Positions 1 through 43,312 of a stretch of 43,312 nucleotides of DNA are shown piece by piece. How positions within the stretch are numbered: position 1 is the first letter of the stretch; every line of letters begins with the position of its first letter. The notes beneath the pieces are model-generated. The model was not told the DNA's origin. It saw nothing but the letters and a program-made list of their open reading frames with translations, and made no database searches. The stretch lies in the IMG/VR virus record IMGVR_UViG_2565956616_000006, positions 1 through 43,312 of that record. One strand, written 5' to 3'. The translations under genes were made by a program, and so were the position numbers. The DNA is from a virus. Its lineage: Duplodnaviria; Heunggongvirae; Uroviricota; Caudoviricetes.

Positions 1-30
1 GAGCCAGAGCCAGAGCCAGAGCCAGAGCCA
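1..30 (+). repeat. (GAGCCA)x5 perfect hexanucleotide tandem repeat, coding (Glu-Pro)5
   Basis: Read directly. Frame 1 gives [10 protein letters not shown], continuing [23 protein letters not shown] and then TGA at 100-102. Confidence 0.9.
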
Positions 31-102
31 GAAGAAAAACAGCGTAAAAAGCCTGGTCGAAAACCTAAGGCGGCAGCAGATGAACCTGACAACGAAGGGT
101 GA
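1..102 (+). CDS. 3' end of an upstream phage late gene (partial, cut by the window edge) with an EP repeat and a basic tail
   Basis: Frame 1 is open from the window edge to TGA at 100-102 and overlaps the gene 4 start. The product cannot be identified from 33 codons. Confidence 0.4.
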
Positions 103-580
103 TTTAGTTCTTGCGGCATTACGTAAGCTCGGTGTGGCATCAAATGCCACGTTAACCGATGTCGAACCGCAGTCTATGGAAGACGGCGTCAACGACCTTG
201 AAATGATGATGGCTGAATGGCTTGGCGGTGATGTGTCACCTGGCATCAACGTTGGCTACATTTTCGCTGATGCAGATGTCGCTCCAGATCCGGGCGATGA
301 GCACGGTTTATCAAATAACGCTATCAATGCCGTCATTTTCAACCTTGCCTGCCGCATTGCTCCGGATTATGCGCTGGAAGCGTCTGCAAAACTTATAACC
401 ACTGCCAGATACGGGAAAGAGCGACTCGTCAAACTGTCTGCAATGGACAGAGCAAAAGCCGCTAAATGTAAGTCCGGTTATCCAAACCGTATGCCTGTTG
501 GTAGCGGTAACCAGTTGGCGAAGTGGAATGGTTGGAATTACTTCCACCGAAAGGAACCTTGCGATAACGGGAGCGAATAA
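80..580 (+). CDS. gp4: P22 gp4-like head-completion (portal-proximal tail adaptor) protein, 166 aa
   Basis: Same length as P22 gp4. Recognisable motifs: [40 protein letters not shown]. First gene of the collinear 4-10-26-14-7-20-16 block. Confidence 0.85.
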
Positions 581-1998
581 TGCCGATTCAGCAACTTCCG
601 CTTATGAAAGGTGTAGGCAAAGACTTCCGAAACGCCGACTATATCGACTATCTGCCAGTGAATATGCTGGCTACACCCAAAGAAATCCTGAACAGCAGCG
701 GATATCTTCGCTCATTCCCGGGAATTGCCAAACGTTCTGATGTGAACGGTGTATCGCGCGGCGTCGAGTACAACATGGCGCAGAATGCTGTTTATCGCGT
801 GTGTGGCGGCAAGCTGTACAAAGGAGAAAGTGAAGTCGGTGATGTTGCCGGAAGTGGTCGCGTATCAATGGCGCATGGTCGGACATCGCAGGCGGTAGGC
901 GTTAATGGTCAACTTTTCGAGTATCGCTATGATGGCACGGTTAAAACCGTCTCAAACTGGCCTACAGACAGCGGATTCACACAGTACGAGTTAGGTTCAG
1001 TTCGCGACATTACGCGCTTACGTGGGCGTTATGCGTGGTCAAAAGACGGAACTGATTCATGGTTTATCACTGACCTTGAAGACGAATCGCACCCTGACCG
1101 ATACAGCGCACAATATCGCGCAGAATCGCAGCCAGACGGCATCATCGGCATAGGTACATGGCGAGATTTCATCGTCTGCTTTGGTTCATCGACGATTGAA
1201 TATTTCTCCCTGACTGGTGCAACCACCGTTGGTGCTGCTTTGTATGTCGCACAGCCATCACTGATGGTGCAGAAAGGCATTGCCGGGACTTACTGCAAAA
1301 CGCCGTTTGCTGATTCCTATGCGTTTATCAGCAATCCGGCAACGGGTGCGCCGTCTGTATACATTATCGGCTCCGGTCAGGTATCACCAATCGCCAGCGC
1401 GAGCATTGAGAAAATCCTCCGCTCTTACACTGCTGATGAACTGGCTGATGGCGTGATGGAATCTCTGCGATTTGATGCGCATGAGCTTCTGATTATCCAT
1501 CTTCCGCGCCATGTTCTGGTGTACGACGCATCTTCAAGCGCCAATGGTCCGCAATGGTGTGTGTTGAAAACTGGCTTGTATGACGATGTGTACCGCGCTA
1601 TCGACTTCATTTACGAAGGCAATCAGATAACGTGCGGCGATAAGCTGGAATCTGTTACCGGGAAACTGCAATTCGACATCAGCAGCCAGTACGACAAGCA
1701 ACAGGAACACCTGCTGTTTACTCCGTTGTTCAAAGCGGATAACGCCAGAGTTTTCGACCTTGAAGTTGAATCGTCAACTGGCGTTGCGCAGTACGCCGAC
1801 CGCCTTTTTCTCTCTGCAACCACTGACGGCATCAATTACGGACGTGAGCAGATGATTGAGCAGAATGAACCGTTCGTTTACGACAAACGCGTTTTGTGGA
1901 AGCGAGTTGGGCGCATCAGGAAAAATGTCGGCTTCAAATTGCGTGTTATCACTAAGTCACCTGTCACTCTGTCAGGCTGCCAGACAAGGATCGAGTAA
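580..1998 (+). CDS. gp10: P22 gp10-like head-completion/tail hub protein, 472 aa
   Basis: Near-collinear match by eye to remembered P22 gp10 ([46 protein letters not shown] through to the C-terminus). Identical length. TAATG start overlap with gene 4. Confidence 0.9.
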
Positions 1999-2699
1999 TG
2001 GCTGATTCGAATCTCAATGAGCCGGTAATCATTCAGGCTACACGACTCGATACATCAATCCTTCCACGCAATATATTCAGCCAGTCTTACCTGCTGTATG
2101 TCATAAATCAGGGAGCTGATGTCGGCGCAATTGCCGGGAAAGCAAATCAGGCTGGTCAGGGCGCTTACGATGCTCAGGTGAAAAACGATGAACAGGACGT
2201 CGAACTGGCTGATCACGATGCAAGAATCACCGCAAACACAAAAGCGATAAATCTACTTGAGGTCAGGTTAACAACTGCCGAAGGGAAGATAGTCGTACTG
2301 CGTAGCGATGTTGATTACTTGCTGGATGAGGTTATCGATATTCAGGCGCATCTGGTCACTGTTGACCAAAGACTGGATGGCGTAGAAAGCGATGTATCTG
2401 ACATTAAGAGTGATTACGTATCGAAAACTGTAACCGAATCGCAGTCTCTTGCGTCACCGCTGGATGTAAAAACATCATATTCAGTTGATGGAATTCAGGT
2501 CGTTGGAGCAAGGCAGACCGGATGGACTGCAGCCACAGGTACGCCACTTCTTGGCTCATTCAACGCTAACCAGTCATACACGGTCGGCACTACGTACACA
2601 CAATCCGAAGTCGCGGCTCTCGCTACAGGTTTGCAGCAGGCGCGGCAGCGTATTCTGGCGCTTGAAACGGCACTTAGATTACATGGGCTGATTGACTGA
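1998..2699 (+). CDS. gp26: P22 gp26-like tail needle (trimeric coiled-coil plug), 233 aa
   Basis: N-terminus ([59 protein letters not shown]) and C-terminus (LR.HGLID) match remembered P22 gp26. Same length, with a heptad-rich middle. Confidence 0.9.
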
Positions 2700-3154
2700 T
2701 GATTACATTCAAACCAACGCGAAACATCGACCTGATCGAAGCAGTCGGAAATCACCCTGACATTATCGCTGGTAGCAACAACGGTGATGGATACGACTAC
2801 AAACCTGAATGCCGTTACTTTGAGGTGAACGTGCACGGGCAGTTCGGCGGCATTGTTTACTATCAGGAGATTCAGCCGCTGACATTCGATTGCCACGCCA
2901 TGTACCTGCCAGAGGTTCGTGGATTCAGCAAGGAAATCGGGCTGGCGTTCTGGCGATACATTCTGACTAACACCACCGTTCAGTGCGTCACATCGTTCGC
3001 CGCGCGCAAATTCCGCCACGGTCAGATGTACTGCGCAATGATTGGCCTTAAGCGTGTAGGAACCATCAAGAAATACTTCAAAGGCGTGGATGACGTGACG
3101 TTTTACAGCGCCACACGCGAAGAACTAATCGACTTCCTGAATCACGGGAGATAG
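2699..3154 (+). CDS. gp14: P22 gp14-like protein (ejection-protein assembly factor), 151 aa
   Basis: Sits between gene 26 and gene 7 exactly as in P22. TGATG coupling to gene 26. Confidence 0.7.
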   Translation: MITFKPTRNIDLIEAVGNHPDIIAGSNNGDGYDYKPECRYFEVNVHGQFGGIVYYQEIQPLTFDCHAMYLPEVRGFSKEIGLAFWRYILTNTTVQCVTSFAARKFRHGQMYCAMIGLKRVGTIKKYFKGVDDVTFYSATREELIDFLNHGR

Positions 3155-3156
3155 CC

Positions 3157-3852
3157 ATGTTATATGCATTTAAGCTGGGCAGAAAACTGCGCGGCGAGGA
3201 ACCTTATTGCCCTGAAAAAGGCGGGAAAGGTGGCAGCTCTGATAAAAGCGCAAAGTATGCAGCAGAAGCTCAGAAGTATGCCGCAGACCTGCAAAATCAG
3301 CAGTTCAACACCATCATGAACAACCTGAAACCGTTTACTCCTCTGGCTGAGAAGTATGTCGGCAGCCTCGAGAACTTATCGTCTCTGGAGGGGCAAGGTC
3401 AGGCGCTTAACCAGTATTACAACTCTCAGCAGTACAAAGACCTTGCAAGTCAGGCGCGCTATCAGAGTCTGGCGGCAGCGGAAGCAACAGGTGGATTAGG
3501 TTCCACCGCAACCAGTAATCAGTTAGCAACAATCGCACCAACGCTTGGTCAGCAATGGCTATCTGGTCAGATGAACAACTACCAGAATCTGGCAAATATT
3601 GGTCTTGGCGCACTGCAAGGTCAGGCAAACGCCGGGCAAACATATGCCAACAACATGAGTCAGATTTCGCAGCAAAGTGCGGCTCTTGCAGCGGCAAATG
3701 CCAACAGACCATCAGCAATGCAATCTGCTATTGGCGGAGGTGCGTCTGGTGCTATTGCTGGGGCTGGACTTGCGAAATTAATTGGTTCATCAACTCCGTG
3801 GGGTGCTGGTATCGGTGCTGGTATCGGTCTGCTTGGTTCACTGCTTTATTAA
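3157..3852 (+). CDS. gp7: P22 gp7-like ejection (E) protein, 231 aa
   Basis: MLYAF.LGRKLRGEEP..PEKGGKGGSSDKSAKYAAEA, AEATGGLGSTATSNQL and a Gly/Ala-rich hydrophobic C-terminus, as in P22 gp7. Confidence 0.85.
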   Translation: MLYAFKLGRKLRGEEPYCPEKGGKGGSSDKSAKYAAEAQKYAADLQNQQFNTIMNNLKPFTPLAEKYVGSLENLSSLEGQGQALNQYYNSQQYKDLASQARYQSLAAAEATGGLGSTATSNQLATIAPTLGQQWLSGQMNNYQNLANIGLGALQGQANAGQTYANNMSQISQQSAALAAANANRPSAMQSAIGGGASGAIAGAGLAKLIGSSTPWGAGIGAGIGLLGSLLY

Positions 3853-3862
3853 GGGGTAATCA

Positions 3863-5278
3863 ATGGCTACGTGGCAACAGGGTATTAATTCTGGTAGTTT
3901 TCTGGCTGGCATCGGTACGCAAAATGAGAATGCGCCAAAGGCAAGCGACATTAACGCAACGCTTGGTCTGATCCGCGAAAACAATGAACTGGCTCGCTCA
4001 GGTGCAAATAACGTTGGCCTGACCGCGTTACGTGGTCTGGCTGGAGTTGCTGATATTTACAATCAGGAACAGCAACAGAAAGCTATTAGTGCGTTCAATA
4101 AGGTTCACGCTGATGCATGGGCTTCTGGTGATCCATCGGGACTATTTAAGTTTGCCCAGGAAAATCCAGCGTTTGTTGCACAGGCACAACAGGCGTTTTC
4201 TGGTCTTAATGATCAGCAACGCAACGATATGGGCGATTTAGCCATGATGGCTAACGTCGCTCTTTCTCAGGGGCCGGAAGCCTACAGTAAATTCATTACT
4301 GACAACAAGGACAGGTTAAATCGCGTTGGTGCTAATGCTGACTGGATGATTCAGACAGGTATCCAGAATCCAGAGCAGTTATCACACATGCTGACTACTA
4401 TGTCTCTCGGTGCACTTGGGCCAGAAAAGGCGTTTGCTGTTCAGGACAAGATGGCTGGTCGTGAAATTGACAGAGGCAGGCTGGCAGAGACAATCCGCAG
4501 CAATCAGGCTGGTGAAGCACTTCAGGCGAGAGGGCAAAACCTTTCCTATCAATCAGCAATGACTGGGCACAATATCGCAGCACAACGCTTGGCTCTGGAT
4601 CAGCAAGAGTTCGGGTTTAAAATGCAGCAAGCGCAGGAAAAGGCTCAGCAGTTGATTAGCGAAGCACCTAAGCTGTCAGTAAACATGGAAAAAGGCATCG
4701 AGACGGCTGTAAACAATGCTACAGCATCATCAAACTCAGCCAATTCTATGAGTGCGCTTGCTCAACAGTTCAGAGCAGAAAAACCAACGACAGGTTTGTT
4801 CGGTAACGCACAGAACATGTTCGCAAAACTTACCGGAAGCGATACAACATTGCGTGATTTGCGCATTCGCCAAAATGCCCTTGTTAACAGTCAGGTTCTT
4901 AAATTCCTACCTCCCGGCCCAGCAACGGATAAAGACGTTGAGATCGTTCGACAGGGTGCTCCAACTGACATGGATAACCCTGAGACGGTCGCAAGATGGC
5001 TTGATGCAATGGCAAACCTTGAGCGACGAAACGCGCAGTTTAATGAGTTTAAAGCCGAGTGGATGAGCGCGAATGGCAACCCTGGACAATCGCGTAATGG
5101 CGGTCAGATATTGGGGTTGGATGTTAAAAAAGGTGAATCATTGGGGAGTGCCGTTAAGCGGTATATGTCAATGAATACTGACGCAGCGCCAGCACAAGAT
5201 TCGACACCTTCAGGAGAACCACGGAATCAGGTTGGATCATATACCTCAAAATCAGGCATTCAATTTACGGTGGAATGA
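3863..5278 (+). CDS. gp20: P22 gp20-like ejection (E) protein, 471 aa
   Basis: Same length and position as P22 gp20. MATWQQG start, Gln/Ala-rich. Confidence 0.8.
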
Positions 5279-7116
5279 TGAAAGTAACTGCAAACGGTAA
5301 GACATTTACCTTTCCTGATGGTACGAGCACCGAAGATATTGGCACCGCCATTGATGAGTATTTTGCTGGTCAGGCTGTTCAGCAACAAACAGTTAATCAG
5401 GCCAATAATGCACCAACACGGGAAGAACCATCATTGATGCAACAAGCTGGCGATTGGCTCACTGGTGGTCAAAGTGCAGGGCAAATTGCAGAACAGGCTG
5501 GTCGTGGTCTGGTAAACATACCATTTGACGTATTGCAGGGCGGCGCAAGTCTGATTAATGCAATCAGCCAGGGGCTTGGTGGGCCAAAAGTATTGGATGA
5601 TGTTTATCGTCCAGTAGACAAACCGACAGACCCATACGCACAAGCCGGTGAAACAATTGGTGGGTATTTAGTTCCAGGAGTTGGAACGGCAGGAAGCATG
5701 GCTATTGGATCGCTGGCAGAGGCCGCAAATCAGAAAGGTGATTTCGCACAAAATGCAGCTAAAAATGCCGGAGTTAACCTTGCCGCTCAGGGTGTTCTTT
5801 CCGCAGCAGCAAAGGGAATAGGGCGTGGAATAACGGCTATAAAAGGTGATATTGCGCCAGAAGTGGCGAAGAAAATTGCCACATCAGAATCGATGGGCGT
5901 GACACCAATGACATCTGATGTTATCCCGCCGAAAAATGCTTTCACTCGCGGACTTACTCAGGATGCTGAGGGGGCTTTGCTCGGGACAGGCTCAAAGCGA
6001 GCGGAGCAATATGCAACGCGTAGTAAGCTGGTAAGCAATTATTTTGACCGTTTTGGTGAGTACAACCCTGATGATGTGGTGAAATCTCTGACCACCACGT
6101 TAAGGGGACGGAAGGATGCCGCTGGCGCTGTTATCAATGACGTCACCAATAAAATGGGTAATGCCGCAGTTGATACCACAAATACCATGAATGCTCTGAA
6201 TACAGCGATCGCAAGACAGGAACGGCTTGGGACGTCTGCCAATCAAAGCCTGCTTACATCCTTGCGTAACCTACGTGAAGAATTAGCAAACCCTGCAACT
6301 GATTTGGATGTTACGTTTGATCTCTTGCGTCAGCACAGAACAGCATTTAGATCCAATGTTCAGGGAGATGCTATGGTCTTCCCCAACCAGGCAAAAGCAG
6401 CTACCAATATGGTAGAGAATGCAATGTCAAAAGACCTTCGTAACGCAGTTGCTAAAAACCTCGGTGCATCAGACGCAGCAAAATACCTTAAAGCAAATTC
6501 CGATTATGCAAACGTTTATAATAAGGTGCTTAATAAAAACATTGCCAACAAGCTCAACAAGGCAAGCAGTGAAGCCAGTCCTGAACTTATAAATACCGTT
6601 GTATTAAGCAGAAAACCATCTGACGTGAAACGAATCTGGAGCGCACTGGATGATAAGGGAAAAGATGCTATGCGTGCAGCTTACGTCAGCAAAATAGCGG
6701 AAAAGGCCGGGGACTCTCCAGCCAAGTTCATCACTGAAGTTAATAAGCTGAAATCTCAGTCAGGCGGTGAAATTTACAACACTATTTTTTCTGGAAAGCA
6801 CATGAAAGAGCTTGATGCTCTTCATGAAGTTCTACAGCAAACAGCAAGGTCAGACACCGCAAATGTAGTAACTCAGACGGGGCAATCGCAAGCCAACAGG
6901 ATAAGGACGATTGGCGCAACTGCGACCCTTGGCGTATCAATGGGGCTTGAGGCTGGTTTTGGTGCAATGATGCGCTTGTATGAGTCAAAAGCAGCAAGGA
7001 ATGCTCTCTTACGTTTGGCAAACACCAAAGCAGGAACACCAGCCTATGAAAGAGCGATAAATAACGCTGCGAATGCCATCAGACCGCTGTTTGCTACTGA
7101 GGCAACACAGCAGTAA
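5275..7116 (+). CDS. gp16: P22 gp16-like ejection (E) protein, 613 aa
   Basis: Position after gene 20 with ATGATG coupling. Size close to P22 gp16. C-terminal motif NALLRLANT...AY.RAI. Confidence 0.8.
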
Positions 7117-7140
7117 CGTATGGGAAATTGGATTCAATCG

Positions 7141-7530
7141 CTAACATTTTCTTTTTACTTTTCCAACAAAAGCTTTGGTTGAATCCATATTTCCATAACC
7201 GGAAATGGTTTTTGACATTAAAACTGTTCCAGTAGGATGTATTACCCATGAGTCGATAACGCGTTGAGTTTCGCCATTCGCGCCGATTCCTATGATGGAG
7301 TTTTTAGACAATGCTTTGTAAGCCATGCCGCCCGCATCTGTCCCAGAATATGTGATGCTGGCATCTTCACCGTTTGTCTTAATGATGAATGTTCCACTAA
7401 AACCATCTTCTTCCGGATGGAAATTATTTCGTTCTGAATAGCTTATTCCGCGCATATCTCCAACGACCCAGCACTCTGCTGTAGCCCCAAAAGATATGAA
7501 TAAGAACATAGCAGTAAGAAATTGCTTCAC
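7141..7530 (-). CDS. Small exported protein of unknown function (moron), 129 aa
   Basis: GTG start preceded by AAGGAGG. Signal-peptide-like N-terminus MKQFLTAMFLFISFGATA/E. Opposite strand to the late operon, in the slot where P22 carries sieA. Confidence 0.6.
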   Translation of the reverse strand: MKQFLTAMFLFISFGATAECWVVGDMRGISYSERNNFHPEEDGFSGTFIIKTNGEDASITYSGTDAGGMAYKALSKNSIIGIGANGETQRVIDSWVIHPTGTVLMSKTISGYGNMDSTKAFVGKVKRKC

Positions 7531-7647
7531 GCCAACCTCCTTAGTTTTGAGCAGGATACCATGAAAAAAGTAAACATCTTTTGCCTACTTCACATTTGAA
7601 TGGTTTGTCATTAGGATGTTTCCGGTTTTTTAAATATGGAAATTGAT

Positions 7648-8067
7648 ATGAAGAGGATTATTGGCGTCGTTGCTGGCGCTATATTGTTATCTGGGTGCGC
7701 AACTATTGTTGGTGACGAAACGCAGCTTGTGCAAGTGAACAGCAATCCTTCCGGTGCGAGCTTTAAGGTAAAAGACGAATCAGGCGTGATTGTTGCGCAA
7801 GGCAAGACCCCGCAAGGAGTAACTCTTGCCAAGTCAGATGGTAGTTATTTTGGCAAAAAGAGCTACCAGCTCACTATGGAAAAGGATGGGTACGAACCAG
7901 TCACCCTGCCAATCAAAGCCAATGCTAATGGTTGGTATATTGGTGGAAACCTTGTGTTTGGTGGGTTAATTGGTTGGCTTGCTGTAGATCCTTTTAATGG
8001 TGGGATGTATACCTTGAAGCCAAAAGAGGCAAACGCATCTCTTATACCATCAACAAAGCAAGACTAA
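7648..8067 (+). CDS. Lipoprotein with a PEGA-like domain, ~139 aa (the ORF track starts at 7636)
   Basis: MKRIIGVVAGAILLSG/C lipobox. NPSGASFKV...G.TP..V.L...Y.L...KDGYEPV resembles the PEGA fold pattern. Followed by a strong terminator. Confidence 0.7.
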   Translation: MKRIIGVVAGAILLSGCATIVGDETQLVQVNSNPSGASFKVKDESGVIVAQGKTPQGVTLAKSDGSYFGKKSYQLTMEKDGYEPVTLPIKANANGWYIGGNLVFGGLIGWLAVDPFNGGMYTLKPKEANASLIPSTKQD

Positions 8068-8075
8068 TAAATAGG

Positions 8076-8098
8076 ACCCACCTTCAGGTGGGTTTTTT
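8076..8098. terminator. Bidirectional rho-independent terminator between the lipoprotein gene and mnt
   Basis: ACCCACC-TTCA-GGTGGGT stem-loop followed by TTTTTT. The mnt stop codon lies within it on the other strand. Confidence 0.8.
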
Positions 8099-8335
8099 GT
8101 ACAAATCCTTCAGCGTATCAAACACCATCTTCTTAACAAGCTCTGACTGCTCATCAGCGAGTCGTTCTGCATCGTCGCGATATCCAGTCACAGGCGATGG
8201 TTTTGATAGAGCATCTTGGACGATTTGTAACAACTCGGAGTTCATTGATCTCCCATTCGCCTCCGCCCTGAATTTTAATTTCTCCCTTACTTCCATAGGC
8301 ATACGGAAGTTAAAGTGCGGATCATCTCTAGCCAT
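8084..8335 (-). CDS. mnt: Mnt repressor (RHH), 83 aa
   Basis: MARDDPHFNFRMPMEVREKLKFRAEANGRSMNSELLQIVQDAL... is essentially the P22 Mnt sequence. Confidence 0.95.
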   Translation of the reverse strand: MARDDPHFNFRMPMEVREKLKFRAEANGRSMNSELLQIVQDALSKPSPVTGYRDDAERLADEQSELVKKMVFDTLKDLYKKPT

Positions 8336-8357
8336 GCCATCACTCCAAGTTAGTGTA

Positions 8358-8409
8358 TTGACATGATAGAAGCACTCTACTATATTCTCAATAGGTCCAC
8401 GGTGGACCT
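8358..8409. promoter_or_regulatory. immI control region: Pant (-35 TTGACA 8358-8363, -10 TATATT 8381-8386), Arc operator (8363-8383), Mnt operator (8393-8409)
   Basis: ATGATAGAAGCACTCTACTAT is the classical 21-bp Arc operator. AGGTCCACGGTGGACCT is the 17-bp symmetric Mnt operator. The 17-bp promoter spacer was read directly. Confidence 0.9.
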
Positions 8410-8425
8410 ATATTGTGAGGTGAAT

Positions 8426-8587
8426 ATGAAAGGAATGAGCAAGATGCCGCAGTTCAATTTGCGGTGGCCTAAAGAAGTATTGGATTTGGTACGCAAGGTG
8501 GCGGAAGAGAATGGTCGGTCTGTTAACTCTGAGATTTATCAGAGAGTAATGGAAAGCTTTAAGAAGGAAGGGCGCATTGGCGCGTAA
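8426..8587 (+). CDS. arc: Arc repressor (RHH), 53 aa
   Basis: [52 protein letters not shown] matches P22 Arc. The ORF-track start at 8363 is an upstream in-frame artefact running through the operators. Confidence 0.95.
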
Positions 8588-8589
8588 AG

Positions 8590-8658
8590 TTGAAGCCCCA
8601 ACTGCGGGAACAGTCAGGGCTTCGGTATCAACAAATCGGATTAGGAAATATTGACATG
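8590..8658 (-). ncRNA. sar: Candidate sar antisense RNA (covers the arc-ant intercistronic region and ant RBS)
   Basis: A 68-bp arc-ant spacer, as in P22. On the minus strand a TATACT -10 lies just inside ant, and a GAAGCCC...GGGCTTC hairpin (8592-8624) sits at the distal end. Exact ends are not determinable by eye. Confidence 0.45.
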
Positions 8659-9534
8659 AAAAGTATAGCAAAGGCACAAAACGATTTCACCATCTTCAAA
8701 TTCGGCGACAGTGAAATCCGCGTCATCAACAAATGCGGTGAGCCGTGGTTTGTAGCAAAAGATGTTTGTGATGCTTTAACCCTGACTAACTCACGCAAGG
8801 CGCTTACTGCACTTGATGACGATGAAAAGGGAGTAACTTTAAGTTACACCCTTGGTGGTGAGCAGAATCTAAGCATTGTTAGCGAATCAGGTATGTATAC
8901 ATTGGTTCTGCGCTGCCGCGATGCTGTCAATAAAGGTTCGGTACCGCACAAATTCCGCAAGTGGGTAACAGCAGAAGTTCTACCTTCAATTCGCAAACAT
9001 GGCGAGTATGTGAAAGGCAAGAAAACCACTGTTGAGGAAAGAACGCCGCTACGCGATGCAGTAAACATGCTGGTAGGAAAGAAAGGACTTCGCTATGACG
9101 ATGCATACAATATGGTTCATCAGCGTTTTGGTATTGACAGCATTGATGAACTTTCAATTGAACAAATCCCGCTGGCCGTAGAGTACATCCACAGGGTAGT
9201 GCTTGAAGGCGAGTTTATCGGCAAGCAAGAGAAGAAAGCAAACGAGCTTTCTGCAAAAGAAGCAAACAGCCTTGTATGGCTATGGGATTATGCTAACCGT
9301 TCACAGGCATTATTCCGCGAACTGTATCCGGCATTAAAACAAATTCAATCGAACTATTCCGGAAGATGCTACGACTACGGTCATGAATTCTCGTATGTTA
9401 TCGGAATGGCGAGAGACGTTTTAATAAACCACACACGAGATGTTGATATTAATGAGCCAGACGGACCAATGAATCTTTCCGCATGGATGAGACTTAAGAA
9501 TAAAGAATTACCTCCTTCAGTACATAACTACTGA
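8656..9534 (+). CDS. ant: Antirepressor Ant, ~292 aa (the ORF-track start at 8590 is a TTG upstream extension)
   Basis: Position after arc. ATG at 8656 with AGGAAA 8 nt upstream. N-terminal BRO/Ant-type pattern (F.F....IRV......[11 protein letters not shown]...N). Terminator downstream. Confidence 0.85.
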
Positions 9535-9552
9535 CAGATAACCAACGCAACG

Positions 9553-9577
9553 ACCCAGCCTCGGCTGGGTTTTTTTA
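9553..9577 (+). terminator. Rho-independent terminator after ant
   Basis: ACCCAGC-CTCG-GCTGGGT followed by a run of T. Confidence 0.8.
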
Positions 9578-9634
9578 TGCCCAAAATTCACCGTAGCCAT
9601 GCTGCGGCCATTCCTTGTATCTGGAGCAAATTAA

Positions 9635-11440
9635 ATGACAGATTCAATAAATGCCAATGTTGTAGTGAGCATGCCTTCTCAACTCTTCACTATGGCGCGT
9701 TCTTTTAAAGCGGTTGCCAATGGCAAAATTTATATCGGAAAAATTGACACTGACCCGGTAAATCCTGAAAACCAGATTCAGGTTTATGTGGAGAACGAAG
9801 ACGGCTCTCACGTTCCTGTTTCGCAACCAATCATTATTAACGCTGCCGGATATCCGGTATATAACGGACAGATTGCCAAGTTCGTAACTGTGCAAGGCCA
9901 TTCCATGGCTGTTTATGATGCATATGGTTCTCTGCAGTTCAATTTCCCGAATGTGCTGAAATATGATCCTGATCAGCTTCGCCAGGAAATAACATCGACT
10001 GGAGATGGAAAGGGGGCTGACATGATACCCCTAACACAAGGAGGAACAATTCAGAATGCTGTGTTCGCAGTAACACCTCAGGCTTATGGCGCAACATGCG
10101 ATGGTGTGGCTGATGACTCAGATGCTGTTGAAGAAATGATGGCAGCCTATCCAAATCATTTGATTATTACAATCCCACCTGGTTCAGTGCTTACAATTAA
10201 ACGAAAGCTCGTATATGGAGGTAGGCGCTTTGAGGTTCGTGGATATTCTGGAGATATGACTAATAAGGTTATAGGAGCAGAGTCAAGTCAATTATATTGT
10301 GACGTTCCTGGGGACTATGCTATTCAATGCGAAAATTCGGATGTTTTTTTATCTGATGTCATTGTAAAGGGAATCCCACAGTATGGAAACGGTACTATCG
10401 GTACGAATAAAGGAATATCGACATTAAATGGTAATATTAAAACAAACCGCACTTCTTGGCTTGGGTTTGACGTTCCATGTCAAGGTATCAATTCTTTTTA
10501 CGTAACATTTATAGATACAGATTGGCTTGCAATTAAAAATGGCCCAGATATACAGCGGGCATATAACATTAAGTTTATAGGCGGAAGATCTGTTGATTTT
10601 GATACATTTTTCAAAATGTCAGCCGCTGCTGGTAATGGTCCGATTAATTTTATTGCCATGGCGTTTGAACGGTGGACGAATTACGTTGTTGGTACTGATT
10701 CTGCTGCACTTATTCGACCGCAAAATATAGCGTTTAAATTTTGTTACTTTGAAAATATGGATGACCAATCTATTTATAACGGTCTTACTGGACGGGCAGG
10801 CGCTGCGACTCCAGGTGATGCATTTTATAAAAAGTATGCTTATGCCCGCATACTGGTCGGTACGCCAACGTCTTTCAGCATGGACGAAACTAACACTGTA
10901 TATGCTAAAGGGCTTGAAAACGGATGTATAGCAATTGATTCTTGGGGTATACGGGATCTTGTGTTCAAGCCTAAAATTGTTACTCCAGCAGACTCATGGA
11001 ATAGTAACCAGAGGCCATTAAGCATGGTTAGGGCAACCTATCTTGACCATGTCGATGTTTTTAATAATAACACCTCACCAGATGGTGACTTAGGGTTTCC
11101 ATTTATATCATCTGATAACTCTACACTGTTACCAACAATAAGATCAGGCGTTGGTGTATCCCATGGGAAAACAGTATTGTTTAATGGTTTCTACAATCAG
11201 ACTATAACATTCCAAGATGTTCCAGCAGGTGTCAATGTATATCAAGATATAACAACAACAGAAAAGTTAGACATGGTAAATGCAAGTGTTAAGATAACAT
11301 CAAGAAGTGCAGCTTCTGCTATTGCCACAACTCAATTGCAGGTGTTATCTTCAAATAAAATTCGCGTACACATAACAAATGGTCACAGTAACCCTGTAAC
11401 ATTTTCTGTGGCAATTGTAATTCCATATTTATTCAAATAA
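9635..11440 (+). CDS. gp9: Tailspike: conserved P22-type head-binding N-domain plus a divergent receptor-binding/depolymerase domain, 601 aa
   Basis: Residues 1-~117 (MTD...ANVVVS......F....[34 protein letters not shown]...[28 protein letters not shown]......NVLKYDPDQ) match P22 gp9. The remainder differs, with a beta-helix-like start A.TPQAYGA.CDGV.DDS.A. Confidence 0.9.
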
Positions 11441-11446
11441 TCTAAA

Positions 11447-11468
11447 AGCCCATTACTGGGCTTTTTTA
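11447..11468 (+). terminator. Rho-independent terminator after the tailspike gene
   Basis: AGCCCA-TTAC-TGGGCT followed by TTTTTT. Confidence 0.8.
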
Positions 11469-11804
11469 TTTTCAGCACACCAATCGAGGCGTGCTTTGCA
11501 AATAGCTTTAACATTTCTTCTATCAGCTAATAATCAAAGGCATGAAGTCTATCATCCAAGTCTCAATCGATCGATACTTGCGGTAGTTGATGAAGAAAAA
11601 CTCTGGTACACAAAGCTTTGCACTGGATTGCAAGGCTTTGTGCTCTTCTGTGGATGTGTGGCTACATGTTTGAAGATCGTTGTGCCGTATTTGTGACATA
11701 TACATGACAACATCATGCATCAACTTTCTGTTTGTGCCATCAACTATAGCTTAGTGAATGCGGTTAATGCTTGCTAAAACAGATAGTTATGATTGGTGCT
11801 ACAG

Positions 11805-11850
11805 ATTCGTAATGCGAAGGTCGTAGGTTCGACTCCTATTATCGGCACCA
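11805..11850 (+). tRNA. 3' 46-nt fragment of tRNA-Thr(CGU) (thrW-type): anticodon loop through CCA. Displaced att copy, not a complete tRNA.
   Basis: ATTCGTAATGCGAAGGTCGTAGGTTCGACTCCTATTATCGGCACCA equals the 3' part of E. coli/Salmonella thrW as remembered. The upstream sequence does not supply an acceptor/D arm. P22 is known to share a 46-bp core with thrW. Confidence 0.8.
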
Positions 11851-11851
11851 T
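11834..11851 (+). repeat. att core copy 1 (TCCTATTATCGGCACCAT)
   Basis: Identical 18-mer also at 30355-30372 and 42759-42776, all in the same orientation. Confidence 0.9.
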
Positions 11852-11963
11852 TCAAACATCTCCCCAAGTCTACTAAAGTCTTTCAAAACCCCTTATAATC
11901 CGCGTATTAAAGCCCCGCTCGTCTTTTGACGTCTACTAAAGTCCCTCAAAATCTACGGTCAGA

Positions 11964-12013
11964 TGGGGGTACTTATGGGGGTATTTGCTGTTCGGTTTAG
12001 TGGAGGTACCCCC
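11964..12013. repeat. Arm-type repeats TGGGGGTA(C/T): two direct (11964-11984) and one inverted (12004-12013), next to the integrase start
   Basis: TGGGGGTACTTATGGGGGTAT here matches TGGGGGTACTTTTGGGGGTAT at 30273-30293 (20/21). The pair brackets element 2 just inside its att cores. Confidence 0.7.
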
Positions 12014-12015
12014 AA

Positions 12016-13230
12016 GTGAAACTCAATGCCCGTCAAATAGACACAGCCAAGCCAAAAGAGAAGGCTTACAAGCTGGCCGATGGTGGCGGTTTGTATCTCT
12101 TGGTAAAACCTAATGGAGGTAAATACTGGCGACTTAAATATCGTGTAGCTGGTAAAGAGAAGCTATTGGCACTAGGTGTTTATCCTGAGGTTACTCTAGC
12201 CGATGCTCGGGCAAAACGTGAAGATGCGAAAAGAGGTATCGCTGGTGGTATCGATCCGATGGAAGCGAAACGAGAGGAAAAGATTGCCCGGGAAACGCAG
12301 TTAAACAACACCTTCAAAGATATTGCCATTGAGTGGCACAGCAGCAAATTAAAAAAATGGTCTGCTGGTTATGCTTCAGACATCCTCGAAGCCTTCAACA
12401 AAGATGTGTTCCCTTACATTGGCAAAAAACCCATCGCCGAAATCAAACCACTTGAACTTCTGAATGTGCTGCGTCGCATCGAGGGGCGCGGTGCTACAGA
12501 AAAAGCCAAAAAAGTGAGGCAACGGTGCGGGGAAGTTTTCCGCTATGCAATAGTCACTGGTCGCGCAGAGTATAACCCTGCACCAGACCTTACTAGCGCG
12601 ATGCAAGGCCATGAATCTAATCATTACCCTTTCCTTACAGCCAAAGAATTACCTGATTTTTTCAAGGCATTGTCCAGTTACTCAGGAAGCGCATTGGTTG
12701 TTATGGCGGCTCGTCTACTGATTATCACCGGCTTGCGGACTGGCGAACTACGTGGCGCATTATGGGATGAAATTGATTTCAACAAGGCTATCTGGGAGAT
12801 ACCCGCTTCACGTATGAAAATGCGGCGGACTCATATTGTGCCATTGTCTGAGCAGGCTCTTTCGCTTATTGGGAAGATTAGAGAAATAACAGGCAATTAC
12901 CCTCTTATGTTTCCCGGGCGCAATGATCCAAGGAAAACAATGAGCGAGGCCAGCATAAACCAAGTGTTTAAGCGCATTGGCTACGCTGGACGTGTAACTG
13001 GTCATGGGTTCCGGCACACTATGAGTACGATTTTGCATGAGCAGGGCTATAACACCGCGTGGATAGAAACGCAGCTCGCTCACGTTGATAAGAACTCAAT
13101 TCGTGGCACATACAACCATGCGCAATATCTGGATGGAAGGCGGGAGATGCTTCAATGGTATGCCGACTATATGGATTCTCTCGAGCATGGCGGAAATGTG
13201 GTGCATATGGTGTTTGAAAAACACGCATGA
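12016..13230 (+). CDS. int: P4-family tyrosine integrase with N-terminal arm-binding (DUF4102-type) domain, 404 aa
   Basis: N-terminus L.ARQI..AKP.EK.YKL.DGGGLYL.V.P.G.K.WR.KYR..GKEK.L.LG.YPEV.LA.AR. Catalytic R (GLRTGELR), HGFRHT, Y (RGTYNH). Immediately downstream of a tRNA-derived att. Confidence 0.9.
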   Translation: MKLNARQIDTAKPKEKAYKLADGGGLYLLVKPNGGKYWRLKYRVAGKEKLLALGVYPEVTLADARAKREDAKRGIAGGIDPMEAKREEKIARETQLNNTFKDIAIEWHSSKLKKWSAGYASDILEAFNKDVFPYIGKKPIAEIKPLELLNVLRRIEGRGATEKAKKVRQRCGEVFRYAIVTGRAEYNPAPDLTSAMQGHESNHYPFLTAKELPDFFKALSSYSGSALVVMAARLLIITGLRTGELRGALWDEIDFNKAIWEIPASRMKMRRTHIVPLSEQALSLIGKIREITGNYPLMFPGRNDPRKTMSEASINQVFKRIGYAGRVTGHGFRHTMSTILHEQGYNTAWIETQLAHVDKNSIRGTYNHAQYLDGRREMLQWYADYMDSLEHGGNVVHMVFEKHA

Positions 13231-13374
13231 AACAACTGGACAAGTATACAGAGGTTTACTAAAGTATAGGGGAGTAGATTGATAAAAACTCACAGAGGAT
13301 TGCTATTTAACAGTTAGCCCTGGAGAAGGGCAATCGCTCTTTTATAAACGAAGGTGTATTGAGCCTTCTACGTC

Positions 13375-13436
13375 GCTGACAAAGCGGAATGTTCTTTAAC
13401 AGGCTTTGGCGCTGACAAAGCGCAATTGTTCTTTAA
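13375..13436 (+). repeat. Two ~25-bp direct repeats GCTGACAAAGCG(G/C)AAT(T)GTTCTTTAA upstream of alpA
   Basis: Copies at 13375-13399 and 13411-13436, read directly. Likely a regulator-binding region; function inferred only. Confidence 0.5.
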
Positions 13437-13658
13437 AACTACTGGATGTCACGCCTAATAGCGTGATCCTGCCGAAATGCAGGGTAGCTCTACCCTTGTG
13501 GAGCAAACAAACCAAAACAATCTGACTATCTTTTATAAAAGACCGCAATATGTTTTTCATATTGTGGTCTTTGGCGTATTCGACATTTGACGCAAATAAA
13601 ACTCTCGCCATTCGTTGCAGGAGGGAGTTATTGCGTCATTAGTACAGGATATTAATAA

Positions 13659-13862
13659 ATGGCTAATTACAATTCATTAATTCGTCTCTCTGAAGTTCAA
13701 AGGCGAACTGGTTATAGCAAAGCATGGATTTATCGTCTTATTAGTCAGGGGAGGTTCCCTAAACAGGTAAAAATTGGAAGTCGGGCAATTGCTTTTGTTG
13801 AGTCTGAAATAGATGAATGGATTGAGAAGTGTATATTAGAATCTAGAGACGAGGTGGCCTGA
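13659..13862 (+). CDS. alpA: AlpA-family (MerR-like HTH) transcriptional regulator/excision activator, 67 aa
   Basis: L.RL.EV..RTG.S...IYR.I..G.FP.....G.R...F...EI.EWI is the AlpA/Phage_AlpA pattern. Typical position after a P4-type int. Confidence 0.85.
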   Translation: MANYNSLIRLSEVQRRTGYSKAWIYRLISQGRFPKQVKIGSRAIAFVESEIDEWIEKCILESRDEVA

Positions 13863-14293
13863 TGGAAAAGAAAAACCGCCCATTACAGGCGGCTAATTCA
13901 GATATTCGTGTATCTGATGTTACGCCCCTTACAAAATCCCTTCAAGCACCAAAGCGCACACCGAAAAAGCATCGTGCCAGAGTCTATATGCTGCGTACTG
14001 GTATAGAGGGATGGACAGAAAATGACATTCTTCGCTACTGCCGTCTGTCTTCTGGTCGTAACTATGCAACAGAGTTAGAACGCCAGCTTGGAATCACTCT
14101 GGAGCGTATCGACGAAAAGAATCCTGATGGTATCGGAACACACCTTCGCTACCGTTTCTCCTGCCGTGGTGATGTTCTGAAAGTGATCACTCATATTAAC
14201 CATCTTGCGAACATAAATGATCACAACGGACTTTCTCAGCAGGAAATTGCCGACATTCTGAAACTCTACCCGGACGCGTTTAACGCCGCCTAA
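13862..14293 (+). CDS. Hypothetical protein, 143 aa
   Basis: TGATG coupling to alpA; same-strand operon. No family recognised. Confidence 0.55.
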   Translation: MEKKNRPLQAANSDIRVSDVTPLTKSLQAPKRTPKKHRARVYMLRTGIEGWTENDILRYCRLSSGRNYATELERQLGITLERIDEKNPDGIGTHLRYRFSCRGDVLKVITHINHLANINDHNGLSQQEIADILKLYPDAFNAA

Positions 14294-14305
14294 CGGAGAC
14301 TGAAA

Positions 14306-15139
14306 ATGAACATCGAAAAAAGCAGATTAATTTCTGAGGCCGCCCCTCATCTGAACGCCTCTCTGGGCACAATTAACGGTAATGAATTTGCCGCAATTGT
14401 CCCGGTTATTCCTGGTCATATCGGTGGGCGTGAAACCAATATTGTTAGCGCAAAAGCGTTACACAAAGCGTTGGGCGTGGGAAAAGACTTCTCTACATGG
14501 ATCACTGATCGCATCTCTGAATATGACTTCACCATTGGGCACGATTACTCAGTCCATAAAACAATTTCCCCAAATTTGGGGAAAAGCCCGAATGGCGCGG
14601 CTTACAGCAAGATAAAGCACTCTGGCAGACCCGGCAAAGACTATCTGTTAAGTGTCGGAATGGCGAAAGAACTGGCAATGATCGAACGCAATGATCAGGG
14701 TCGCGCTATCCGCCGTTATTTCATCCAGTGCGAGGAAGAATTACAGCGTAGCGTGCCTGAAATCGCCGCCCGCTATCGTCGCCAGCTAAAAGCCCGTCTC
14801 AGTGCCGCAAACAACTTTAAGCCAATGTGCGATGCGCTGAATATGGCCCGTGCCGAGATGGGTAAAACGACGCAGCAACACCACTACACAAACGAGAGCA
14901 ATATGATTTCTCGTATCGTTCTTGGTGGGCTAACTGCTAAGCAGTGGGCGCGGATAAATGGCTATTCTGGCGAACCTCGCGACCATATGAACGCAGAACA
15001 GCTTGAGCACCTCTCATATCTCGAAAGCACCAATATCACGTTAATTGATATGGGCATGGAATATGAGCAGCGCAAAGGAGAACTCACCCGCCTGTCGCAA
15101 CGCTGGCTCGCCAAGCGTCTGGAGGTGGTCAATGTCTAA
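14306..15139 (+). CDS. AntA/AntB-type phage antirepressor-like protein, 277 aa
   Basis: N-terminal pattern (....V.AK.LH..LGV.KDFS.WI..RI..Y.F..G.DY, YLLS..MAKELAM.ER...G...R.YFI.CE) resembles the AntA domain. Confidence 0.65.
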   Translation: MNIEKSRLISEAAPHLNASLGTINGNEFAAIVPVIPGHIGGRETNIVSAKALHKALGVGKDFSTWITDRISEYDFTIGHDYSVHKTISPNLGKSPNGAAYSKIKHSGRPGKDYLLSVGMAKELAMIERNDQGRAIRRYFIQCEEELQRSVPEIAARYRRQLKARLSAANNFKPMCDALNMARAEMGKTTQQHHYTNESNMISRIVLGGLTAKQWARINGYSGEPRDHMNAEQLEHLSYLESTNITLIDMGMEYEQRKGELTRLSQRWLAKRLEVVNV

Positions 15140-15314
15140 GCCAACAGGAACACCACAACCACAAAAACGCTACAAAGATGCCCACGGAGCACTCGTTACT
15201 GTCGAAAGCGTGTCTCACAACCGAGTGACGTTTTATCGCGACGGGTATCAATCGCCATGCGTACAACCGCTGGCGCGTTTCATGAAGGAGTTCGCGGAGG
15301 TTAACAAATGCTAA
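15132..15314 (+). CDS. Small protein, 60 aa (DUF4222-like by recollection)
   Basis: ATG at 15132 preceded by GGAGGTGG. Overlaps the stop of the upstream gene. The ORF-track start at 15045 is an extension. Confidence 0.5.
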   Translation: MSKPTGTPQPQKRYKDAHGALVTVESVSHNRVTFYRDGYQSPCVQPLARFMKEFAEVNKC

Positions 15315-15745
15315 CCGTCCAGAAGAAGACATTTTCACTGGCTGGTATGTCGCCAAAATCCAGCAATATGACGGCAAAGTCAGGCATTAATACCGCAGAT
15401 ACAAGCAAAGTTTATCATTTGCTGGTGGTCGGAACGGATGCCTTAACCATATCAGAAATCTCGGGCGATGATATTAGCATTGAGAAGGTCAGCGGCTGCG
15501 CCAGAAAATTTCTGGTCGTAGATGATGTCTTCCGCTCGTGTAGTGACTCCACAAAAACATTCGTCCACGCGCGTGACGTTAACGAAATGAGCGCGATGTA
15601 CTGTGCATCTGGTGCTTCCAATAGCGAGTTTTCGGAGTCCATAAAAAAGAGCTTGCCGTTATGCGGCAACACGGTTTATGGTTATAAGGCACCTCATAAA
15701 ACGGGTGCCGGGATTGGCGTCCTGGTAAATCGAATGGCGACATAT

Positions 15746-15767
15746 GACGCGCCGAGCGTCTTTTTTT
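15746..15767 (+). terminator. Intrinsic terminator inside the early operon, 9 nt downstream of an antisense-RNA target site
   Basis: GACGC-GCCGA-GCGTC followed by TTTTTTT. ATCGAATGG at 15729-15737 is complementary to the loop of the RNA at 15835-15913. Confidence 0.6.
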
Positions 15768-15834
15768 ATGTCGTAGGTCTGACTCACCCATTTTTTGGGC
15801 GTTGGTGTATAATCCAGCGCCTTTGTCAATCAAT

Positions 15835-15913
15835 GGTGGCTCAGGCAGGGGCTTCTTCGGAAGCGCCGGTATCCATTCGAGCCGGTTACGCCAACCCTGT
15901 CTGGGCTACCACC
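15835..15913 (+). ncRNA. C4/CI-type immunity antisense RNA candidate (79-nt cloverleaf-like fold)
   Basis: The closing stem pairs 15835-15850 with 15895-15913 (5 bp, then a bulge, then 11 bp including G-U pairs). One inner hairpin is GCTTC-TTCG-GAAGC (UUCG tetraloop). A second hairpin, GCCGG...CCGGT, carries the loop TCCATTCGA. That loop is complementary to TCGAATGG(A) at 15730-15737 and 15952-15960. A TATAAT -10 lies at 15808-15813. Confidence 0.7.
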
Positions 15914-15969
15914 AGCGAAATTGGCGTTTCCGGTGGTAGCGTTACATGCTATCGAATGGAGGCTGCCAC

Positions 15970-16164
15970 ATGCTGGCTACTACCCCTACCCAAAAACCGC
16001 AATTTATCTGGATTATCGCCGCAGTTCGCCGCGATTGCCCGACAATTACCGCCAAAATTCATCATATTGCTGCCGAGTCTGAACGCGATGCTCGCCGTTC
16101 TCTGGTGCGCGATCACGTCTGCTTTTTTGCTGGTCGTATCCGCATGGAGGTGGCTCATGATTAA
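15970..16164 (+). CDS. Icd-like (host cell-division inhibitor family) small protein, 64 aa
   Basis: MLATTPTQKPQFIWIIAAV.... resembles Icd-like proteins of P1/P4-type elements as remembered. Its GGAGG SD (15958-15962) is overlapped by the antisense target site. Confidence 0.6.
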   Translation: MLATTPTQKPQFIWIIAAVRRDCPTITAKIHHIAAESERDARRSLVRDHVCFFAGRIRMEVAHD

Positions 16165-16375
16165 AACCTACGATGTGCATATGGATCCCCTCGAACGCAC
16201 AAGCCAGATCATCACACTGACAGAAGTGATTAACGACATTCTGGTGAGCAACTCTCCCTCACGAGACGAAAGACTGAAGGCGTTACTCGCGATATTGGAT
16301 CTCGCCGTTCGTGACGTTCATTTCCTGCTGGAAGGTGGCGAAATGCCAGGAAAAACGGGGGCAACCAATGAATAA
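16157..16375 (+). CDS. Hypothetical small protein, 72 aa
   Basis: ATG at 16157 after GGAGGTGG. Overlaps the icd-like stop. This is the C-terminal part of the 355-aa ORF-track call. Confidence 0.55.
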   Translation: MIKTYDVHMDPLERTSQIITLTEVINDILVSNSPSRDERLKALLAILDLAVRDVHFLLEGGEMPGKTGATNE

Positions 16376-16562
16376 CTCAATTAATACCCCTCGCCTTACG
16401 TCCGCACTTCAATTAATCGAGCAAGCAGCGGCTGTCCTGGTTGCTGTCAGTCTTTCGGCTGAAGAAATGGACGCTGCTGATGTCGTGGATGCGATTAAAG
16501 CGTGCTCATCTTTGGTTAACGATGCCCGTGCCGAGCTGGTAATTCTTGGGGGTGAAAAATGA
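16368..16562 (+). CDS. Hypothetical small protein, 64 aa
   Basis: ATG at 16368 overlapping the previous stop. Compact same-strand operon. Confidence 0.5.
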   Translation: MNNSINTPRLTSALQLIEQAAAVLVAVSLSAEEMDAADVVDAIKACSSLVNDARAELVILGGEK

Positions 16563-16822
16563 ATATCAACTTAATTTATCGTCATCCGTGTGAGCTGGAA
16601 ATTGAATCATTGCTGGGGCGTGAAGAGCCATATCCAGACACATTCACTCCCGCAGATTGCGCGACTGAACGGCTTACCAGAGCGCGCACAGGTCTGGTTC
16701 ATGTGATGAATGAGATTGTTCCCTCGGTGGGAGGGGAACAGGCGACAGTAATCAATAGCTGGCTACAAAAAGTTACCTCCCTGATAGATATCGGTTTAAT
16801 CGATGTGGAGAGTGCGAAATGA
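16559..16822 (+). CDS. Hypothetical protein, 87 aa
   Basis: ATGA start/stop overlap with the upstream gene. Confidence 0.55.
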   Translation: MNINLIYRHPCELEIESLLGREEPYPDTFTPADCATERLTRARTGLVHVMNEIVPSVGGEQATVINSWLQKVTSLIDIGLIDVESAK

Positions 16823-17040
16823 CCAACATCCAGCTCATTGAAGCGCAATGTCGCATCGAACAGGTTCAGACTGTTTTAGGGTTCTGGCTTGAAGGGGCCA
16901 GCCCCAGCAACAGAGACAAGTTAATGATTGGCGCGGTTATGTCACTGCTTAATGGCGTACCAGAAGCTATTCAGGAAGCGGACGAATTGTTGGGCAAATA
17001 TGAGTTACAGAATCATTCAGGCGAGGCGAAACATGAATAA
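16819..17040 (+). CDS. Hypothetical protein, 73 aa
   Basis: ATGA start/stop overlap with the upstream gene. Confidence 0.55.
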   Translation: MTNIQLIEAQCRIEQVQTVLGFWLEGASPSNRDKLMIGAVMSLLNGVPEAIQEADELLGKYELQNHSGEAKHE

Positions 17041-17635
17041 TTTCTTAACTTTCCATGCAGAAGCAACGCCTGACGGCGTAAACATCATGTACCGCAGCAA
17101 CGATGGCATGACAGAACGCGTTGAGGCCATCTCATATATTGATGCCGTAAATCGTCTGGATGCCGGGGATTATGACGATAAACCAGATGAAGGTATGTCA
17201 ATACATCTCGCTATTGCCGATGGCGGCAACCAGGGATATTTCGATTACACATCACAGCATAACGTCATTATGTGGAGATGGCTGATCGCAACAGTATTCA
17301 TGCTGGAAATGAGAGAGGAAAACGGCACTGTCAGCATCATTGATGATACTGGCAATCCTTCCGAAGTGGCTGTTTATTCCAACGGCATCGTCGCCATGCC
17401 GCTGTATCCAGTAGCAGAGCGCCTCGCTATGGCAAACAACATTGAGGGCGCGATGATAGAACGTTTTGGCATCGAGTCTGGCACAGAACGCGCCATCATT
17501 TTCTACAGAGCCATGATGGATGTGGAACAAGGAGCACTGACTCCATTTGGTCGTGAAACGCTTGCTGAACTTCACAACAGCTTTATAGCTGAACTGAATG
17601 AAAACGGCATGCCAGCGGAACCAGTGACGCACTGA
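17033..17635 (+). CDS. Hypothetical protein, 200 aa (ORF-track start at 16928 trimmed)
   Basis: ATG at 17033 overlaps the previous stop (ATGAATAA). The upstream extension lies inside the preceding gene. Confidence 0.55.
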   Translation: MNNFLTFHAEATPDGVNIMYRSNDGMTERVEAISYIDAVNRLDAGDYDDKPDEGMSIHLAIADGGNQGYFDYTSQHNVIMWRWLIATVFMLEMREENGTVSIIDDTGNPSEVAVYSNGIVAMPLYPVAERLAMANNIEGAMIERFGIESGTERAIIFYRAMMDVEQGALTPFGRETLAELHNSFIAELNENGMPAEPVTH

Positions 17636-17645
17636 GGATGGAGCC

Positions 17646-17987
17646 ATGATTACTAAAAATTTCCGACTGAATGCGCTGGCAAATAAGTATGCGTCGGCAC
17701 TGTATAACCACATTACCTCCACCAGCGGCGGGGACTATTTCATGGTTGATGCGGACGGCGAGGCCGTCCGTGTGGAAATCGTCAATGGAGTAAAAGGCGT
17801 TCGCAGCCTGATCGATAGCTACACACTGGCAGCCATGAAAGTGTTCTACCCGCAGTGGGAAACCGTGGGGATCGAGCTTCTTGAACGTTGCGTCACTAAG
17901 GACGGATTGACTGACGTCGGGCGTGAGATATGGCAAAGCATGGTTAATGACATGGGCGCAACTGTAGCGGGAGGTTCTCATGCGTGA
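17646..17987 (+). CDS. Hypothetical protein, 113 aa
   Basis: SD-like GGATGGAG 4 nt upstream. Same operon. Confidence 0.55.
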   Translation: MITKNFRLNALANKYASALYNHITSTSGGDYFMVDADGEAVRVEIVNGVKGVRSLIDSYTLAAMKVFYPQWETVGIELLERCVTKDGLTDVGREIWQSMVNDMGATVAGGSHA

Positions 17988-18351
17988 AAATGCAGAAATG
18001 GCGCTTAGCTCAGCAATCGGAGAGCAGGTGGCAAAGATTGCTGGTGCTGTGTGGATTCATAACCTTCATTCTACTGGTGAAGAGAAAATGGTAATTCAGA
18101 CGCCAGAGGGACGCACCATTACTACATCTCTGAAGCCGTCAGATGTTTGTGATCTGATTTGCGCATTCATGTACCCAGCAATGAGGACTGTCCACGGCGA
18201 TAAGTGGAAACTTGCGACAACCGCTGAATTTGATATGTGGCTAAACAATGATGGCATGCTGACTGATTACGGAATAACCAAGTGGCAGATGCTGGTTAGC
18301 CATATCGCAAACGCTATAGACCACGTGGGGTACGGTGATGCGAAACATTGA
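17980..18351 (+). CDS. Hypothetical protein, 123 aa
   Basis: Overlaps the previous gene by 8 nt. Same operon. Confidence 0.55.
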   Translation: MRENAEMALSSAIGEQVAKIAGAVWIHNLHSTGEEKMVIQTPEGRTITTSLKPSDVCDLICAFMYPAMRTVHGDKWKLATTAEFDMWLNNDGMLTDYGITKWQMLVSHIANAIDHVGYGDAKH

Positions 18352-21094
18352 TCTTATCCGTCAGGTTATCAGTGCGTCTGAAAACAACTGGCCTCATGTG
18401 CTGGGCTGCCTGAACATAAATGTCCCTGACTCTCCGCGCCGTCATGCTCCCTGCCCTGCATGTGGGGGCAAAGATCGATTCCGGTTCGATGACAACGGGC
18501 GCGGTAGCTTCATCTGTAATCAGTGCGGCGCTGGTGATGGGCTGGATTTAATTAAACGCGTAAATAACTGCGACACAACAGAGGCGGCGCTTCTTGCCGC
18601 TGATGTTCTGGGTATTGATTACCGGACAACGGAAACACCAGAAGCCACCAGCCAGAAACGGGAACAACTGGAAACCGAGCGCCAGCGACGCGAACAGGAG
18701 CGCCTGAAAAGGGCAGAGAAGGACGAACAACAAAGACGGGATACGTTTTCCCGTCAGTTTGATGACATGCGCAGAAAGGCTGTAAACGGCAAATCTGATT
18801 ATCTGGTTGCGAAAGGGGTAGGTGATTTTACATTCCCCGTGTTGCCCGATGGATCTCTGTTGCTGGCGCTGGTGGATAAATCCGGCGCAGTAACAGCAGC
18901 ACAGACTATTACCTCACATGGTGAAAAAAGACTCCTGACAGGTTCAGCAAAGCGGGGGGCATATCACGCCATAAACGCACCAGAAACAACACAGAGCATC
19001 TTAATCGCAGAAGGTCTGGCAACGGCATTATCTGCCCATTTAATTCGTCCAGAGGCGCTGACAGTGGCGGCGATTGATGCCGGGAACCTGTTATATGTCG
19101 CCCAGGTACTGCGGGATAAATTTCCTTCAGCACAAATCATCATTGCTGCGGATAACGACCACAGCGAAGGAAGACAAAACACGGGGAGAATAGCAGCAGA
19201 AAAAGCAGCTTTATCTGTTTCTGGATGGGTGGCATTACCCCCGACAGATCACAAAGCAGACTGGAATGATTACCACCAAAAACACGGCATTAAATGCGCC
19301 ACAGAAGCGTTCAATAAGTCAATGTACCAACCACAGGGTAATGGCGTGAAACAGGAGCCACAGACCATTGAGGGAAGCGATTTTAAGGTTATGGATACCG
19401 ACCCACTGAAACCAAGAATAGAAAGCCGCGAGGATGGTATTTATTGGGTATCTCCGAGAGCTGACAGCCAGAGTGGAGAAATCATCAATAACGAAAGCTG
19501 GTTATGTTCTCCGTTAAGCGTTATCGGTACTGGCAGAGACGATAAAGACCAGTATCTCATTCTTCGCTGGCTGTCGTTTGGTTCTGAAACGCCGACAACC
19601 GCTGCCATTCCACTGGCTGATATTGGTGAACGTGAAGGATGGCGCACACTTAAAGCTGGTGGGGTAAATGTCACGACCAAAAGCAGCCTCAGAGCAATAC
19701 TGGCAGACTGGCTACAACGCAGTGGCTCTCGTGAATTGTGGCGTGTTGCTCATGCCACTGGCTGGCAATGCGGAGCGTACATCATGCCTGATGGGGAAAT
19801 CATCGGAACACCTGAAAATCCTGTGCTGTTCAGCGGGAGAAGCTCAGCCGCAGCCGGATATACCGTCTCAGGGAGCGCGAAAAGCTGGCGTGATAACGTG
19901 GCGCGTCTGGCCTTTGGTAACTATTCAATGATGACCGGGATCGGCGCAGCACTGGCAGCGCCATTGATTGGGCTGGTGGGCGCTGACGGGTTCGGCATTC
20001 ATTTCTATGAGCAGTCGAGCGCAGGTAAGACCACCACGGCAAACGTGGCGAGCAGCTTATACGGCAACCCTGATTTACTGCGGCTGACGTGGTACGGAAC
20101 CGCGCTGGGGCTGGCAAATGAGGCCGCCGCCCACAATGACGGACTAATGCCGCTTGATGAAGTTGGTCAGGGCGCTGATCCTGTCAGCGTTTCACAGTCT
20201 GCCTATGCGTTATTTAACGGTGTAGGGAAACTGCAAGGCGCTAAAGATGGTGGAAACCGGGATCTAAAACGCTGGCGTACAGTGGCAATCAGCACCGGAG
20301 AAATGGATTTAGAAACATTTATCGCTACTTCCGGGCGAAAAACCAAAGCCGGGCAACTGGTGCGACTGCTGAATATTCCGTTGAGTAAAGCAGTACGCTT
20401 TCACGATTACCAGAACGGAAAACAGCACGCAGACGCACTGAAAGACGCTTACCAGCATCACCACGGCGCGTCCGGGCGTGAGTGGATTAAATGGCTGGCA
20501 CACCACCAGCAACAGGCTATTAAAACCGTTCGTGATTGCGAAAGCAGATGGAGAAGCCTGATCCCATCCGATTATGGTGAGCAGGTTCACCGTGTAGCCG
20601 CGCGATTTGCCATTCTAGAGGCCGCATTGTTGTTAGGCGAGGTTGTAACAGGCTGGGATGCTCAGACATGCCGTGATGCGATACAGCACAGCTATAACGC
20701 ATGGTTGCGCGAGTTCGGCACAGGTAACAAAGAGCATCAGCAGATTATTGAACAAACGGAGGCATTTCTTAATGCCTATGGGCTTAGCCGTTTTGCACCA
20801 TTTCCATACAGCCCGGCAGATTTGCCCATCAAAGATTTAGCCGGATACCGTCAGCGTGGAGAACATGACGAAAGCCCAATGATTTTCTACACATTCCCGG
20901 CCACATTTGAAAAGGAGATCGCATGTGGTTTCAACGCAAAACAGTTTGCTGAAGTGTTGAAAAAAGCCGGGATGCTAACCCCACCAAACAGCGGTCGTGG
21001 ATACCAAAGAAAATCACCACGTATTCAGGGACGACAAATAAACGTTTATGTACTCAATTACCAGCCAGGAGATTATAACTCATCTGAAGAATGA
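18335..21094 (+). CDS. P4 alpha-type primase-helicase: Zn-ribbon, Toprim and DUF927/D5-like NTPase, ~919 aa
   Basis: CPACGGKDRFRFDD...G.FICNQCG zinc motif. Toprim-like LIAEGLATALS...IIIAADND. Walker A SSAGKTT. Followed directly by iterons. Confidence 0.85.
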   Translation: MMRNIDLIRQVISASENNWPHVLGCLNINVPDSPRRHAPCPACGGKDRFRFDDNGRGSFICNQCGAGDGLDLIKRVNNCDTTEAALLAADVLGIDYRTTETPEATSQKREQLETERQRREQERLKRAEKDEQQRRDTFSRQFDDMRRKAVNGKSDYLVAKGVGDFTFPVLPDGSLLLALVDKSGAVTAAQTITSHGEKRLLTGSAKRGAYHAINAPETTQSILIAEGLATALSAHLIRPEALTVAAIDAGNLLYVAQVLRDKFPSAQIIIAADNDHSEGRQNTGRIAAEKAALSVSGWVALPPTDHKADWNDYHQKHGIKCATEAFNKSMYQPQGNGVKQEPQTIEGSDFKVMDTDPLKPRIESREDGIYWVSPRADSQSGEIINNESWLCSPLSVIGTGRDDKDQYLILRWLSFGSETPTTAAIPLADIGEREGWRTLKAGGVNVTTKSSLRAILADWLQRSGSRELWRVAHATGWQCGAYIMPDGEIIGTPENPVLFSGRSSAAAGYTVSGSAKSWRDNVARLAFGNYSMMTGIGAALAAPLIGLVGADGFGIHFYEQSSAGKTTTANVASSLYGNPDLLRLTWYGTALGLANEAAAHNDGLMPLDEVGQGADPVSVSQSAYALFNGVGKLQGAKDGGNRDLKRWRTVAISTGEMDLETFIATSGRKTKAGQLVRLLNIPLSKAVRFHDYQNGKQHADALKDAYQHHHGASGREWIKWLAHHQQQAIKTVRDCESRWRSLIPSDYGEQVHRVAARFAILEAALLLGEVVTGWDAQTCRDAIQHSYNAWLREFGTGNKEHQQIIEQTEAFLNAYGLSRFAPFPYSPADLPIKDLAGYRQRGEHDESPMIFYTFPATFEKEIACGFNAKQFAEVLKKAGMLTPPNSGRGYQRKSPRIQGRQINVYVLNYQPGDYNSSEE

Positions 21095-21112
21095 GCTTCT
21101 TCATGTGCGTAG

Positions 21113-21230
21113 AAAAGGTGTTGGTTCAGTTGGTTCAGTTGGTTCAATTTGTAAAGTGTATTGTTTTATAAGGATTTTATTCTTTTTATTGAACCAACAC
21201 TGAACCAACAACACGGTATTTTGAACCAAC
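21113..21230. repeat. Iteron origin candidate 1: 3 tandem TTGGTTCA(G/A), a ~40-bp AT-rich spacer, then 3 inverted TGAACCAAC
   Basis: Tandem 9-mers at 21121-21147. Inverted copies at 21190, 21201 and 21222. Lies immediately 3' of the primase-helicase gene. Confidence 0.75.
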
Positions 21231-21283
21231 ACAATGTGACTGAATTGATGCGCACAACACCTGGCTGGCATCAGAGAGTGTTT

Positions 21284-21355
21284 TACGAGACTTTCGTAAA
21301 ATCCTGTGTACAAGGGCGTGACGTTTTTGAAAGTGAGCACTACGAAATTTTCGTA
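21284..21355. promoter_or_regulatory. Two TACGA-N5-TCGTA inverted-repeat sites (21284-21298, 21341-21355)
   Basis: Read directly, 57 bp apart. Operator-like; the binding protein is unknown. Confidence 0.45.
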
Positions 21356-21550
21356 GTTCAAAAAACAGCCTCTGAGAAGTTGTTATGCCTGTTCAGCAAA
21401 CCATCCGCATAGCTGATCGCGAATCAAATTACCAATGGAGCCAGAAGCAAGGGCAGAACTGAAAAGCGCCTGCCGTGAAGAGTAATGCGACACCATAAAT
21501 ATAGTTTTTAGAGTCCATAAAAAACCTGTCAAAACCTGACACACAGAACG

Positions 21551-21583
21551 ATGCCACCAGCTACTGAGCGGTGGCATTTTTTT
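21551..21583 (+). terminator. Strong rho-independent terminator ending a non-coding stretch
   Basis: ATGCCACC-N11-GGTGGCAT followed by TTTTTT. No credible ORF in the ~300 nt upstream on the + strand. Confidence 0.75.
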
Positions 21584-21678
21584 GTGCTATTTGTTTCATA
21601 TTTTGCAATTACTATGATGAATATTGCGATTTGTGAAACTATAATAACTGTTGTTTTATACAGTTCTAAGGGGGCGTT

Positions 21679-21840
21679 ATGGCTATTTCAGTAAAGCCGG
21701 TATTGATAAGTGAGAAGCAAATGGAAGCGATAAAGAAAATTCAGGAAGAGCAGCGTAAAAAATCAGGAATTGGAGTAGCGCCAACTCTGCATGAAATTGC
21801 ACGAGGGTTAATAGATAAGGCGCTGGCAGGCTGTATGTGA
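21679..21840 (+). CDS. Small ribbon-helix-helix-like protein, 53 aa (below the ORF-track cutoff)
   Basis: ATG at 21679 after AAGGGGG. Translation MAISVKPVLISEKQMEAIKKIQEEQRKKSGIGVAPTLHEIARGLIDKALAGCM has a beta-strand, helix, helix layout. The inverted repeat TTGCAAT-N13-ATTGCGA at 21603-21629 lies upstream. Confidence 0.5.
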   Translation: MAISVKPVLISEKQMEAIKKIQEEQRKKSGIGVAPTLHEIARGLIDKALAGCM

Positions 21841-21856
21841 AAATGGATGGCATCGC

Positions 21857-22318
21857 ATGGAACTAAAATTTATTGATAACCCTGTGCGATTACAGGCCTT
21901 TCTTAACGAGCCAGGCAATACCGAAAATATTGTTGAGCCGGGGCACACGTACTACATCAAGCCTGATGCGGTATATCTCGGCATCTACGAAGGATTGGTG
22001 CTGGCTGGCGTTCATGAAGTGCGTAACTTCTGGCATAGCATTGTTGAATGCCATGCGGTGTACGACCCCGGATTCCGTGGTGAATATGCACTGCAAGGGC
22101 ATCGATTATTCTGCAAATGGCTTCTCGAAAACTCACCATTCCTTAACAGCATTACCATGGTTCCTGACACCACCAAATACGGACGGGCAATTATCCGTTT
22201 GCTTGGCGCTACCCGTGTTGGTCACCTTGATGATGCTTATATCAGATGTGGTAAACCCGTCGGCGTAACGCTTTATCAGTTAACTCGGCAACAATATAAG
22301 GAATTCAGCGAATGTTAA
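21857..22318 (+). CDS. gp14-like protein, second copy (satellite-borne), 153 aa
   Basis: Same size and position as 2699-3154. Shared motifs: CHA.Y.P..RG, G.....(L/I)G..RVG. Confidence 0.65.
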   Translation: MELKFIDNPVRLQAFLNEPGNTENIVEPGHTYYIKPDAVYLGIYEGLVLAGVHEVRNFWHSIVECHAVYDPGFRGEYALQGHRLFCKWLLENSPFLNSITMVPDTTKYGRAIIRLLGATRVGHLDDAYIRCGKPVGVTLYQLTRQQYKEFSEC

Positions 22319-22989
22319 TTACCCACATAGCTCATAAACATCTCAATCGTGCCGTATACGAAAAAGGCGGTGATGGTGGTGCCTCTAAAGCTCAGGCGAA
22401 GGCCCAGCAGCAGGCAATTGATTTGCAGCGCGAGCAGTGGAATACGGTGATGAATAATCTCAAGCCGTATGCAGAAGTCGGATTGCCTGCTTTACAACAA
22501 CTACAAGGACTGATGACTCTGGAAGGGCAGAATAAAGCCGCGAATGATTTCTTTGGTTCTGGTTTATATAAAACACAGGCAGATCAGGCCCGTTATCAGA
22601 ACCTTGTCTCAGCAGAAGCTACCGGGGGGCTTGGCTCAACAGCTACCAGTAACCAGTTATCTTCCATTGCGCCCATGCTTTATAACAATTGGCTTAGTGG
22701 GCAAATGCAAAATTATGGAAACCTGCTAAATGTCGGGATGAATGCGGCATCAGGGCAGGCAACAGCAGGGCAAAACTACGCCAATAATACCGGGCAACTC
22801 TTGCAGGGGCTTGGCGCTATTCGTGCAGGTCAGGCGCAGCAGCCATCCAGTCTTGCGCGTGGTATTGGTGGGGCGGCATCAGGCGCTTTAGCGGGTGCGC
22901 AACTTGGTTCCGTTGTTCCGGGTATAGGTAATGTCGCCGGGGCTATTGGTGGTGGGCTTATTGGTCTTGTTGGGGGGCTTGGATTCTAA
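22312..22989 (+). CDS. gp7-like ejection protein, second copy, 225 aa
   Basis: Aligns by eye with 3157-3852 through KGG.GG, W/FNT.MNNLKP, QARYQ.L..AEATGGLGSTATSNQL..IAP.L...WLSGQM.NY.NL and the Gly-rich hydrophobic tail. Confidence 0.85.
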   Translation: MLITHIAHKHLNRAVYEKGGDGGASKAQAKAQQQAIDLQREQWNTVMNNLKPYAEVGLPALQQLQGLMTLEGQNKAANDFFGSGLYKTQADQARYQNLVSAEATGGLGSTATSNQLSSIAPMLYNNWLSGQMQNYGNLLNVGMNAASGQATAGQNYANNTGQLLQGLGAIRAGQAQQPSSLARGIGGAASGALAGAQLGSVVPGIGNVAGAIGGGLIGLVGGLGF

Positions 22990-24410
22990 TGGCGACATGG
23001 CAACTTGGCGGGCTGCCTAGCATGGCACCGCAAAATGATAATGCTCCTCGTTCTTCCGTTCCTCAGCCTGTGCAGTATCAGCAGCAGCCAAACGTAGGTT
23101 TAATGGCGCTACAGGGGCTAAGAGGCGTTGCTGAGATTAATCAGCAGGCACGTCAACAACAGCGTAAAGCAGAGTTTCAGAAAGCATATGCCGGGGCTTT
23201 TGAGTCTGGAGACAGAAACAAAATGCGCAGTCTTATTTCTGAGTATCCAGAAGAATTTGAAAGCGTTCAGAAAGGGATGGGCTTTATTGATGACGACCAG
23301 AGAAATTCTATTGGTCATCTTGCGACTAGTGCTCAAATCGCATCTTCGCTCGGAACTGGGGCATTTGGAAAATTCATAGCAGATAACGAAGATGAAATGC
23401 GTCGCTTGGGAATTTCTCCTGAGTCTGTTGCCGAAATGCATGTTAATGATCCACAGGGATTCCAGCGGCTTGCTGGTAGTATGGCACTGTTTTCTCTCGG
23501 TCATGAGAAGTATTTCGATATCAAAGATCAAATGGAAGGTCGGGATATTGAGCGTGGCAAGTTGGCAGAAACAATCCGCAGCAATCAGGCTGGCGAAGCA
23601 CTTCAGGCGAGAGGGCAGGATATTAGCCGAGCAAATGCGTTAACGTCAGCATATGCACCAACAGCAGCAATGCAGAATTACAATCAGTACGCTCAAATGT
23701 TAAAGGAGGATCCAGAGGGGGCGGCGGCATTTGCGGCAGCGGCTGGAATTAATACAAACGCCAAAAAATTAATGAGTGTTAGAGAAAACGATGATGGCAC
23801 TGTCACAAAATACTACACAGACGGAAGTGAAGAGCAGGGAAAACTAAACCAGCCAATATCTGGAGATGGGTTTCGTCCAATAGCTTTGCCAACAGCCCAA
23901 AAGATCATGGAAAAGTCGCCAGAAGGGGCTAAAAAAGCTGCTGGATTTGCATACAGGGTTAGGGATGCTCTTGATTCAATAGATACACTGAAAGACCAGC
24001 TTAGCCCACAGCGAGTGGCGATCATTAATAATGCTTTGGGTAATGGGACGCTGGCTAACTTAACGCTCAGCCCAACAGAGCAGCAATACGTTGTTAATGC
24101 TAATGACGCAATAATGGCAATACTCCGTCAGGAAACAGGGGCAGCTATCGTACCTGCTGAAATGTCAAAATATTATCAAATGTATTTCCCTCAGCCTGGC
24201 GACTCCACAAAAACCATTGATACCAAGCGCCGGAAGATGGAAAACCAGTTCAATTCGCTGAAAGCTGCTTCTGGTCGAGCTTATGATGCTTTGCGGGTTA
24301 TTTCAGCAGTTGACAGAGGAACTTCTTCTTCGTCGCAGACATTGCCGCAATCTGAGCAGGTATCACAGCCAGCAGCCAGCAGTAACTTTTCTTCACTATG
24401 GGGTGATTAA
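22989..24410 (+). CDS. gp20-like ejection protein, second copy, 473 aa
   Basis: MATWQ.G start, 473 vs 471 aa. Shared [20 protein letters not shown] block, which is 52/55 nt identical to the prophage copy. Confidence 0.85.
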   Translation: MATWQLGGLPSMAPQNDNAPRSSVPQPVQYQQQPNVGLMALQGLRGVAEINQQARQQQRKAEFQKAYAGAFESGDRNKMRSLISEYPEEFESVQKGMGFIDDDQRNSIGHLATSAQIASSLGTGAFGKFIADNEDEMRRLGISPESVAEMHVNDPQGFQRLAGSMALFSLGHEKYFDIKDQMEGRDIERGKLAETIRSNQAGEALQARGQDISRANALTSAYAPTAAMQNYNQYAQMLKEDPEGAAAFAAAAGINTNAKKLMSVRENDDGTVTKYYTDGSEEQGKLNQPISGDGFRPIALPTAQKIMEKSPEGAKKAAGFAYRVRDALDSIDTLKDQLSPQRVAIINNALGNGTLANLTLSPTEQQYVVNANDAIMAILRQETGAAIVPAEMSKYYQMYFPQPGDSTKTIDTKRRKMENQFNSLKAASGRAYDALRVISAVDRGTSSSSQTLPQSEQVSQPAASSNFSSLWGD

Positions 24411-26515
24411 TGGCTAAAGCATGGAAAGATGTTATCGCCTCTCCACAGTATCAGGCGTTAGCACCAGAACAAAAAGCGCAGGCTCAGGAGCAATACTTCA
24501 ATGAAGTCGTTGCCCCGCAAGCCGGAGAAAGTGTAGAGCAGGCTAAGCAGGCTTTTTATGCTGCCTATCCACTACCATCAACGAATGAAATAGACCGAGC
24601 CCAATCAGCAACTCAAAATATTCAACATACATCATCTGATAATTCTCTTGCGTCAGGGTATGCAAAGTTAGCTACTCAGCAAAGAGAGGGGCTTGAGCGT
24701 TCAGCAGAACAGGGAGCCAGCCTTGGGGCTGCGATGCGCGATGCTATAACAGGCGAAAGCCGAATGACTCCAGAGATGGAGAGACTGCAAAATGTCGACC
24801 TTGCCCCAGAGTTAACCTCACTCAGCATGGATGCTCTAAAAGCTCGATGGTCTCAACTTTTCGGCTCTGACGCATCTCAGGAAAAGATTCTTCAGAGCAT
24901 GGGAGCGAAATTAAGGCAGGATGAGAAGGGTAACACTATCGTTTCCCTGCCATCCGGTGATTATGCTCTGAACAAGCCGGGTTTATCGCCGCAAGACGTG
25001 GCATCGTTTCTGGCTAATGCGCTGGCGTTTACACCAGCGGGCAGGGCCGGAACGGTGCTGGGGGCCATAGGGAAATCAGCAGCTACAGATTTAGCACTAC
25101 AGGGAGCCACCAGCCTCGCTGGTGGAGAAGATATTGATCCGTTACAAACGGTAATTTCTGCTGGCATTGGTGGTATTGGTAAGGGGCTGGAAAATACAGC
25201 GAGTGCGGTTTCGAGGGCTGTTCGTGGTGATATGTCGCCTGAAGCAAAGGCTGCTGTCGACTTTGCATCGGAAAGAAATCTGCCGTTAATGACCAGTGAC
25301 ATGCTGAAAGATAAAACCTTTATGCAGAGTCAGGCTCAGACATTAGGCGAAAGAGTTCCTTTTTTTGGAACCGGTAAGAATCGGCTGAATCAACAACAAG
25401 CACGAGAAAATTTAGTCAGAACATTTAGCGATGGTCTGGGTGGCATTTCTGATAAACAGCTTTATGAATCTGCGACTAAAGGGCAACAAAAATTCATTGA
25501 GGCAGCAGGAAAGCGATATAACCGCATAATTGACGCTATGGGGGATACCCCTGTCGATCTCTCAAACACGGTAAAAGCTATCGACAATCAGATTGCTGTG
25601 TTAAGCCGCCCGGGTAAATCTCAGGATAGAGCCGCGGTAAAAGTCTTGCAGCAATTTAAAGACGATATCACCAGCGGACCAAATGACCTGCGTCTGGCGA
25701 GGGAAAACAGAACCGATCTTCGAAAGCGGTTTATGGCGTCATCTGACACTGTTGATAAAGATACGCTCCAGAAAGCCAGCGATATTATCTACAAGGCATA
25801 TACGGCGGATATGAAAAAAGCCGTAGCCAAAAATCTTGGAGCAGACGAAGCCATTAATATGGCAAGGGTTGATCGCTCATGGTCTAAATTCAATGACATG
25901 ATGGGAAGAACGCGCGTTCAAAAGGCAATAGCCAGCGGCAAGGCCACGCCTGAGGATGTAACAAAACTCGTTTTTAGCCAAAGCCCATCAGAACGTTCTC
26001 AGCTTTACAGGCTTCTGGATGACAATGGTAGGCAAAACGCACGAGCAGCCATAGTTCAGAATGCTGTAGATAAGGCGACTGATCCGTCTGGAAATATCAG
26101 TGTTGAGAAGTTTATTAATGCGTTACACCGGAACAGGAAGCAATCAGCAACTTTCTTTAAAGGCGTACATGGAAAGGAACTGGACGGCGTTATTAAATAC
26201 CTCAACGATACAAGACACGCGGCAAAAGCGAACGTTCAAAACTTAAATGGTCAGCAGCTTTATGGATTGTTAGTTGGTGGTGGCATCATAAACGCAGCAG
26301 TATTAGCGGGGATGCTAAAAACGGCTGCGTTTGTTGTTCCTGCTGCTGGTGCCGTAGGCGGAGCCGCGAAGGCATACGAAAGCCCTGTTATACGAAATGC
26401 CTTGTTACGTTTGGCAAATACGCCAAAAGGTAGCACAGCATATGACAGAGCGATCAGTACGGTCACACAATCGCTCACCAGAGTCGCACAGGCATCACAA
26501 AAAGAAGCTCAATAA
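24410..26515 (+). CDS. gp16-like ejection protein, second copy, 701 aa
   Basis: Position and TAATG coupling. Shared motifs with 5275-7116: MTSD(V/M), KD...AVAKNLGA(S/D).[17 protein letters not shown]. Confidence 0.8.
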   Translation: MAKAWKDVIASPQYQALAPEQKAQAQEQYFNEVVAPQAGESVEQAKQAFYAAYPLPSTNEIDRAQSATQNIQHTSSDNSLASGYAKLATQQREGLERSAEQGASLGAAMRDAITGESRMTPEMERLQNVDLAPELTSLSMDALKARWSQLFGSDASQEKILQSMGAKLRQDEKGNTIVSLPSGDYALNKPGLSPQDVASFLANALAFTPAGRAGTVLGAIGKSAATDLALQGATSLAGGEDIDPLQTVISAGIGGIGKGLENTASAVSRAVRGDMSPEAKAAVDFASERNLPLMTSDMLKDKTFMQSQAQTLGERVPFFGTGKNRLNQQQARENLVRTFSDGLGGISDKQLYESATKGQQKFIEAAGKRYNRIIDAMGDTPVDLSNTVKAIDNQIAVLSRPGKSQDRAAVKVLQQFKDDITSGPNDLRLARENRTDLRKRFMASSDTVDKDTLQKASDIIYKAYTADMKKAVAKNLGADEAINMARVDRSWSKFNDMMGRTRVQKAIASGKATPEDVTKLVFSQSPSERSQLYRLLDDNGRQNARAAIVQNAVDKATDPSGNISVEKFINALHRNRKQSATFFKGVHGKELDGVIKYLNDTRHAAKANVQNLNGQQLYGLLVGGGIINAAVLAGMLKTAAFVVPAAGAVGGAAKAYESPVIRNALLRLANTPKGSTAYDRAISTVTQSLTRVAQASQKEAQ

Positions 26516-26533
26516 CTGGTAGCCATGGATGGC

Positions 26534-27148
26534 TTAGATATCTCTGCTGTCTCCATTAGGAAATAAAAGATAATATGGATTTGCCTTTCTTGCTCTCCTT
26601 GCTTCACCTGGATACCTGTTAGTCAGTAGTTTGCATAATGAGCAGAGAACAACACTCAAGAAAATTCCGAATGAGAAGATCAATATCTCACCAAAAATCA
26701 ATGGCGATATTAAATTTTCAGGATTTAATGATAAGTCAATGTTAAAAACATATTGAGCAATACCAGTAAGTATCAATAATATAATCCCTATGGAATACAT
26801 TGCTGTTTCCCAAACATCAGACAGTCTATTTTTGAATTGTTCGCTGGAGTAGTAGTTTGTTATAAAGTCAGAAAAATCACTCTCATATGCATCATCTTTA
26901 GGTGATGTTAGAAATCCTCTGTCTCTCCATACCTTCTCCCAATTAGTCGATTCTTTTTTTAAGGAAAAATAAATATGTATTGCCAAAAGGATAGCCAAAA
27001 TTGGTGTTAGCTCTAAAAAATAGAATGTTATGGAATAAATAATACTGCCATGTTCAAACTCATCTGGGACTATCATGTATGCACAAAAATAAATTGAAAA
27101 GTACACCATGCAGATAGTTAGCAATTCTTTAGTATCTTTTCTGCTCAC
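26534..27148 (-). CDS. AT-rich polytopic inner-membrane protein, 204 aa, unknown function (sits where sieA follows gene 16 in P22)
   Basis: At least 4 hydrophobic segments with an acidic ~60-aa central loop. Markedly lower GC than its neighbours. Convergent with the E cassette. Confidence 0.65.
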   Translation of the reverse strand: MSRKDTKELLTICMVYFSIYFCAYMIVPDEFEHGSIIYSITFYFLELTPILAILLAIHIYFSLKKESTNWEKVWRDRGFLTSPKDDAYESDFSDFITNYYSSEQFKNRLSDVWETAMYSIGIILLILTGIAQYVFNIDLSLNPENLISPLIFGEILIFSFGIFLSVVLCSLCKLLTNRYPGEARRARKANPYYLLFPNGDSRDI

Positions 27149-27262
27149 ACCAACCCCCTTTAGCGTTGTTTAGAATGGCAATCATCATATATCCAAGACA
27201 TGGCATTTGGTACATAGCTTGGGTCGGGATTTCAAATCCGATCCCCGTTGATGGGGCCGTTA

Positions 27263-27644
27263 CAGTACGCGCATATCCGCTTTATGTGAAACAGGAAGAT
27301 TTTTCTGATATCACTGCCACAGCAAAACACCAATTTCGTGACCAGTACGCGCGCGAGGGGTATCAGTTGCAAAAATTTTGCAACTACGTCCGACCAGTAC
27401 GCACACGATGGCGGGGGATACCATGAAACTGTTCTCTACACGAGACAGAGTGGTGGTGATGTGTTGATTATCGGCGTATATGCGCACAGGACGCGCTATG
27501 ACGATGTTTTATGCGGGTACACCAATCACATGTATCTGATGTGATAAATCGTGTTACATGACATCTCATGTTGTGCTGGTGGTTATCACGACGTTCTGAA
27601 TCTGGCCTTTGCCTGATATTTTGCGACAAGTACGCGCGCGTAGC
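27263..27644 (+). repeat. Four same-orientation copies of a (C/A)AGTACGC(G/A)C motif plus the 19-bp palindrome GTTGCAAAAATTTTGCAAC
   Basis: Copies at about 27263, 27343, 27395 and 27628. The palindrome at 27365-27383 lies between copies 2 and 3. Copies 2 and 3 fall in different reading frames. Confidence 0.6.
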
Positions 27645-28017
27645 ATCGAAATTATCGGATGGCGTATGCTGCTGGCAATATGAAGACCGATAGTATTAAC
27701 CGAAAAGCGATTAAGGAGTGCCAACTTTTCAGTAGAGAAACTAGCCAGCATAGGAAAATGTAGAAATTACCCAATTAATAGGTAAAAGTTATTGACACAG
27801 CCTGTAGTGGATAACGATATGAATAAAAACCACATATAGTGGTTTTTCGTGAGTGATGATAGTATCTATGTTAGTTTCCTAAGTAACTGTGCATTGACAT
27901 GTGGATAACTTCGGATAGAGTTACAGGCAACCGAGCCCGATCCTCTGTTTCTCCGCCGCCGATTTCAGGCATGTGAGTTTCACGGTCGGGCCTTTTATTA
28001 TCTTTTGTTTCGCCACT

Positions 28018-28995
28018 ATGATTGCCGCAAAGCCTCATAAGGACTATCACGAATTGCTAGGATTGCTACTTGAACGTGGCATGATTATCAATGATCGAAA
28101 TCGTGCGATACGTAAGCTGTCGCAGGTTGGATATTATCGATTGTCAGGTTTTTGGTACCCATCAAGAATTATTGCGACAACAGATAAAGGTCTTTCGTAC
28201 AGAACAGACCGATTTCTTGCTGGTACCAGTTTCGAGAAGACGTACGATCTATATCTTTTTGACAAAAAACTGCGTCTTTTGATGATTGATGCTATCGAAA
28301 GAATAGAGATTCATGTTCGTTCAGTCATCGCGCATGAGGTTGGTCGCAATGATCCACTTGCCTACATGTCATCAAAATACATTAATCCAAAATTCTCATC
28401 TGCCTTCGAGCATTGGGTGTATAAGCAAAAAGTAAAATTAGACGAAAGCAGAGATGACTGTATTGAATGGCATCGAAGCCAAGGCAAGGAGATTCCATTT
28501 TGGGTGGCGGTGGAGACCTGGGATTTTGGTCAGATGTCTAAATATTATGCGATGCTTAATGGTCATATGCAGGGGAAAATTATACGTCGTTTTGGCATTG
28601 ATAATAAGCAGACATTTGCAAAATGGTTGAAGTGCCTTAATCTCATAAGGAATCGTTGCGCTCACCATTCCAGAATATGGAATAGAAAGCATCCCCGAGT
28701 TCCAGTACCGGATAATGAATACTTTGACGGACTTAATCTCCATCCAGAGAGTTGCGAGAGGATTTTTAGCGCGATCTGTATTATCTGGTACTTAGTTAAA
28801 CGACTTGGTCCGGGATCAACATGGCTTCGGCAAATTGCAGACCTTATTGACTCTAAACCAAATGTTCCCGGATGTGGATATGATTCAATGGGTTTACCTG
28901 CTAAAGGATTCCCACGAGAGAGATTCTCTCAGGACTTAGGTTTTGTTATCGCCGACAACGACCCTGTAGCTGAAGGGCGGAAAGGGAGCGATTGA
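28018..28995 (+). CDS. Abi_2 family (AbiD/AbiF-like) abortive-infection protein, ~325 aa (ORF-track GTG start at 27973)
   Basis: Family pattern: KP....E.L.LL..RGM.I.D...A...L...GYYRLSG(F/Y)W, LY.FD..LR.L....IE.IE...R, CLN.IRNRCAHH.R.WN. Confidence 0.8.
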   Translation: MIAAKPHKDYHELLGLLLERGMIINDRNRAIRKLSQVGYYRLSGFWYPSRIIATTDKGLSYRTDRFLAGTSFEKTYDLYLFDKKLRLLMIDAIERIEIHVRSVIAHEVGRNDPLAYMSSKYINPKFSSAFEHWVYKQKVKLDESRDDCIEWHRSQGKEIPFWVAVETWDFGQMSKYYAMLNGHMQGKIIRRFGIDNKQTFAKWLKCLNLIRNRCAHHSRIWNRKHPRVPVPDNEYFDGLNLHPESCERIFSAICIIWYLVKRLGPGSTWLRQIADLIDSKPNVPGCGYDSMGLPAKGFPRERFSQDLGFVIADNDPVAEGRKGSD

Positions 28996-29024
28996 GCGAT
29001 AAATATCATTTATACACTGATCAA

Positions 29025-29465
29025 TTACTGAAGCAGCGTATTGATTCTTTTAATATTGTTACCCTGACGCTTCCACGCGCTGTAAATGTCTTTATCCCAC
29101 GCTTTACCAGCTTTTGTTTGGTAGCCTGCTTCATTGAGCCGTTCCGCTATCACACGCCCATTATCAAATCCCTGTCGGATGGTATCGGCAATGATCTTTA
29201 TAACTGCCGTTTCGTTATATGGCTTTGGTGGGATGTTCGGCTTTCCGGCAATAAGCGACGCAGCGGCTTTTTCCATGCGCTCCACCAGCCCAAGCATTCG
29301 TGAATCAATAGACTTTTCCGGCTGTCCCAGCTTCATGCGAATCGCATCAACAAGCCAGGAGGTTTTATCCCCTCCAGAAGCGAGAACAGACCGATTAAAC
29401 TCATCCTGCAATTCAGATGGGATGCGGAACGCGACCAGATTAGATTTGCTCATTGCAAAGACCAT
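29025..29465 (-). CDS. Arc/RHH-type DNA-binding regulator with a C-terminal recombinase-like helical domain, 146 aa
   Basis: N-terminus SKSNLVAFRIPSELQDEFNR....G..K..WLVDAIR.KL is RHH-like. C-terminus I..RLNEAGY.TKAGK.W resembles the motif seen in recombinase accessory domains. The inverted repeats ACAGT-N5-ACTGT and ATAAC-N3-GTTAT at 29485-29512 lie in its upstream region. Confidence 0.6.
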   Translation of the reverse strand: MVFAMSKSNLVAFRIPSELQDEFNRSVLASGGDKTSWLVDAIRMKLGQPEKSIDSRMLGLVERMEKAAASLIAGKPNIPPKPYNETAVIKIIADTIRQGFDNGRVIAERLNEAGYQTKAGKAWDKDIYSAWKRQGNNIKRINTLLQ

Positions 29466-29568
29466 ATCAGTGAGTAATATCCATACAGTATACCACTGTA
29501 TAACACTGTTATACGCTCAAATATCAGCCAGAAAATAACGGACCAATCACAAAGCTATCGCTGTGTTG

Positions 29569-29695
29569 TTGGTTCAGAGCTGGGCTGTGTTGGTTCAAAA
29601 TGAGTTGATGTTGGTTCAATATTTCAGAAAAAACACAATAAAAACAACGATCTTTACAAATTGAACCAACTGAACCAACTGAACCAACACCTTTT
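29569..29695. repeat. Iteron origin candidate 2 (crr-like), an inverted copy of the 21113-21230 cluster
   Basis: TTGGTTCA(G/A) at 29569, 29590 and 29611. AT-rich spacer. Three tandem TGAACCAAC at 29662-29688. Positions 29652-29695 are the perfect reverse complement of 21113-21156. Confidence 0.75.
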
Positions 29696-29724
29696 TGCTT
29701 ATCTATATAATCTGAGAGGCAGAA

Positions 29725-30012
29725 ATGATAAGGGACAGGAAAGCTGAAGAACTGGAGTCAAAAGGGCTATACCGGAGAGCTGCCGCACGATGGGCAGAAG
29801 TCATGATGCTGGCAGATGGCGATAAAGAACGTGAACATGCAGCAAACAGACGCTCTGAATGTATCCGTAAGGCGGCACGCCCACCAGCAACTACAGACAG
29901 ATTCGGAGATTTAAGACAGGCAGTTAAGCGGACTCATTCGGCTCTTGGTATGGATGAGGAAGCGAGAGGGTATTTCAGGCGTTATCGCGATAAAGATTGC
30001 CAGAGACAGTAA
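29725..30012 (+). CDS. PerC-family-like transcriptional activator, 95 aa
   Basis: KAE.LE.KGLYRRAA.RW.EVM pattern, as remembered for PerC-type proteins of enterobacterial islands. Confidence 0.55.
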   Translation: MIRDRKAEELESKGLYRRAAARWAEVMMLADGDKEREHAANRRSECIRKAARPPATTDRFGDLRQAVKRTHSALGMDEEARGYFRRYRDKDCQRQ

Positions 30013-30272
30013 TGCTCTCTCTGTTTTGGCAAATTACCCCTCACTTTGAAGGGATCGGAGCTATAAAAATGGTGTTATCCGGCTTCCTGCATTGCAGGTT
30101 TTCGAAAGAATCAATGGGTTAGGTTATCGTGCAAATTTGCACTCTGCCAGCCAACGCAATTTCTCGTTGGCGGAAATATCAGGTATTTACTGAACGAACG
30201 GTCTACCCGCCTGTTCAACTACCAGTTGTACATGGCTGCTTTATGTGCAAATGGTGGTGAGAGAAAATTGTT

Positions 30273-30293
30273 TGGGGGTACTTTTGGGGGTAT
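30273..30293 (+). repeat. Arm-type repeat pair TGGGGGTACTTTTGGGGGTAT at the right end of element 2
   Basis: 20/21 identical to 11964-11984, same orientation. Confidence 0.7.
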
Positions 30294-30354
30294 CTCCAAA
30301 GATGTAACTGGAAAATGTCTTTATATATCAATGTATTTTTATTGTTTGTTTTGT

Positions 30355-30372
30355 TCCTATTATCGGCACCAT
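30355..30372 (+). repeat. att core copy 2 (junction of element 2 and element 3)
   Basis: TCCTATTATCGGCACCAT, identical to the cores at 11834 and 42759. Confidence 0.9.
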
Positions 30373-30975
30373 CAAGAAAATCAATAACTTAGCTTAACTT
30401 CTCTAAGAAATTGTATCTTCTGTTATCACTTACAAACGCCTATACGTTGTTATGGGCTTTGGTAGTGTAACACGTATGGGCGAGTAGTTCCCAGGCTCAA
30501 CCTCGTAACAAGTTCCTTTGAAGCTGGAAGACGTGCCACCGTCTCTAAACCTTCTACCAAAACTCTTAGCAAGATGTTCCACACCTGGCGCGGTGTCCAA
30601 TGATGCCACACGTCGTGAGACGTTGCAGAGGATAAACAGGCTAAATGATGGGAAGAGTTTTAAGTGCAATAGTGGATTAAAGCCCACCTCTTCAAAACCT
30701 AACTTGATCGGGAAAGAATCAAGCTCTAGCACGGTTTCGTCCACCGGAGTACAACGGGTGCCTGATAAGAGAAGAACTGCTAAGACTTCATAGCTTTTGT
30801 GAAAAAGCCCTTTTAGTGGATACGCCTACGGCGCTTATTTTTTGGTATAACCATCAAAGGCGCTTTATGGCTCCTATTGTCTTGAAAATGTATCTTTACT
30901 TGTATTGTGTTTTATGCGTAGTCTCCCTGTGTAGTATGTAACTTGTTAATTTTCATATGAATACAGAGGCACACG

Positions 30976-31134
30976 ATGAAAAACATTGCAGCTATCAAAC
31001 GTAATAACCGCAAGATTCACGCTCGTAAGTTCCTGTCTACGCCAGAAGGAAAAGCCTGGCTAGAGCGTAAACAGAGAGAGAACGAAGAAAGAAAACTCCT
31101 TAGTGAGTTGAAATGGCTTAGAGAGGATTTCTGA
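30976..31134 (+). CDS. Possible small basic protein, 52 aa (below the ORF-track cutoff)
   Basis: ATG at 30976 with GAGG 7 nt upstream. MKNIAAIKRNNRKIHARKFLSTPEGKAWLERKQRENEERKLLSELKWLREDF. Imperfect hairpin and T-run downstream. Confidence 0.35.
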   Translation: MKNIAAIKRNNRKIHARKFLSTPEGKAWLERKQRENEERKLLSELKWLREDF

Positions 31135-31299
31135 AAATCTCCAGAACGCAACAGGGCGCATTCTAACGCTGTTTTCATTGCTCGGTATAGGGATGTATAG
31201 GTGATGTGTGTTTAATGCGTCTGTGAGCTTGTTTTATGTCTTATTTTGCATTTTCATAATGCAGGAGAGAACACGGAAAGCCTTAAAATTAATTATTGG

Positions 31300-31464
31300 G
31301 GTATTTAAGGCTATTTTTAGGGTATTTAAGGGTATTAAACTTGATTTAATTGATTAAAATATAAACAGATAATTATGTATCTTATTGATTTATAAGGTTA
31401 TTTTTAAATAAAGGTAAATAAAAAATAAATAGCCATAAATAGCTATAAATACATCTAAATACCT
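31300..31464. repeat. Iteron/AT-rich block: GGTATTTAAGG x2 (+1 degenerate, +1 inverted) and four tandem 10-bp ATAAATA(G/C)C(C/T)-type repeats
   Basis: GGTATTTAAGG at 31300 and 31321. GGTATTAAAC at 31331. Inverted CTAAATACC at 31455. 10-bp tandem units across 31425-31464. Confidence 0.6.
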
Positions 31465-31478
31465 ATATCCCTTCCCTT

Positions 31479-31886
31479 ATGGCTAGATTGCGAGAGGTGC
31501 TTAACGCGATTTTTAGCGCCCCCCGATCTGGAAAATCCAGAATCCCCAAATATCAGCAAGGAATTTTCTTGCGTAATCAACATCGTTTTTACCTATTAAA
31601 TCATTACACAGAAAGCCTTTCTGTAATGTCTCTCACTAAACTTTCACTAAACACGAGAATGATCGGTTTTATGTCGGATCAGATGCTAGAAACAGCACCA
31701 CGTCTCACAAGGGCTGTAAGCGATGAAACCAGTGTTTATGCGGGTGCAGGTCAAAATATAGGCCAAAGTCCATTTAACATAATAAACGTAATATGCACTA
31801 AGGAACACATAGAACGCCTTGAGTTGATGTATAAGGGGAAAAGTGGTGGATTTTTTTACGTAGGAGCACGAGAGGGCTTCTATTGA
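31479..31886 (+). CDS. Doubtful ORF, 135 aa
   Basis: Open frame only. No SD, no recognisable family, and it starts inside the repeat block. Confidence 0.2.
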   Translation: MARLREVLNAIFSAPRSGKSRIPKYQQGIFLRNQHRFYLLNHYTESLSVMSLTKLSLNTRMIGFMSDQMLETAPRLTRAVSDETSVYAGAGQNIGQSPFNIINVICTKEHIERLELMYKGKSGGFFYVGAREGFY

Positions 31887-32267
31887 CTTTTGTATGCTAT
31901 GAAATATAATAGAAGGTTTTTATTTTTATGTTGATAGTGATTGCACATTAAAGATTGAAAGCAAATTTAAACATAAATTTTCAACACGTGAAAGAACTTG
32001 TTCGACAAATGATAGAACGTTTATTGAGCAACAATTTTGCAGTGATGCGCTATATGCCGCATAACATAAGGCTTTGCTGATGATGACGCAAAAGTGAAGA
32101 AAGCTAACATTGCACTTTTTAAGCTACTTTTCATTGGATTTTTACGTAGGAATTACACAGGGATTAATCATCAATTACATTGAATTTAAGCCTGTTTTAG
32201 ATGTTTAATTTTGGTAGCAAGAAACACTTTTAGAAGATCATTGCACAGATGTTATGTGATAAATGGA

Positions 32268-32426
32268 TGTAACGATGGGTTACATTCAGCTATCTGAAAT
32301 ACTCTCTGTAAGAAATTTGGTAGTAACGATTCGTTACATAGACTAATTATTGAATGTAACGATATTACACATCGGTAGTAACGATTCGTTACATCGGCAG
32401 ATGATTGGTTGTAACGAAAGGTTACA
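32268..32426. repeat. Array of five 17-bp palindromic sites (T/A)GTAACGA-N3-(G/C)GTTACA
   Basis: Sites at 32268-32284, 32322-32338, 32355-32371 (right half degenerate), 32377-32393 and 32410-32426. Start-to-start spacings are 54, 33, 22 and 33 bp. Confidence 0.8.
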
Positions 32427-33149
32427 CAATAAGACTAACATCTATAATACTAATAATAAAACTAACTATTAAACTATATAATATAATTCTTTTTTATCTT
32501 TATAAGAATAATTATAGGGATACCCGTTAGGGAGTCTAACGACTATCCCTTAATCTATTGGCATTCGCCAGAACCTTGCACAAGTTAGAGTGTTAGTCGT
32601 TAGACTGATACTTCTCATAACACATAGTTTTTTGTTTGTTGATGTTAGTTAGTAGATCTATGTTCGCTAATGCCGCTCACAACGAATATGTAATCTACTA
32701 TGTGCAAATAGCCTACGGCTTGCGTAAGGCTAAATAGTCTATGCGCTGTGCGCTTCAATAGTTCCATTGATGAGGCTTACGCCAATCTAACGATCATCAA
32801 TCTATTTAAGAGAAAATCTATTGTGCAATACTCTGACGAGTGCAATAACCTTGTGTGCTACGCGTTAGCGATGTTAGCACATAGACACAGACAACAACCA
32901 ACAACAAACAAAAAAGAAAGAATGGTTTTAGTAGTTGAAGGTTAAATAAGATTCTACCGCTTAAATCAAGCCTCTGGCGAGCTAAACAACCTCTACATAA
33001 GGGAATGTATTGTTTTTATCAAATACCTCGTTAGAACGCGTTTTAGAGCGTTTTAGAGAATAAGGAAGAATAGGAGCACTCGTAAGAGCACGAATTGCTA
33101 AGAAAAATTATAACACACTGAAAATGATCAATATTTTTATGGCCAGGGG

Positions 33150-33178
33150 TTGACAAAAGCTTTTAGTTATGGTAAAGT
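33150..33178 (+). promoter_or_regulatory. Sigma70-like promoter of the element-3 small-gene operon
   Basis: TTGACA (33150-33155), a 17-bp spacer, then TAAAGT (33173-33178). Confidence 0.6.
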
Positions 33179-33232
33179 AATATTAGGGACAGGAAAACAT
33201 TCCTATCCTCTAAATAATTAAACCAATGCACC

Positions 33233-33275
33233 GCACTTTGAAGCCCAAGAGGCTTGCAAGGTGTCTTTTTCTTTT
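33233..33275 (+). terminator. Leader hairpin plus U-run (attenuator, or the 3' end of a ~90-nt leader RNA) between the promoter and the first gene
   Basis: Outer stem 33233-33239 with 33258-33264. Inner stem AAGCC-CAAGA-GGCTT. Followed by CTTTTTCTTTT. The SD AGGAGG of the first gene lies at 33290. Confidence 0.5.
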
Positions 33276-33301
33276 AACCAAATAGAATAGGAGGTTAATT
33301 A

Positions 33302-33484
33302 GTGAAGTATTTCACTTCTCAAGATGTAGTTGAAGCCTGGAAACGTGGTGAGATCAACCGCTTTAGGGTAAGAATGAATAGGAACACAGCGCGACGCTGT
33401 GGTTATCCAGAGCGTGAAAAATGTTTTGACGATGCACTGAAAATTATTGATGAACTGCGTAAGGCAGGAGCAGAGAAAGAATAA
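33302..33484 (+). CDS. Hypothetical small protein, 60 aa (GTG start)
   Basis: AGGAGG 6 nt upstream. First gene of the operon. Confidence 0.55.
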   Translation: MKYFTSQDVVEAWKRGEINRFRVRMNRNTARRCGYPEREKCFDDALKIIDELRKAGAEKE

Positions 33485-33505
33485 TAACAGGAGAAGGAGA
33501 AAACT

Positions 33506-33673
33506 ATGAGCGAAACCAAGAAACCAATTCCACGCACTTACCTACACGTTGACCCTGAAATTTTCAAGATTTTATTTGCTGAAGCCAAGAAAAGGCAAAT
33601 TATGGTCAGTGATTTGATGTTAGAAATCATTACTGAAGCAGCAGAGAACATCAAACAAAAAAAGGGTAAGTGA
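33506..33673 (+). CDS. RHH (CopG/Arc-like) small DNA-binding protein, 55 aa (below the ORF-track cutoff)
   Basis: ATG at 33506 after GGAGAAGGAG. MSETKKPIPRTYLHVDPEIFKILFAEAKKRQIMVSDLMLEIITEAAENIKQKKGK has a strand, helix, helix layout. Confidence 0.55.
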   Translation: MSETKKPIPRTYLHVDPEIFKILFAEAKKRQIMVSDLMLEIITEAAENIKQKKGK

Positions 33674-33726
33674 TCCTCATTCACTTTAGTAGCGCATTAA
33701 GCGTGATTTATAAGGAGATAATTCTA

Positions 33727-34407
33727 ATGTCTAAAATTAAATTGATTCGTGAAAAATACCAGTATGTTGATCAACAAACAGGAGAAATTAAAGACCGAAC
33801 TTTGAATATACCACACTACTTTTGTGAGATTGAATTCATCTACTCCTCAAATATTGAGGATGGAAAAGCGAAGTTTAGTGCAGAAATGCAAAAATTATAT
33901 TGCTATGTTTCAGATTGGGAGAAATCAGGGGGGATATGTTTTGAAACACAAACGAAGTTAAGTAAAGTTTGTGGCTGTAGCCGTAAGACAGTTAATGAAT
34001 TGATTGGTCTTATGATTAAAATCGGTCTTTTAGAAGAGGTCGGAGAACGAATCCCAAAACGTCCATTAAAATTACGTGCGCTACCTCTCACAGATGCACA
34101 TATTACCCCCCCTAGAGAGTCATCACTACCTGATCCTTCTGAGAAAGAAAACGAATCTAATGAAATATTGAATGTTTCAGAAATCATCGTTGAAGAAGAA
34201 ATACAGGAATCAGAGTTCCCTGAGCGGCCCGAAATTTTTACTTGGCTTCTTTCCCTTGATAAGAAGAAACCACCGCACGAAGAAACAGAAGATTTTGTAA
34301 AACGAGCATTAGATTCAAAGAATATCTATCTTTGTGAAAATGATTTTGACTCTTTGATAATTGATCTCAAAAGTGAGAGCACAATATATGATTCACTACC
34401 CTTTTAA
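33727..34407 (+). CDS. Winged-helix DNA-binding protein with an acidic C-terminal half (possible replication initiator/regulator), 226 aa
   Basis: ATG at 33727 after AAGGAG. Central T.LSKVCGCSRKTVNELIGLMIKIGLLEEV is wHTH-like. The ORF-track start at 33670 is an extension. Confidence 0.55.
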   Translation: MSKIKLIREKYQYVDQQTGEIKDRTLNIPHYFCEIEFIYSSNIEDGKAKFSAEMQKLYCYVSDWEKSGGICFETQTKLSKVCGCSRKTVNELIGLMIKIGLLEEVGERIPKRPLKLRALPLTDAHITPPRESSLPDPSEKENESNEILNVSEIIVEEEIQESEFPERPEIFTWLLSLDKKKPPHEETEDFVKRALDSKNIYLCENDFDSLIIDLKSESTIYDSLPF

Positions 34408-34416
34408 GGAGAATAA

Positions 34417-34686
34417 ATGGCTTATAACATCACTATAGGAAACAAAACTATTGAAATAACTGAGAGCGGATACCACATTTTAAAAGCTATTTTGGAAATA
34501 GAGTTCTCACCGCCGACAGTGGTTAGCTTTTGTAGTTTAGGCGGCTACAGCGCACAACACGTGAATCATTGGTTAAACCATTTTACATCGTTCGGTGTGC
34601 TGGATTATGAAGGGATTAACCACACTACATTTCGTCTTTTGAAATTAAACAAAGATTTTGAATTGTTTATCACAAACAATCAATAA
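34417..34686 (+). CDS. Hypothetical protein, 89 aa (possible wHTH)
   Basis: AAGGAG SD upstream. Same operon. Confidence 0.55.
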   Translation: MAYNITIGNKTIEITESGYHILKAILEIEFSPPTVVSFCSLGGYSAQHVNHWLNHFTSFGVLDYEGINHTTFRLLKLNKDFELFITNNQ

Positions 34687-34782
34687 CAACAGATCGGGCA
34701 ATACATATGGCAAATGCATTTATGGCGATATTCATCGTAACTATGGCATTAAGTTTTTATAATCCACATAAAAAGAGGGAAA

Positions 34783-35169
34783 ATGGGAAAAAAGAAACGT
34801 AATAACTTAAAACGTATTGAAAAAAACAGTAACTTCAATTCAACAAGACAACGTCCACCGACACATACCAATAACGAAATTCCAGGGGAAGAGATAATCT
34901 TCATTTTAGAATCTAACAGCCCACCACTTACAAACGAAGAATTAGAAATTATTCAATCAATGGGTGATGGTGTGTATTTCAAACCCAGAACAAGAAAGAC
35001 AACGATTATAGAACCTGGCACATTAAAGAAATGGCAGCTGTTAAATTTTACCAGCTACAGGCACTATATCGGTTTTAATAGTTTCAACAATCAGGTAGGC
35101 GGCGTTACAGAAACAGATCTGATGCAGCACCTGATCGACACTCTCGCATCTAACAAACGTTCAAACTAA
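34783..35169 (+). CDS. Hypothetical protein, 128 aa
   Basis: AGAGGGA SD upstream. Same operon. Confidence 0.55.
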   Translation: MGKKKRNNLKRIEKNSNFNSTRQRPPTHTNNEIPGEEIIFILESNSPPLTNEELEIIQSMGDGVYFKPRTRKTTIIEPGTLKKWQLLNFTSYRHYIGFNSFNNQVGGVTETDLMQHLIDTLASNKRSN

Positions 35170-35186
35170 AAATAAAAGGAACAACA

Positions 35187-35390
35187 ATGATCGACCATAT
35201 ACAGGAAACACAATTATTTCAGATGATCCTGTCTGATGCAAAAAACTATGCTGAGTTAATTCGGCTGGCAAAAGAAACAGAAGACTACGAAGCATTAGAG
35301 CGTTATCGTGATGAAGTGCTGACGCTCAAGACACCTTTTAACATCGTATTGAATATGATTAATGATGCATTACAAGGAGAAGCCGCATAA
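35187..35390 (+). CDS. Hypothetical helical protein, 67 aa
   Basis: AAAGGA SD upstream. Same operon. Confidence 0.55.
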   Translation: MIDHIQETQLFQMILSDAKNYAELIRLAKETEDYEALERYRDEVLTLKTPFNIVLNMINDALQGEAA

Positions 35391-35698
35391 TGGAAGAAGA
35401 TATTAGCAATGCAATGGAACAACTTTTAGATCTGACTATCTCACTACAAACAAGAATAAATCAAGCCTATTCAGATTTATGCGATTACACGCTCTCTCAA
35501 TGCGTTATTAGCTTAATGAAGGTGAATGTAAGCCTTGACGATTTTATCTCTCTGGGGAGCGGTTTAGAGCTATCAGAGGACAATGCCAGGCTGTGCACTC
35601 AAATCATCACAGACACCGCAAGCACGTTAAAGGCTGCAAGTGAAGAGATTCAGCAATTAGTAAATGATTTAGCAAAAAGTGCTATTTCTTCTAAGTGA
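35390..35698 (+). CDS. Hypothetical helical protein, 102 aa
   Basis: TAATG coupling with the upstream gene. Confidence 0.55.
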   Translation: MEEDISNAMEQLLDLTISLQTRINQAYSDLCDYTLSQCVISLMKVNVSLDDFISLGSGLELSEDNARLCTQIITDTASTLKAASEEIQQLVNDLAKSAISSK

Positions 35699-36605
35699 TA
35701 ATGAAAATCATTTGCATTTATAACAATTTCATTATATAATGAAATTAGGGGTAGATAAAAAGGTTTTGACTGGTGTTAATCCTTCTACTGTCATAAATCC
35801 CTGCATATGGAAGGTGATAGCCTCAAAGGTTGAGTGGCATTAACCTCTAACAAATATTACCTTCCATCTCTCAAGAAGTTTTAGAATAATCATAACTCCC
35901 TCTTTGATTGTTGATTGTTTCTACGTTGTGTTGATGAATGTTGTTAGGCATTGTGCTTAATTTTGATAAAAGCGGGTAGGTGTTATCTCCTTGCCCTTCC
36001 CGCTATTATTTTTCATCTATGCTTATCCTAAAGCTCCTTATTTTGTCCGAAAACATTAAAGAGCCTTACACTGATAGTTATATTTTATAACTATTTACTA
36101 ACATCATTAAACTCTTATTTAATGACGGAAGTTAGTAACAGAATAATCTATTAAGTTGTTGTCAAAAAACTATCATCTGCATAGCGTTAGCCGCAAGTAG
36201 AGAGAGTTTAGTTAAGAATGGTGCAATAAACTTTGGAAATATTGATAGCAAAACTAGTTTTATAGAATGCGGATCTATAATCTTTGGTTGTAAAAACGAT
36301 TTTCTGAAACGGTAGATTACTGTTGGTGTAGTTAATCATTATTAAAAATTTAATCTGTGAGTAGATTGGAATAGTGATTCCTTAAAATCTGACTGGTGCA
36401 TCCACACCATGAAAGATAGCGGTTGGCCACCGCGCCCCGAATAGATATTCCTGATTGATTCCGCATGTTTTCCTAAGAGCATGTTTTCAGGAGTATCTAT
36501 TCACCCTTTAAGCATATCATCAAGTATATTTAAAAAGTGTATTTGCTGATATGTTTAATCCTCTTATAGTTTAACTTATCAATTATGTAATTGCCCGCAC
36601 GTTAA

Positions 36606-36655
36606 AGCCCCTTTGCTGGTCAGAATTAACCTCTTACGGCATTGGGGCTTTTTAT
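36606..36655 (+). terminator. Long-loop rho-independent terminator ending the 35.7-36.6 kb non-coding stretch
   Basis: AGCCCC-N32-GGGGCT followed by TTTTTATTT. Confidence 0.55.
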
Positions 36656-36683
36656 TTGTCTGGCACTAACAGGAACGTTATTT

Positions 36684-36881
36684 ATGAAACAAGAAATGAT
36701 TATCAGCAAAGACGGGGAAACGATGATTGTTAGTGATGAAAACCTCATTAAGGTTGCCGCACTGTTGGGAGTTACTCCCGAAAGTCTTCGTTCTACCACT
36801 GCTCAATTATTTAAATCGGCTGATGCGGTTAGTCTTGCTGATGCCCTTAAATCTAAAATTAAACAACTGAAAGGAAAATAA
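36684..36881 (+). CDS. Hypothetical small protein, 65 aa, first gene of the capsid-type cluster
   Basis: ATG at 36684. The ORF-track TTG start at 36642 lies inside the terminator stem. Confidence 0.45.
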   Translation: MKQEMIISKDGETMIVSDENLIKVAALLGVTPESLRSTTAQLFKSADAVSLADALKSKIKQLKGK

Positions 36882-36885
36882 TCTT

Positions 36886-37269
36886 ATGGCTAACCCATAT
36901 GGAAAATTAAAAGCAGTGAATGCGGATAACTCCCGTTCACGCTGTAAGGTAGTAGCTTACGCTGCTGATCCAGTGCTGCAAGATCGCCTCGTCAAACTGG
37001 CTTCACCTCTCACTGACGATCTTATTGTCGGGGCTTTGCTGAAAGCCGATGGCACCAAAGCAACAACCGCATCTGATATTGCTCACGTAGTAGTTGAACC
37101 GGCTTATGAAGGACAGGAAAGCGTAGTGGTTGCACATCCTACTTTCGTTATTCTGGCTGAAGATGGGATTGAATTTAACAGCATGGAAAAGGCAAGTGTT
37201 ATTGCAAAACTGCAATCTCTCGGCTTTGTAATTGCTGGTTATGAAGAACTTGCGATCCCTACGACTTAA
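36886..37269 (+). CDS. Small protein immediately upstream of the capsid candidate, 127 aa (possibly decoration/scaffold-like)
   Basis: Size and position mirror lambda D relative to E. AAGGA SD upstream. No confident sequence motif. Confidence 0.5.
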   Translation: MANPYGKLKAVNADNSRSRCKVVAYAADPVLQDRLVKLASPLTDDLIVGALLKADGTKATTASDIAHVVVEPAYEGQESVVVAHPTFVILAEDGIEFNSMEKASVIAKLQSLGFVIAGYEELAIPTT

Positions 37270-37283
37270 CAAGGAAAATAATA

Positions 37284-38315
37284 ATGAATGATTTATCAAC
37301 ATATTTTGGCGTTAATACTGCGGTAGTAACTCCATTTGCTTATGAGAATGCACTTAATACCCTGATTACTAATCTCGATCTGTTCGATGTGCAATATCAT
37401 ACAGAAAACAGCATTCTTCTTACCGACCTGATTGATCAGTTTGTGCAGGTAGCTGGGGAAACCTCGCCTTACGCTCAAAGCGACTGGAACGCCTCTAAAC
37501 GTCAGGAATGGTCAAACAAACTTTTCCAGATGAAACACGTCGGCAGTATTAACGCTGTTACTTCTCGTGACCTGGAACAATACAGCCGCCAATATCCAAA
37601 CCGTTCTGATGCTATGCTGGTAGCGGTTAATGATTTCTCTGAGGCTCATTACCGTTCACACGCAAACCGTGTTGAAGTGGATCTGATTACCGCGCTGCTG
37701 GGCCTGAAAGTTGAATCTGAATATGCCGGACAAGGTGATCTCGACTTCCTCGACGGTCAGGCTAAAACCACGGTACCCGCTATCGACTTTGCATCGACTA
37801 CTGTTAACCCGTTCCTTGCTATTCGTAAAGCGGTGCGCTTACAGAGTGAAAAGCTGGGGTCTGGTCTTGCTGCAAAGCGAACTGGTGTAATTATCTTTGC
37901 TGCTGGCACTGCTGCTGATGGTTTGTCATCTAACCCGCTGATCAGTGACATGGTGAAATATGCAGGCGATGCGAGTGCTACGGCCCTGTTTACCCGTATG
38001 GTTGATTCTAACCCAGCCTATGACTCTTTCCAGATTGGTGGGATCACTGTTATTGATGTGTCAATGTTTCCTGAGATTGTTGCTCACATCGGAGAGAACG
38101 GTTTCGCAATTGTTCCGGTAATGGATAAAGCGGCACAGTGTTACCAGCTTCATAGCGGCGTTGGTGTGCGTCATGCTGAGTTAGGTCAAGATGCCGTGTT
38201 GCATCACCAATATCTAATCAAGGATGAATTCCAATTCCCATCTGTGGTTACTGAGACATCTTATCTGCCAGTAAACAACATTCCGCAAGCTATCATCTTC
38301 GGATCTGCTGCGTAA
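37284..38315 (+). CDS. Major capsid protein candidate, lambda gpE-like (Phage_cap_E-type), 343 aa
   Basis: Length (lambda E is 341 aa). The overall pattern resembles E-family proteins: a central ...E.DLITALLG.... block, then IDF....NP...I...V.......G.......II..A.TAA..L..NP. Strong SD and its own terminator. Needs HHpred. Confidence 0.55.
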   Translation: MNDLSTYFGVNTAVVTPFAYENALNTLITNLDLFDVQYHTENSILLTDLIDQFVQVAGETSPYAQSDWNASKRQEWSNKLFQMKHVGSINAVTSRDLEQYSRQYPNRSDAMLVAVNDFSEAHYRSHANRVEVDLITALLGLKVESEYAGQGDLDFLDGQAKTTVPAIDFASTTVNPFLAIRKAVRLQSEKLGSGLAAKRTGVIIFAAGTAADGLSSNPLISDMVKYAGDASATALFTRMVDSNPAYDSFQIGGITVIDVSMFPEIVAHIGENGFAIVPVMDKAAQCYQLHSGVGVRHAELGQDAVLHHQYLIKDEFQFPSVVTETSYLPVNNIPQAIIFGSAA

Positions 38316-38350
38316 TAAAGCGTTAATAGACGATTCCCCATCGGGGCAAT

Positions 38351-38419
38351 AAGGGTAAAGGGATTAACTAACCTGTAGGCGCAAATACAGTAACGAATCT
38401 CTTTGCCCTTTTTGTTTTT
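38351..38419 (+). terminator. Long-loop terminator after the capsid candidate
   Basis: AAGGGTAAAG (38351-38360) pairs with CTTTGCCCTT (38401-38410, one G-U pair). Followed by TTTGTTTTT. Confidence 0.5.
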
Positions 38420-38466
38420 CTACTGTCTACAAACCCAAATAAAAATATATATGTGAGAGAAAACCA

Positions 38467-38679
38467 ATGAATACAGAAAACCCACAATCCTTTATTCTTA
38501 AGGCTGTAAAAGAACTGGCAGCTATTAGCGAGGAATCAGTTATAAACACATCGGCGCTTTGCCGCCTTTTAGAAATTGATGCAAATAATGTGCGCCAGCG
38601 TGTCTTTCAGACTGGGTGCAGCACTTTCGAAGCAATTCAATACTATTGCTCTAAAAACAATAATAAACAACAATCATAA
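38467..38679 (+). CDS. Hypothetical small protein, 70 aa (HTH-like)
   Basis: SD GAGAG upstream. NTSALCRLLEIDANNVRQRV looks like an HTH. Confidence 0.5.
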   Translation: MNTENPQSFILKAVKELAAISEESVINTSALCRLLEIDANNVRQRVFQTGCSTFEAIQYYCSKNNNKQQS

Positions 38680-38697
38680 TACAGGGAAACAATTAGC

Positions 38698-40539
38698 ATG
38701 TTAGACCTTACCGTCAGCCGCTTATCAAACGTTGTCACCTTCCAGGTTGATCGACCATCATTAGAGAAAGCAAAAGCAGAAGTAGAAAAACTTCGTAAAC
38801 AAATGGCGGCTGTGAAAGATATAGAATTGCGTGTTAAGACACATAAACAATCAACCGCTAAAGCAAAAAAAGACGTAGACGATATTGCTAAAAAGCAAGC
38901 ACAGGCTGATAAAGCTAATGCTAAAGCACAATTAGCCGCTCAACGTGTAGTTGCAAGAGAACAAAAAGCCCTGGCAGCACGCAAAGAGAAGGCAGAATTA
39001 AAGCTTTTAGACGTTGGATCAAGCATTAGTGCAATGCACCGTCTTTCTGTAGCGGAACAATATAAAGCTATTGCACAGGCTAGAGAAATTGCCCTCCAAT
39101 ATGAAAGAGGCGCTATTAGTCTGGCACGTATGAATAGCCAAATGAAACGCCTACAACAGCAACAACGTAAGATTAATGGCAATCGTAACGCTCACGCTAA
39201 AGCCTATGCACCTGTTAAGGGTAGCGGGAGTATTGGCGGCGGTGCTGCGGCTGTTATGCTGGGTGGCTTAGGCGCTGGCGCTGCATATATGGCTATGAGC
39301 AAAGCCTCTGAATTTGTTACTAACAGCTTTGCCAGTGCTGAAACGCTGGGAGAATTGTATAGCCGTGCGAAGCTGGGCGGTGTAGACGTTAACCAGATGA
39401 ACAATATTGAGCAATGGGCCTACAAAAACGGCGTTGATTCAATGATGGGGGATCAAGGTAAACGTAAGTATCTCGATCAGATGAAAGATGTACGGGAGAA
39501 GGCTACTAAATCTTATGATGAGGCTGAATATGTAGTTGATAAGAAAACTGGTAAAGGAGAATGGAAGGGCGGCGATAGCGGCATCAATACTTTAATGAAT
39601 GAAGGATTCTTAACTAAAAAGGATCTAAAAGACTTTGCTGATAATCCGGCTGGTCTGGTTAGTAAAGCAGTTCAGGGAATGGTGAAGAAAGGCTATTCAG
39701 ATGCACAAATCGGTAGTCGTCTGGAAGATCTGGCTGATGATTTGATGCTCACCTCTAAATACTGGACACGCTCCGCTAAAGAAGTGGAACAATCAGCACG
39801 AGAACAACGAGAATCAGGGCGCTGGGTAACACAGGCACAACAGGAAAGCGTTATTAAATTCCGTGAACTGAATAATGCACTTAGTGGGCTTTCTGACTCA
39901 CAAGGGATCGCCTTTGTTGATGGCTTTATGAAATCTCTTGATCCGAAAGTGATTGAAGAGTTTAAAAAGAGCATGGTTGCAATGCTGCCAATGTTTACCA
40001 AATTAGGCGAGGCTATCGGCGGATTGGTTAACGCTGTAATGAAAGCAATCAACTGGCTGATGAAAAACGACGAGAAGACGGCAGCTATTCAGAAGAATTT
40101 AGGTGATGCACCGCCACTATCTAACGAAGGAATGAAGCAGAATCTTTCTAATCTCACTCCTGATCAATATAAAGGCGCTGGCACCGGAACAATTAAGCCA
40201 GATAACAGCAATTCCCTGGTTAACACTATTAAAAGCTGGTTTATGCCAGAAGAAACGGTAGGTGGGGCGCAGGCTGTAAATCAATACAGTCTCGAAGGAC
40301 AAAACATTGCAAATCTGAAACAGAGTGCAGCACAACAAGCTTTCAAGGCTCCTTCTTACACCTTTGCGCCTGTTATCCACTTCAATCCAGAATTACAAGT
40401 AAATGCAGAAGTGCCGCTAACTATCGAATCAGACACCGGACGATTGAGCGAATTTATCGACTTCAAATCAAAGGCATCCTCCGCTGAGTTTAGCAAGCTA
40501 TTAACGCTGGGTGTTATGTCAGGCGGGTCAACCTATTAA
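38698..40539 (+). CDS. Tape-measure-like protein, 613 aa
   Basis: Lys/Ala/Gln-rich coiled-coil N-terminus. Gly/Ala hydrophobic segment GGGAAAVMLGGLGAGAAYMAM. Long helical remainder. Followed by a Dit-like gene, as in siphovirus tail modules. Confidence 0.55.
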   Translation: MLDLTVSRLSNVVTFQVDRPSLEKAKAEVEKLRKQMAAVKDIELRVKTHKQSTAKAKKDVDDIAKKQAQADKANAKAQLAAQRVVAREQKALAARKEKAELKLLDVGSSISAMHRLSVAEQYKAIAQAREIALQYERGAISLARMNSQMKRLQQQQRKINGNRNAHAKAYAPVKGSGSIGGGAAAVMLGGLGAGAAYMAMSKASEFVTNSFASAETLGELYSRAKLGGVDVNQMNNIEQWAYKNGVDSMMGDQGKRKYLDQMKDVREKATKSYDEAEYVVDKKTGKGEWKGGDSGINTLMNEGFLTKKDLKDFADNPAGLVSKAVQGMVKKGYSDAQIGSRLEDLADDLMLTSKYWTRSAKEVEQSAREQRESGRWVTQAQQESVIKFRELNNALSGLSDSQGIAFVDGFMKSLDPKVIEEFKKSMVAMLPMFTKLGEAIGGLVNAVMKAINWLMKNDEKTAAIQKNLGDAPPLSNEGMKQNLSNLTPDQYKGAGTGTIKPDNSNSLVNTIKSWFMPEETVGGAQAVNQYSLEGQNIANLKQSAAQQAFKAPSYTFAPVIHFNPELQVNAEVPLTIESDTGRLSEFIDFKSKASSAEFSKLLTLGVMSGGSTY

Positions 40540-40586
40540 TCATCACTGTGGGGCTGTTTAGCCCCCTTAAATAAGGATTACAAATT

Positions 40587-41255
40587 ATGGCAATGGGTCC
40601 GTTAACCATTGGTCGCCCGACTGAGGCGAAAATCAACAGCACAAGCAACGATAGAACAACCAAAGGGGGTAACGGCTTTGCGATCATTACCTCTAACCTC
40701 GGCAGTGGTGCAAATGCTGCTTACAATGACTACCAGGCATTATCATTTGATAGCGTGGAATCGACGAAAGTTAGCCGAAATGCAGACGTTACAAGCTATG
40801 CCGTCGAATCAGGATCAGAAGTTAGTGATCATGTTCAAATACGGAATAACAAGTTCACATTACAGGGGCGTATCTCTGAAACCGTATTGAAGCTCAATCC
40901 CGATATGATTAAGAATGCGGGAATTAACGGCAATCGACGTATGCTTATGCTTGAATACCTAAATCAGTTGATGGACAGTCGCCAACCTTTCCTACTTGTC
41001 ACTGAGTTAAAAAATTATGACAACGTTGTGTTAGTTGGCATGTCTTATGAAGAAGAAGCAAGCGAAAGTCTATTGTTTACTCTTGATTTTGAGCAAATCC
41101 GTCTTGTCTCTAAAGCAACTACAAGCGCAATTGCGGTAAAAACAGCACCAAATAAATCTGTAGGGGGACAGGTTAAAATGCAGGTAAATACAACAGAACA
41201 GAAAAATCAAAAAAGCCCAGGGCAAGACGTTGTAACGCCAGTATTTAAACAATAG
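40587..41255 (+). CDS. Dit-like (distal tail/baseplate-type) protein candidate, 222 aa
   Basis: Motif ADVTSYAVESGSEVSDHVQIRNNKFTLQGRISE resembles the pattern (t.hpvE.G..isDh....p..l.l.g.is) remembered for Dit-like N-domains. Position after the TMP-like gene. Confidence 0.45.
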   Translation: MAMGPLTIGRPTEAKINSTSNDRTTKGGNGFAIITSNLGSGANAAYNDYQALSFDSVESTKVSRNADVTSYAVESGSEVSDHVQIRNNKFTLQGRISETVLKLNPDMIKNAGINGNRRMLMLEYLNQLMDSRQPFLLVTELKNYDNVVLVGMSYEEEASESLLFTLDFEQIRLVSKATTSAIAVKTAPNKSVGGQVKMQVNTTEQKNQKSPGQDVVTPVFKQ

Positions 41256-41296
41256 CCTTAAACGCCTATGAAACGCTCTGTAACGATGTAATTATA

Positions 41297-41330
41297 AAAG
41301 AGGCCACCAATCTATGTTGAAGCCTCTTTA
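41297..41330. terminator. Bidirectional terminator between the convergent Dit-like and integrase genes
   Basis: AAAGAGGC-N17-GCCTCTTT flanked by A/T runs. Confidence 0.5.
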
Positions 41331-41336
41331 TTGCGC

Positions 41337-42701
41337 CTATGGCGTTGTTTTGCGCCTTAAATTTGATTTTTTATTGATTGATAAGCCTTTCTCTATTTCA
41401 GGGTAGCGTAGAAGCTCAATATAGTTTTTAAGCTCTACTGGAGAAGCTGCATTCTTGCTATATGTGCGGAATGTCTCTGTATTGCCGCGTGTATGGCCCA
41501 GGAGAAGGGCGATCCTGTCTTCTGGAATTTGATTTCGATCAAGAAGCTGTGCTACTCCGTGTCTCAGAGAATGAAACACTTTCCTTTCTGTTCCCTTTTC
41601 CCCTAAAGCCTTTCGTTTAGCTCTTGTAAATCGTTGTGTATGCCACGTAGAGCGTTTACCGTCAGCACGCTCTGTAATGCTGGCGTGATAGAACAAAAAG
41701 CCATTGTGAGGCTTTTCACGAAGAGATAACACCAATGGAGTGATAAGGCTATGCACAGGCACAAGACGTGCCGCAGCTTTCGTCTTTCCCTGTGTGATTT
41801 CAAAACACAGCACACCTTCGATCTCTTTCACATCGTCTATTGTGAGACTTGCTATCTCATTGATCCGCATACCTGTATATAAACCGATAAGACACAAAGC
41901 CATCATTTCTTTGTTTTCTGCTGAATTACCGGAAAATACTTGCAACACCTGCAATAACTCTTTGTTAGAAAATGCCTCGTAGCTCTCTCTACTTTGTGCC
42001 ACATCAAGCCTATGCCCTCGCCAGGGGGAGAGCGCCCTTTCTGGCGCATCGTGGTAACGTGATGAAGCTAACTCCCATAGCTGGGCCATTGGGCTGATAT
42101 AATTTGCAATTGATTGTTGTGAAAGGGTTTTTTGCATGTGTTCAATCCAGCCTGTAACAGTGGTGCGGCTTACATCTTGCAATGCAATATCAGGCTTTTT
42201 ACGGTAGGAGAGAAACATCTCTACCGCTTTTCTTGCCTTAGCTAAAGTGGCTGGCTTCTTCTTCGTGCTGTTAATTGTCAGGTAGATTTCAAGAATTTTA
42301 AGCAATGACGGACACGAAGACGCTGTATCTTGCATTCTGGTAGCTGTTTTGGCGTATTTAGCCTTACTGCGTAACAGTTCCAGCGTGTTTTCTATTGTGC
42401 TGTTTACAGGGGCAACACTCTCCCGTAAGCAATGGTATTCATCTGCAATCTGATCACGCTTTCTACGTGCAACACGAAGATTACTTGTGTGCAGACTTCT
42501 GACAAACGTCCTTTTTCCTTCAAAAAAGGGCTGCATATACACAGGCAGCGTGATCCTTAAATAGTAGTTACCGTAAGAATCACAGATTAAGTATTGGTTA
42601 GGCTTGTATCTCATAAAATCTCCGGCTAAAGTGTCGGAGCGTTTGTAATGTGAAAATTGATTGTGACGCATAGAAAATGATGATTTTTCTATAAGATTCA
42701 A
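41337..42701 (-). CDS. Tyrosine recombinase/integrase of element 3, up to 454 aa (the true start may be the internal MRYKPNQY...)
   Basis: R (GMRINEIASL), HSLRH, LLGH and the Y of a C-terminal tyrosine-recombinase domain. Abuts att core 3. This is the same relative layout as intF-ptwF at the distal end of E. coli K-12 CP4-6 (from memory). Confidence 0.85.
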   Translation of the reverse strand: MNLIEKSSFSMRHNQFSHYKRSDTLAGDFMRYKPNQYLICDSYGNYYLRITLPVYMQPFFEGKRTFVRSLHTSNLRVARRKRDQIADEYHCLRESVAPVNSTIENTLELLRSKAKYAKTATRMQDTASSCPSLLKILEIYLTINSTKKKPATLAKARKAVEMFLSYRKKPDIALQDVSRTTVTGWIEHMQKTLSQQSIANYISPMAQLWELASSRYHDAPERALSPWRGHRLDVAQSRESYEAFSNKELLQVLQVFSGNSAENKEMMALCLIGLYTGMRINEIASLTIDDVKEIEGVLCFEITQGKTKAAARLVPVHSLITPLVLSLREKPHNGFLFYHASITERADGKRSTWHTQRFTRAKRKALGEKGTERKVFHSLRHGVAQLLDRNQIPEDRIALLLGHTRGNTETFRTYSKNAASPVELKNYIELLRYPEIEKGLSINKKSNLRRKTTP

Positions 42702-42758
42702 TCAATTAGTAATGGTCGTAGGTGATGGCATTAACACGAGATTAATCGAGTGTTTTAC

Positions 42759-42776
42759 TCCTATTATCGGCACCAT
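42759..42776 (+). repeat. att core copy 3 (distal junction with the chromosome; tRNA 3'-end pseudo-fragment)
   Basis: ACTCCTATTATCGGCACCATT (42757-42777) matches 21 nt around copy 1. Confidence 0.9.
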
Positions 42777-42901
42777 TAAAATCAAAGAGTTACCCCATAT
42801 TTAAATACACCACGTTTCCTCCTGTGCCGCATTTGTGCCATTGTAACCCTGGCAATTCATCAAAATACTGTTCTGACATCAGGCAGTGCAGGTGCAGCTA
42901 T

Positions 42902-43312
42902 TTAAACCAATTGCTGCCGCCATTCTTTGACGTAGTCAATCAGGGCGCGGAGCTTTGGTGCAATATTGCGACGCTGTGGGAAATACAGATAGAAGCCCGG
43001 AAATTGTGGAAGAAAGTCATCAAGCAGCGATACAAGCTTACCGCTTTCAATATATGGCCTGAAAGTTTCCTGAGTGGCAATTGTTATTCCTCCGCCGGCA
43101 AGAGCCAGCCTCAACATCAGACGCAGATCATTAGTCGTAATCTGCGGTTCAATCGCAAGGTCGAAAGTTCTCCCGTTTTCTTCAAATGGCCAGCGATAAG
43201 GCGCAACCTCCGGGGACTGACGCCAGCCGATACACTTATGGGTATTTCCCCCGGAGGCGAGAAAGCGCTCTCCACGCCCGGCCGCAAGGATCAGGACGAC
43301 GGGGGCAGGCAT
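42902..43312 (-). pseudogene. LysR-family regulator fragment (C-terminal effector-binding domain only) with an unrelated 25-aa N-terminus, 136 aa ORF
   Basis: The C-terminal part (NDL.LML.LALAGGGI......F.PYIESG.LV.LL.D......GFYLY.P.R......K.RA.ID) is a LysR substrate-binding domain with no HTH. The N-terminus VVLILAAGRGERF looks like a nucleotidyltransferase start. Context and length recall K-12 yagP; not verified. Confidence 0.6.

Follow-up and report, generated by a model that had tools for sequence, protein, structure and literature searches.

Evidence for three different integrative elements in tandem at thrW: a P22-like prophage end, an EcCIMP1-family satellite and an uncharacterised element with myovirus-type genes

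Analysis of a 43,312-nucleotide stretch of DNA (IMG/VR record IMGVR_UViG_2565956616_000006, hereafter the window) supports the reading that three different integrative elements, and not one island, are stacked at the tRNA gene thrW. In order these are the right (late-gene) end of a P22-like (Lederbergvirus-type) prophage (1–11804, + strand), an 18.5-kb EcCIMP1-like phage-inducible chromosomal island recognised by nucleotide identity and gene order (E2; 11852–30354, +), and a 12.4-kb integrative element whose family is uncharacterised (E3; 30373–42758, +). Beyond them lies the chromosomal flank on the paoD side, which carries a LysR-family pseudogene (42777–43312; RefSeq annotation of L001 and L002). 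Prophage, satellite and E3 probably entered the 3' end of thrW separately, each by site-specific integration, and the window would comprise the right-hand two thirds of the resulting array.

The first-pass annotation had reported three same-orientation copies of an 18-nt core, and TCCTATTATCGGCACCAT was indeed located at 11834, 30355 and 42759, in each case on the + strand with no mismatches, while none was found in 100 dinucleotide-preserving shuffles. Copy 1 (11834–11851) would represent attL of E2, copy 2 (30355–30372) both attR of E2 and attL of E3, and copy 3 (42759–42776) attR of E3 and of the whole array; copies 1 and 3 have 21 nt in common (ACTCCTATTATCGGCACCATT). The 46-nt tRNA-Thr(CGU) 3' fragment claimed at the same time also proved genuine, 11805–11850 (+) being an exact match to the last 46 nt of thrW (reference gene: strain MB49), with its end inside core copy 1. 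As judged from its sequence, this fragment is the att core of a P22/CP4-6-type attP and forms the prophage attR: the same 47 nt are present in 108 phage records, labelled attP where annotated, and in 17 of the 108, HK542, mEp213 and SfX among them, the match extends through the preceding 155 nt at 97–98%. ARAGORN detected no complete tRNA in the window, outside which lie the prophage left end, the prophage integrase and the intact thrW; the expectation that the complete tRNA would sit beside the prophage int beyond the left edge is exactly realised in the related array of strain LS45, where a P22-like prophage is accompanied by E2 and a complete thrW adjoins the prophage int.

The independence of the elements in the population was shown by the proposed comparison with empty and partially occupied thrW sites, in a sample of 5,426 complete E. 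coli genomes. The empty site, reconstructed by joining thrW to the sequence after copy 3, was present in 948 genomes; E2 occurred alone at thrW in MB49, and E3 alone in a strain itself named E2, each with the same LysR-pseudogene/paoD right flank, and the boundaries of the element matches coincided with the start of the thrW fragment or with the core. As a discrete unit E2 was recorded in at least 49 complete E. coli genomes, and the E3 query was covered to at least 80% in 115. The prophage-to-E2 junction was found in 18 of the 5,426 genomes and the E2-to-E3 junction in six. None of the 5,426 held both junctions, and the triple array therefore rests on this one assembly. Other combinations were encountered, namely an E2 variant, an E3 variant and a further integrase gene beyond the E3 core copy in EN-1077, and a P22-like prophage plus the Vat island at thrW in strain E1.

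Each of the two intervals had been credited with a single tyrosine integrase, and domain analysis confirmed both: 12016–13230 (+) in E2, a P4-type recombinase with Arm-DNA-bind_3, Phage_int_M and Phage_integrase domains and 50% identity to the Kapi1 integrase, and 41337–42701 (−) in E3, with DUF6538, Phage_int_SAM_5 and Phage_integrase domains. No further recombinase was seen in ORF scans (≥80 aa) or in the RefSeq annotation of identical copies. The two proteins share 24% identity in the catalytic domain only, and on this sequence comparison belong to different families; the GC content likewise falls from ~45–50% in E2 to ~35% in the left half of E3. Three tyrosine integrases would thus be implied for the array, two in the window and the prophage's own outside it, each of which would recombine inside the terminal portion of the tRNA gene. 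The P22/CP4-6-type attP would carry the 46-nt thrW copy, with which E2 and E3 would share only TCCTATTATC(G)GCACCAT. With every insertion thrW would be restored in full on the proA side and a partial copy left on the far side, so that the site would remain usable and elements would pile up.

An account that we consider unlikely holds that the array was imported ready-made or, as part of the same judgement, was built by homologous recombination between chromosomes with different thrW occupants, for example following transduction. Its attractions are that unrelated strains have thrW arrays with shared junctions, that arrays of this kind would travel efficiently by P22-type lateral transduction, and that the pattern of G residues in the cores is at odds with simple serial integration. 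The right-hand core of solo E2 is TCCTATTATC-GCACCAT, one G fewer (n = 2 solo copies read), whereas the E2–E3 junction core has GG; among the junctions read, the perfect 18-nt copy 2 was confined to those between E2 and E3, in the window and EN-1077, and no simple order of insertion among those tried would give GG in all three copies at once. Every junction is nevertheless structured as an attP × att recombination, so that site-specific insertion must at some point have made each of them, and import bears on where and when this occurred and not on how. Very much less probable is a single composite island of 11.8–42.8 kb that moves as a unit and retains the internal core as a functionless relic. 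The 21 nt common to copies 1 and 3 could allow the outer copies to recombine and excise E2 and E3 together. Against this stand the solo copies of both elements, which lie between thrW and one shared flank and end exactly on the core, together with the rarity of the E2–E3 junction, the unrelated integrase families and the drop in GC content. An assembly artefact as the source of the repeated cores and of the stacking, which the missing triple combination might suggest, can be given hardly any credence, since each junction occurs separately in independent closed genomes at 94–100% identity and an 18-nt repeat is far below the length that misleads an assembler.

Successive insertion at thrW accords with what is recorded of this locus, a known hot spot at which, as at other tRNA genes, unrelated elements accrete in tandem (PMC7545054, PMC3203889). 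The attachment module is that of the lambdoid and P22-like phages P22, SfV, SfII, SfX, HK542 and mEp213, and of the ptwF pseudo-tRNA at the end of CP4-6 in K-12, and the window resembles it in the 46–47-nt thrW 3' fragment at the prophage right end and in a prophage P arm 97–98% identical to annotated attP regions; it differs in that the partial copy is followed by another element using the inner 18 nt, and not by chromosome. When set beside other tRNA-gene arrays (PAI III536, the Vat island, GI-thrW of ST131 and SHI-O), the present one is like them in that several unrelated elements use one tRNA 3' end; it departs from them in a trio of elements not found in the 5,426 genomes, and in that a satellite follows immediately, on the side towards which packaging runs, a phage of the type that its family exploits. 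Neither stacking at thrW nor the EcCIMP1 family is new, and the arrangement as such is ordinary.

Element 1 encodes gp4, gp10, a tail needle, gp14 (DUF2824), gp7, gp20, gp16, an immI region with Ant, and a tailspike, as indicated by Pfam matches to P22_Tail-4, Phage_stabilise, DUF2824, P22_gp7, Inj_translocase, Bro-N plus P22_AR_C, and Head_binding. Its nucleotide matches are mosaic, to HK620, CUS-3 and other P22-like phages as well as to annotated prophages, and a sar antisense RNA of P22-type immI lies at 8588–8654 (−; Rfam RF00262, 71.6 bits against a gathering threshold of 43). The late operon of this P22-like prophage would read toward the array.

By sequence, E2 is a member of the published family of EcCIMP1, a phage-inducible chromosomal island of E. 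coli MP1 (Pick, Stadel and Raivio, ISME J 2025, PMC11773190), to which it shows 97.9% nucleotide identity over 11.3 kb (window 11844–23149). EcCIMP1 is a thrW satellite mobilised by the P22-like phage Kapi1, with helper-dependent excision and transduction reported (PMC11773190); Kapi1 is a Lederbergvirus. The two islands have in common insertion at thrW between proA and the yagU/pao side, the same TCCTATTATC repeat, the arm repeats and iterons, and a gene order of int, alpA, a 143-aa ORF, AntA/B, DUF4222, the 'ash' region, primase, DUF2824, a gp7-like gene and PerC; in MP1, EcCIMP1 likewise stands in tandem with a second island. The right third of E2 is different, its gp20-like protein being 48% identical and its gp16-like protein not alignable, and E2, unlike EcCIMP1, carries AbiD and adjoins a P22-like prophage and E3. 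A second (alpA_1-type) HTH gene is annotated in MP1 but not in the identical E2 copy of MB49.

Repeats of the form TGGGGGTAC-TT-N-TGGGGGTAT, earlier noted as arm-type sites just inside the E2 cores, are present at 11964–11984 and 30273–30293. The former belong to a candidate set of integrase sites in the P' arm (11964–12014) comprising two direct and one inverted TGGGGGTAY, the inverted copy (12006–12014) being the fifth exact occurrence and abutting the E2 int start codon, and the latter to the P arm (30273–30293, +), as a paired motif. All five exact occurrences of TGGGGGTAY in the 43-kb window fall within ~165 nt of the two E2 cores, and the paired motif is found at both element ends in MB49, in MP1 with its experimentally studied EcCIMP1, and in EN-1077. 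The label 'arm-type' is reasonable because the E2 integrase has an Arm-DNA-bind_3 domain and may bind these repeats. The P' arm also holds two copies of a 21-nt direct repeat, GTCTACTAAAGTCYYTCAAAA (11868–11951, +), for which an accessory-protein binding site is one possibility.

Inward of the integrase, E2 encodes alpA (13659–13862, +; Pfam Phage_AlpA, E = 7e-20), the master regulator of EcCIMP1 (PMC11773190), an AntA/AntB-family antirepressor (14306–15139, +; Pfam AntA, E = 2.7e-21), full-length isrK-like (15689–15766, +; Rfam RF01394, 67.1 bits) and C4-type antisense (15829–15916, +; RF01695, 79.5 bits) RNAs, and a primase with Pfam zinc-ribbon, TOPRIM and DUF927 domains (18335–21094, +). 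Two iteron clusters account for all 12 exact copies of TGAACCAAC in the window: cluster A (21120–21230), a candidate replication origin with six exact copies as inverted triplets flanking an AT-rich spacer, and its mirror image, cluster B (29568–29688), possibly the counterpart of P4 crr. Between them lies a P22-type gp14/gp7/gp20/gp16 ejection-protein module (21857–26515, +; Pfam DUF2824, P22_gp7 and Inj_translocase; phrog_770 DNA transfer protein, E = 1.9e-161), the products of which are respectively 23, 53, 41 and 30% identical to those of the neighbouring prophage. It is followed by a weak SieA-like ORF (26534–27148, −; phrog_7745, E = 4.4e-4), the place and orientation of which presumably correspond to those of sieA after gene 16 in P22. 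Further rightwards are an AbiD/Abi_2 abortive-infection gene as cargo (27973–28995, +; Pfam Abi_2, E = 2.3e-52; PADLOC AbiD, E = 8.4e-58) and a PerC-family regulator (29725–30012, +; Pfam PerC, E = 2.6e-33). In its P4-type integrase, AlpA, TOPRIM primase, C4-type antisense RNA and two separated iteron clusters (cf. P4 ori and crr), E2 resembles P4; it differs in that psu, delta and sid were not found in E2, in its P22-type morphogenetic module, and in a family whose known helper is a podophage as opposed to P2.

By homology with EcCIMP1, E2 would be silent until a P22-like helper enters lytic growth, whereupon alpA would be induced, the E2 integrase would excise the element and helper particles would transfer it, replication depending on its own primase and probably the two iteron clusters, and E2 bringing its own gp14/gp7/gp20/gp16 set. 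The proposal of a putative helper and satellites in the array holds in part: the family of E2 is experimentally a satellite of a P22-like phage (PMC11773190) and the type of the adjoining prophage fits, but that prophage is no more than a candidate helper of E2 itself, and the gp14-like protein of E2 is of the Kapi1 type (83% identical, vs 23% to that of the neighbour). In the published system the transduction rate is very low, and a Kapi1-like prophage was present in two of 21 carrier strains (PMC11773190). P22 packaging is unidirectional from pac, in ~44-kb headfuls that extend into the flanking chromosome (PMC8575938). Co-mobilisation would accordingly proceed rightwards from the prophage pac, and given that the terminase small-subunit gene lies ~19 kb from the prophage right end in LS45, the first 44-kb headful would include E2 and the start of E3.

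The genes of E3 point elsewhere. An HK97-fold major capsid protein is predicted at 37284–38315 (+), with homologues 40–57% identical; Pfam Phage_cap_E is matched by nine proteins in an alignment of 14 that includes the query, and its structure model (pTM 0.59) gave 18 PDB matches with E ≤ 0.001, every one a phage capsid protein, headed by PhiTE (1.5e-9) and ICP1 (3.6e-9). In predicted fold it is therefore nearest the capsids of these large myophages; tblastn against 50,697 phage records gave no match. Directly upstream is a weak candidate for a decoration or cement protein (36886–37269, +; 127 aa vs 130 aa for phi92 gp123, E = 0.98), the structure model of which failed (pLDDT 41). Downstream are a tape-measure-like protein (38698–40539, +; phi92 gp134, E = 4.7e-22; phrog_16051, E = 1.3e-31), for which almost all of the phage matches listed (26–31% identity) are to 141–152 kb myophages, and a Dit-like tube-initiator protein (40587–41255, +; phi92 gp135, E = 5.8e-52; Pfam Dit_like), 48–53% identical to those of phAPEC8- and phi92-like phages. 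A possible replication initiator or HTH protein (33670–34407, +) is weakly indicated by phrog_270, 'replication initiation protein' (E = 1e-5), and by Pfam HTH_36 below the family cut-off (E = 1.4e-4).

The virion-type genes of E3 are therefore myovirus-type and not P22-related, and E3 is an unlikely satellite of the adjoining prophage because a P22-like podophage has no counterparts of these tail genes; it probably depends on another phage. As a reduced element with capsid, tape-measure and tube-initiator genes related to those of large virulent myophages, it would most likely parasitise such phages. E3 was compared with satellites that either have a gene homologous to a structural gene of the helper or live off a lytic myophage (SaPIbov5 Ccm, capsid-forming PICIs, PLE/ICP1 and Aci01-2-Phanie). 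It resembles them in its 12-kb size, integrase, own capsid gene and distance from a full virion gene set, and its tail-gene homologues lead to large virulent myophages, much as PLE is dependent on ICP1 and Phanie on a myophage. It differs in lacking the portal, protease, connectors and TerS of capsid-forming PICIs and any TcaP- or Sid-type scaffold, in the tRNA-distal position of its integrase and in a large candidate structured RNA. To our knowledge, literature searches included, tape-measure and tube-initiator genes occur in no described satellite family.

It is also conceivable, though on balance rather doubtful, that E3 is no satellite at all. On this view it would be either what is left of a myovirus-like prophage in decay or an island serving defence, in which the homologues of capsid, tape measure and tube initiator would be decoys, poisoning particle assembly when phi92/phAPEC8-like phages invade. 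Pfam/PHROG profile matches revealed no portal, terminase or protease and nothing recognisable as a packaging function, the left 3 kb is AT-rich with few ORFs, IS elements break the tape-measure and tube-initiator genes in EN-1077, and some relatives lack the capsid gene. Against this, the order p128, decoration-like, capsid, tape-measure-like and inverted integrase is shared by ten or more enterobacterial genera and found at three distinct tRNA genes, and its retention at 23–64% protein identity indicates that a mobile unit has been under selection and is not decaying; nor is the capsid gene a recent prophage fragment, since the 50,697 phage records hold no close relative, and the decoy idea is itself compatible with a satellite lifestyle.

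The candidate structured RNA of E3 occupies ~450 nt (30435–30884) on the + strand, that of the tRNA core. Its DNA is 72–89% identical across genera, as against 23–64% for the proteins, and covariation was seen. Full-length homologues numbered 86; wherever visible, a tRNA lies 60–95 nt upstream of these on the same strand, and no Rfam match was obtained. E3, which may be a new kind of satellite, is together with this candidate RNA the potentially new part of the array.

Exact copies of the 18-nt core TCCTATTATCGGCACCAT were located at three positions in the window (11834, 30355 and 42759), all on the + strand, and no copy arose in 100 dinucleotide-preserving shuffles. The last 46 nt of thrW, the tRNA-Thr(CGU) gene as annotated in Escherichia coli strain MB49, proved identical to 11805-11850, no complete tRNA being present in the window. 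Beyond the core the three copies have little in common, copies 1 and 3 sharing 21 nt, and a TGTTTT(G/A)(T/C) stretch precedes copies 2 and 3. These matches bear out the first-pass annotation, which had described three cores in one orientation, the first within a thrW 3' fragment, and had assigned a single tyrosine integrase to each interval so delimited, both of the ORFs that it named being tyrosine recombinases. The two belong to unrelated families: that of element 2 (11852-30354) is a P4-type enzyme with an Arm-DNA-bind_3 domain, that of element 3 (30373-42758) lies at the tRNA-distal end, reads inward and comprises DUF6538, SAM_5 and catalytic domains, and the 24% identity between them is confined to the catalytic domain. 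A third integrase is implied by the att module of element 1, the right end of a P22-like prophage (1-11804), and was seen solely in a related array in strain LS45, in a part that corresponds to sequence beyond this window.

Comparison with 5,426 complete E. coli genomes indicated that the region is divisible. The reconstructed empty site, in which thrW is joined to the sequence following copy 3, was present in 948 of these genomes (once at 100% identity) and is the empty attB. Element 2 alone occupies the site in MB49 (proBA, thrW, element 2, LysR pseudogene, paoD), and element 3 alone occupies it in the strain designated E2 (NZ_CP086662), between proBA plus thrW and the same LysR pseudogene/paoD flank. 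Matches to element 2 start at 11805 and, in dozens of genomes, stop at 30372-30375; matches to element 3 start at 30355. The complete junction between elements 2 and 3 was found in six genomes and that between prophage and element 2 in 18, and by these junction queries none of the 5,426 carried both and hence the identical triple array. Other occupants of thrW included a P22-like prophage and then the Vat island in strain E1, the published phage-inducible island EcCIMP1 followed by a Vat/MarR island in MP1, and, in EN-1077, variants of both element 2 and element 3 with a further integrase gene past the core copy of the latter. An always indivisible island is thus contradicted by the population data, which support the separate elements originally proposed, and the empty and subset-bearing strains with which comparison had been suggested were found. 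In LS45 a complete thrW is followed by the prophage int, the P22-like prophage and then element 2; the prediction of a complete tRNA beside the prophage int past the left edge accordingly holds for that related array, the left end of the present one lying outside the window.

A common core in a common orientation, solo units with an empty site, and integrases of their own within the window together support a tandem array built by independent site-specific integrations. The initial observation proved correct, as did the core of its interpretation. Tandem stacking at thrW is an already known phenomenon, and the family to which element 2 belongs is already published; thrW is a classic integration hot spot, and islands accrete at tRNA genes. 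In each integration, strand exchange would occur inside the tRNA 3' end: sequence brought in by the element would restore an intact tRNA, and a partial copy would stay on the distal side, such that the next element may enter at either the partial copy or the rebuilt tRNA. In the two solo copies of element 2 type that were read, GG is kept in thrW and a single G is found at attR, the right-hand core there reading TCCTATTATC-GCACCAT with one G fewer (MB49, L001:22551; MP1, L003:9718), which places the element 2 crossover in GCACCAT(T). At both of the junctions read between elements 2 and 3 (window 30355 and homologous locus L005:20251) the core reads ...GGCACCAT, and GG is present at all three core copies of the window array. 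The G/GG difference was also considered as a guide to insertion order, and none of the simple orders tried yields GG at all three copies. Three integrases that use overlapping stretches within the same 46 nt of the tRNA offer a natural system for comparing crossover choice.

Assignment of element 1 to a P22-like prophage followed from the order gp4-gp10-gp26-gp14-gp7-gp20-gp16, an immI region with Ant and a sar RNA detected by Rfam, and a tailspike with a head-binding domain. Pfam matches were obtained for gp4, gp10, gp14, gp7, gp20, the Ant antirepressor and the tailspike head-binding domain, the tail needle (gp26) being assigned solely by position and by the annotation of relatives. The 47 nt at 11805-11851 are present in 108 phage records and are labelled attP where annotated; in 17 of the 108, HK542, mEp213 and SfX among them, the match extends through the 155 nt upstream at 97-98%, and SfV and SfII are among those sharing solely the 47 nt. 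These matches identify the left boundary of the array as a standard P22/CP4-6-type attR.

Judged by its insertion site, gene order and level of identity, element 2 is an EcCIMP1-type satellite. It occupies thrW with the TCCTATTATC direct repeat, carries int, alpA, an AntA/B antirepressor, a zinc-ribbon/TOPRIM/DUF927 primase and perC in the EcCIMP1 order and at high identity, and, downstream of the primase, has a gp14/gp7/gp20/gp16-like module of DUF2824 and DNA-transfer genes, together with AbiD. Identity with EcCIMP1 is 97.9% across 11844-23149, with divergence beyond; gp14 and gp7 are 99% identical, gp20 is 48% identical and gp16 is unalignable. The gp20 and gp16 genes have been swapped for distant alleles between the two. 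EcCIMP1 itself was described by Pick, Stadel and Raivio as an island of 19,963 bp that is bounded by TCCTATTATC, occupies tRNA-Thr between proA and yagU, and excises solely in the presence of the phage Kapi1, and more strongly on Kapi1 induction; it is transduced by Kapi1, both excision and transduction requiring int and alpA, and this helper dependence was shown for EcCIMP1 with Kapi1 only (PMC11773190). Kapi1 has been classed as a Lederbergvirus, with P22 named by the authors as its close relative. The P4-type integrase, alpA and alpha-type primase of element 2 are shared with P4-like satellites in the SatelliteFinder sense, but the capsid-size and decoration genes psu, delta and sid were found neither in Pfam and PHROG scans of its ORFs (those below 80 aa being partly covered) nor in the annotation of an identical element. 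The variable right part of element 2 contains an AbiD/Abi_2 abortive-infection gene (27973-28995; PADLOC E = 8.4e-58), whereas EcCIMP1 was reported in its 2025 description to have no recognisable defence system (PMC11773190). Within 21857-27148 element 2 has the P22 order gp14-gp7-gp20-gp16 and, after it in the opposite orientation, an ORF that weakly matches SieA.

The near-identical repeats said to bracket element 2 just inside its cores were present at both arms. TGGGGGTAY has five exact copies in the window, all in these arms (a direct pair in each, joined in the left arm by one inverted copy), and is kept at both ends of EcCIMP1 and of the MB49 and EN-1077 copies; since the integrase has an arm-binding domain, arm-type sites are the natural reading, and the repeats are regarded as candidate integrase-binding sites of that kind. 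Between the core and these repeats in the left arm lies a 21-nt direct repeat, GTCTACTAAAGTCYYTCAAAA, at 11868-11888 and 11931-11951 (63 nt apart), and strain E1 retains a decayed version of it in its Vat-island remnant. A 9-nt iteron, TGAACCAAC, has 12 exact copies in the window, six immediately following the primase gene (21120-21230) and six ahead of perC (29568-29688); the two clusters mirror one another, each being built of inverted triplets around AT-rich spacers, a layout that recalls the ori and crr of P4. Rfam returned full-length matches to an isrK-like RNA (15689-15766) and a C4 antisense RNA (15829-15916), both on the same strand as ORF 15308-16375, annotated in RefSeq as an 'ash family protein'. 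The Pfam Phage_ASH match in that ORF (aa 124-232; 15677-16003) overlaps both, a coincidence suggesting that the 'Ash' family may in part represent a translated conserved RNA locus.

The linkage of a putative helper to putative satellites, as first proposed, proved half right. Element 2 is of the EcCIMP1 type and lies, as a satellite of P22-like phages, directly downstream of a P22-like prophage in the packaging direction; element 3, on the other hand, is not of P22 type, and the gp14 of element 2 is unlike that of its neighbour (23% identity, as against 83% to that of Kapi1). Recent copying of the ejection genes from the neighbouring prophage was ruled out by identities of 23, 53, 41 and 30% for gp14, gp7, gp20 and gp16, respectively. 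The adjacent prophage would nevertheless be the right kind of phage to help element 2, and is accordingly a putative helper. Packaging in P22 begins at pac, which lies within terS, and proceeds in the direction of the late genes and beyond them into the adjoining chromosome, 44 kb per headful; flanking DNA is thereby transferred 100-1000 times better than by generalised transduction (PMC8575938). In LS45, terS lies ~19 kb from the right end of the prophage, and were the present prophage to package likewise, the first headful would hold all of element 2 and the first ~6 kb of element 3. On the same assumption of P22-like behaviour, in-situ headful packaging would export both elements at high frequency, excised or not, and so may supply a mechanism for the co-mobilisation envisaged in the first-pass annotation.

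The most interesting content of the array, which that annotation did not single out, is element 3 and its associated RNA. Its 222-aa protein matches gp135 of phage phi92 (E = 5.8e-52), its identity to phAPEC8- and phi92-like phage proteins being 48-53%, and its 613-aa protein matches phi92 gp134 (E = 4.7e-22), the phages among the matches listed for the latter (26-31% identity) being almost all 141-152 kb myophages. In the description of the phi92 structure, gp134 and gp135 are named as tape measure and tube initiator, and gp124 and gp123 as major capsid and cement proteins, respectively (PMC13450770). The element also encodes a 343-aa capsid protein with homologues at 40-57% identity; Pfam Phage_cap_E was matched by nine of 14 aligned proteins (query included), and a structural model (pLDDT 58, pTM 0.59) gave 18 PDB matches at E <= 0.001, all of them phage capsid proteins, with PhiTE (1.5e-9) and ICP1 (3.6e-9) the best. 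A tblastn search of 50,697 phage records with the same protein gave no match. A 127-aa ORF just upstream occupies the position of phi92 gp123 and is of similar size (match E = 0.98; model pLDDT 41, the homologues being too alike), and may tentatively be proposed as a decoration protein. The left 3 kb of the element (30373-33300) has ~35% GC and almost no ORFs of at least 80 aa, and a 52-aa ORF at 30976-31134 is 76-78% identical across genera, far above any other protein of the element.

The order p128, decoration-like, capsid, tape-measure-like and inverted integrase is kept in Klebsiella, Citrobacter, Raoultella, Kluyvera, Kosakonia, Phytobacter, Buttiauxella, Scandinavium and others at protein identities of 23-64%, with insertion at tRNA-Thr(CGU), tRNA-Leu(CAA) or tRNA-Gly(CCC); on this comparative record the element belongs to a maintained mobile family and is not debris. 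Family members in other genera often have a second element before or after them, marked by an additional RNA-region copy, by another integrase or by part of one (L022:7500-7716 and 12000-12173; L009:14773-16044; L006:3835-4395), so stacking appears to be common at other tRNA genes too.

As for general satellite features, element 3 has an integrase, small size, an incomplete virion set and homologues of the structural genes of a candidate helper. Like capsid-forming PICIs it has its own capsid protein, but no portal, prohead protease, head-tail connectors or small terminase was detected by Pfam or PHROGs in the ORFs scanned, remote homologues being possible. PADLOC defence-system models matched none of six proteins scanned, IMG/VR returned solely prophage-region predictions (19.8-58 kb) and no ~12-kb virion-type contigs, and the limited library of literature searched held nothing relevant on satellites with capsid plus tape-measure genes or with DUF6538 integrases. 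P22-like podophages have neither tape measure nor tail tube, and element 3 was for that reason judged a candidate satellite, or interfering element, of large virulent myophages, a reading whose chances we put at somewhat short of even; that it is a satellite of its neighbouring prophage is unlikely.

Just inside the tRNA-proximal end of element 3, on the + strand, the DNA of 30435-30884 is 72-89% identical across genera, the proteins being far more diverged, and single-nucleotide indels mark the stretch as non-coding. An nhmmer profile recovered 86 full-length homologues among the loci fetched (including L028:1751-2157, L020:1685-2103, L009:1281-1617 and, on the minus strand, L166:7141-7521); the stretch, ~340-460 nt in length, is present in every family element with a captured tRNA-proximal end, and where a tRNA can be seen the stretch follows it at a distance of 60-95 nt, on the same strand. 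Alignment of 13 divergent homologues (MAFFT/RNAalifold) recovered 38 pairs with the 3' half misaligned, and a more coherent set of eight sequences, from the tRNA-Leu group, was used instead. RNAalifold then gave 85 pairs with 95.1% of cells paired; 17 of the pairs change on both sides, as against 8.5 +/- 1.8 in shuffles (none of 500 reached 17) and at most five in slid controls, the structure having been derived from the same alignment on which it was tested. These compensatory changes support a multi-helix structure, and invariant G-U pairs point to the + strand. An Rfam E-value scan of 30300-36900 gave no match for the region, and a simple scan of 30300-31200 found no sigma-70 promoter. On this comparative evidence, 30435-30884 is put forward as a candidate multi-helix structured RNA.

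Following solo insertion of element 3, read-through from the promoter of the host tRNA could drive transcription of such an RNA, the expression of which would then signal or enforce integration. In the present array more than 18 kb of element 2 plus the whole prophage separate it from that promoter, and stacking could consequently alter the regulation of element 3. A joint reading, held with somewhat less conviction than the assignment to large virulent myophages and on balance doubtful, is that element 3 represents an undescribed enterobacterial satellite family that exploits large virulent myophages of the phi92/phAPEC8/PhiTE type and carries a tRNA-read-through RNA. Such a satellite would deploy its own HK97-fold capsid protein, probably a decoration protein, a tape-measure-like protein and often a tube initiator, and would insert into tRNA-Thr, tRNA-Leu or tRNA-Gly genes with its integrase at the far end. 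If this were true, element 3 and its RNA would constitute a new type of satellite directed against large lytic coliphages such as phi92, and would bear on how readily such phages spread through E. coli populations that carry the element.

Follow-up and report, generated by a model that had tools for sequence, protein, structure and literature searches.

A C4/CI-type immunity RNA locus with P4-like architecture

Introduction

The immunity factor of P4 is an RNA (PMC4825925, PMC5499578). This CI RNA arises through processing of a leader transcript (PMC4825925), and both CI and C4 RNAs are substrates of RNase P (PMC5499578). Homologues of IsrK and C4 have already been reported in P4-like prophages of enterobacteria, where they correspond to seqA and the CI RNA (PMC3632133, PMC4825925). 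In P4, eta is reported to be translated from an upstream late promoter, and the model that connects eta, kil and CI has been summarised (PMC10111431). The CI RNA of P4 and the C4 system of P1 have been under study since the 1990s; a switch of the kind described below is already in the literature, existing Rfam models detect the locus, and the biology holds little that is new. What the data offer is a clean comparative view of RNA-based heteroimmunity classes among satellites, together with an apparent case of an open reading frame (ORF) that is selected for being translated and not for its product.

Here we analyse a window of 43,312 nucleotides (the whole of the stretch taken from IMG/VR record IMGVR_UViG_2565956616_000006). 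A preliminary description, made from the letters of the window, had proposed that an ORF of 355 codons conceals an antisense RNA with two flanking target sites, part of a P4/P1-style immunity switch.

Results

Layout of the locus

We confidently assign the locus to a P4-family satellite prophage as its immunity region, with its parts and their order as in P4. Both the family membership and the architecture can be observed directly. Pfam recognises the core of a P4-like satellite in the window (integrase, 12016-13230; AlpA-type gene, 13659-13862; alpha-type primase, 18335-21094). The primase-helicase occupies the operon position of P4 alpha and is presumably the replication gene held off by the immunity switch. 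The genes past it are homologues of P22-type head and ejection genes, while the neighbouring small ORFs matched only families of "unknown function" in a PHROGs scan. The genes around the switch are as follows.

13659-15314, plus strand: upstream operon of overlapping or closely spaced genes that feeds the through-ORF
13659-13862, plus strand: AlpA/Vis-like gene (Pfam)
13862-14293, plus strand: ORF143, upstream operon
14306-15139, plus strand: AntA antirepressor, upstream operon
15132-15314, plus strand: DUF4222 gene, upstream operon
15308-16375, plus strand: eta-like through-ORF of 355 amino acids, annotated "Ash family" (Pfam PF10554, frame analysis)
15970-16164, plus strand: kil/Icd-like gene of 64 amino acids (NCBIfam NF033153, 71 bits), which aligns with P4 kil
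18335-21094, plus strand: P4 alpha-type primase-helicase (Pfam Zn_Ribbon_Prim, Toprim_3, DUF927)

A pairwise base-level alignment with P4 is collinear through the promoter, seqA, terminator t1, the CI RNA, seqC with the Shine-Dalgarno sequence, and kil (Icd-like). The same layout is present in all 24 aligned loci, and the P4 genome itself gives a matching pair of C4 and isrK hits in Rfam. By analogy with P4, kil would be the first gene under immunity control.

The locus is found at a coverage of at least 80% in 479 of 5426 complete E. coli genomes, and the RefSeq copy that we examined is mislabelled "ash family protein," which gives the correct assignment some value for annotation. The best-matching genome, that of E. 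coli CRE1540, was considered as a collinear counterpart of the whole window. This was rejected: only 13.6-23.4 kb of the window is held in common, so the flanks of the CRE1540 locus are uninformative about the window.

The immunity RNA and its leader

The RNA parts of the locus, all lying within the through-ORF, are listed below.

15653-15682, plus strand: predicted PLE-like constitutive promoter (-35 TTGCCG at 15653-58, 18-nt spacer, -10 TATGGT at 15677-82)
15689-15766, plus strand: IsrK-like leader RNA (the "SeqA RNA" of P4; Rfam RF01394)
15746-15767, plus strand: intrinsic terminator, equivalent to P4 t1 (GACGC-GCCGA-GCGTC stem-loop followed by T7; terminator scan)
15808-15813, plus strand: TATAAT box, 21 nt before the C4 stem, a possible subfamily-specific internal promoter
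15829-15916, plus strand: C4/CI-type immunity RNA (Rfam RF01695, 79.5 bits; fold z = -6.9; compensatory helices)
15905-15940, plus strand: alternative hairpin, in which the 3' strand of C4 (15905-13) pairs with 15932-40 and a2 (see below) lies in the loop

A covariance-model scan, the check suggested in the preliminary description, matched the C4 antisense RNA family RF01695 over the full length of the model (positions 1-87 of 87 at 15829-15916), the score of 79.5 bits standing against a gathering cut-off of 45. The segment 15835-15913 folds with -46.7 kcal/mol, a value equalled by none of 200 shuffled sequences. The closing stem (15834-50/15895-911) consists of 17 contiguous pairs, G-U wobbles included; it encloses a UUCG hairpin (15851-64) and a second hairpin (15865-86) with the loop UAUCCAUUCGAG. 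The fold had been described earlier with all of these elements at, or within 1-2 nt of, the positions given here; only the "bulged" closing stem has to be corrected. The CCA that follows the stem at 15912-14 is a feature resembling RNase P substrates.

These structures are preserved by compensatory change. Among 24 diverse loci, the C4 helices are paired in 100% of cases, and pairs changing on both sides number 7/17 and 4/5 in two of them (the third is invariant because it was included in the search pattern). Over all internal helices, 98.3% are paired and 19 of 44 pairs change on both sides. The alternative hairpin (15905-13/15932-40) is paired in 99.5% of cells, with 4 of 9 pairs changing on both sides, while controls slid along the alignment reach at most 65%. 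It and the closing stem of C4 are mutually exclusive; it may have a role in the precursor.

Upstream, the leader matches the isrK model RF01394 in full (positions 1-77 of 77 at 15689-15766; 67.1 bits vs. a cut-off of 50). It comprises a 5' hairpin (15689-708), a second hairpin (15709-24) that presents target a1 in its loop, target b1 in a single-stranded stretch, and terminator t1. Compensatory changes occur in 6 of the 7 pairs of the first hairpin. The Rfam model for P1-type leaders, c4-a1b1, reaches 17.9 bits here, short of its cut-off of 46.7; it is the isrK model that fits. The terminator begins 8 nt past b1 (the earlier estimate was 9 nt) and is kept in 24/24 aligned loci. Ahead of the leader, the predicted promoter corresponds to TTGCCT / TATAGT in the alignment with P4, and a -35 TTGC together with a -10 TAnnnT is invariant in the 24 diverse loci. 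Judged from its motifs, this promoter would be active, with a predicted transcript start at about 15689.

Two recognition modules with paired targets

Six short segments make up the recognition system.

15872-15880, plus strand: b' loop (P4 seqB), UCCAUUCGA, the first specificity determinant
15888-15894, plus strand: a' junction, ACGCCAA, the second specificity determinant
15714-15720, plus strand: a1 target, TTGGCGT, complementary to the C4 junction a'
15730-15737, plus strand: b1 target (P4 seqA), TCGAATGG, complementary to the C4 loop
15921-15927, plus strand: a2 target, TTGGCGT, complementary to a' and 100% paired
15952-15960, plus strand: b2 target (P4 seqC), TCGAATGGA, overlapping the Shine-Dalgarno sequence GGAGG (15958-62)

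The preliminary description had recognised the b'/b1/b2 module, which stands, and had overlooked the second module, a'/a1/a2. The target 8-mer occurs three times in the 43-kb window, each time at the locus, if the loop, which carries it on the opposite strand, is included. By number alone three copies are not significant, a count reached in 16 of 100 shuffles; the weight of the target sites comes from their clustering and from comparative data.

The comparative data can be observed directly as co-variation of both modules with both pairs of targets. In the 24 diverse loci, the upstream pairings (a1:a' and b1:b') are formed in 100% of cells, and both partners have changed in 12 of 15 pairs (6/7 for a1, 6/8 for b1), compared with at most 49% pairing in slid controls. 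The downstream a2 and b2 pairs are formed in 98.7% of cells, and 12/16 change on both sides; a2 contributes 6 of 7 such changes, and b2 is 97.7% paired with b'. The loci of this comparison, and of the class and frame counts below, had initially been chosen by their match at the b sites, whereas the a sites were at no point a selection criterion. For the b sites this was corrected with an unbiased set of 68 distinct loci chosen by the context of t1, a marker independent of the variable bases: both flanking hexamers perfectly complement the loop of their own locus in 64 of them. The 7-mer complement of a' is present on both sides in 63/63 loci. The roughly 65 distinct related loci sort into at least 8 classes, among which the loop and its two flanking sites have changed together; the specificity sequences fall into 8 loop classes and 7 junction classes, joined in 17 combinations. 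The comparison loci are mostly prophage contigs of Enterobacterales and are phylogenetically non-independent.

Both targets of the loop proposed in the preliminary description thus hold up, the upstream one near the terminator, co-varying with the loop, and the downstream one over the GGAGG of the Icd-like gene, whose ATG is at 15970. Together with the C4 and isrK hits and the collinearity with P4, this co-variation bears out the claim of a P4/P1-style RNA immunity switch.

The through-ORF

The ORF that reads through the locus corresponds to eta of P4. Its start lies in an ATGCTAA overlap shared with the DUF4222 gene; from there it spans the promoter and both RNA genes, crosses kil in the +1 frame, and terminates in frame with the gene at 16157-16375. 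The guess that this ORF underlies the "Ash" annotations was right: Pfam Phage_ASH (PF10554) matches amino acids 124-232 (nt 15677-16003) with 105.2 bits. P4 Eta matches the same family at amino acids 37-161, and in both cases the domain falls on the two RNA genes. The Pfam family behind the name is a translation of two RNA genes. A literature search for "ash family protein" and PF10554 returned nothing relevant. The RNA had also been called unannotated, and RefSeq indeed annotates a 100%-identical stretch with a pseudogene for an "ash family protein" and an Icd-like CDS, and with no ncRNA feature.

If the encoded amino acids were under selection, variable sites should accumulate at third codon positions. 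No such excess is seen in the frame of the through-ORF, either in the spacer (12/14/12 for the three codon positions), in isrK (14/14/12) or in C4 (8/7/8), or over 90 close pairs (166/209/138), so the conservation of PF10554 does not show the mark of amino-acid selection. The N-terminal part of the ORF is non-homologous between subfamilies. At the same time, this is the one frame that stays open in all P4-type loci examined, the other two being closed, and spacer lengths among P4-type loci differ by multiples of 3 only. An open frame of this kind, with no constraint on its amino acids, fits selection for the act of translation and not for a protein.

The preliminary description held that the ORF is not a single real protein. 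This is apt insofar as amino-acid constraint is absent, but it misses the correspondence of the ORF to eta and the fact that all P4-type loci keep the frame open. A purely spurious "Ash" ORF was likewise rejected, given the universally open frame and the indels in multiples of 3; four lambdoid isrK and C4 loci that have no open frame also count against it.

In contrast to the through-ORF, kil has a clear excess of third-position changes in its own frame (18/15/42). Among 60 distinct loci, 11 have kil out of frame with the through-ORF, that of the window being one of them, and these 11 represent only about three lineages; in the other 49, kil is nested as in P4. The in-frame nesting of kil at the end of eta, as seen in P4, is therefore not found in the window. 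The +1 frame over kil is open in 11/11 loci of the window's subfamily and in 24/49 elsewhere, which is not a significant sign that it is specially kept open.

Discussion

Proposed mechanism

RNA processing, the effects on termination and translation, and the translational override are carried over here from work on P4 and P1. The constitutive promoter at 15653-82 would start a transcript at about 15689, whose leader bears both upstream targets (a1, in the loop of a hairpin, and b1, the seqA of P4) ahead of the intrinsic terminator. A read-through transcript would include the C4/CI RNA of about 78 nt (15834-15914), which might be excised, with RNase P making its 5' end, and accumulate. Its b' loop and a' junction could then pair with a1 and b1 of new leaders; in P4, this pairing enhances termination at t1, by which the RNA would be autoregulated. 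Pairing with a2 and b2 ahead of the kil/Icd-like gene would cover the Shine-Dalgarno sequence and block translation, and the blocked translation of kil would let transcription stop ahead of the replication genes up to the primase. Once transcription comes from the upstream AlpA operon, ribosomes on the eta-like ORF may cross the whole region and override the block. This override step may differ in detail from that of P4, since kil does not share the frame of the eta-like ORF here. P4 has Rho-dependent or atypical terminators downstream of CI (timm, t4), of a kind not recognisable from sequence.

As a tentative extension, which we put forward as possible but favor somewhat less than its negation, the Ash/Eta frame may serve as a ribosome track only, and specificity may be a combinatorial code of two modules reshuffled by recombination (17 combinations of at least 7 junction and 8 loop classes). 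A frameshift in the window's subfamily would have uncoupled the track from kil/icd, so that it now passes kil in the +1 frame and terminates within the next gene. The alternative hairpin, in competition with the C4 closing stem, would turn the precursor into a structural switch.

Alternative explanations

That the 355-amino-acid ORF encodes a genuine folded "Ash" protein, with the RNA-like structures incidental, is hardly credible and was rejected. The PF10554 match of 105 bits, the open frame with its spacer differences in multiples of 3 and the RefSeq name would all be expected of a protein. Yet the frame has no codon-position signal, whereas kil does in its own frame; the substitutions are compensatory for RNA helices, the Pfam domain falls exactly on the RNA genes here and in P4 alike, the N-terminal part changes between subfamilies, and the immunity factor of P4 is an RNA (PMC4825925, PMC5499578). 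We also regard it as very improbable that the element has decayed and left the locus as an inactive relic, its regulatory RNA without effect. The element does sit in a mosaic region, with little of the window shared with the best-matching genome, and RefSeq flags the overlapping ORF as a pseudogene. That flag, however, is an artefact of annotation caused by the overlapping Icd-like CDS; the promoter, the terminator, every helix, both target pairs, the Shine-Dalgarno sequence, kil and the primase have all stayed intact, the loop is a perfect match to its targets, and the locus is retained in the 479 E. coli genomes counted above.

Two further possibilities concern how the switch is run. The C4 RNA might have its own promoter at the TATAAT box and not, or not only, be processed from the long leader transcript. 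The box is a perfect TATAAT, lying upstream of the stem much as the preliminary description had it (about 20 nt), and it is retained in all 7 aligned members of the window's subfamily despite differing flanking bases. On the other hand, a promoter scan of the locus found no -35 element and made no call, there is no TGn element, the box is missing in P4 (which has a 42-nt insertion there) and in 17 of 24 aligned loci, the family-wide conserved promoter sits upstream of the first target, and the P4 CI RNA comes from the leader transcript by processing (PMC4825925). The box was thus rejected as a promoter of the family, being confined to the subfamily and lacking a -35, and even for the window an own promoter is doubtful. 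Slightly less likely again is a layer of control as by IsrK in Salmonella Gifsy-1, in which the short terminated leader (15689-15766) would act in trans as a decoy or activator, titrating the C4 RNA or opening an inactive leader structure so that the downstream gene is translated; such a layer could coexist with C4 repression. It draws on the full-length isrK match, on the precedent of IsrK with its parallel in STnc1160 (PMC4825925), and on the identity of a1 and b1 with a2 and b2, because of which the leader must compete for the sites on C4. In the free downstream leader, moreover, a hairpin at 15912-75 would sequester the Shine-Dalgarno sequence and the AUG (dG -28.2, z -4.0), but comparative support for it is partial, with 74.5% of cells paired and the best-kept pairs mostly never varying. 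Against this layer also stands the role documented for seqA and t1 in P4, which, as Briani et al. 2000 reportedly found, is autoregulation of CI. We retain the P4-type switch, with the C4/CI RNA derived from the leader transcript, as the preferred reading.

Comparison with known systems

Salmonella Gifsy-1 IsrK with the downstream processed STnc1160 (Hershko-Shalev et al. 2016, PMC4825925) likewise has a full-length match of the leader to the isrK model. Loci of this type share with ours a C4-type RNA downstream that is complementary to the leader, and a terminated short form and a read-through form would be expected in both. Lambdoid IsrK loci (read from control loci L024, L047, L064 and L119) differ in a gap of about 25 nt between isrK and C4, in a larger ORF of antirepressor type downstream and in the lack of a through-ORF. 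The activating role is one demonstrated for IsrK and would be hypothetical in P4-type elements.

The C4 RNA of P1 and P7, which controls icd and ant, belongs to the same Rfam family, RF01695. It too has two recognition segments (a' and b'), each with an upstream and a downstream partner copy, the downstream copy covering the ribosome-binding site of an Icd-type gene, and by analogy our RNA would also be processed from the transcript under its control. The systems differ in their leaders, as the c4-a1b1 score indicates, and in what is controlled: ant in P1/P7, whereas a satellite replication operon lies downstream here. In elements of the retronphage phiR73 type, heteroimmunity is reported (Sabbattini et al. 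1996) to be set by matched changes in seqA, seqB and seqC; our 8 loop classes display this pattern.

P4 is the closest relative. Its parts (PLE, seqA, t1, cI with seqB, seqC, and kil within eta) recur in the same order and spacing, with a mean column identity of 76% over 560 nt. The position of the promoter, the terminator after seqA, seqC over the Shine-Dalgarno sequence of the kil orthologue, the frame of the through-ORF relative to the RNA and the primase downstream are all shared. The locus departs from P4 in a spacer between terminator and RNA that is 45 nt shorter, in a 2-nt difference before the kil ATG that shifts kil out of the frame of the through-ORF, whose end here lies in the next gene, in the additional genes (ORF143, AntA and DUF4222) between the AlpA/Vis homologue and the through-ORF, and in the P22-type ejection genes of the island. 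It departs as well in both specificity sequences, the loop (CCAUUCGA here vs. CCUGUGAA in P4) and the junction (ACGCCAA vs. UUCUCAC), and for this reason the element should be heteroimmune to P4.

Identity of the Locus

An Rfam scan of the whole window at curated thresholds gave three matches: the C4 antisense RNA (RF01695) over its full model at 15829-15916, with 79.5 bits where the cut-off is 45; isrK (RF01394), likewise over its full model, at 15689-15766, with 67.1 bits where the cut-off is 50, a stretch that contains the upstream target and the terminator described below; and the sar RNA (8588-8654), which is unrelated to the immunity locus. The first is the check proposed with the preliminary description, and it bears out the C4/CI-type RNA called there. 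A distant-similarity search of phage records found phage P4, whose matching region changed its label from “putative ash gene” in 1984-era records to “cI gene product” in later ones. P4 has the C4 and isrK matches in the same order, and its base-level alignment with the window is collinear over six parts: promoter, first-target leader, terminator, C4/CI RNA, second target with Shine-Dalgarno, and a small gene. This gene (15970-16164, here kil) can be aligned with P4 kil and is a match to the Icd-like family of NCBI. The locus is preceded by a tightly packed operon of four genes, one of them of AlpA/Vis type, and is followed by a P4 alpha-type primase-helicase. From the P4 alignment, the Rfam pair, the AlpA operon and the alpha-type primase, we identify the locus as the immunity region of a satellite of the P4 family, with specificity sequences that differ from those of P4.

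RNA Folds, Target Sites and Promoter

Reading 15400-16300 recovered every element listed in the preliminary description.

15653-58 and 15677-82: putative PLE-like promoter, -35 TTGCCG and -10 TATGGT, 18-nt spacer
15730-37: upstream target TCGAATGG, 8 nt 5' of the intrinsic terminator
15746-60: intrinsic terminator from the terminator scan, plus seven T
15834-50/15895-911: C4 closing stem, 17 bp, contiguous, with several G-U pairs and no bulge
15851-64: UUCG hairpin, enclosed by the closing stem
15865-86: second C4 hairpin, 12-nt loop with UCCAUUCGA at 15872-80
15952-60: downstream target TCGAATGGA, overlapping GGAGG (15958-62); the ATG at 15970 is next

The proposed 79-nt fold (15835-15913) is stable (-46.7 kcal/mol; z = -6.9; 0/200 shuffles as good), but its stem, described as bulged, is contiguous. 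The target 8-mer occurs three times in the 43-kb window and nowhere outside the locus, with the loop counted on the other strand, a count that 16 of 100 shuffles reach. Folded alone, the stretch of leader that separates the C4 RNA from kil (15912-15975) forms a hairpin (dG -28.2, z = -4.0) that buries the second junction target a2 (see below), part of the downstream target, the Shine-Dalgarno and the AUG; its conservation is partial (74.5% of cells paired).

The promoter of P4 (TTGCCT/TATAGT) has the same 18-nt spacer, and invariant promoter-like elements sit 5' of the first target throughout an alignment of 24 loci. A TATAAT box had been proposed upstream of the fold. It is present (15808-13) and kept in seven aligned members of the window's subfamily, but the other 17 loci lack it, as does P4, which has a 42-nt insertion at that place, and a promoter scan found no -35 for it. 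It does not hold as a promoter of the family; it is possibly an extra one specific to this subfamily. Within the PLE-like promoter spacer, an inverted repeat (TTGCCGTTATGCGGCAA, 15653-15669) after A6 is called a minus-strand terminator by the scan and is partly kept in P4.

Two Co-varying Recognition Modules

We scanned IMG/VR with the hairpin arms conserved and six loop bases free, which returned 120 stretches. Since the first locus set was selected by requiring loop-target matches, the test was repeated on loci defined by terminator context alone. Loci in P4-type context comprise at least eight classes of the loop (b', P4 seqB), each with its own exact complement upstream (b1, seqA) and downstream (b2, seqC) at fixed positions. 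In the set defined by terminator context, both sites are perfect in 64 of 68 distinct loci, and one exception resembles a recombinant, with an upstream target of another class. In the IMG/VR contig locus L088 (~8823), the loop TGTGAA is of the P4 class and the downstream target matches it, while the upstream target is of the GTTAGA class; this locus is apparently a recombinant, and its autoregulation would no longer be tied to control of the downstream gene.

A second recognition module, overlooked in the preliminary description, emerged from the 24-locus alignment. The single-stranded junction ACGCCAA (a', 15888-94) is complementary to TTGGCGT at 15714-20 (a1), within the loop of the second leader hairpin, and to its repeat at 15921-27 (a2). 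Such a junction-complementary 7-mer is found on both sides in 63/63 distinct sequences, and the seven junction classes occur with the loop classes in 17 combinations. Both the loop pairing to two flanking sites, as originally proposed, and the junction pairing show pairs that change on both sides (see table).

Pairing in the alignment of 24 representatives. Because most of these loci come from enterobacterial prophage contigs that are related to one another, cell counts overstate how many events were independent; the search pattern itself fixed the third C4 helix and some of the loop.
Element; cells paired; pairs changed on both sides; slid controls
Upstream a1:a' + b1:b'; 100%; 12/15; <=49%
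Downstream b':b2 + a':a2; 98.7%; 12/16; <=46%
Internal helices, leader + C4; 98.3%; 19/44; <=45%
Alternative hairpin 15905-13 : 15932-40; 99.5%; 4/9; <=65%

The alternative hairpin sets the C4 3' strand against 15932-40, shows a2 in its loop and is mutually exclusive with the C4 closing stem. Strand 15932-40 is shared with the less well supported hairpin of 15912-15975, and a three-way switch is possible.

The Open Reading Frame through the Locus

The 355-amino acid open reading frame that reads through the locus (15308-16375, plus strand) is annotated as Ash family. Its PF10554 match (amino acids 124-232, nt 15677-16003) runs from the -10 box across both RNA genes to the first kil codons, and in P4 the same domain likewise covers the RNA-gene region. 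The identical RefSeq sequence carries an “ash family protein” pseudogene and an Icd-like coding sequence without an RNA feature. The RNA was therefore rightly called unannotated, and the suspicion that this frame underlies the Ash annotations proved correct.

Is the frame a protein, or an accident of annotation? It had been suggested that it is not a single real protein, and the amino acid sequence is indeed unconstrained: in this frame, variable sites are not enriched at third positions (12/14/12, 14/14/12 and 8/7/8 by codon position; 166/209/138 in a second count), kil has 18/15/42 in its own frame, and the N-terminal part is unrelated between subfamilies. A random artefact is, however, rejected. 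All P4-type loci have one open frame, in constant register with the RNA, and two closed ones; the open frame extends 116 nt or more 5' of the first target and, in the other direction, at least as far as kil ends. The seven distances from first target to loop (120, 123, 135, 141, 153, 171 and 180 nt) are all multiples of three, and in one locus (L004) a +1 indel is offset by a nearby -1 indel. The open frame is absent from four lambdoid-type loci with confirmed isrK and C4; therefore, the RNA genes alone do not impose it. The corresponding frame in P4 is eta (214 amino acids). In what PMC10111431 relays of Forti et al. 1999, eta begins 5' of the constitutive promoter, finishes as kil and is translated from the upstream late promoter only, its translation preventing termination. 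The frame is best read as one maintained for the sake of being translated, not for the encoded protein.

Among 60 distinct loci, the window and 10 others differ by 2 nt or 1 nt ahead of the kil ATG, which puts kil out of this frame; the through-frame then passes kil in +1 register and terminates together with the gene that follows. Since roughly half of the remaining loci also have the +1 frame open by chance, its openness here does not point to selection. About 107 nt of the N-terminal, non-Pfam part (15456-15562) have approximately 90% identity to “DNA-packaging protein” genes of other E. coli genomes.

Genomic Surroundings

Positions 1-11650 belong to a P22-like (Lederbergvirus) prophage, of which they form the late region, and the satellite integrase comes directly after them.

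580-1998: stabilisation protein
3863-5278: injectosome translocase
8588-8654, minus strand: sar antisense RNA (Rfam, 71.6 bits)
8590-9534: Ant antirepressor
9635-11440: tailspike
12016-13230: satellite integrase
27973-28995: Abi_2 abortive-infection gene, after the Inj_translocase region

The tailspike-integrase-HTH adjacency recurs in other E. coli genomes, which suggests a tandem helper-satellite arrangement. Past the primase, within 21857-28995, the satellite has diverged copies of its own of P22-type genes for the head (phrog_651, head morphogenesis) and for ejection (phrog_598, DNA ejection), among them an Inj_translocase (22989-24410) that is 41% identical to its counterpart in the prophage. 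The helpers that the element parasitises may be P22-like rather than P2-like. When 13600-23400 is compared with NZ_CP019051.1 (E. coli CRE1540), only a 10-kb core is shared (>99% identical), which begins with alpA and includes the first ejection genes; the CRE1540 element has a different integrase and lies between yicC and dinD, which indicates that the regulatory and replication module moves between integration modules.

Comparison with Known Systems

This kind of system is already known, and curated models detect the locus: Mageeney et al. 2023 (PMC10111431) reported that satellite genes of such type include homologues of CI and seqA, and Barquist et al. is among the prior reports. The locus is found at >=80% coverage in 479/5426 complete E. 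coli genomes. The points that still merit attention are the annotation error, the list of specificity classes and a reading frame apparently selected for translation only.

At the level of sequence, the analysis establishes the family membership, the architecture, the structures and the two-module pairing to both target pairs. By analogy with P4 and P1, the constitutive promoter would make a leader that either ends at the terminator or continues past it, and the C4/CI RNA would be cut out and accumulate. Its pairing with a1/b1 would raise termination at t1, the terminator after seqA in P4, and limit its own synthesis. In P4, CI pairing at seqA reportedly raises t1 termination in this way, as autoregulation (attributed to Briani et al. 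2000). Pairing with a2/b2 would hide the kil Shine-Dalgarno, and the untranslated transcript would end before the replication genes; transcripts from the upstream AlpA operon, translated across the region, would escape the block. The short leader might also activate, in the style of Gifsy-1, as a layer additional to this circuit. P4 CI RNA is a processing product of the leader transcript (PMC4825925), and CI and C4 RNAs are substrates cleaved by RNase P (PMC5499578). The C4 RNA of P1/P7, with a'/b' facing a1b1 and a2b2, has the two-module layout seen at this locus.

Follow-up and report, generated by a model that had tools for sequence, protein, structure and literature searches.

In SaPIs, the Rep proteins are self-loading helicases that read iterons by a C-terminal winged helix, and the iterons flank an AT-rich centre located immediately 3' of rep (PMC9371898). 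The origins of Escherichia coli PICIs have been drawn with the same layout, and the pri-ori clone of EcCICFT073 was kept in a plasmid assay, whereas a rep mutant was not and deletion of ori resulted in far fewer colonies (PMC6092414). For EcCIMP1, the PICI carried by E. coli MP1, induction and transduction by Kapi1, a P22-like phage, have been demonstrated; the paper describing it makes no mention of iterons or an origin (PMC11773190).

The stretch of viral DNA analyzed here (hereafter, the window; 43,312 nucleotides) contains an EcCIMP1-like PICI satellite (positions 11806-30372; AT content 53.2%) integrated at thrW and standing in tandem with a P22-like prophage. The satellite carries the EcCIMP1-like gene set (int, AlpA-type regulator, antirepressor, Ash, primase and PerC, in one direction), and neither capsid nor terminase genes were found in it by the Pfam scan and comparison with relatives. 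The latter adjoin intact tRNA-Thr and proA, and in most of those from E. coli the match to the window stops at 30372-30375. Two clusters of 9-bp iterons, referred to below as the left and right arms, flank most of the accessory genes. EcCIMP1 shares the integration site and is 97.9% identical at the nucleotide level over window positions 11805-23149 (11.3 kb), from attL through the primase and the left arm to the first ejection genes, and it likewise carries the two arms, separated by 8.6 kb. By contrast, the cargo differs from gp20 onward, with a lytic-transglycosylase protein and alpA_1 in MP1 versus a gp16-like protein, membrane protein, Abi and orf146 in the window. The features discussed below are the following:

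11806-11852, + strand: attL of the satellite, the 3' part of tRNA-Thr (thrW), read from the sequence
12016-13230, + strand: tyrosine integrase of the satellite (Pfam Phage_integrase, Arm-DNA-bind_3, Phage_int_M)
18335-21094, + strand: primase-helicase Pri-Rep, 919 aa, with Zn ribbon, TOPRIM, DUF927 helicase and C-terminal domain (Pfam)
20996-21034, + strand: codons for Pri-Rep residues 888-900 (RGYQRKSPRIQGR), the patch co-varying with iteron type
21113-21230, + strand: left arm, consisting of AAAAGGTG, 3 tandem TTGGTTCA (period 9), spacer 21147-21189 and 3 TGAACCAAC spaced 11/21 bp
21261-21267, + strand: CTGGCTG motif 3' of the spaced iterons, with a mirror copy (29525-29531) beside the right arm
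21857-26515, + strand: cargo, P22-type DNA ejection cassette (DUF2824/gp14-like, gp7-like, gp20-like, gp16-like; Pfam; PHROG DNA transfer protein)
26534-27148, - strand: cargo, 204-aa membrane protein with four hydrophobic segments, weakly SieA-like (phrog_7745 'superinfection exclusion SieA-like', E 4e-4)
27973-28995, + strand: cargo, Abi_2 family protein (Pfam Abi_2, E 2e-52)
29025-29465, - strand: orf146, 146 aa, transcribed away from the right arm, with homologues in relatives
29568-29695, + strand: right arm, consisting of 3 TTGGTTCA spaced 21/21 bp, spacer 29619-29661, 3 tandem TGAACCAAC and CACCTTTT
29725-30012, + strand: PerC-family regulator, the first gene beyond the right arm (Pfam PerC, E 3e-33)
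30356-30372, + strand: attR of the satellite (TCCTATTATCGGCACCA)

We favor, with a probability of roughly 70%, the interpretation that the two clusters together make up a single replication origin of the satellite, as its left and right arms. This reading is based on the anatomy of the clusters, contiguity of the arms in relatives, co-variation of iterons with the primase, and homology of the helicase.

Anatomy of the two arms

The arms lie in an inverted repeat (21113-21167 and 29641-29695; 55 nt, 93% complementary, with 8,473 nt in between). The sequence-only reading had reported a perfect 44-bp inverted repeat, which we recovered at the exact coordinates 21113-21156 and 29652-29695; by simple arithmetic, the chance expectation for such a repeat of 44 nt in 43 kb is approximately 1e-18. 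The motif TTGGTTCA is present in 15 copies in the window, versus 1.7 expected, a number reached in 0 of 100 shuffles, and 12 of these copies fall within the two clusters. Tandem units of the left arm are located at 21121, 21130 and 21139 (+) and the spaced ones at 21190, 21201 and 21222 (-), whereas in the right arm the spaced units (29569, 29590 and 29611; +) come before the tandem ones (29662, 29671 and 29680; -). The common architecture proposed earlier (3 tandem 9-mers, an AT-rich spacer and 3 spaced 9-mers of opposite polarity) was thus confirmed, with the spacer being exactly 43 bp long in both arms (AT content of 83.7% in the left and 79.1% in the right). Similarly, the first cluster does follow directly after the primase-helicase gene, starting 19 bp past the stop codon (which ends at 21094), and this position and layout are repeated in about 60 relatives. 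The clusters had also been thought to bracket the entire cargo, which is true of all accessory genes with the exception of PerC, located just beyond the right arm.

The phased units are spaced by 11 and 21 bp in the left arm versus 21 and 21 bp in the right arm. Because this difference recurs across genera, with the 21/21 spacing being common to E. coli, Leclercia and Cedecea, the right arm is more than a simple duplicate of the left one. A second right-arm variant from E. coli, 83% identical to the right-arm query, retains the six units and their spacing, whereas the intervening sequence differs. The sequence 'cacctttt..ttatata', which follows the right tandem array, is also kept across genera.

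Compared to the known PICI/SaPI origins, the locus shares the position directly after pri-rep, as well as the oppositely pointing iterons around an AT-rich region (3+3 units and 43 bp of 79-84% AT in each arm). The difference is that the unit is doubled in mirror orientation and the arms are parted by about 8.35 kb of genes. The origin is a variant of the known iteron origin; no description of a two-armed origin, or of arms parted by genes, was found in the literature searched.

The proteins of the ejection cassette are just 23-54% identical (amino acids) to the copies encoded by the neighboring prophage. The product of orf146 yielded no significant family match in Pfam scans, although, in our own reading, its N-terminus has the look of a ribbon-helix-helix. 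In relatives L014, L021, L022, L027, L061 and L062, an orf146 homologue occupies the same strand immediately inside the right arm, and a PerC homologue also follows the compact origin (see below) in L005, L007, L009, L011, L013 and L020.

The primase-helicase and the iterons

Pri-Rep matches the PHROG DNA primase family (E 2e-178), and its residues 403-814 match PDB 8tch_A, a 'Pathogenicity island protein' (E 1.8e-11) which we take to be a SaPI Rep; the helicase part also matches the Cch helicase 5dgk (E 0.011). Pfam gives TOPRIM and DUF927, with no DUF5906, and the replicase is SaPI-Rep-like by both DUF927 and the match to 8tch_A. The model of the C-terminal domain has a mean pLDDT of 81.5 overall, and fold comparison ranked first TcpK, a winged-helix protein that binds oriT (5vfx; probability 1.0, but with a weak E value of 0.056, above 0.001); the domain is probably a winged helix.

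Seven iteron types are found among the relatives, and within each lineage both arms are of the same type. Alignment of 47 primases, plus that of L175, delineated the patch of residues 888-900, which in the model occupies a strand/loop region after the second of two short helices. The type A iteron (TGAACCAAC) occurs with RG[YF]QRKS-PRI in 33/33 primases and type B (TGAGACAAC) with RGYQGRV--RE in 5/5 aligned primases, counts that are non-independent events because the sequences are phylogenetically related. The type-B element L175 encodes GYQGRVRED, and the C-terminus around the patch is otherwise very similar between types A and B. Types B, C and E co-vary cleanly with the patch, whereas type D is ambiguous. 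The co-varying patch suggests that iteron specificity maps to the C-terminal domain of Pri-Rep, which would be a further likeness to SaPI Reps, alongside the homology to 8tch_A. The same two observations, with the co-variation holding in both arms, support the proposal of the sequence-only reading that the clusters are the iteron arrays of a satellite replication origin, with the adjacent primase-helicase as the likely reader.

Contiguous and separated arms in relatives

In about 28 other species-level loci from Enterobacterales, the outer tandem arrays are only 231-394 bp apart, directly 3' of the primase gene, and the arms are likewise contiguous in three complete circular records, one of which is a capsid-forming PICI. 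The clusters had initially been viewed as twin origins; their contiguity in these relatives and circular elements argues instead for two arms of one origin. Distances of 0.6-10.5 kb, filled by unrelated cargo, separate the arrays in 11 species, as well as in E. coli and in IMG/VR loci. Two loci of Lonsdalea britannica (L014 and L047) share collinear flanks, but where L047 has 120 bp from the left spaced iterons to the right tandem array, L014 has 5.86 kb. In the primase tree, split forms are scattered among compact ones, and from this distribution we infer that the change proceeded from compact to split. The CTGGCTG motif recurs at the centre of compact origins and, in L003, also follows the iterons of a DUF5906 replicon, which are unrelated.

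Among E. coli genomes carrying the left arm, all of a sample of 39 contained the second site. About 12 species-level relatives have the left arm only within 10 kb. Thus, the right arm may be dispensable or, given that separations of 10.5 kb exist, may instead lie further off. The primase-iteron replicon is contained in circular records of 12-19 kb, and one of 12,152 bp has the primase plus the two arms at a distance of 1.9 kb. Three E. coli satellites with a DUF5906 replicase and different iterons keep the TTGGTTCA right arm with 94-100% identity, although its tandem array is damaged or shortened in two of the three, indicating that the right arm can be retained even where its presumed reader is missing. 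The DUF5906 (P4-alpha-like) replicon of these sister satellites uses iterons other than TTGGTTCA, arranged in two clusters 1.1 kb apart.

Alternative roles and a model for the proposed split origin

The sequence-only reading likened the clusters to the ori and crr of P4. In a strict form of this model, one would be the origin and the other a distant cis enhancer, with both bound and DNA looping needed for initiation. Such an obligatory pair is unlikely here. P4 reportedly needs both ori and crr in cis, and the likeness is apparent in the two clusters of one iteron type, the single multifunctional primase-helicase and the location of one cluster directly 3' of the replicase gene, as in the case of crr; the presence of the second site in 39/39 E. 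coli genomes and the two-clustered DUF5906 replicon of the sister satellites also favor it. However, P4 alpha is a helicase of the P4/DUF5906 type, whereas Pri-Rep is DUF927/SaPI-Rep-like. Furthermore, P4 has a crr made up of two 120-bp direct repeats and separated from ori by the alpha operon, whereas the arms in the window are single, mirror-inverted and both downstream of the replicase, with cargo between them. The arms abut in most relatives, so that the distance between them is not a designed feature, and no P4 relatives are known in which the clusters abut. The complete iteron - AT-rich - iteron layout of PICI origins is found in each of the arms, the second cluster was not found within 10 kb in about 12 relatives, and the EcCICFT073 pri-ori clone held the ori region adjoining rep (PMC6092414). 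The comparison with P4 is therefore one of analogy rather than membership. The same applies to multi-site iteron plasmid origins, where the likeness is limited to a replicon carrying a single iteron type in clusters that lie far apart. In R6K (alpha/gamma/beta) and P1 (oriR/incA handcuffing), distant clusters could interact via the initiator, but these initiators are unrelated, belonging to the Rep/pi family, with host DnaB loaded by DnaA and DnaC.

It appears rather improbable that the right arm is mainly regulatory, with bound Pri-Rep controlling the divergent promoters of orf146 (or alpA_1) and PerC, or with the arm titrating or handcuffing Rep for copy control. In all split E. coli variants, the right arm does lie between a leftward regulator-like gene and rightward PerC, its tandem array ending 29 bp before the TATATAAT box and 37 bp before the PerC start codon, and both the conserved sequence 3' of the array and the persistence of the arm in satellites with a swapped replicase would fit such a role. 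Nevertheless, a promoter scan revealed no sigma-70-like site in the region, the 43-bp AT-rich spacer and phased iterons are kept although a simple operator would need neither, and Pri-Rep, the presumed regulator, is absent from the satellites with a swapped replicase.

Survival of the right arm without its replicase in DUF5906-type and IS-degraded elements, and the lack of a second arm within 10 kb in many relatives, could also mean that this arm no longer functions and is a relic, or that it arose recently by inverted duplication of the left one. We consider this very improbable, because the iterons and their phasing are kept while the intervening sequence diverges, the 21/21 spacing peculiar to the right arm is shared by E. 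coli, Leclercia and Cedecea, and the iteron type changes jointly in both arms of compact origins.

Inverted homology that is near-perfect over 44-55 bp would be a possible substrate for RecA recombination, and the repeats had been suggested to mediate inversion or swapping of the cargo. Inversion, be it by an invertible switch or by RecA-mediated flipping, is extremely unlikely: the predicted inverted junction was found in 0/553 E. coli genomes with the repeats, the cargo has a single orientation in all split loci, including those of other genera, no significant Pfam recombinase domain was detected in the seven main cargo proteins scanned, and the repeats occur without any segment between them. 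As for swapping, the cargo does differ greatly between relatives, but the mapped breakpoints fall within cargo genes or immediately next to the left arm rather than at the repeats. Finally, although perfect inverted repeats surround 8.4 kb of accessory genes, the chance that they are the termini of a transposable element is negligible, considering that there is no transposase in the scanned cargo proteins, the outer flanks (GTGCGTAG / TGCTTATC) differ and carry no target-site duplication, and the repeats are made of replicase-specific iterons that stand side by side without cargo in relatives.

Returning to the single two-armed origin, we propose that its ancestor would have been compact and roughly mirror-symmetric, spanning about 250-330 bp directly 3' of pri-rep, with outward-facing tandem arrays at the ends. 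In this lineage, about 8.35 kb, comprising the helper-type DNA-ejection cassette, membrane protein, Abi and orf146, would have come to occupy the origin centre. Pri-Rep, a TOPRIM primase with a SaPI-Rep-like DUF927 self-loading helicase, would recognize the 9-bp iterons through its C-terminal domain, assemble on the tandem and phased arrays flanking the 43-bp spacer, and then melt the AT-rich spacer and load itself there. Because each arm retains the complete iterons - AT-rich - iterons layout of PICI/SaPI origins, each can probably fire alone, and the mirror pair would give two loading sites in opposite orientation.

A further possibility, to which we assign a low probability, is that the origin centre is a privileged cargo slot, in which PICI-type satellites of many Enterobacterales carry delivery proteins suited to their helpers between mirror Rep loading sites and the block is copied first or over-replicated, with the arms cooperating over distances of up to 10 kb. 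If so, the slot would hold ejection proteins in satellites of podovirus helpers, tape-measure proteins in those of siphoviruses, and hub, Dit or spike proteins in those of myoviruses, along with defence genes. Contacts between Rep hexamers would join the arms, and the distance-tolerant split origin would couple cargo dosage to replication after induction.

The satellite at thrW and its two iteron clusters

The window carries three tandem elements at the thrW tRNA-Thr site, which are listed below with the features of the satellite considered here.

575-11500: P22-like prophage, late end (95% identity to phages EC.P3 and E212)
11806-30372: satellite, with a 3' tRNA-Thr fragment at one end and 17 bp of it repeated at the other
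18335-21094 (+): Pri-Rep, the 919-aa TOPRIM-DUF927 primase-helicase of the satellite
21113-21230: left arm, iteron cluster
29025-29465 (-): orf146
29568-29695: right arm, mirror cluster
30373-42777: third tandem element, of low G+C (35-45%), with a 21-bp att core copy at 42757-42777
40587-41255: Dit-like tail protein of the third element
41337-42701 (-): tyrosine integrase of the third element

The prophage encodes tail accessory and ejection genes and a tailspike with a P22 head-binding domain. The satellite encodes an integrase, an AlpA-like regulator, an AntA/AntB antirepressor, Ash, Icd and the primase-helicase, as well as a P22-type ejection cassette, a membrane protein, Abi_2, orf146 and PerC. 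From attL through the first ejection genes, it is 97.9% identical to EcCIMP1 of E. coli MP1, a PICI for which induction and transduction by the P22-like phage Kapi1 have been shown experimentally in a paper that mentions neither iterons nor an origin (PMC11773190). The satellite family is thus already known, and no description of its origin was found in the literature searched. Beyond the 3' end of the antA/antB antirepressor gene, within a region annotated as an Ash-family ORF, Rfam finds matches to isrK (67 bits; 15689-15766, plus strand) and C4 antisense RNA (79.5 bits; 15829-15916, plus strand).

The left cluster starts 19 bp past the stop codon of the primase-helicase gene. A 55-nt inverted repeat with 93% complementarity and a perfect core of 44 nt connects the two clusters (21113-21167 and 29641-29695, with 8473 nt between). 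The window contains 15 copies of the octamer TTGGTTCA (1.7 expected; 15 reached in 0 of 100 shuffles), 12 of them within the clusters; the feature is real and non-random. In each cluster, 3 tandem units repeating every 9 bp are separated by exactly 43 bp of spacer from 3 phased units of opposite polarity, the spacers having AT contents of 83.7% and 79.1% against an island mean of 53.2%. Structurally the clusters differ in one respect, which is kept across genera: the spaced units are phased at 11 and 21 bp in the left cluster and at 21 and 21 bp in the right one. Since the repeat, the octamer enrichment and the cluster layout were all found, the sequence-only reading described the feature accurately, including the 44-nt perfect repeat, the common layout, the AT-rich spacers (given as about 40 bp) and the position of the first cluster after the primase-helicase gene, while its interpretation was correct in part.

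Neither arm showed a sigma-70-like site in a consensus promoter scan, and Rfam returned no structured RNA match in or beside them. In both arms the spaced iterons are followed by the motif CTGGCTG(G) (21261-21267 and 29525-29531), which is also present in the centre of the compact origins described below and after the unrelated iterons of a replicon with a DUF5906 replicase (L003, 4578-4590). A conserved non-coding stretch after the left arm (21260-21585), ending in a terminator-like hairpin (21560-21575) and a T run, is common to the same DUF5906-type satellite (L003, 5760-6070) and may be a leader or small RNA (no Rfam match).

Spacing of the arms in relatives

A primase search restricted to one genome per species yielded approximately 60 loci from Enterobacterales, at 50-99% primase identity, and in every informative locus an iteron array begins 25-60 bp past the primase gene. 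The state of the arms was scored by the distance between the two outward-facing tandem arrays.

Arm states among the relatives
Compact: about 28 species; 231-394 bp between tandem arrays
Split: 11 species; 0.63-9.05 kb between tandem arrays
No second array within the available 10-kb flank: about 12 species; attR was located within that flank in few loci

In the E. coli and IMG/VR loci, the tandem arrays are 2.0-10.5 kb apart. The compact unit is roughly mirror-symmetric, with 3 tandem units, an AT-rich spacer and at least 3 phased units in its first half, followed by a short centre with CTGGCTGG, 2-3 phased units, a second spacer and 3 tandem units of opposite polarity. The arm types of the window stand side by side in L037 (Rahnella), L134 and the capsid-forming PICI L176. 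All 3 of 3 complete circular records, one of them a Klebsiella capsid-forming PICI, are compact and two-armed. On a neighbor-joining primase tree, the split loci are scattered among the compact ones, indicating several independent changes of state. The clearest example comes from two Lonsdalea britannica loci, L014 and L047. Their primase genes and left arms are collinear at 93% identity, and collinearity resumes at the right tandem array (89-97%); the stretch in between measures 5.86 kb in L014 and 120 bp in L047. We conclude that the clusters of the window, previously read as twin origins, are probably the two arms of one origin with the cargo in its centre; there are indeed two iteron clusters, but not two separate origins, since the arms abut in about 28 species.

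The clusters had also been likened to the ori/crr pair of P4. The annotated P4 record places crr, a pair of 120-bp direct repeats, immediately 3' of the alpha gene and ori 4.7 kb from it, across the alpha operon. The likeness is functional, in that one iteron type at two places is combined with one multifunctional primase-helicase, whereas the two systems differ in replicase family, repeat organization and the content between the clusters. The pair may work somewhat like ori and crr, but does not belong to the P4 family.

Four circular records deposited as plasmids (12-19 kb; L002, which is NZ_CP148430 of 12,152 bp, L174, L175 and L176) are PICI-type satellites with an integrase, a primase and two-armed origins, which suggests episomal or excised satellite forms caught by assembly.

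The iteron reader and persistence of the right arm

Residues 403-814 of Pri-Rep match 8tch_A, a 'Pathogenicity island protein' (E 1.8e-11); a weaker match is to the SCCmec Cch helicase. SaPI Reps are self-loading helicases with a C-terminal winged helix recognizing iterons, which are placed on both sides of an AT-rich centre immediately 3' of rep (PMC9371898), and E. coli PICIs have been drawn with the same layout (PMC6092414). Seven iteron types were distinguished among the relatives, with one type per lineage, common to both arms. In an alignment of 47 primases, the only columns setting type A apart form a patch at residues 888-900, and around this patch the C-terminus of type B is otherwise very similar to that of type A.

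Iteron types and primase patches
Type A: TGAACCAAC; patch RG[YF]QRKS-PRI; 33/33
Type B: TGAGACAAC; patch RGYQGRV--RE; 5/5 aligned, plus GYQGRVRED in the circular record L175
Types C and E: other iterons; other patches
Type D: correspondence ambiguous

In a model of residues 748-919 (pLDDT 81.5), the patch maps to a strand/loop region after the second of two short helices. The top hit of a fold search with the model is TcpK, a winged-helix protein that binds oriT (E 0.056), and because the E-values of this search are weak, assignment of the C-terminal domain as a winged helix is provisional. We infer that Pri-Rep binds the iterons. The product of orf146, which has no significant family match, was considered as the reader and rejected: many split loci have the gene next to the right arm, but most compact-origin loci lack it, and an AlpA-like gene takes its place in EcCIMP1-type variants.

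The arms are present in approximately 10% of complete E. coli genomes (368 genomes with the left-arm query and 479 with the right-arm query, at ≥80% coverage for the left arm). A second E. coli right-arm variant, 83% identical to the query, keeps all six units and their spacing; the 21/21 phasing of the right arm and even parts of its inter-unit sequence are common to Leclercia and IMG/VR loci; and all 39 of 39 sampled E. coli genomes with the left arm have a second site. Collectively, these observations argue for constraint on the right arm. On the other side, roughly a quarter to a third of the sampled right-arm genomes are without the left arm, and the 3 intact examples inspected all carry a different, P4-alpha-like replicase module (DUF5906), with iterons of the GGTACAG type (GGTACAG/CTGTACC) in two clusters 1.1 kb apart. 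These satellites still carry the right arm at 94-100% identity, with damage to the tandem array in two cases (a point mutation in one, a missing unit in the other). They look like recent module swaps in which the right arm was left behind, and show that it can persist without Pri-Rep.

These DUF5906 sister satellites (L003 in E. coli ETEC1721, L170 and L171) reside at the dinD locus, and in L003 the DUF5906 iteron clusters (4440-4560 and 5565-5680) flank two small ORFs. The thrW islands of E. coli RM9131 and 2015C-3101 (L081 and L082) have no annotated primase gene; in both, antA is directly adjoined by IS1203, of which RM9131 has a truncated copy, and the right arm and PerC are oriented opposite to the integrase. 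The tandem array of the 2015C-3101 right arm has four units.

The cargo between the arms

The repeats had been suggested to mediate swapping of the cargo. Cargo indeed varies greatly between relatives, with 58 ORFs from nine loci falling into 47 clusters, of which only orf146 recurs widely. However, the homology with EcCIMP1 breaks inside gp20 and that with a DUF5906-type satellite approximately 40 bp beyond the left arm. As the mapped breakpoints lie elsewhere than the repeats, the arms mark a slot, and nothing points to their mediating the exchange. Inversion of the cargo, also proposed, found no support: the junction expected from a flipped 21157-29651 segment was searched in 5,426 complete E. 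coli genomes and was present in 0 of the 553 repeat-bearing ones, with no record covering it. Some genomes match the junction query 64 bp beyond the core because the left-arm spacer there resembles the right-arm spacer, and not through inversion. All split loci have the cargo in one and the same orientation, and Pfam detected no significant recombinase or transposase domain in the seven main cargo proteins. The repeats as transposon ends were rejected, with no transposase found in those seven proteins and, as the outer flanks of the repeats differ, no target duplication.

The gp14, gp7, gp20 and gp16 homologues of the satellite (21857-26515) share 23%, 54%, 41% and 30% amino acid identity, respectively, with the prophage copies. 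Directly after the gp16-like gene, 26534-27148 (-) encodes a 204-aa four-segment membrane protein with a weak SieA-like match (E 4e-4). On the P22 map, sieA follows gene 16; the gp16-like to SieA-like order would be the same. In other genera, the inter-arm cargo repeatedly includes proteins for virion genome delivery or of the tail tip, namely tape-measure, SLT-domain ejection-like, Dit-like, hub-like and gpV/Apex spike proteins (L022, 14632-18042; L056, 16228-18912; L021, 14448-16250; L061, 16258-18012; L036, 13002-16125), along with genes resembling toxins or defence functions (Fic, P4 Beta_protein family, Tlde1). The satellites may therefore carry helper-matched DNA-delivery proteins; no description of such cargo between origin arms was found in the literature searched.

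Overall, the feature appears to be a PICI/SaPI-type iteron origin, mirror-doubled and split by accessory genes, and the more exotic reading of an invertible or mobile cargo cassette is removed. The two arms provide a sequence landmark delimiting the main accessory region in satellite annotation, and the primase offers a candidate specificity patch for which matched iteron variants exist in nature. So far, the origins of PICIs and SaPIs have been described as one compact iteron unit beside rep, whereas the mirror-doubled unit is present in a widespread DUF927 replicon family of Enterobacterales satellites, including one capsid-forming PICI. Gene insertions of 0.2 to 10 kb are tolerated between its two halves, a natural spacing series for studying whether self-loading helicases depend on paired sites, and over what maximum distance.

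Follow-up and report, generated by a model that had tools for sequence, protein, structure and literature searches.

A P22-type ejection-protein cassette in an EcCIMP1-like satellite island and its possible role in DNA delivery

Two P22-type cassettes and an island at thrW

The window (the whole stretch of 43,312 nucleotides that was analysed) contains two complete, uninterrupted gp14-gp7-gp20-gp16 cassettes, at 2699-7116 and 21857-26515, as an earlier note on this DNA had claimed. The first belongs to a P22-like prophage; its ORFs (2699-3154, 3157-3852, 3863-5278 and 5275-7116; 151, 231, 471 and 613 aa) lie after gp4, gp10 and gp26, with Mnt, Arc, the sar RNA, Ant and the tailspike beyond them. 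The second (153, 225, 473 and 701 aa), in which the stop and start codons of neighbouring genes overlap, lies within an 18.5-kb island (11834-30372) flanked by 18-bp thrW direct repeats. The left repeat doubles as the right end of the prophage and matches the thrW 3' end in a related locus (L001). The features are as follows.

2699-7116, plus strand: canonical gp14-gp7-gp20-gp16 cassette of the P22-like prophage (P22-family matches)
11834-11851: left att core TCCTATTATCGGCACCAT, 3' end of tRNA-Thr thrW, exact repeat of 30355-30372
12016-13230, plus strand: integrase, P4-type tyrosine recombinase (Arm-DNA-bind_3, Phage_int_M and Phage_integrase domains)
13659-13862, plus strand: AlpA (PF05930, E 7e-20)
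14306-15139, plus strand: AntA/AntB-type antirepressor (PF08346, phrog_5817)
15308-16375, plus strand: Ash/Icd-like ORF (PF10554; an Icd-like CDS is annotated in relatives)
18335-21094, plus strand: primase-helicase (Zn_Ribbon_Prim, Toprim_3 and DUF927 domains; phrog_1139, E 2e-178)
21118-21235: iterons, GGTTCAGTTGGTTCA... and TTGAACCAAC..., read directly in the sequence
21560-21585, plus strand: terminator-like hairpin closing the replication operon (sequence scan)
21595-21645, plus strand: palindromic operator and -10 box, TTTCA-N6-GCAAT-N13-ATTGC-N6-TGAAAC-TATAAT, conserved across genera
21679-21840, plus strand: small island-specific 53-aa gene, putative module regulator (homologues and motif)
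21857-22318, plus strand: gp14 homologue (DUF2824; profile matches; 99% identity to EcCIMP1, 83% to Kapi1)
22312-22989, plus strand: gp7 ejection-protein homologue (PF25688, E 2e-72; 100% to EcCIMP1, 57% to Kapi1)
22989-24410, plus strand: gp20 ejection-protein homologue, an in-frame chimera (PF16928, phrog_917)
24410-26515, plus strand: gp16 ejection-protein homologue (phrog_770, E 2e-161, residues 19-700)
26534-27148, minus strand: SieA homologue of 204 aa with an N-terminal extension (P22 SieA match, RYPGEA motif)
27145-27705: non-coding island-specific block with three GACMAGTACGCRC repeats, 96-98% identical beside differing E alleles
27973-28995, plus strand: AbiD/Abi_2 defence gene, variable cargo (PADLOC AbiD, E 8e-58; PF07751)
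29725-30012, plus strand: PerC-family regulator (PF06069, E 3e-33)
30355-30372: right att core, exact 18-bp repeat

All eight cassette proteins match P22 families almost from end to end in Pfam and PHROGs profile searches: both gp14 copies match DUF2824/phrog_651 (E 1e-53 to 1e-78), the gp7 pair PF25688 P22_gp7 (E 2e-72 and 5e-133), the gp20 pair PF16928 Inj_translocase/phrog_917 (E 1e-111 and 2e-205) and the gp16 pair phrog_770 (E 2e-161 and 3e-279). Identity between the island and prophage copies is 23% for gp14, 54% for gp7, 41% for gp20 (N-terminal 234 aa only) and 30% for gp16 (C-terminal two-thirds), which bears out the description of the copies as homologous but strongly diverged; the shared protein blocks quoted earlier are present in the pairwise alignments.

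The satellite-type context described in the earlier note (P4-type integrase, AlpA, C4 RNA, primase and iterons) was found in full. Within the Ash/Icd-like ORF lie an isrK-like RNA (15689-15766; Rfam, 67.1 bits) and a C4 antisense RNA (15829-15916; Rfam, 79.5 bits), together classed as a P1/P4-type immunity region, and the TGAACCAAC-type iterons at 21118-21235 are the presumed origin. The reported lack of structural, sid, psu and delta genes likewise holds, in that no island ORF matches a capsid, portal, terminase, tail, Sid, Psu or Delta protein in profile searches or in the RefSeq annotation of an identical copy; nor did profile searches of the window's island return similarity to TerS, Rpp, Ppi or HNH proteins. 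The identical copy (100%) stands alone at thrW in other strains, and the island is also found elsewhere, at a site flanked by yicC and dinD.

Kinship with EcCIMP1 and exchange of the gp20/gp16 pair

EcCIMP1 is a PICI of E. coli MP1 that is induced and transduced by the P22-like phage Kapi1 (PMC11773190; Pick, Stadel, Raivio, ISME J 2025). The left 11.3 kb of the island, from the integrase through about 53 codons of gp20, is 97.9% identical to EcCIMP1, with the backbone, the small gene, gp14 and gp7 at 98-100%. AlpA has the same protein accession in strains MP1 and MB49, the latter carrying an island copy 100% identical to the window's, and the RefSeq accession of the 53-aa gene is also shared by the two strains. 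The EcCIMP1 att core as published is TCCTATTATC (PMC11773190). By its sequence, 11834-30372 is an EcCIMP1-like PICI that has integrated at thrW and forms a tandem with the P22-like prophage.

Excision of EcCIMP1 is precise and helper-dependent, and the island depends on alpA and int, AlpA being the master activator with a demonstrated requirement (PMC11773190). That study called the genes at issue "DNA transfer/DUF2824-like" and its authors guessed at a packaging role; a P22 ejection cassette was not recognised among them (PMC11773190). Mobilisation by a P22-like podovirus, in line with the parasitism suggested earlier for this island, has been shown experimentally for a close relative, and the suggestion of a new satellite lineage falls to the 2025 publication, in which the "DNA transfer/DUF2824" genes were already noted. 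A Kapi1-like prophage is present in only 2 of 21 EcCIMP1 strains, transduction reaches only ~5e3 per ml, and EcCIMP1 alters neither Kapi1 titres nor infection of non-lysogens (PMC11773190). In lysogens it confers superinfection immunity against Kapi1 without a recognisable defence system (PMC11773190).

The window's island is, as its junction indicates, a recombinant in which the gp20/gp16 pair has been swapped: EcCIMP1-type sequence extends to 23149 and L019-type sequence begins at 23124, within gp20. The island gp16 gave no BLASTP match to gp16 of EcCIMP1 or Kapi1 and is 67% identical to that of phage N7; EcCIMP1 and Kapi1 themselves share 26% and 24% identity in gp20 and gp16. Across islands gp20 and gp16 are always replaced as a unit, and one complete P22-like prophage carries gp20C-gp16 that is ~90% identical at the nucleotide level. 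The E module has a dS of 0.21-0.35 against 0.03 for the backbone. The module has intact reading frames whose dN/dS is 0.04-0.3, with dS values reaching 2.4; decayed copies exist among the relatives, gp16 being truncated in L022 and L024 having a large deletion.

Beyond gp16, the SieA homologue occupies the position and orientation of sieA in P22 and is 29% identical to P22 SieA over 108 aa (E 8e-8; phrog_7745, E 4e-4), with an exact match to RYPGEA, a motif described for SieA (PMC10883804). The block at 27145-27705, whose GACMAGTACGCRC motif was confined to island loci in pattern comparisons, forms the right border of what behaves as a swappable gp20C-gp16-moron cassette, apparently passed both between islands and to or from P22-like phages. 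Judged by eye, the slot gene of one related locus (L003) resembles that of the prophage at both termini.

A conserved control region and a slot for virion proteins

In an exact-pattern search, 36 of 72 loci had the operator and -10 box ahead of the small gene, whereas neither Kapi1 nor P22 had it; the region lacks a properly spaced -35 box, and a consensus scan returned no sigma-70 promoter. Homologues of the 53-aa gene occur in Escherichia, Citrobacter, Serratia and Klebsiella, downstream of an island primase in every context examined, with an invariant VKPVL...GVAP.HEIARGL motif and a dN/dS of 0.13. The protein has no Pfam, PDB or Foldseek match. Of the earlier proposal that an RHH gene makes the cassette an independently regulated module, the small gene stands, joined now by a conserved promoter; the RHH fold is at most putative, the AlphaFold model (pLDDT 78) showing an extended-helix-helix pattern. 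These comparisons support the cassette as an independently promoted module.

Islands of Escherichia, Citrobacter-type, Leclercia and Serratia, with varied integrases, att sites and primases, have gp20-gp16 or gp14-7-20-16 behind the control cassette, and many islands retain only gp20 and gp16. In a survey of 48 related loci annotated with PHROGs, 45 hold virion proteins in this slot (ejection, internal virion, tape-measure or hub), in some cases of phage types other than P22; as annotated, proteins of delivery or tail-tip type are almost always the occupants. Some E-protein alleles keep an SLT cell-wall-cutting domain, a TerS-like gene lies further downstream in the slot of some relatives, and the modules of relatives adjoin defence cargo (AbiD, RnlAB). 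No P22-type TerL, portal, coat, gp4, gp10 or gp26 lies within 10 kb in any of the 48 loci; we accordingly rejected a decayed-prophage remnant, and the earlier view of the island as a satellite is upheld.

Possible functions of the cassette and comparison with known systems

Our favoured reading, at about even odds, is that helper particles take up the cassette proteins of this EcCIMP1-like PICI, which would thereby provide its own conduit for DNA entry. By analogy with its close relative, the island would be induced through AlpA by a P22-like podovirus, replicate by means of the primase and iterons that it encodes and travel in helper particles. The cassette would act as a delivery module transcribed with the 53-aa gene from the operator-controlled promoter. 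Its gp7, gp20 and gp16 homologues would enter helper procapsids, as might that of gp14, a protein tied to virion assembly, if it acts there. At the next infection the ejected proteins would build the trans-envelope conduit, satellite particles using their own matched gp20/gp16 pair rather than the helper's. The most plausible payoff would be entry into cells that block the helper conduit, for example by SieA-type exclusion in P22-like lysogens, the hosts in which a satellite would have the best prospects. Very divergent foreign E proteins assemble and function in P22 virions, and gp16 and gp20 must match and set SieA sensitivity (PMC10883804). Since the conserved core of the module is this SieA-setting pair, and it differs from the helper's, SieA evasion gains circumstantial support; the island's own sieA complicates this logic, as it would keep out incoming P22-like phages. 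Conservation of the promoter and operator, with intact ORFs across genera, suggests a lasting feature rather than debris, although low dN/dS could reflect selection in phages if modules are often re-acquired. Because Kapi1 titres are unchanged and transduction is low, strong incorporation of a mismatched pair into all virions is unlikely, unless the proteins are weakly expressed, mixtures can be tolerated or Kapi1 serves poorly as a helper. The unchanged titres also disfavour poisoning of helper virions, another earlier suggestion.

It is unlikely, though worth weighing, that the cassette and slot gene act instead in the resident cell, as decoy or dominant-negative conduit subunits that exclude P22-like phages, or interfere with them, whether these come from outside or are induced. 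The EcCIMP1 immunity against Kapi1, the adjoining SieA homologue here and AbiD/RnlAB cargo in relatives, and the failure of mismatched gp16/gp20 pairs to function (PMC10883804) all fit such a role, but EcCIMP1 alters neither Kapi1 titres after induction nor infection of non-lysogens (PMC11773190), a decoy would not need full-length virion proteins, gp14 or SLT domains, and relatives hold whole tape-measure and hub proteins. Largely neutral hitch-hiking, in which recombination repeatedly picks up the right end of the P22 late operon and the genes last for a while without service to the satellite, seems to us improbable. Helper and satellite occupy the same cells and, in this case, have an att site in common, and the mosaic junctions, the ~90% identity of E alleles to a complete prophage, the raised E-module dS, the decayed copies and the low EcCIMP1 transduction (PMC11773190) are all compatible with it; against this stand the dedicated promoter and small gene ahead of the module in several genera, the intact ORFs with low dN/dS, and a slot of delivery or tail-tip type in 45 of 48 loci with P22-type head, portal or terminase genes in none, a selectivity not expected of random capture.

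Particles of P22 that lack E proteins still package DNA normally. They fail at DNA delivery (PMC10883804), which, with the full-length gp14, gp7, gp20 and gp16 homologues and the lack of TerS, Rpp, Ppi or HNH similarity in the window's island, makes it very improbable that these proteins steer helper packaging toward satellite DNA, as the EcCIMP1 authors supposed; the usual position of PICI packaging genes downstream of the primase (PMC11773190) and the TerS-like gene in some relatives are points in their favour. Hardly credible is a decayed second P22-like prophage that fused at thrW with a P4-like island: thrW serves both element types, and 14-7-20-16-sieA is the P22 gene order, but the island stands by itself at thrW and is also found between yicC and dinD, several genera share the architecture, all 48 relatives lack flanking P22-type head and tail genes, and EcCIMP1 excises precisely and is transduced (PMC11773190).

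The island proposed here to carry a delivery module shares with EcCIMP1 the thrW site, the att core and a PerC gene at the right end. It differs in gp20 (48% identical, N-terminal part only), in gp16, and in the place where EcCIMP1 carries a 232-aa gene and alpA_1, which here is taken by the SieA homologue and AbiD. What our analysis adds is the recombinant gp20/gp16, the SieA homologue, the divergence from the helper, the conserved small gene and promoter, and the slot survey. P22-like phages (P22, Sf6, HK620, Kapi1 and N7) have the same four families in the same order, with stop codons that overlap the next start, and, 3' of gene 16 on the reverse strand, a moron slot (sieA or alternatives), as the island has; their cassette, however, sits in the Q-dependent late operon, whereas the island's lies behind the primase with its own promoter and small gene and lacks both the gp26 that precedes the phage cassette and the immI and tailspike genes that come after it. 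The classical PICIs EcCICFT073 and EcCIEDL933 have a similar int-alpA-primase backbone, PerC-like gene, right-end defence cargo and helper-induced AlpA circuit, but redirect the packaging (Rpp, TerS-type) of cos or pac siphoviruses, whereas this clade has delivery or tail-tip virion proteins and the window no such packaging gene. P4 resembles the island in its integrase, AlpA, alpha-like primase with iterons and C4/CI-type immunity RNA, yet the island lacks Sid, Psu, Delta and Epsilon and its helper would be a podovirus, not P2. Like the cfPICIs, the island is a satellite encoding virion components of its own; cfPICIs make whole capsids and steal tails, whereas the island encodes only ejected or delivery proteins.

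Two ejection cassettes and the island that carries one of them

The earlier note had claimed that the window holds two intact P22 cassettes, each encoding gp14 and the ejection proteins gp7, gp20 and gp16, and the ORF map together with family matches confirmed that both are present. The two four-gene blocks are collinear and uninterrupted, and all eight products match P22 families over approximately their full length (gp14, DUF2824/phrog_651; gp7, PF25688/phrog_598; gp20, PF16928/phrog_917; gp16, phrog_770) with E-values from 1e-53 to 1e-279, an observation that is not explained by chance. Pfam returned no match for the island gp16 allele, whose phrog_770 match spans residues 19-700. Identity between the two copies is 23% for gp14, 54% for gp7, 41% for gp20 (N-terminal half) and 30% for gp16 (C-terminal two-thirds).

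Features of the window
80-2699, gp4, gp10 and gp26 (needle) of the prophage, upstream of its canonical cassette
2699-3154, 3157-3852, 3863-5278 and 5275-7116, prophage gp14, gp7, gp20 and gp16
7141-7530, reverse strand, prophage moron, after the canonical cassette
8588-8654, sar RNA of the prophage
9635-11440, prophage tailspike
11834-11851 and 30355-30372, att direct repeat TCCTATTATCGGCACCAT, exact, 18 bp, the 3' end of the tRNA-Thr gene thrW
12016-13230, island integrase
21679-21840, plus strand, 53-aa small gene
21857-22318, 22312-22989, 22989-24410 and 24410-26515, island gp14, gp7, gp20 and gp16, full length and in P22 order

The window starts inside the late region of a P22-like prophage, in which the moron is followed by Mnt, Arc, sar RNA, Ant and the tailspike. 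We note that, by inspection, this post-gp16 prophage gene and the gene at the same place in an island of another strain, L003 (17389-17787, reverse strand), have in common an N-terminal signal-like segment and a C-terminal FVG.VK.KC end, which suggests that a moron slot after gene 16 is common to phages and satellites.

The second cassette lies in an island whose left part encodes a P4-type integrase, AlpA, an AntA-type antirepressor, a DUF4222 protein and an Ash/Icd ORF covering isrK-like and C4 RNAs. The middle consists of small genes, the primase (Zn-ribbon/Toprim/DUF927), iterons and a terminator-like hairpin, then the 53-aa gene with the cassette. The right part has a 204-aa gene on the reverse strand, a non-coding block that is conserved, AbiD, a gene of 146 aa and PerC. 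Like a phage-inducible chromosomal island (PICI) of the Gram-negative type, the island falls within about 10-20 kb, with att repeats 18.5 kb apart and the integrase at one end, and it has AlpA adjoining the integrase together with a primase/replication module. No island ORF matched the packaging and capsid-redirection proteins TerS, Rpp, Ppi or Cpm, and the usual description of PICIs as free of phage structural or lysis genes does not fit the gp7, gp20 and gp16 virion-protein homologues; head, portal, terminase, tail and lysis genes were not found in the island. With P4-like satellites it shares the P4-type integrase, AlpA, an alpha-type primase and a CI/C4-type RNA, and its ORFs gave no Pfam or PHROG match to Sid, Psu, Delta or Epsilon.

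The island is an independent mobile element. Among 5,426 complete E. coli genomes, 86 contain the 18.6-kb stretch at 95-100% identity, the match beginning exactly at the att repeat, and in strain MB49, whose island is identical to that of the window, it is the sole insert between thrW and a yagP remnant, with no prophage adjoining.

Several further observations concern the same stretch of DNA. An isrK-family sRNA match (15689-15766, 67 bits) lies directly upstream of the C4 RNA and within the annotated 'ash family' ORF, so the ORF call may extend wrongly over an immunity region based on RNA; relatives have it divided into an ash pseudogene and an icd-like gene. The AbiD/Abi_2 abortive-infection gene (27973-28995) sits in a region of variable cargo; the same place in relatives is taken by RnlAB, SLFN/AlbA_2 or other genes. 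The DNA on the island's right (30373-43312) forms a third, low-GC (35-45%) element, which may be a further tandem island at thrW. It encodes an integrase (41337-42701, reverse strand) and a Dit-like tail protein (40587-41255), and several large ORFs in it, among them ones of 343 aa and 613 aa, gave no family match.

The reverse-strand 204-aa gene is placed and oriented exactly as sieA is in P22. Direct BLASTP aligned its product to P22 SieA at 29% identity over 108 aa (E 8e-8), and the protein has the RYPGEA core of the published FxRYPxEAxxFNK-type motif, hydrophobic segments and an N-terminal extension as in SieA types B and C (PMC10883804). On this homology and motif evidence we assign it as a SieA homologue; a tblastn search of phages with the SieA-like protein found nothing. 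Since sieA has been reported in P22-like prophages only (PMC10883804), a PICI-borne copy is a small new fact. In other islands the post-gp16 slot is taken by other small genes.

A recombinant relative of EcCIMP1

EcCIMP1 is a 19,963-bp PICI at tRNA-Thr between proA and yagU of E. coli MP1, described by Pick, Stadel and Raivio (ISME J 2025; PMC11773190) and scored there as Type C #var01. Its excision and circularisation require the P22-like (Lederbergvirus) prophage Kapi1, present or induced; it also depends on its own alpA and int, and is transduced by Kapi1 at a low rate of about 5e3 per ml (PMC11773190). Window positions 11834-23149 are 97.9% identical to EcCIMP1 over 11,334 bp, with the thrW site and att core sequence in common; the small gene has one RefSeq protein accession in MP1 and MB49, and gp14 and gp7 are 99% and 100% identical. 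This near-identity to an element mobilised by Kapi1 bears out the idea that the island is a satellite of P22-like podoviruses. It is not a new lineage, the EcCIMP1 kind being already published (PMC11773190).

Downstream of the primase, the two islands agree in small gene, gp14 and gp7 and differ in their gp20 and gp16 alleles and in the genes that follow. Window gp20 matches EcCIMP1 gp20 at 48% over the N-terminal 188 aa only, and window gp16 has no BLASTP match in EcCIMP1. The difference from EcCIMP1 arises because the stretch from about gp20 codon 53 (junction at 23124-23149) to 27649 follows a second island type, that of L019, at 96.1% identity; the module of that type comprises just the small gene, gp20, gp16 and the reverse gene found here. 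The alignments identify the island as a new recombinant member of the EcCIMP1 kind.

A gp20-alignment profile search of genome contigs recovered 2 loci only, its patterns being too narrow, and relatives were gathered instead by exact-protein look-ups and by an IMG/VR scan with the small gene. The module lacks gp14 and gp7, and consists of the small gene, gp20, gp16 and a reverse gene, in islands that differ in integrase, att site (yicC/dinD) and primase (DUF5906), and likewise in other thrW islands. Exact-protein look-ups of small-gene homologues found a two-gene form in Serratia, with an SLT domain in gp16, and the four-gene form in Citrobacter-type and Leclercia loci. By this comparison the module is conserved in the island family.

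The alleles within the module vary. Between the window and L003, dS is 0.03 for the primase, 0.21 for gp16 and 0.35 for gp20, indicating that the module turns over by recombination faster than the backbone. Each island gp16 type is closest to a different P22-like phage, N7 (67%), Sf101 (62%) or CUS-3/epsilon34 (53%), and a complete P22-like prophage at argW of E. coli APEC 16-1068 (L015, 15269-17282) has a gp20C-gp16 stretch about 90% identical in nucleotide sequence to that of the window island. Together these matches indicate that islands and P22-like phages draw on one allele pool. The gp16 of the argW prophage is annotated as frameshifted.

A conserved control region and a variable slot

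Upstream of the small gene lies a conserved TTTCA-N6-GCAAT-N13-ATTGC-N6-TGAAAC-TATAAT, found from Escherichia to Serratia and Klebsiella and lacking a properly spaced -35. A consensus promoter scan ahead of the module returned no sigma-70 promoter; our promoter call is based on the cross-genus conservation of the TATAAT box and palindrome. An exact-pattern search found the operator in 36 of 72 retrieved loci; the palindrome, sought in Kapi1 and P22 as a sign of a helper-encoded regulator, was in neither. The small protein has an invariant VKPVL...GVAP.HEIARGL pattern; Pfam, NCBIfam, PDB and Foldseek gave no match supporting an RHH fold, and the AlphaFold monomer is predicted to have an extended-helix-helix pattern. 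By its sequence the island is a PICI bounded by thrW repeats, its gp14-7-20-16-sieA block having a putative promoter of its own.

The 22-nt repeat AGTTTTYGGAGTCCATAAAAAA occurs before the isrK/C4 RNA region (15627-15648) and before the terminator preceding the module (21503-21524), with a weaker copy at 21346-21367, and GAGTCCATAAAAA recurs in Citrobacter-type islands too; it may serve the C4-type immunity system as a target or signal. The non-coding block at 27145-27705 is 96-98% identical among islands with different ejection-protein alleles and contains three copies of GACMAGTACGCRC (27340-27355, 27392-27407 and 27625-27640). E. coli, Leclercia and Citrobacter-type islands have this motif downstream of the module, and it was absent from Kapi1, the P22 region and one P22-like prophage; possible roles are those of binding site, pac site or second replication site.

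The IMG/VR scan yielded 48 loci, many on contigs of 17-23 kb. An island-type primase lies upstream in all except a few contig-truncated loci, and many also have AlpA or an integrase. None of the 48 has P22-type TerL, portal, coat, gp4, gp10 or gp26 within 10 kb, in a screen covering P22-type genes only.

Contents of the slot after the small gene in the 48 loci
P22 gp14-7-20-16: 9 loci
P22 gp20-16: 5 loci
Three large virion proteins (phrog_992/1044, 1145/3003, 684), Ab31-type podovirus-like: 9 loci, one with an additional 'internal virion protein'
First two of the three Ab31-type proteins only: 1 locus
Virion transglycosylase protein of 605 aa, also present in Yersinia vB_YenM and Klebsiella RothC phages: 5 loci
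Tape-measure-like transglycosylase protein and hub: 7 loci
Hub only: 8 loci
Full ES18-type tape measure: 2 loci
Nothing recognised: 2 loci, one without downstream DNA

Several loci additionally have a TerS-like gene. In the Klebsiella variant (L009-L011 from Klebsiella michiganensis, and L040-L048) the small gene and promoter are followed by the 605-aa protein, which shares 67-77% identity with its counterparts in Yersinia vB_YenM and Klebsiella RothC/Chronis phages, and then by a protein with a TerS-like N-terminus. Loci L070 (10498-13638), L043, L045, L046 and L060 have, variously, a full ES18-type tape measure 57% identical to ES18 gp21, the Ab31-type trio, of 570-925 aa, or a tape-measure-like protein and a baseplate hub. 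Going by these family assignments, the common theme of the slot is virion proteins that PHROGs calls ejection, internal virion, tape-measure or hub. The P22 ejection proteins exit the virion and open the way for DNA, and the non-P22 slot proteins may do likewise.

What the cassette may do

P22 gp7, gp20 and gp16 are virion proteins that build a DNA conduit; P22 virions accept very divergent foreign sets, which function there, gp16 and gp20 needing to be a matched pair and gp7 being interchangeable (PMC10883804). EcCIMP1, the sibling island, shows AlpA-driven excision reliant on a P22-like helper, and transfer (PMC11773190). We propose that island gp7, gp20 and gp16 would enter helper procapsids, so that satellite-carrying particles would receive a satellite-specified conduit, and judge the chances of such loading to be about even. 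Loading would explain why the conserved core is exactly gp20 and gp16, why the two are always exchanged as a unit, and why the satellite pair is unlike that of the helper (26% and 24% identity for gp20 and gp16, EcCIMP1 versus Kapi1; 41% and 30%, window island versus neighbouring prophage). Over gp7, gp20 and gp16 together, identity to the helper's proteins ranges from 24% to 57%. An attractive payoff would be evasion of entry exclusion in helper lysogens, as gp20 and gp16 are the target of SieA (PMC10883804); the published SieA-escape residues could not be placed reliably on the island alleles, for which the alignments have only 22-30% identity.

Kapi1 titres are unaltered by EcCIMP1 (PMC11773190), and these titres and the low transfer argue against massive incorporation and, likewise, against the suggestion that the island poisons helper virions. 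EcCIMP1 also gives Kapi1 lysogens added superinfection immunity against Kapi1 (PMC11773190); that the module acts in exclusion by the resident cell we regard as unlikely. The authors likened EcCIMP1_017-019 to DNA-transfer and DUF2824 proteins and suggested a part in packaging, leaving function open (PMC11773190), a role we consider very improbable. That the module is neutral recombinational cargo seems distinctly unlikely; its ORFs are intact in most copies (exceptions are L022, with a truncated gp16, and L024, with a large deletion), and pairwise dN/dS is 0.04-0.30, with dS up to 2.4. The reading of the cassette region as a decayed second prophage was rejected, none of the 48 related loci having P22-type head or tail genes alongside, and we give it next to no weight.

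Loading by the window's island may be one case of something wider, which we put forward tentatively, as possible rather than probable. Across a clade of EcCIMP1-like PICIs, the hallmark control cassette (palindromic promoter and protein of about 55 aa) would drive helper-specific delivery proteins. These would be gp20/gp16 of P22 type, gp14/gp7 being optional, large virion proteins of Ab31 type, a tape measure of ES18 type, or transglycosylase/hub proteins. Stolen particles would thereby be re-armed with the satellite's own DNA-entry device, and satellite DNA would enter cells closed to the helper conduit, such as helper lysogens with SieA-type exclusion.

The presence of the genes was already noted in the EcCIMP1 paper (PMC11773190), the only mention in the literature we searched, which held no functional report of satellites with ejection, injection or tape-measure proteins. 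Nor did we find there any recognition of the genes as a complete P22 ejection cassette with sieA, of gp20 and gp16 as a conserved, swappable core, or of a conserved control cassette driving delivery/tail-tip virion proteins across a PICI clade. The small gene and promoter offer a usable marker for such islands, which present satellite finders call incomplete PICIs. Few P22 virion genes vary as much as those for gp20 and gp16, and this variability could be partly explained if islands serve as an extra allele reservoir and exchange partner. A satellite clade supplying DNA-entry-channel proteins would add a new point of helper-satellite conflict and would tie satellites to SieA-type superinfection exclusion at the level of entry. 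Known satellites act on capsid size, packaging specificity or tail use; re-arming, if true, would be a hijacking strategy apart from capsid remodelling, packaging redirection and capsid formation.

Follow-up and report, generated by a model that had tools for sequence, protein, structure and literature searches.

Does the accessory region at 26534-28995, behind a set of P22-type ejection (E) protein genes, combine entry exclusion with abortive infection, and are these functions matched to the E proteins beside them? A sequence-only reading of the window (the whole stretch of 43,312 nucleotides analyzed here) had proposed such a combination, with a membrane protein gene in the sieA position, an Abi_2 gene and the neighboring E genes acting together. 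Our analysis indicates that the region is probably a pair of independent defence cassettes, horizontally exchangeable and held in two fixed slots of an island at thrW. Judged from their sequences, the SieA-like and AbiF proteins would be additions to known families, found in an unusual host element. Table 1 contains the coordinates of the main features.

Table 1. Features of the thrW island and of its two cargo slots, in window positions.
Feature	Positions	Strand	Remarks
Integrative island	11834-30372	.	18.5 kb; 18-bp direct repeats TCCTATTATCGGCACCAT, thrW 3' end
isrK	15689-15766		67 bits
C4 antisense RNA	15829-15916		79.5 bits
E-protein cassette	21857-26515	+	homologs of gp14, gp7, gp20 and gp16; immediately precedes slot 1
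Predicted SieA-family membrane protein gene (slot-1 cargo)	26534-27148	-	204 aa, GTG start
Conserved non-coding backbone module	27145-27705	.	between both cargo slots
Spacer	27149-28017		869 bp
Slot-2 cargo, complete AbiF cassette	27711-29054	+	upstream hairpin, promoter, structured RNA, ORF
Terminator-like hairpin, both directions	27825-27847	.	AAAAACCAC-ATATA-GTGGTTTTT; upstream of abi promoter
Sigma-70-type promoter of abi RNA and gene	27894-27921	+	TTGACA-16-TAGAGT, 10/12 consensus positions
Structured 5' RNA	27926-28008	+	inside last ~90 nt of spacer
Predicted AbiF/Abi_2 HEPN protein gene	28018-28995	+	325 aa, ATG start
146-aa backbone gene flanking slot 2	29025-29465	-	conserved beside PerC in several island variants
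PerC gene	29725-30012		transcribed divergently from 29025-29465

The terminal repeats of the island begin at 11834 and 30355, and a third copy is found at 42759. Several traits of P4-type satellites are present, namely an integrase with attachment repeats, a 919-aa primase and RNA-based immunity (C4). The island also encodes an Ant-like protein and an ash-type regulator. No capsid, terminase or tail genes were found among the island ORFs, none of which carries a PHROG or RefSeq annotation as sid, psu or delta; the late region holds the E-protein genes. The island joins a control and replication core of P4/P1 type, made up of integrase, C4 antisense RNA and primase, to a P22-type ejection-protein module. 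Database records of related islands include a 19.2-kb contig, circularly permuted and labelled phage, and a 12.2-kb circular "plasmid", which are indirect hints of helper-dependent packaging or transfer. The second E cassette proposed earlier is indeed present, with a Pfam Inj_translocase match (E=5.7e-58) and matches to PHROGs 651, 598 and 770. Its gp14, gp7, gp20 and gp16 homologs are 23%, 54%, 41% (N-terminal half only) and 30% identical to those of the co-resident prophage.

The AT-rich ORF convergent on the gp16-like gene was correctly recognized from sequence. A gap of 18 bp separates the two genes, and GC is 0.34 in 26501-27000 versus ~0.47 in the preceding E-protein genes. Four or five hydrophobic helices had been proposed for the protein; a Kyte-Doolittle scan gave four TM segments (9-27, 39-57, ~115-137 and 150-168), not five. 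The loop described as acidic (residues 58-111) contains an acidic sub-stretch and is of mixed charge overall, with 10 D/E and 8 K/R. By the positive-inside rule, the N-terminus, this loop and the C-tail are predicted to be cytoplasmic. The C-tail, TNRYPGEARRARK, keeps the RYPxEA core and the final K of the SieA motif FxRYPxEAxxFNK, while both F and the N are lost. The family-invariant residues S101, E103, N107, R108 and D111 are retained together with RYPGEA. An out-of-frame leader ORF overlaps the GTG start, and no consensus promoter was found near this start, the nearest lying ~500 nt upstream.

Only the position of this gene had been compared with sieA, and homology can now be added. BLASTP aligned the protein with P22 SieA (29% over 108 aa, E=8e-8) and with the type B SieA of E. 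coli HS1 (34% over 118 aa, E=2e-9), PHROG 7745, annotated "SieA-like", was matched at E=4.4e-4, and hhalign gave a probability of 98.4% (E=5e-15, 130 columns). When 1.84 billion representative proteins were searched with a profile, 43 clusters were obtained, including that of the query itself; 41 of the 42 others align to both P22 and HS1 SieA and span the C-terminal core, the sole exception being a 105-aa N-terminal fragment. Uncharacterized members of the family commonly carry the variant LTNRYPGEAxxxRK. In addition, an ortholog from Citrobacter, 50% identical and of exactly equal length, lies in a complete P22-like prophage, with gene 16 on one side and mnt/arc/ant/tailspike on the other, which is the canonical sieA slot. 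These similarities identify the slot-1 product, at the level of sequence, as a distant SieA-family protein, a true homolog beyond mere position.

SieA type A has three TM helices and types B and C have four, and a published survey placed all the sieA genes that it covered within P22-like prophages, in the interval from gene 16 to gene 9 (PMC10883804). Like the genes of P22 (type A) and HS1 (type B), the island gene converges on gene 16 across a gap of ~20 bp, and its product has the loop residues S.E...NR..D and a RYPGEA tail predicted to be cytoplasmic. It also resembles type B in being a small, multi-pass protein with four predicted TM helices. However, its identity to both proteins is low and confined to the C-terminal two thirds, its N-terminal ~50 aa are unrelated to theirs and do not align, and its motif ends in RRARK instead of xxFNK. 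Unlike the published genes, the island copy lies in an element that has no gene 9 (tailspike), capsid or tail genes and is not a prophage.

Comparison of island variants gave exact borders for the slot-1 cassette, at 26535 and 27144. The same 3' end of gp16 is found in 419 complete E. coli genomes, 101 of which have the sieA-like gene (99-100% conserved among them); the other ~318 carry unrelated genes in slot 1. The alternates found there encode unrelated envelope proteins. We consider it most improbable that the 204-aa protein is a passenger co-captured with gp16, with no selected exclusion role, or that it has some other membrane function. The frequent replacement of the gene, the distance to a consensus promoter and the overlapping leader would agree with a passenger. 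However, the ORF is intact and as long as its Citrobacter ortholog, the family-invariant residues are kept, conservation across the 101 genomes is nearly complete, and the envelope proteins that take its place fit an exclusion-type slot. In the preferred reading, the gene was probably captured along with the neighboring gp16 from a P22-like phage. By homology, its product would block the delivery of P22-like phage DNA at the inner membrane by interfering with the gp20/gp16 conduit, and this block would likely include particles of the same E-protein type.

This last point differs from the matched arrangement proposed from the sequence, a lock and key in which the SieA-like protein blocks particles with helper E proteins and spares those with island gp7, gp20 and gp16. 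The island E proteins differ strongly from the set encoded by the co-resident prophage, and mutations that let phages escape SieA fall within the C-terminal parts of gp16 and gp20, with partial escape conferred by the HK620 E set (PMC10883804). Furthermore, this sieA type occurs only beside this gp16 lineage in the 101 complete E. coli genomes, and the Citrobacter ortholog likewise adjoins a gp16 of that lineage, 76% identical to that of the island. However, the same gp16 allele lacks the sieA-like gene in about three quarters of the genomes, and neighboring genes may co-occur through linkage alone. P22 SieA excludes P22 itself, so that immunity does not follow from sieA lying beside E genes, and types A and B are equally broad in specificity, excluding hybrids with very divergent E sets; even the HK620 set escapes only in part (PMC10883804). 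The island gp16 retains residue G532, and no alignment with P22 could be made for the part of gp20 relevant to escape, so that the sequences show no sign of built-in immunity. A matched pair is therefore not what these data favor, and we give it little chance. Equally doubtful is a broader version in which the island, as a P4-type satellite, has switched to P22-like helpers by means of its own gp14-gp7-gp20-gp16, with SieA discriminating between E sets. The inner-membrane gate would then be shut to helper-type particles and open to particles with satellite E proteins, or the reverse. If this were true, the island would offer a natural matched SieA/gp16/gp20 pair to resolve how SieA recognizes the ejection conduit.

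Between the slots lies a backbone module; of 5426 complete E. coli genomes, 548 carry it at 95-100% identity, adjoining different cargo. Stop codons interrupt all six frames of the module. Its left end (27149-27190, minus strand) encodes MIAILN(K/N)AKG..., a leader common to slot-1 genes. The module also contains five CAGTACGCGC-like decamers on the same strand (27263-27637), a 10+10 palindrome (27365-27385) and a 34-nt stretch (27652-27685) that resembles the terS gene at 31 of 34 nt and, read on the minus strand, presents a promoter-like site, TTGCCA-16-GATAAT. The terminator-like hairpin between this module and the abi promoter is identical in the variant with the second abi allele; it was not called by the terminator scanner, its stem having too few G-C pairs. 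The whole interval had been described as an 870-bp structured spacer. At its 3' end strong covariation bears this out, while over the rest folding is only marginally better than in shuffled sequence (z=-2.0).

Slot 2 begins at 27649, 27705 or 27710 in other island variants and ends at 29055 or 29567. The border at 29055 falls within the 3' end of the 146-aa gene, whose product is probably a DNA-binding regulator (weak matches to Pfam HTH_62, 0.041, and PHROG 30270, 2.7e-4); it is not similar to the Mnt-like protein encoded by the Citrobacter prophage. Alternative cargo comprises a second abi allele, an ImmA/CapP-like protease with a small membrane protein, pairs of unknown genes, and small HTH genes. 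The abi allele of the window also occurs beside a different slot-1 gene, which speaks against a functional combination of SieA, Abi and E proteins. The two slots are sharply bounded and independently exchangeable, and form the variable cargo area of an integrative island that is not a prophage. They resemble the P4/P2 defence hotspots found in phage satellites and prophages (PMC13586616) in that slot borders are fixed within a mobile element, and known and unknown defence genes are exchanged between otherwise near-identical elements. Unlike those hotspots, the island is not a canonical P4 and has P22-type E-protein genes, and one of its slots, that after gene 16, is inherited from the P22 layout.

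The Abi_2 signature reported earlier was confirmed by several approaches. The motifs GYYRLSGFW and IRNRCAHHSRIWN are present, the whole Pfam model Abi_2 (PF07751) is covered at E=2.3e-52, PADLOC called AbiD (E=8.4e-58), and PHROG 2158 was matched at E=1.8e-56. Residues 4-301 align with residues 8-292 of PbAbiF (PDB 8VZ6, chain A) at E=4e-36. The putative catalytic motif R211-N-R-C-A-H216-H, of the Rx4H HEPN type, aligns in this comparison (RNRCAHH, 211-217) with RNSCCHH of PbAbiF (R210/H215). By sequence, the product would be a bona fide full-length AbiF-family HEPN protein. In the ORF list the frame opens further upstream, with a GTG at 27973. RefSeq starts the gene at the ATG at 28018, which agrees with the N-termini of homologs (MIAAKPH...) and lies downstream of the conserved RNA; no clear Shine-Dalgarno sequence precedes this start codon. 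The gene was found at an identity of at least 99% in 74 of 5426 E. coli genomes.

The sequence-only reading placed this gene behind a structured spacer but missed its own promoter and a conserved RNA. In 67 of 74 homologous loci, a promoter with at least 9 of 12 consensus positions ends 3-6 nt ahead of the start of the RNA model, the distance being 4-5 nt in 65 of them. In the RNA, 27935-27942 pairs with 27984-27991 to form stem P1, which is followed by a CUC bulge, a UG step and an extended hairpin (P2); a U-rich tail occupies 27992-28010. The RNA is supported by covariation, not by energy, since the window RNA, folded singly, has an unexceptional energy (z=-1.3). In an alignment of 60 sequences, 95.2% of the cells are paired, versus 27-44% when the partners are slid, 11 of 16 pairs have compensatory changes, and the covariation score is 0.547 versus 0.08-0.15. 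At 73 of 80 abi loci a covariance model (R1) found one match each, located upstream on the same strand; it found none in island variants without abi or elsewhere in 457 kb. Besides the pairs, the unpaired nucleotides CCUCUG and UAYG are conserved. The second abi allele (51% aa identity) has an identical promoter and a co-diverged RNA with compensatory changes in P1. The conserved structured RNA is likely the second component of the abi system.

No Rfam family matched this RNA. The abiF family RF03085 gave no match in 26400-29700 at E<=10 or in 17 homologous abi loci at E<=1, while the same scan returned 38-58 bits in PbAbiF loci. The R1 model matched the characterized PbAbiF RNA weakly (11.5 bits, E about 0.2). 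Nevertheless, the RNA shares with RF03085 its placement and strand with respect to Abi_2 genes and has similar flanks, CAxUAG-CCCG ... CGGG-U-rich; the Rfam motif has a 3-bp stem with an 11-nt loop, and the island RNA a hairpin of 5-9 bp or longer. With no RF03085 match and similarity to abiF RNA at the flanks only, it is classified from its sequence as a variant outside RF03085, apparently a divergent relative of abiF RNA with a long hairpin.

Two systems allow comparison, PbAbiF/AbiFr (PDB 8VZ6; Zilberzwige-Tal et al. 2025, as described in reviews) and AbiF/RCd22 of C. difficile (PMC12373285). The homology to PbAbiF covers the full-length protein. With both systems the island shares the HEPN motif RNxCxHH, the order of promoter, structured RNA, U-tract and ORF, and a GC-rich closing stem (CCCG...CGGG) followed by a CCUCU tract and a U-rich tail. 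The 37-nt abiF motif appears there in one copy at PbAbiF and in two in RCd22, while the island RNA is a single unit of 60-85 nt with a long covarying inner hairpin. The island protein belongs to a proteobacterial clade and to an E. coli island, and here the comparison is one of sequence.

By analogy, the RNA would most likely act as both attenuator and antitoxin. For one RNA in both roles there is experimental precedent (PMC12373285), also covered in reviews (PMC13064643, PMC12737573). Equivalence to those antitoxins is an extrapolation, since the Rfam abiF model is blind to this RNA and the match between R1 and the PbAbiF RNA is weak. In the proposed working, the sigma-70 promoter would drive a structured RNA of ~80 nt with a U-rich tract at its end, and the gene of the putative HEPN RNase would follow 10 nt further on. 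The RNA would most likely halt most transcripts ahead of the toxin gene and also bind and neutralize the AbiF protein, as in a type III toxin-antitoxin system. Phage infection would then release the RNase activity of AbiF, and the cell would be arrested. A plain cis-acting attenuator or leader of the abi mRNA, with no protein-binding antitoxin role, seems to us a rather improbable alternative. It would be compatible with the GC-rich P1 and the U-rich tract directly before the ORF, with the promoter common to RNA and ORF, and with RCd22, which works partly through premature termination (PMC12373285). However, in the two E. coli alleles RNA and protein have diverged as a unit behind an unchanged promoter, the conserved unpaired nucleotides exceed the needs of a terminator, and both characterized AbiF RNAs bind their proteins (PMC12373285; PMC12737573).

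The type III architecture may also suggest that the AbiF cassette is mainly an addiction or stabilization module that retains the island or an episomal form of it, and not an anti-phage defence. We regard this as unlikely, although among the alternatives discussed here it retains the largest share. Prophage maintenance has been proposed for AbiF of C. difficile (PMC12373285), and the circular and circularly permuted relatives described above would agree with an episomal form. However, the circular 12-kb form lacks the abi cassette, and the allele is present in only 74 of about 548 island-bearing genomes. Furthermore, in other island variants this slot is occupied by other defence-like genes, the CapP/ImmA-like protease among them, and lactococcal members of the family confer phage resistance (PMC13064643). 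The addiction and anti-phage roles of AbiF are mutually compatible.

SieA has been reported so far only in P22-like prophages (PMC10883804). The island gene would add a fourth, very divergent SieA sequence type, carried by a non-prophage island whose gp16 is ~30% identical to that of P22. The island protein and its prophage ortholog form a comparison set for the specificity of SieA towards gp16 and gp20, and the island type bears on the question of how SieA recognizes very divergent ejection proteins. Our unbiased profile search shows that the SieA family extends far beyond the three types published. The candidate RNA upstream of abi represents a class found with a large proteobacterial clade of AbiF and missed by current Rfam annotation, which bears on the annotation of defence systems and on evolution from AbiF to Cas13. 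Finally, the two slots provide a new place in which to search for unknown defence genes; several of their occupants have no recognizable family.

The sieA-like gene and the Abi gene each add a new member to a known family, and their identity is now firmer than it was from sequence reading alone. The 204-aa membrane protein ORF is present and AT-rich as described, with a GC content of 0.34 against about 0.47 for the genes of the ejection (E) proteins gp14, gp7, gp20 and gp16. Its end and the stop codon of the gp16-like gene are 18 bp apart; in P22, sieA is convergent on gene 16 and found 22 bp after it. The sequence-only reading had placed the gene in the sieA position, and this was borne out and surpassed by homology to SieA itself. 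In BLASTP the protein was 29% identical to P22 SieA across 108 aa (E=8e-8) and 34% identical across 118 aa (E=2e-9) to the prophage HS1 SieA, a type-B protein characterised by experiment, while an unbiased scan matched it to PHROG 7745 ("SieA-like", 4.4e-4). The proposed comparison with P22 SieA was made between profiles, one of the 204-aa protein and its Citrobacter relative and the other of SieA proteins of types A and B, and confirmed the homology (hhalign probability 98.4%, E=5e-15, residues 53-188). In a four-way alignment S101, E103, N107, R108, D111 and RYPGEA are invariant. The family motif, published as FxRYPxEAxxFNK (PMC10883804), reads TNRYPGEARRARK in this protein. Four helices were predicted by a hydropathy scan, which puts loop and tail in the cytoplasm; of the four to five helices suggested earlier, the fifth was not recovered. 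An extra N-terminal helix is found in SieA types B and C (PMC10883804). By these alignments, the 204-aa protein is a SieA homolog.

Features of the islet, its host island and the neighboring elements
Feature	Position	Strand	Remarks
Post-gene-16 ORF of co-resident prophage	7141-7530	-	PHROG 2651
Island attachment repeats	11834-11851 and 30355-30372		18-bp direct repeats, thrW 3' end, TCCTATTATCGGCACCAT
isrK	15689-15766	+	Rfam, 67 bits; within/beside island 'ash family' ORF
C4 antisense RNA	15829-15916	+	Rfam, 79.5 bits; within/beside island 'ash family' ORF
sieA-like ORF, 204 aa	26534-27148	-	Beside gp16-like gene (24410-26515)
Conserved backbone module	27145 to ~27705		95-100% identity in 548 genomes (E. 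coli)
Leader in window, MMIAILNNAKGGWCEQKRY*	27149-27190	-	Out of frame; overlaps GTG start of sieA-like ORF
Perfect 10+10 palindrome	27365-27385		In backbone module
terS-like stretch, 34 nt	27652-27685		31/34 identical to nt 72-105 of ES18-type terS
Cassette-specific spacer part	27711-27925		Belongs to abi cassette
Structured RNA element	27926-28008	+	Covariance model
Abi ORF	28018-28995	+	ATG is the RefSeq start and agrees with N-termini of homologs
Third element	30373-42758		Integrase-bearing
Third copy of 18-bp thrW core	42759-42776		TCCTATTATCGGCACCAT

The 204-aa protein had no significant match in the Pfam or PADLOC libraries. Bona fide SieA proteins were also without a match in the Pfam copy scanned, which does not contain PF26849, a precomputed annotation on type-B SieA proteins. 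Searches of 50,697 phage records gave no match either to the membrane protein by tblastn, even at E<=10, or to the islet by megablast. A predicted 169-aa 'protein' on a 670-bp ENA contig (P0004) is a fold-back assembly chimera and was rejected as a gene, since it fuses a sieA-like N-terminus to spacer read-through and the reverse complement of the spacer.

The second gene was confirmed as Abi_2 (Pfam, 2.3e-52), with PADLOC assigning it to AbiD (8.4e-58); a mechanical ORF list puts its start at GTG 27973. The alignment with the solved PbAbiF (PDB 8VZ6, E=4e-36) is full-length, with RNRCAHH standing against RNSCCHH. AbiF systems are type III toxin-antitoxins, in which the upstream RNA acts as a transcription attenuator and binds the HEPN protein (PMC12373285; reviews PMC13064643, PMC12737573). 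A second E. coli abi allele (51% aa identity) has a promoter identical to that of the window and a diverged leader, in which the stem is kept through compensatory changes. Nearly all of 80 homologous abi loci show the same upstream element. An alignment of 60 sequences gave a two-helix structure with compensatory changes in 11 of 16 pairs; paired cells amounted to 95.2%, against 27-44% with partners slid, and the covariation score was 0.547, against 0.08-0.15. In 73 of the 80 loci the covariance model found exactly one match, which lies upstream on the same strand as the gene; abi-less island variants had none. In 67 of 74 loci, a sigma-70-like promoter is followed by the model start at a distance of 3-6 nt (4-5 nt in 65), and this fixed distance argues that the transcript begins with the structure. 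On comparative sequence evidence, the Abi gene is an AbiF with a predicted structured RNA.

The abi-upstream element has no match in Rfam. The PbAbiF loci, which come from metagenomes, carry the known abiF RNA (RF03085) at 38-58 bits, and our model matched the same spot weakly, at 11.5 bits. Both RNAs have the frame CAxUAG-CCCG...CGGG-U-rich. On these grounds, the element is regarded as a long-hairpin relative of abiF RNA outside RF03085, a variant overlooked by current annotation. Five Pasteurellaceae abi loci (L061, L067, L071, L072 and L074) had no match to the model; upstream they have another conserved element, GTGGCGTAGCCCCTG...CTACGTCCTTGCC, which may be a third variant of abiF-type RNA.

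The spacer between the two genes, read earlier as 870 bp, measures 869 bp. No Rfam family was found for the spacer or the abi leader (islet, E<=10; 17 homologous loci, E<=1). The conserved backbone module has stops in all frames and different island variants open different frames; it was therefore treated as non-coding, and a coding role of the spacer was rejected. Five same-strand CAGTACGCGC-like decamers are present in the module; the whole window has nine matches against 2.0 expected, a number reached in none of 100 shuffles. The minus strand of the 34-nt terS-like stretch is a promoter-like site. This stretch did not match terS of HS1 or of the P22-like prophage of strain 19451123, the latter serving as proxy for the terS of the co-resident prophage, which lies outside the window. 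The stretch and the module may be what is left of a terS gene, a mimic of pac, or a promoter and leader serving the slot-1 gene. Targeting of the module by C4 or isrK RNA was dropped, because complementarity was limited to 9-11-mers, which is chance level. The cassette-specific part of the spacer holds the hairpin AAAAACCAC/GTGGTTTTT and the promoter TTGACA-16-TAGAGT.

Comparison with five island variants gave exact borders for the cargo site after gp16 (slot 1, 26535-27144). Of 5426 complete E. coli genomes, 419 have the 3' end of the island gp16 allele, and in only 101 of these is it followed by the sieA-like gene. Alternates in this slot are multi-pass membrane proteins (129 or 131 aa), a secreted PHROG-2651 protein (145 aa) and other genes, and the backbone-encoded N-terminus MIAILN(K/N)AKGRVGV is common to the alternates of the variants L089, L004 and L090. 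The cargo site with the AbiF cassette (slot 2) has its left border at 27649, 27705 or 27710 and its right border at 29055 or 29567. It may instead hold a second abi allele, an ImmA/CapP-like protease with a small membrane protein, gene pairs without a recognised family, or small HTH genes. Abi allele 1 was counted in 74 genomes, 64 of which also have the sieA-like gene, and it has been met beside another slot-1 gene as well. In further island variants, slot occupants were seen at L174:4832-6238(-), L004:9951-10814(+) and L176:3196-3894(+). Among them are gene pairs for which neither Pfam nor PADLOC gave a match (318+145 aa; 232 aa), along with the ImmA/CapP-like protease with its small membrane protein; these occupants are candidate new defence systems.

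No sieA was found in the co-resident P22-like prophage, whose post-gene-16 slot contains a PHROG-2651 protein. This ORF is not SieA-like and was rejected as SieA; it is unrelated to one island slot-1 alternate and has PHROG 2651 in common with another. Rfam also detected a sar RNA (8588-8654, minus strand) in the immI region of this prophage.

It had been proposed that exclusion, abortive infection and matching E proteins form a functional triad in the island. This was unsupported, as the slots assort independently and P22 itself is excluded by P22 SieA (PMC10883804). In addition, divergent E sets are affected in the same way by SieA types A and B, and only HK620 escapes, partially (PMC10883804). 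The E cassette of the island spans 21857-26515 and that of the prophage 3157-7116. The island and prophage E proteins are 23% (gp14), 54% (gp7), 41% (gp20, N-terminal half only) and 30% (gp16) identical. Reading SieA sensitivity from the published escape residues was uninformative, since gp16 G532 is kept in the island gp16 and the gp20 escape region is not alignable in the island protein. Published SieA biology and the independent assortment of the slots make a built-in "immune entry machinery" unlikely.

Many E. coli genomes harbor chromosomal islands 100% identical to the region. In strain a15 the gene order is integrase, HTH, Ant-like, ash-type regulator, TOPRIM/DUF927 primase, gp14, gp7, gp20, gp16, membrane protein, Abi, 146-aa gene and PerC. 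The three copies of the thrW core indicate that the P22-like prophage, the island and the third element are integrated in tandem. PHROG scans found no capsid, terminase, tail, sid, psu or delta genes in the island. The C4 and isrK region is a P1/P7/P4-type RNA immunity region, present here in an element with P22 ejection-protein genes. No description of satellites carrying such genes was found in the literature searched. Island relatives include a circularly permuted 19.2-kb contig labelled 'phage_14408_2' (NZ_LT599831.1, L177) and a 12.2-kb circular 'plasmid' record (NZ_CP148430.1, L178), which hint at excised or episomal forms of related islands. The thrW attachment core was not found in either, and their integrase/attachment modules differ from that of the island. 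With its P4/P1-type core and P22 E-protein genes, the host island is a more unusual object than either cargo gene.

Apart from E. coli clusters, a word-indexed search with the 204-aa protein retrieved a single protein, from Citrobacter freundii (50% identity). In a complete P22-like prophage, the gene of this ortholog is flanked by gp16 on one side and mnt/arc/ant/tailspike on the other, and the adjoining gp16 is 76% identical to that of the island. It is therefore probable that the gp16-sieA block of the island came from a phage of this kind. When 1.84 billion representative proteins were searched with a HMMER profile (E<=1e-3), the matches fell into 43 clusters of small membrane proteins, one being the query's own (the others P0017-P0058), and many carry LTNRYPGEAxxxRK. 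Among the 42 non-self clusters, 41 span the C-terminal core, the exception being a 105-aa N-terminal fragment. All 41 also align to P22 and HS1 SieA, which points to many more SieA sequence types than the three published, and to a family much more diverse than these.
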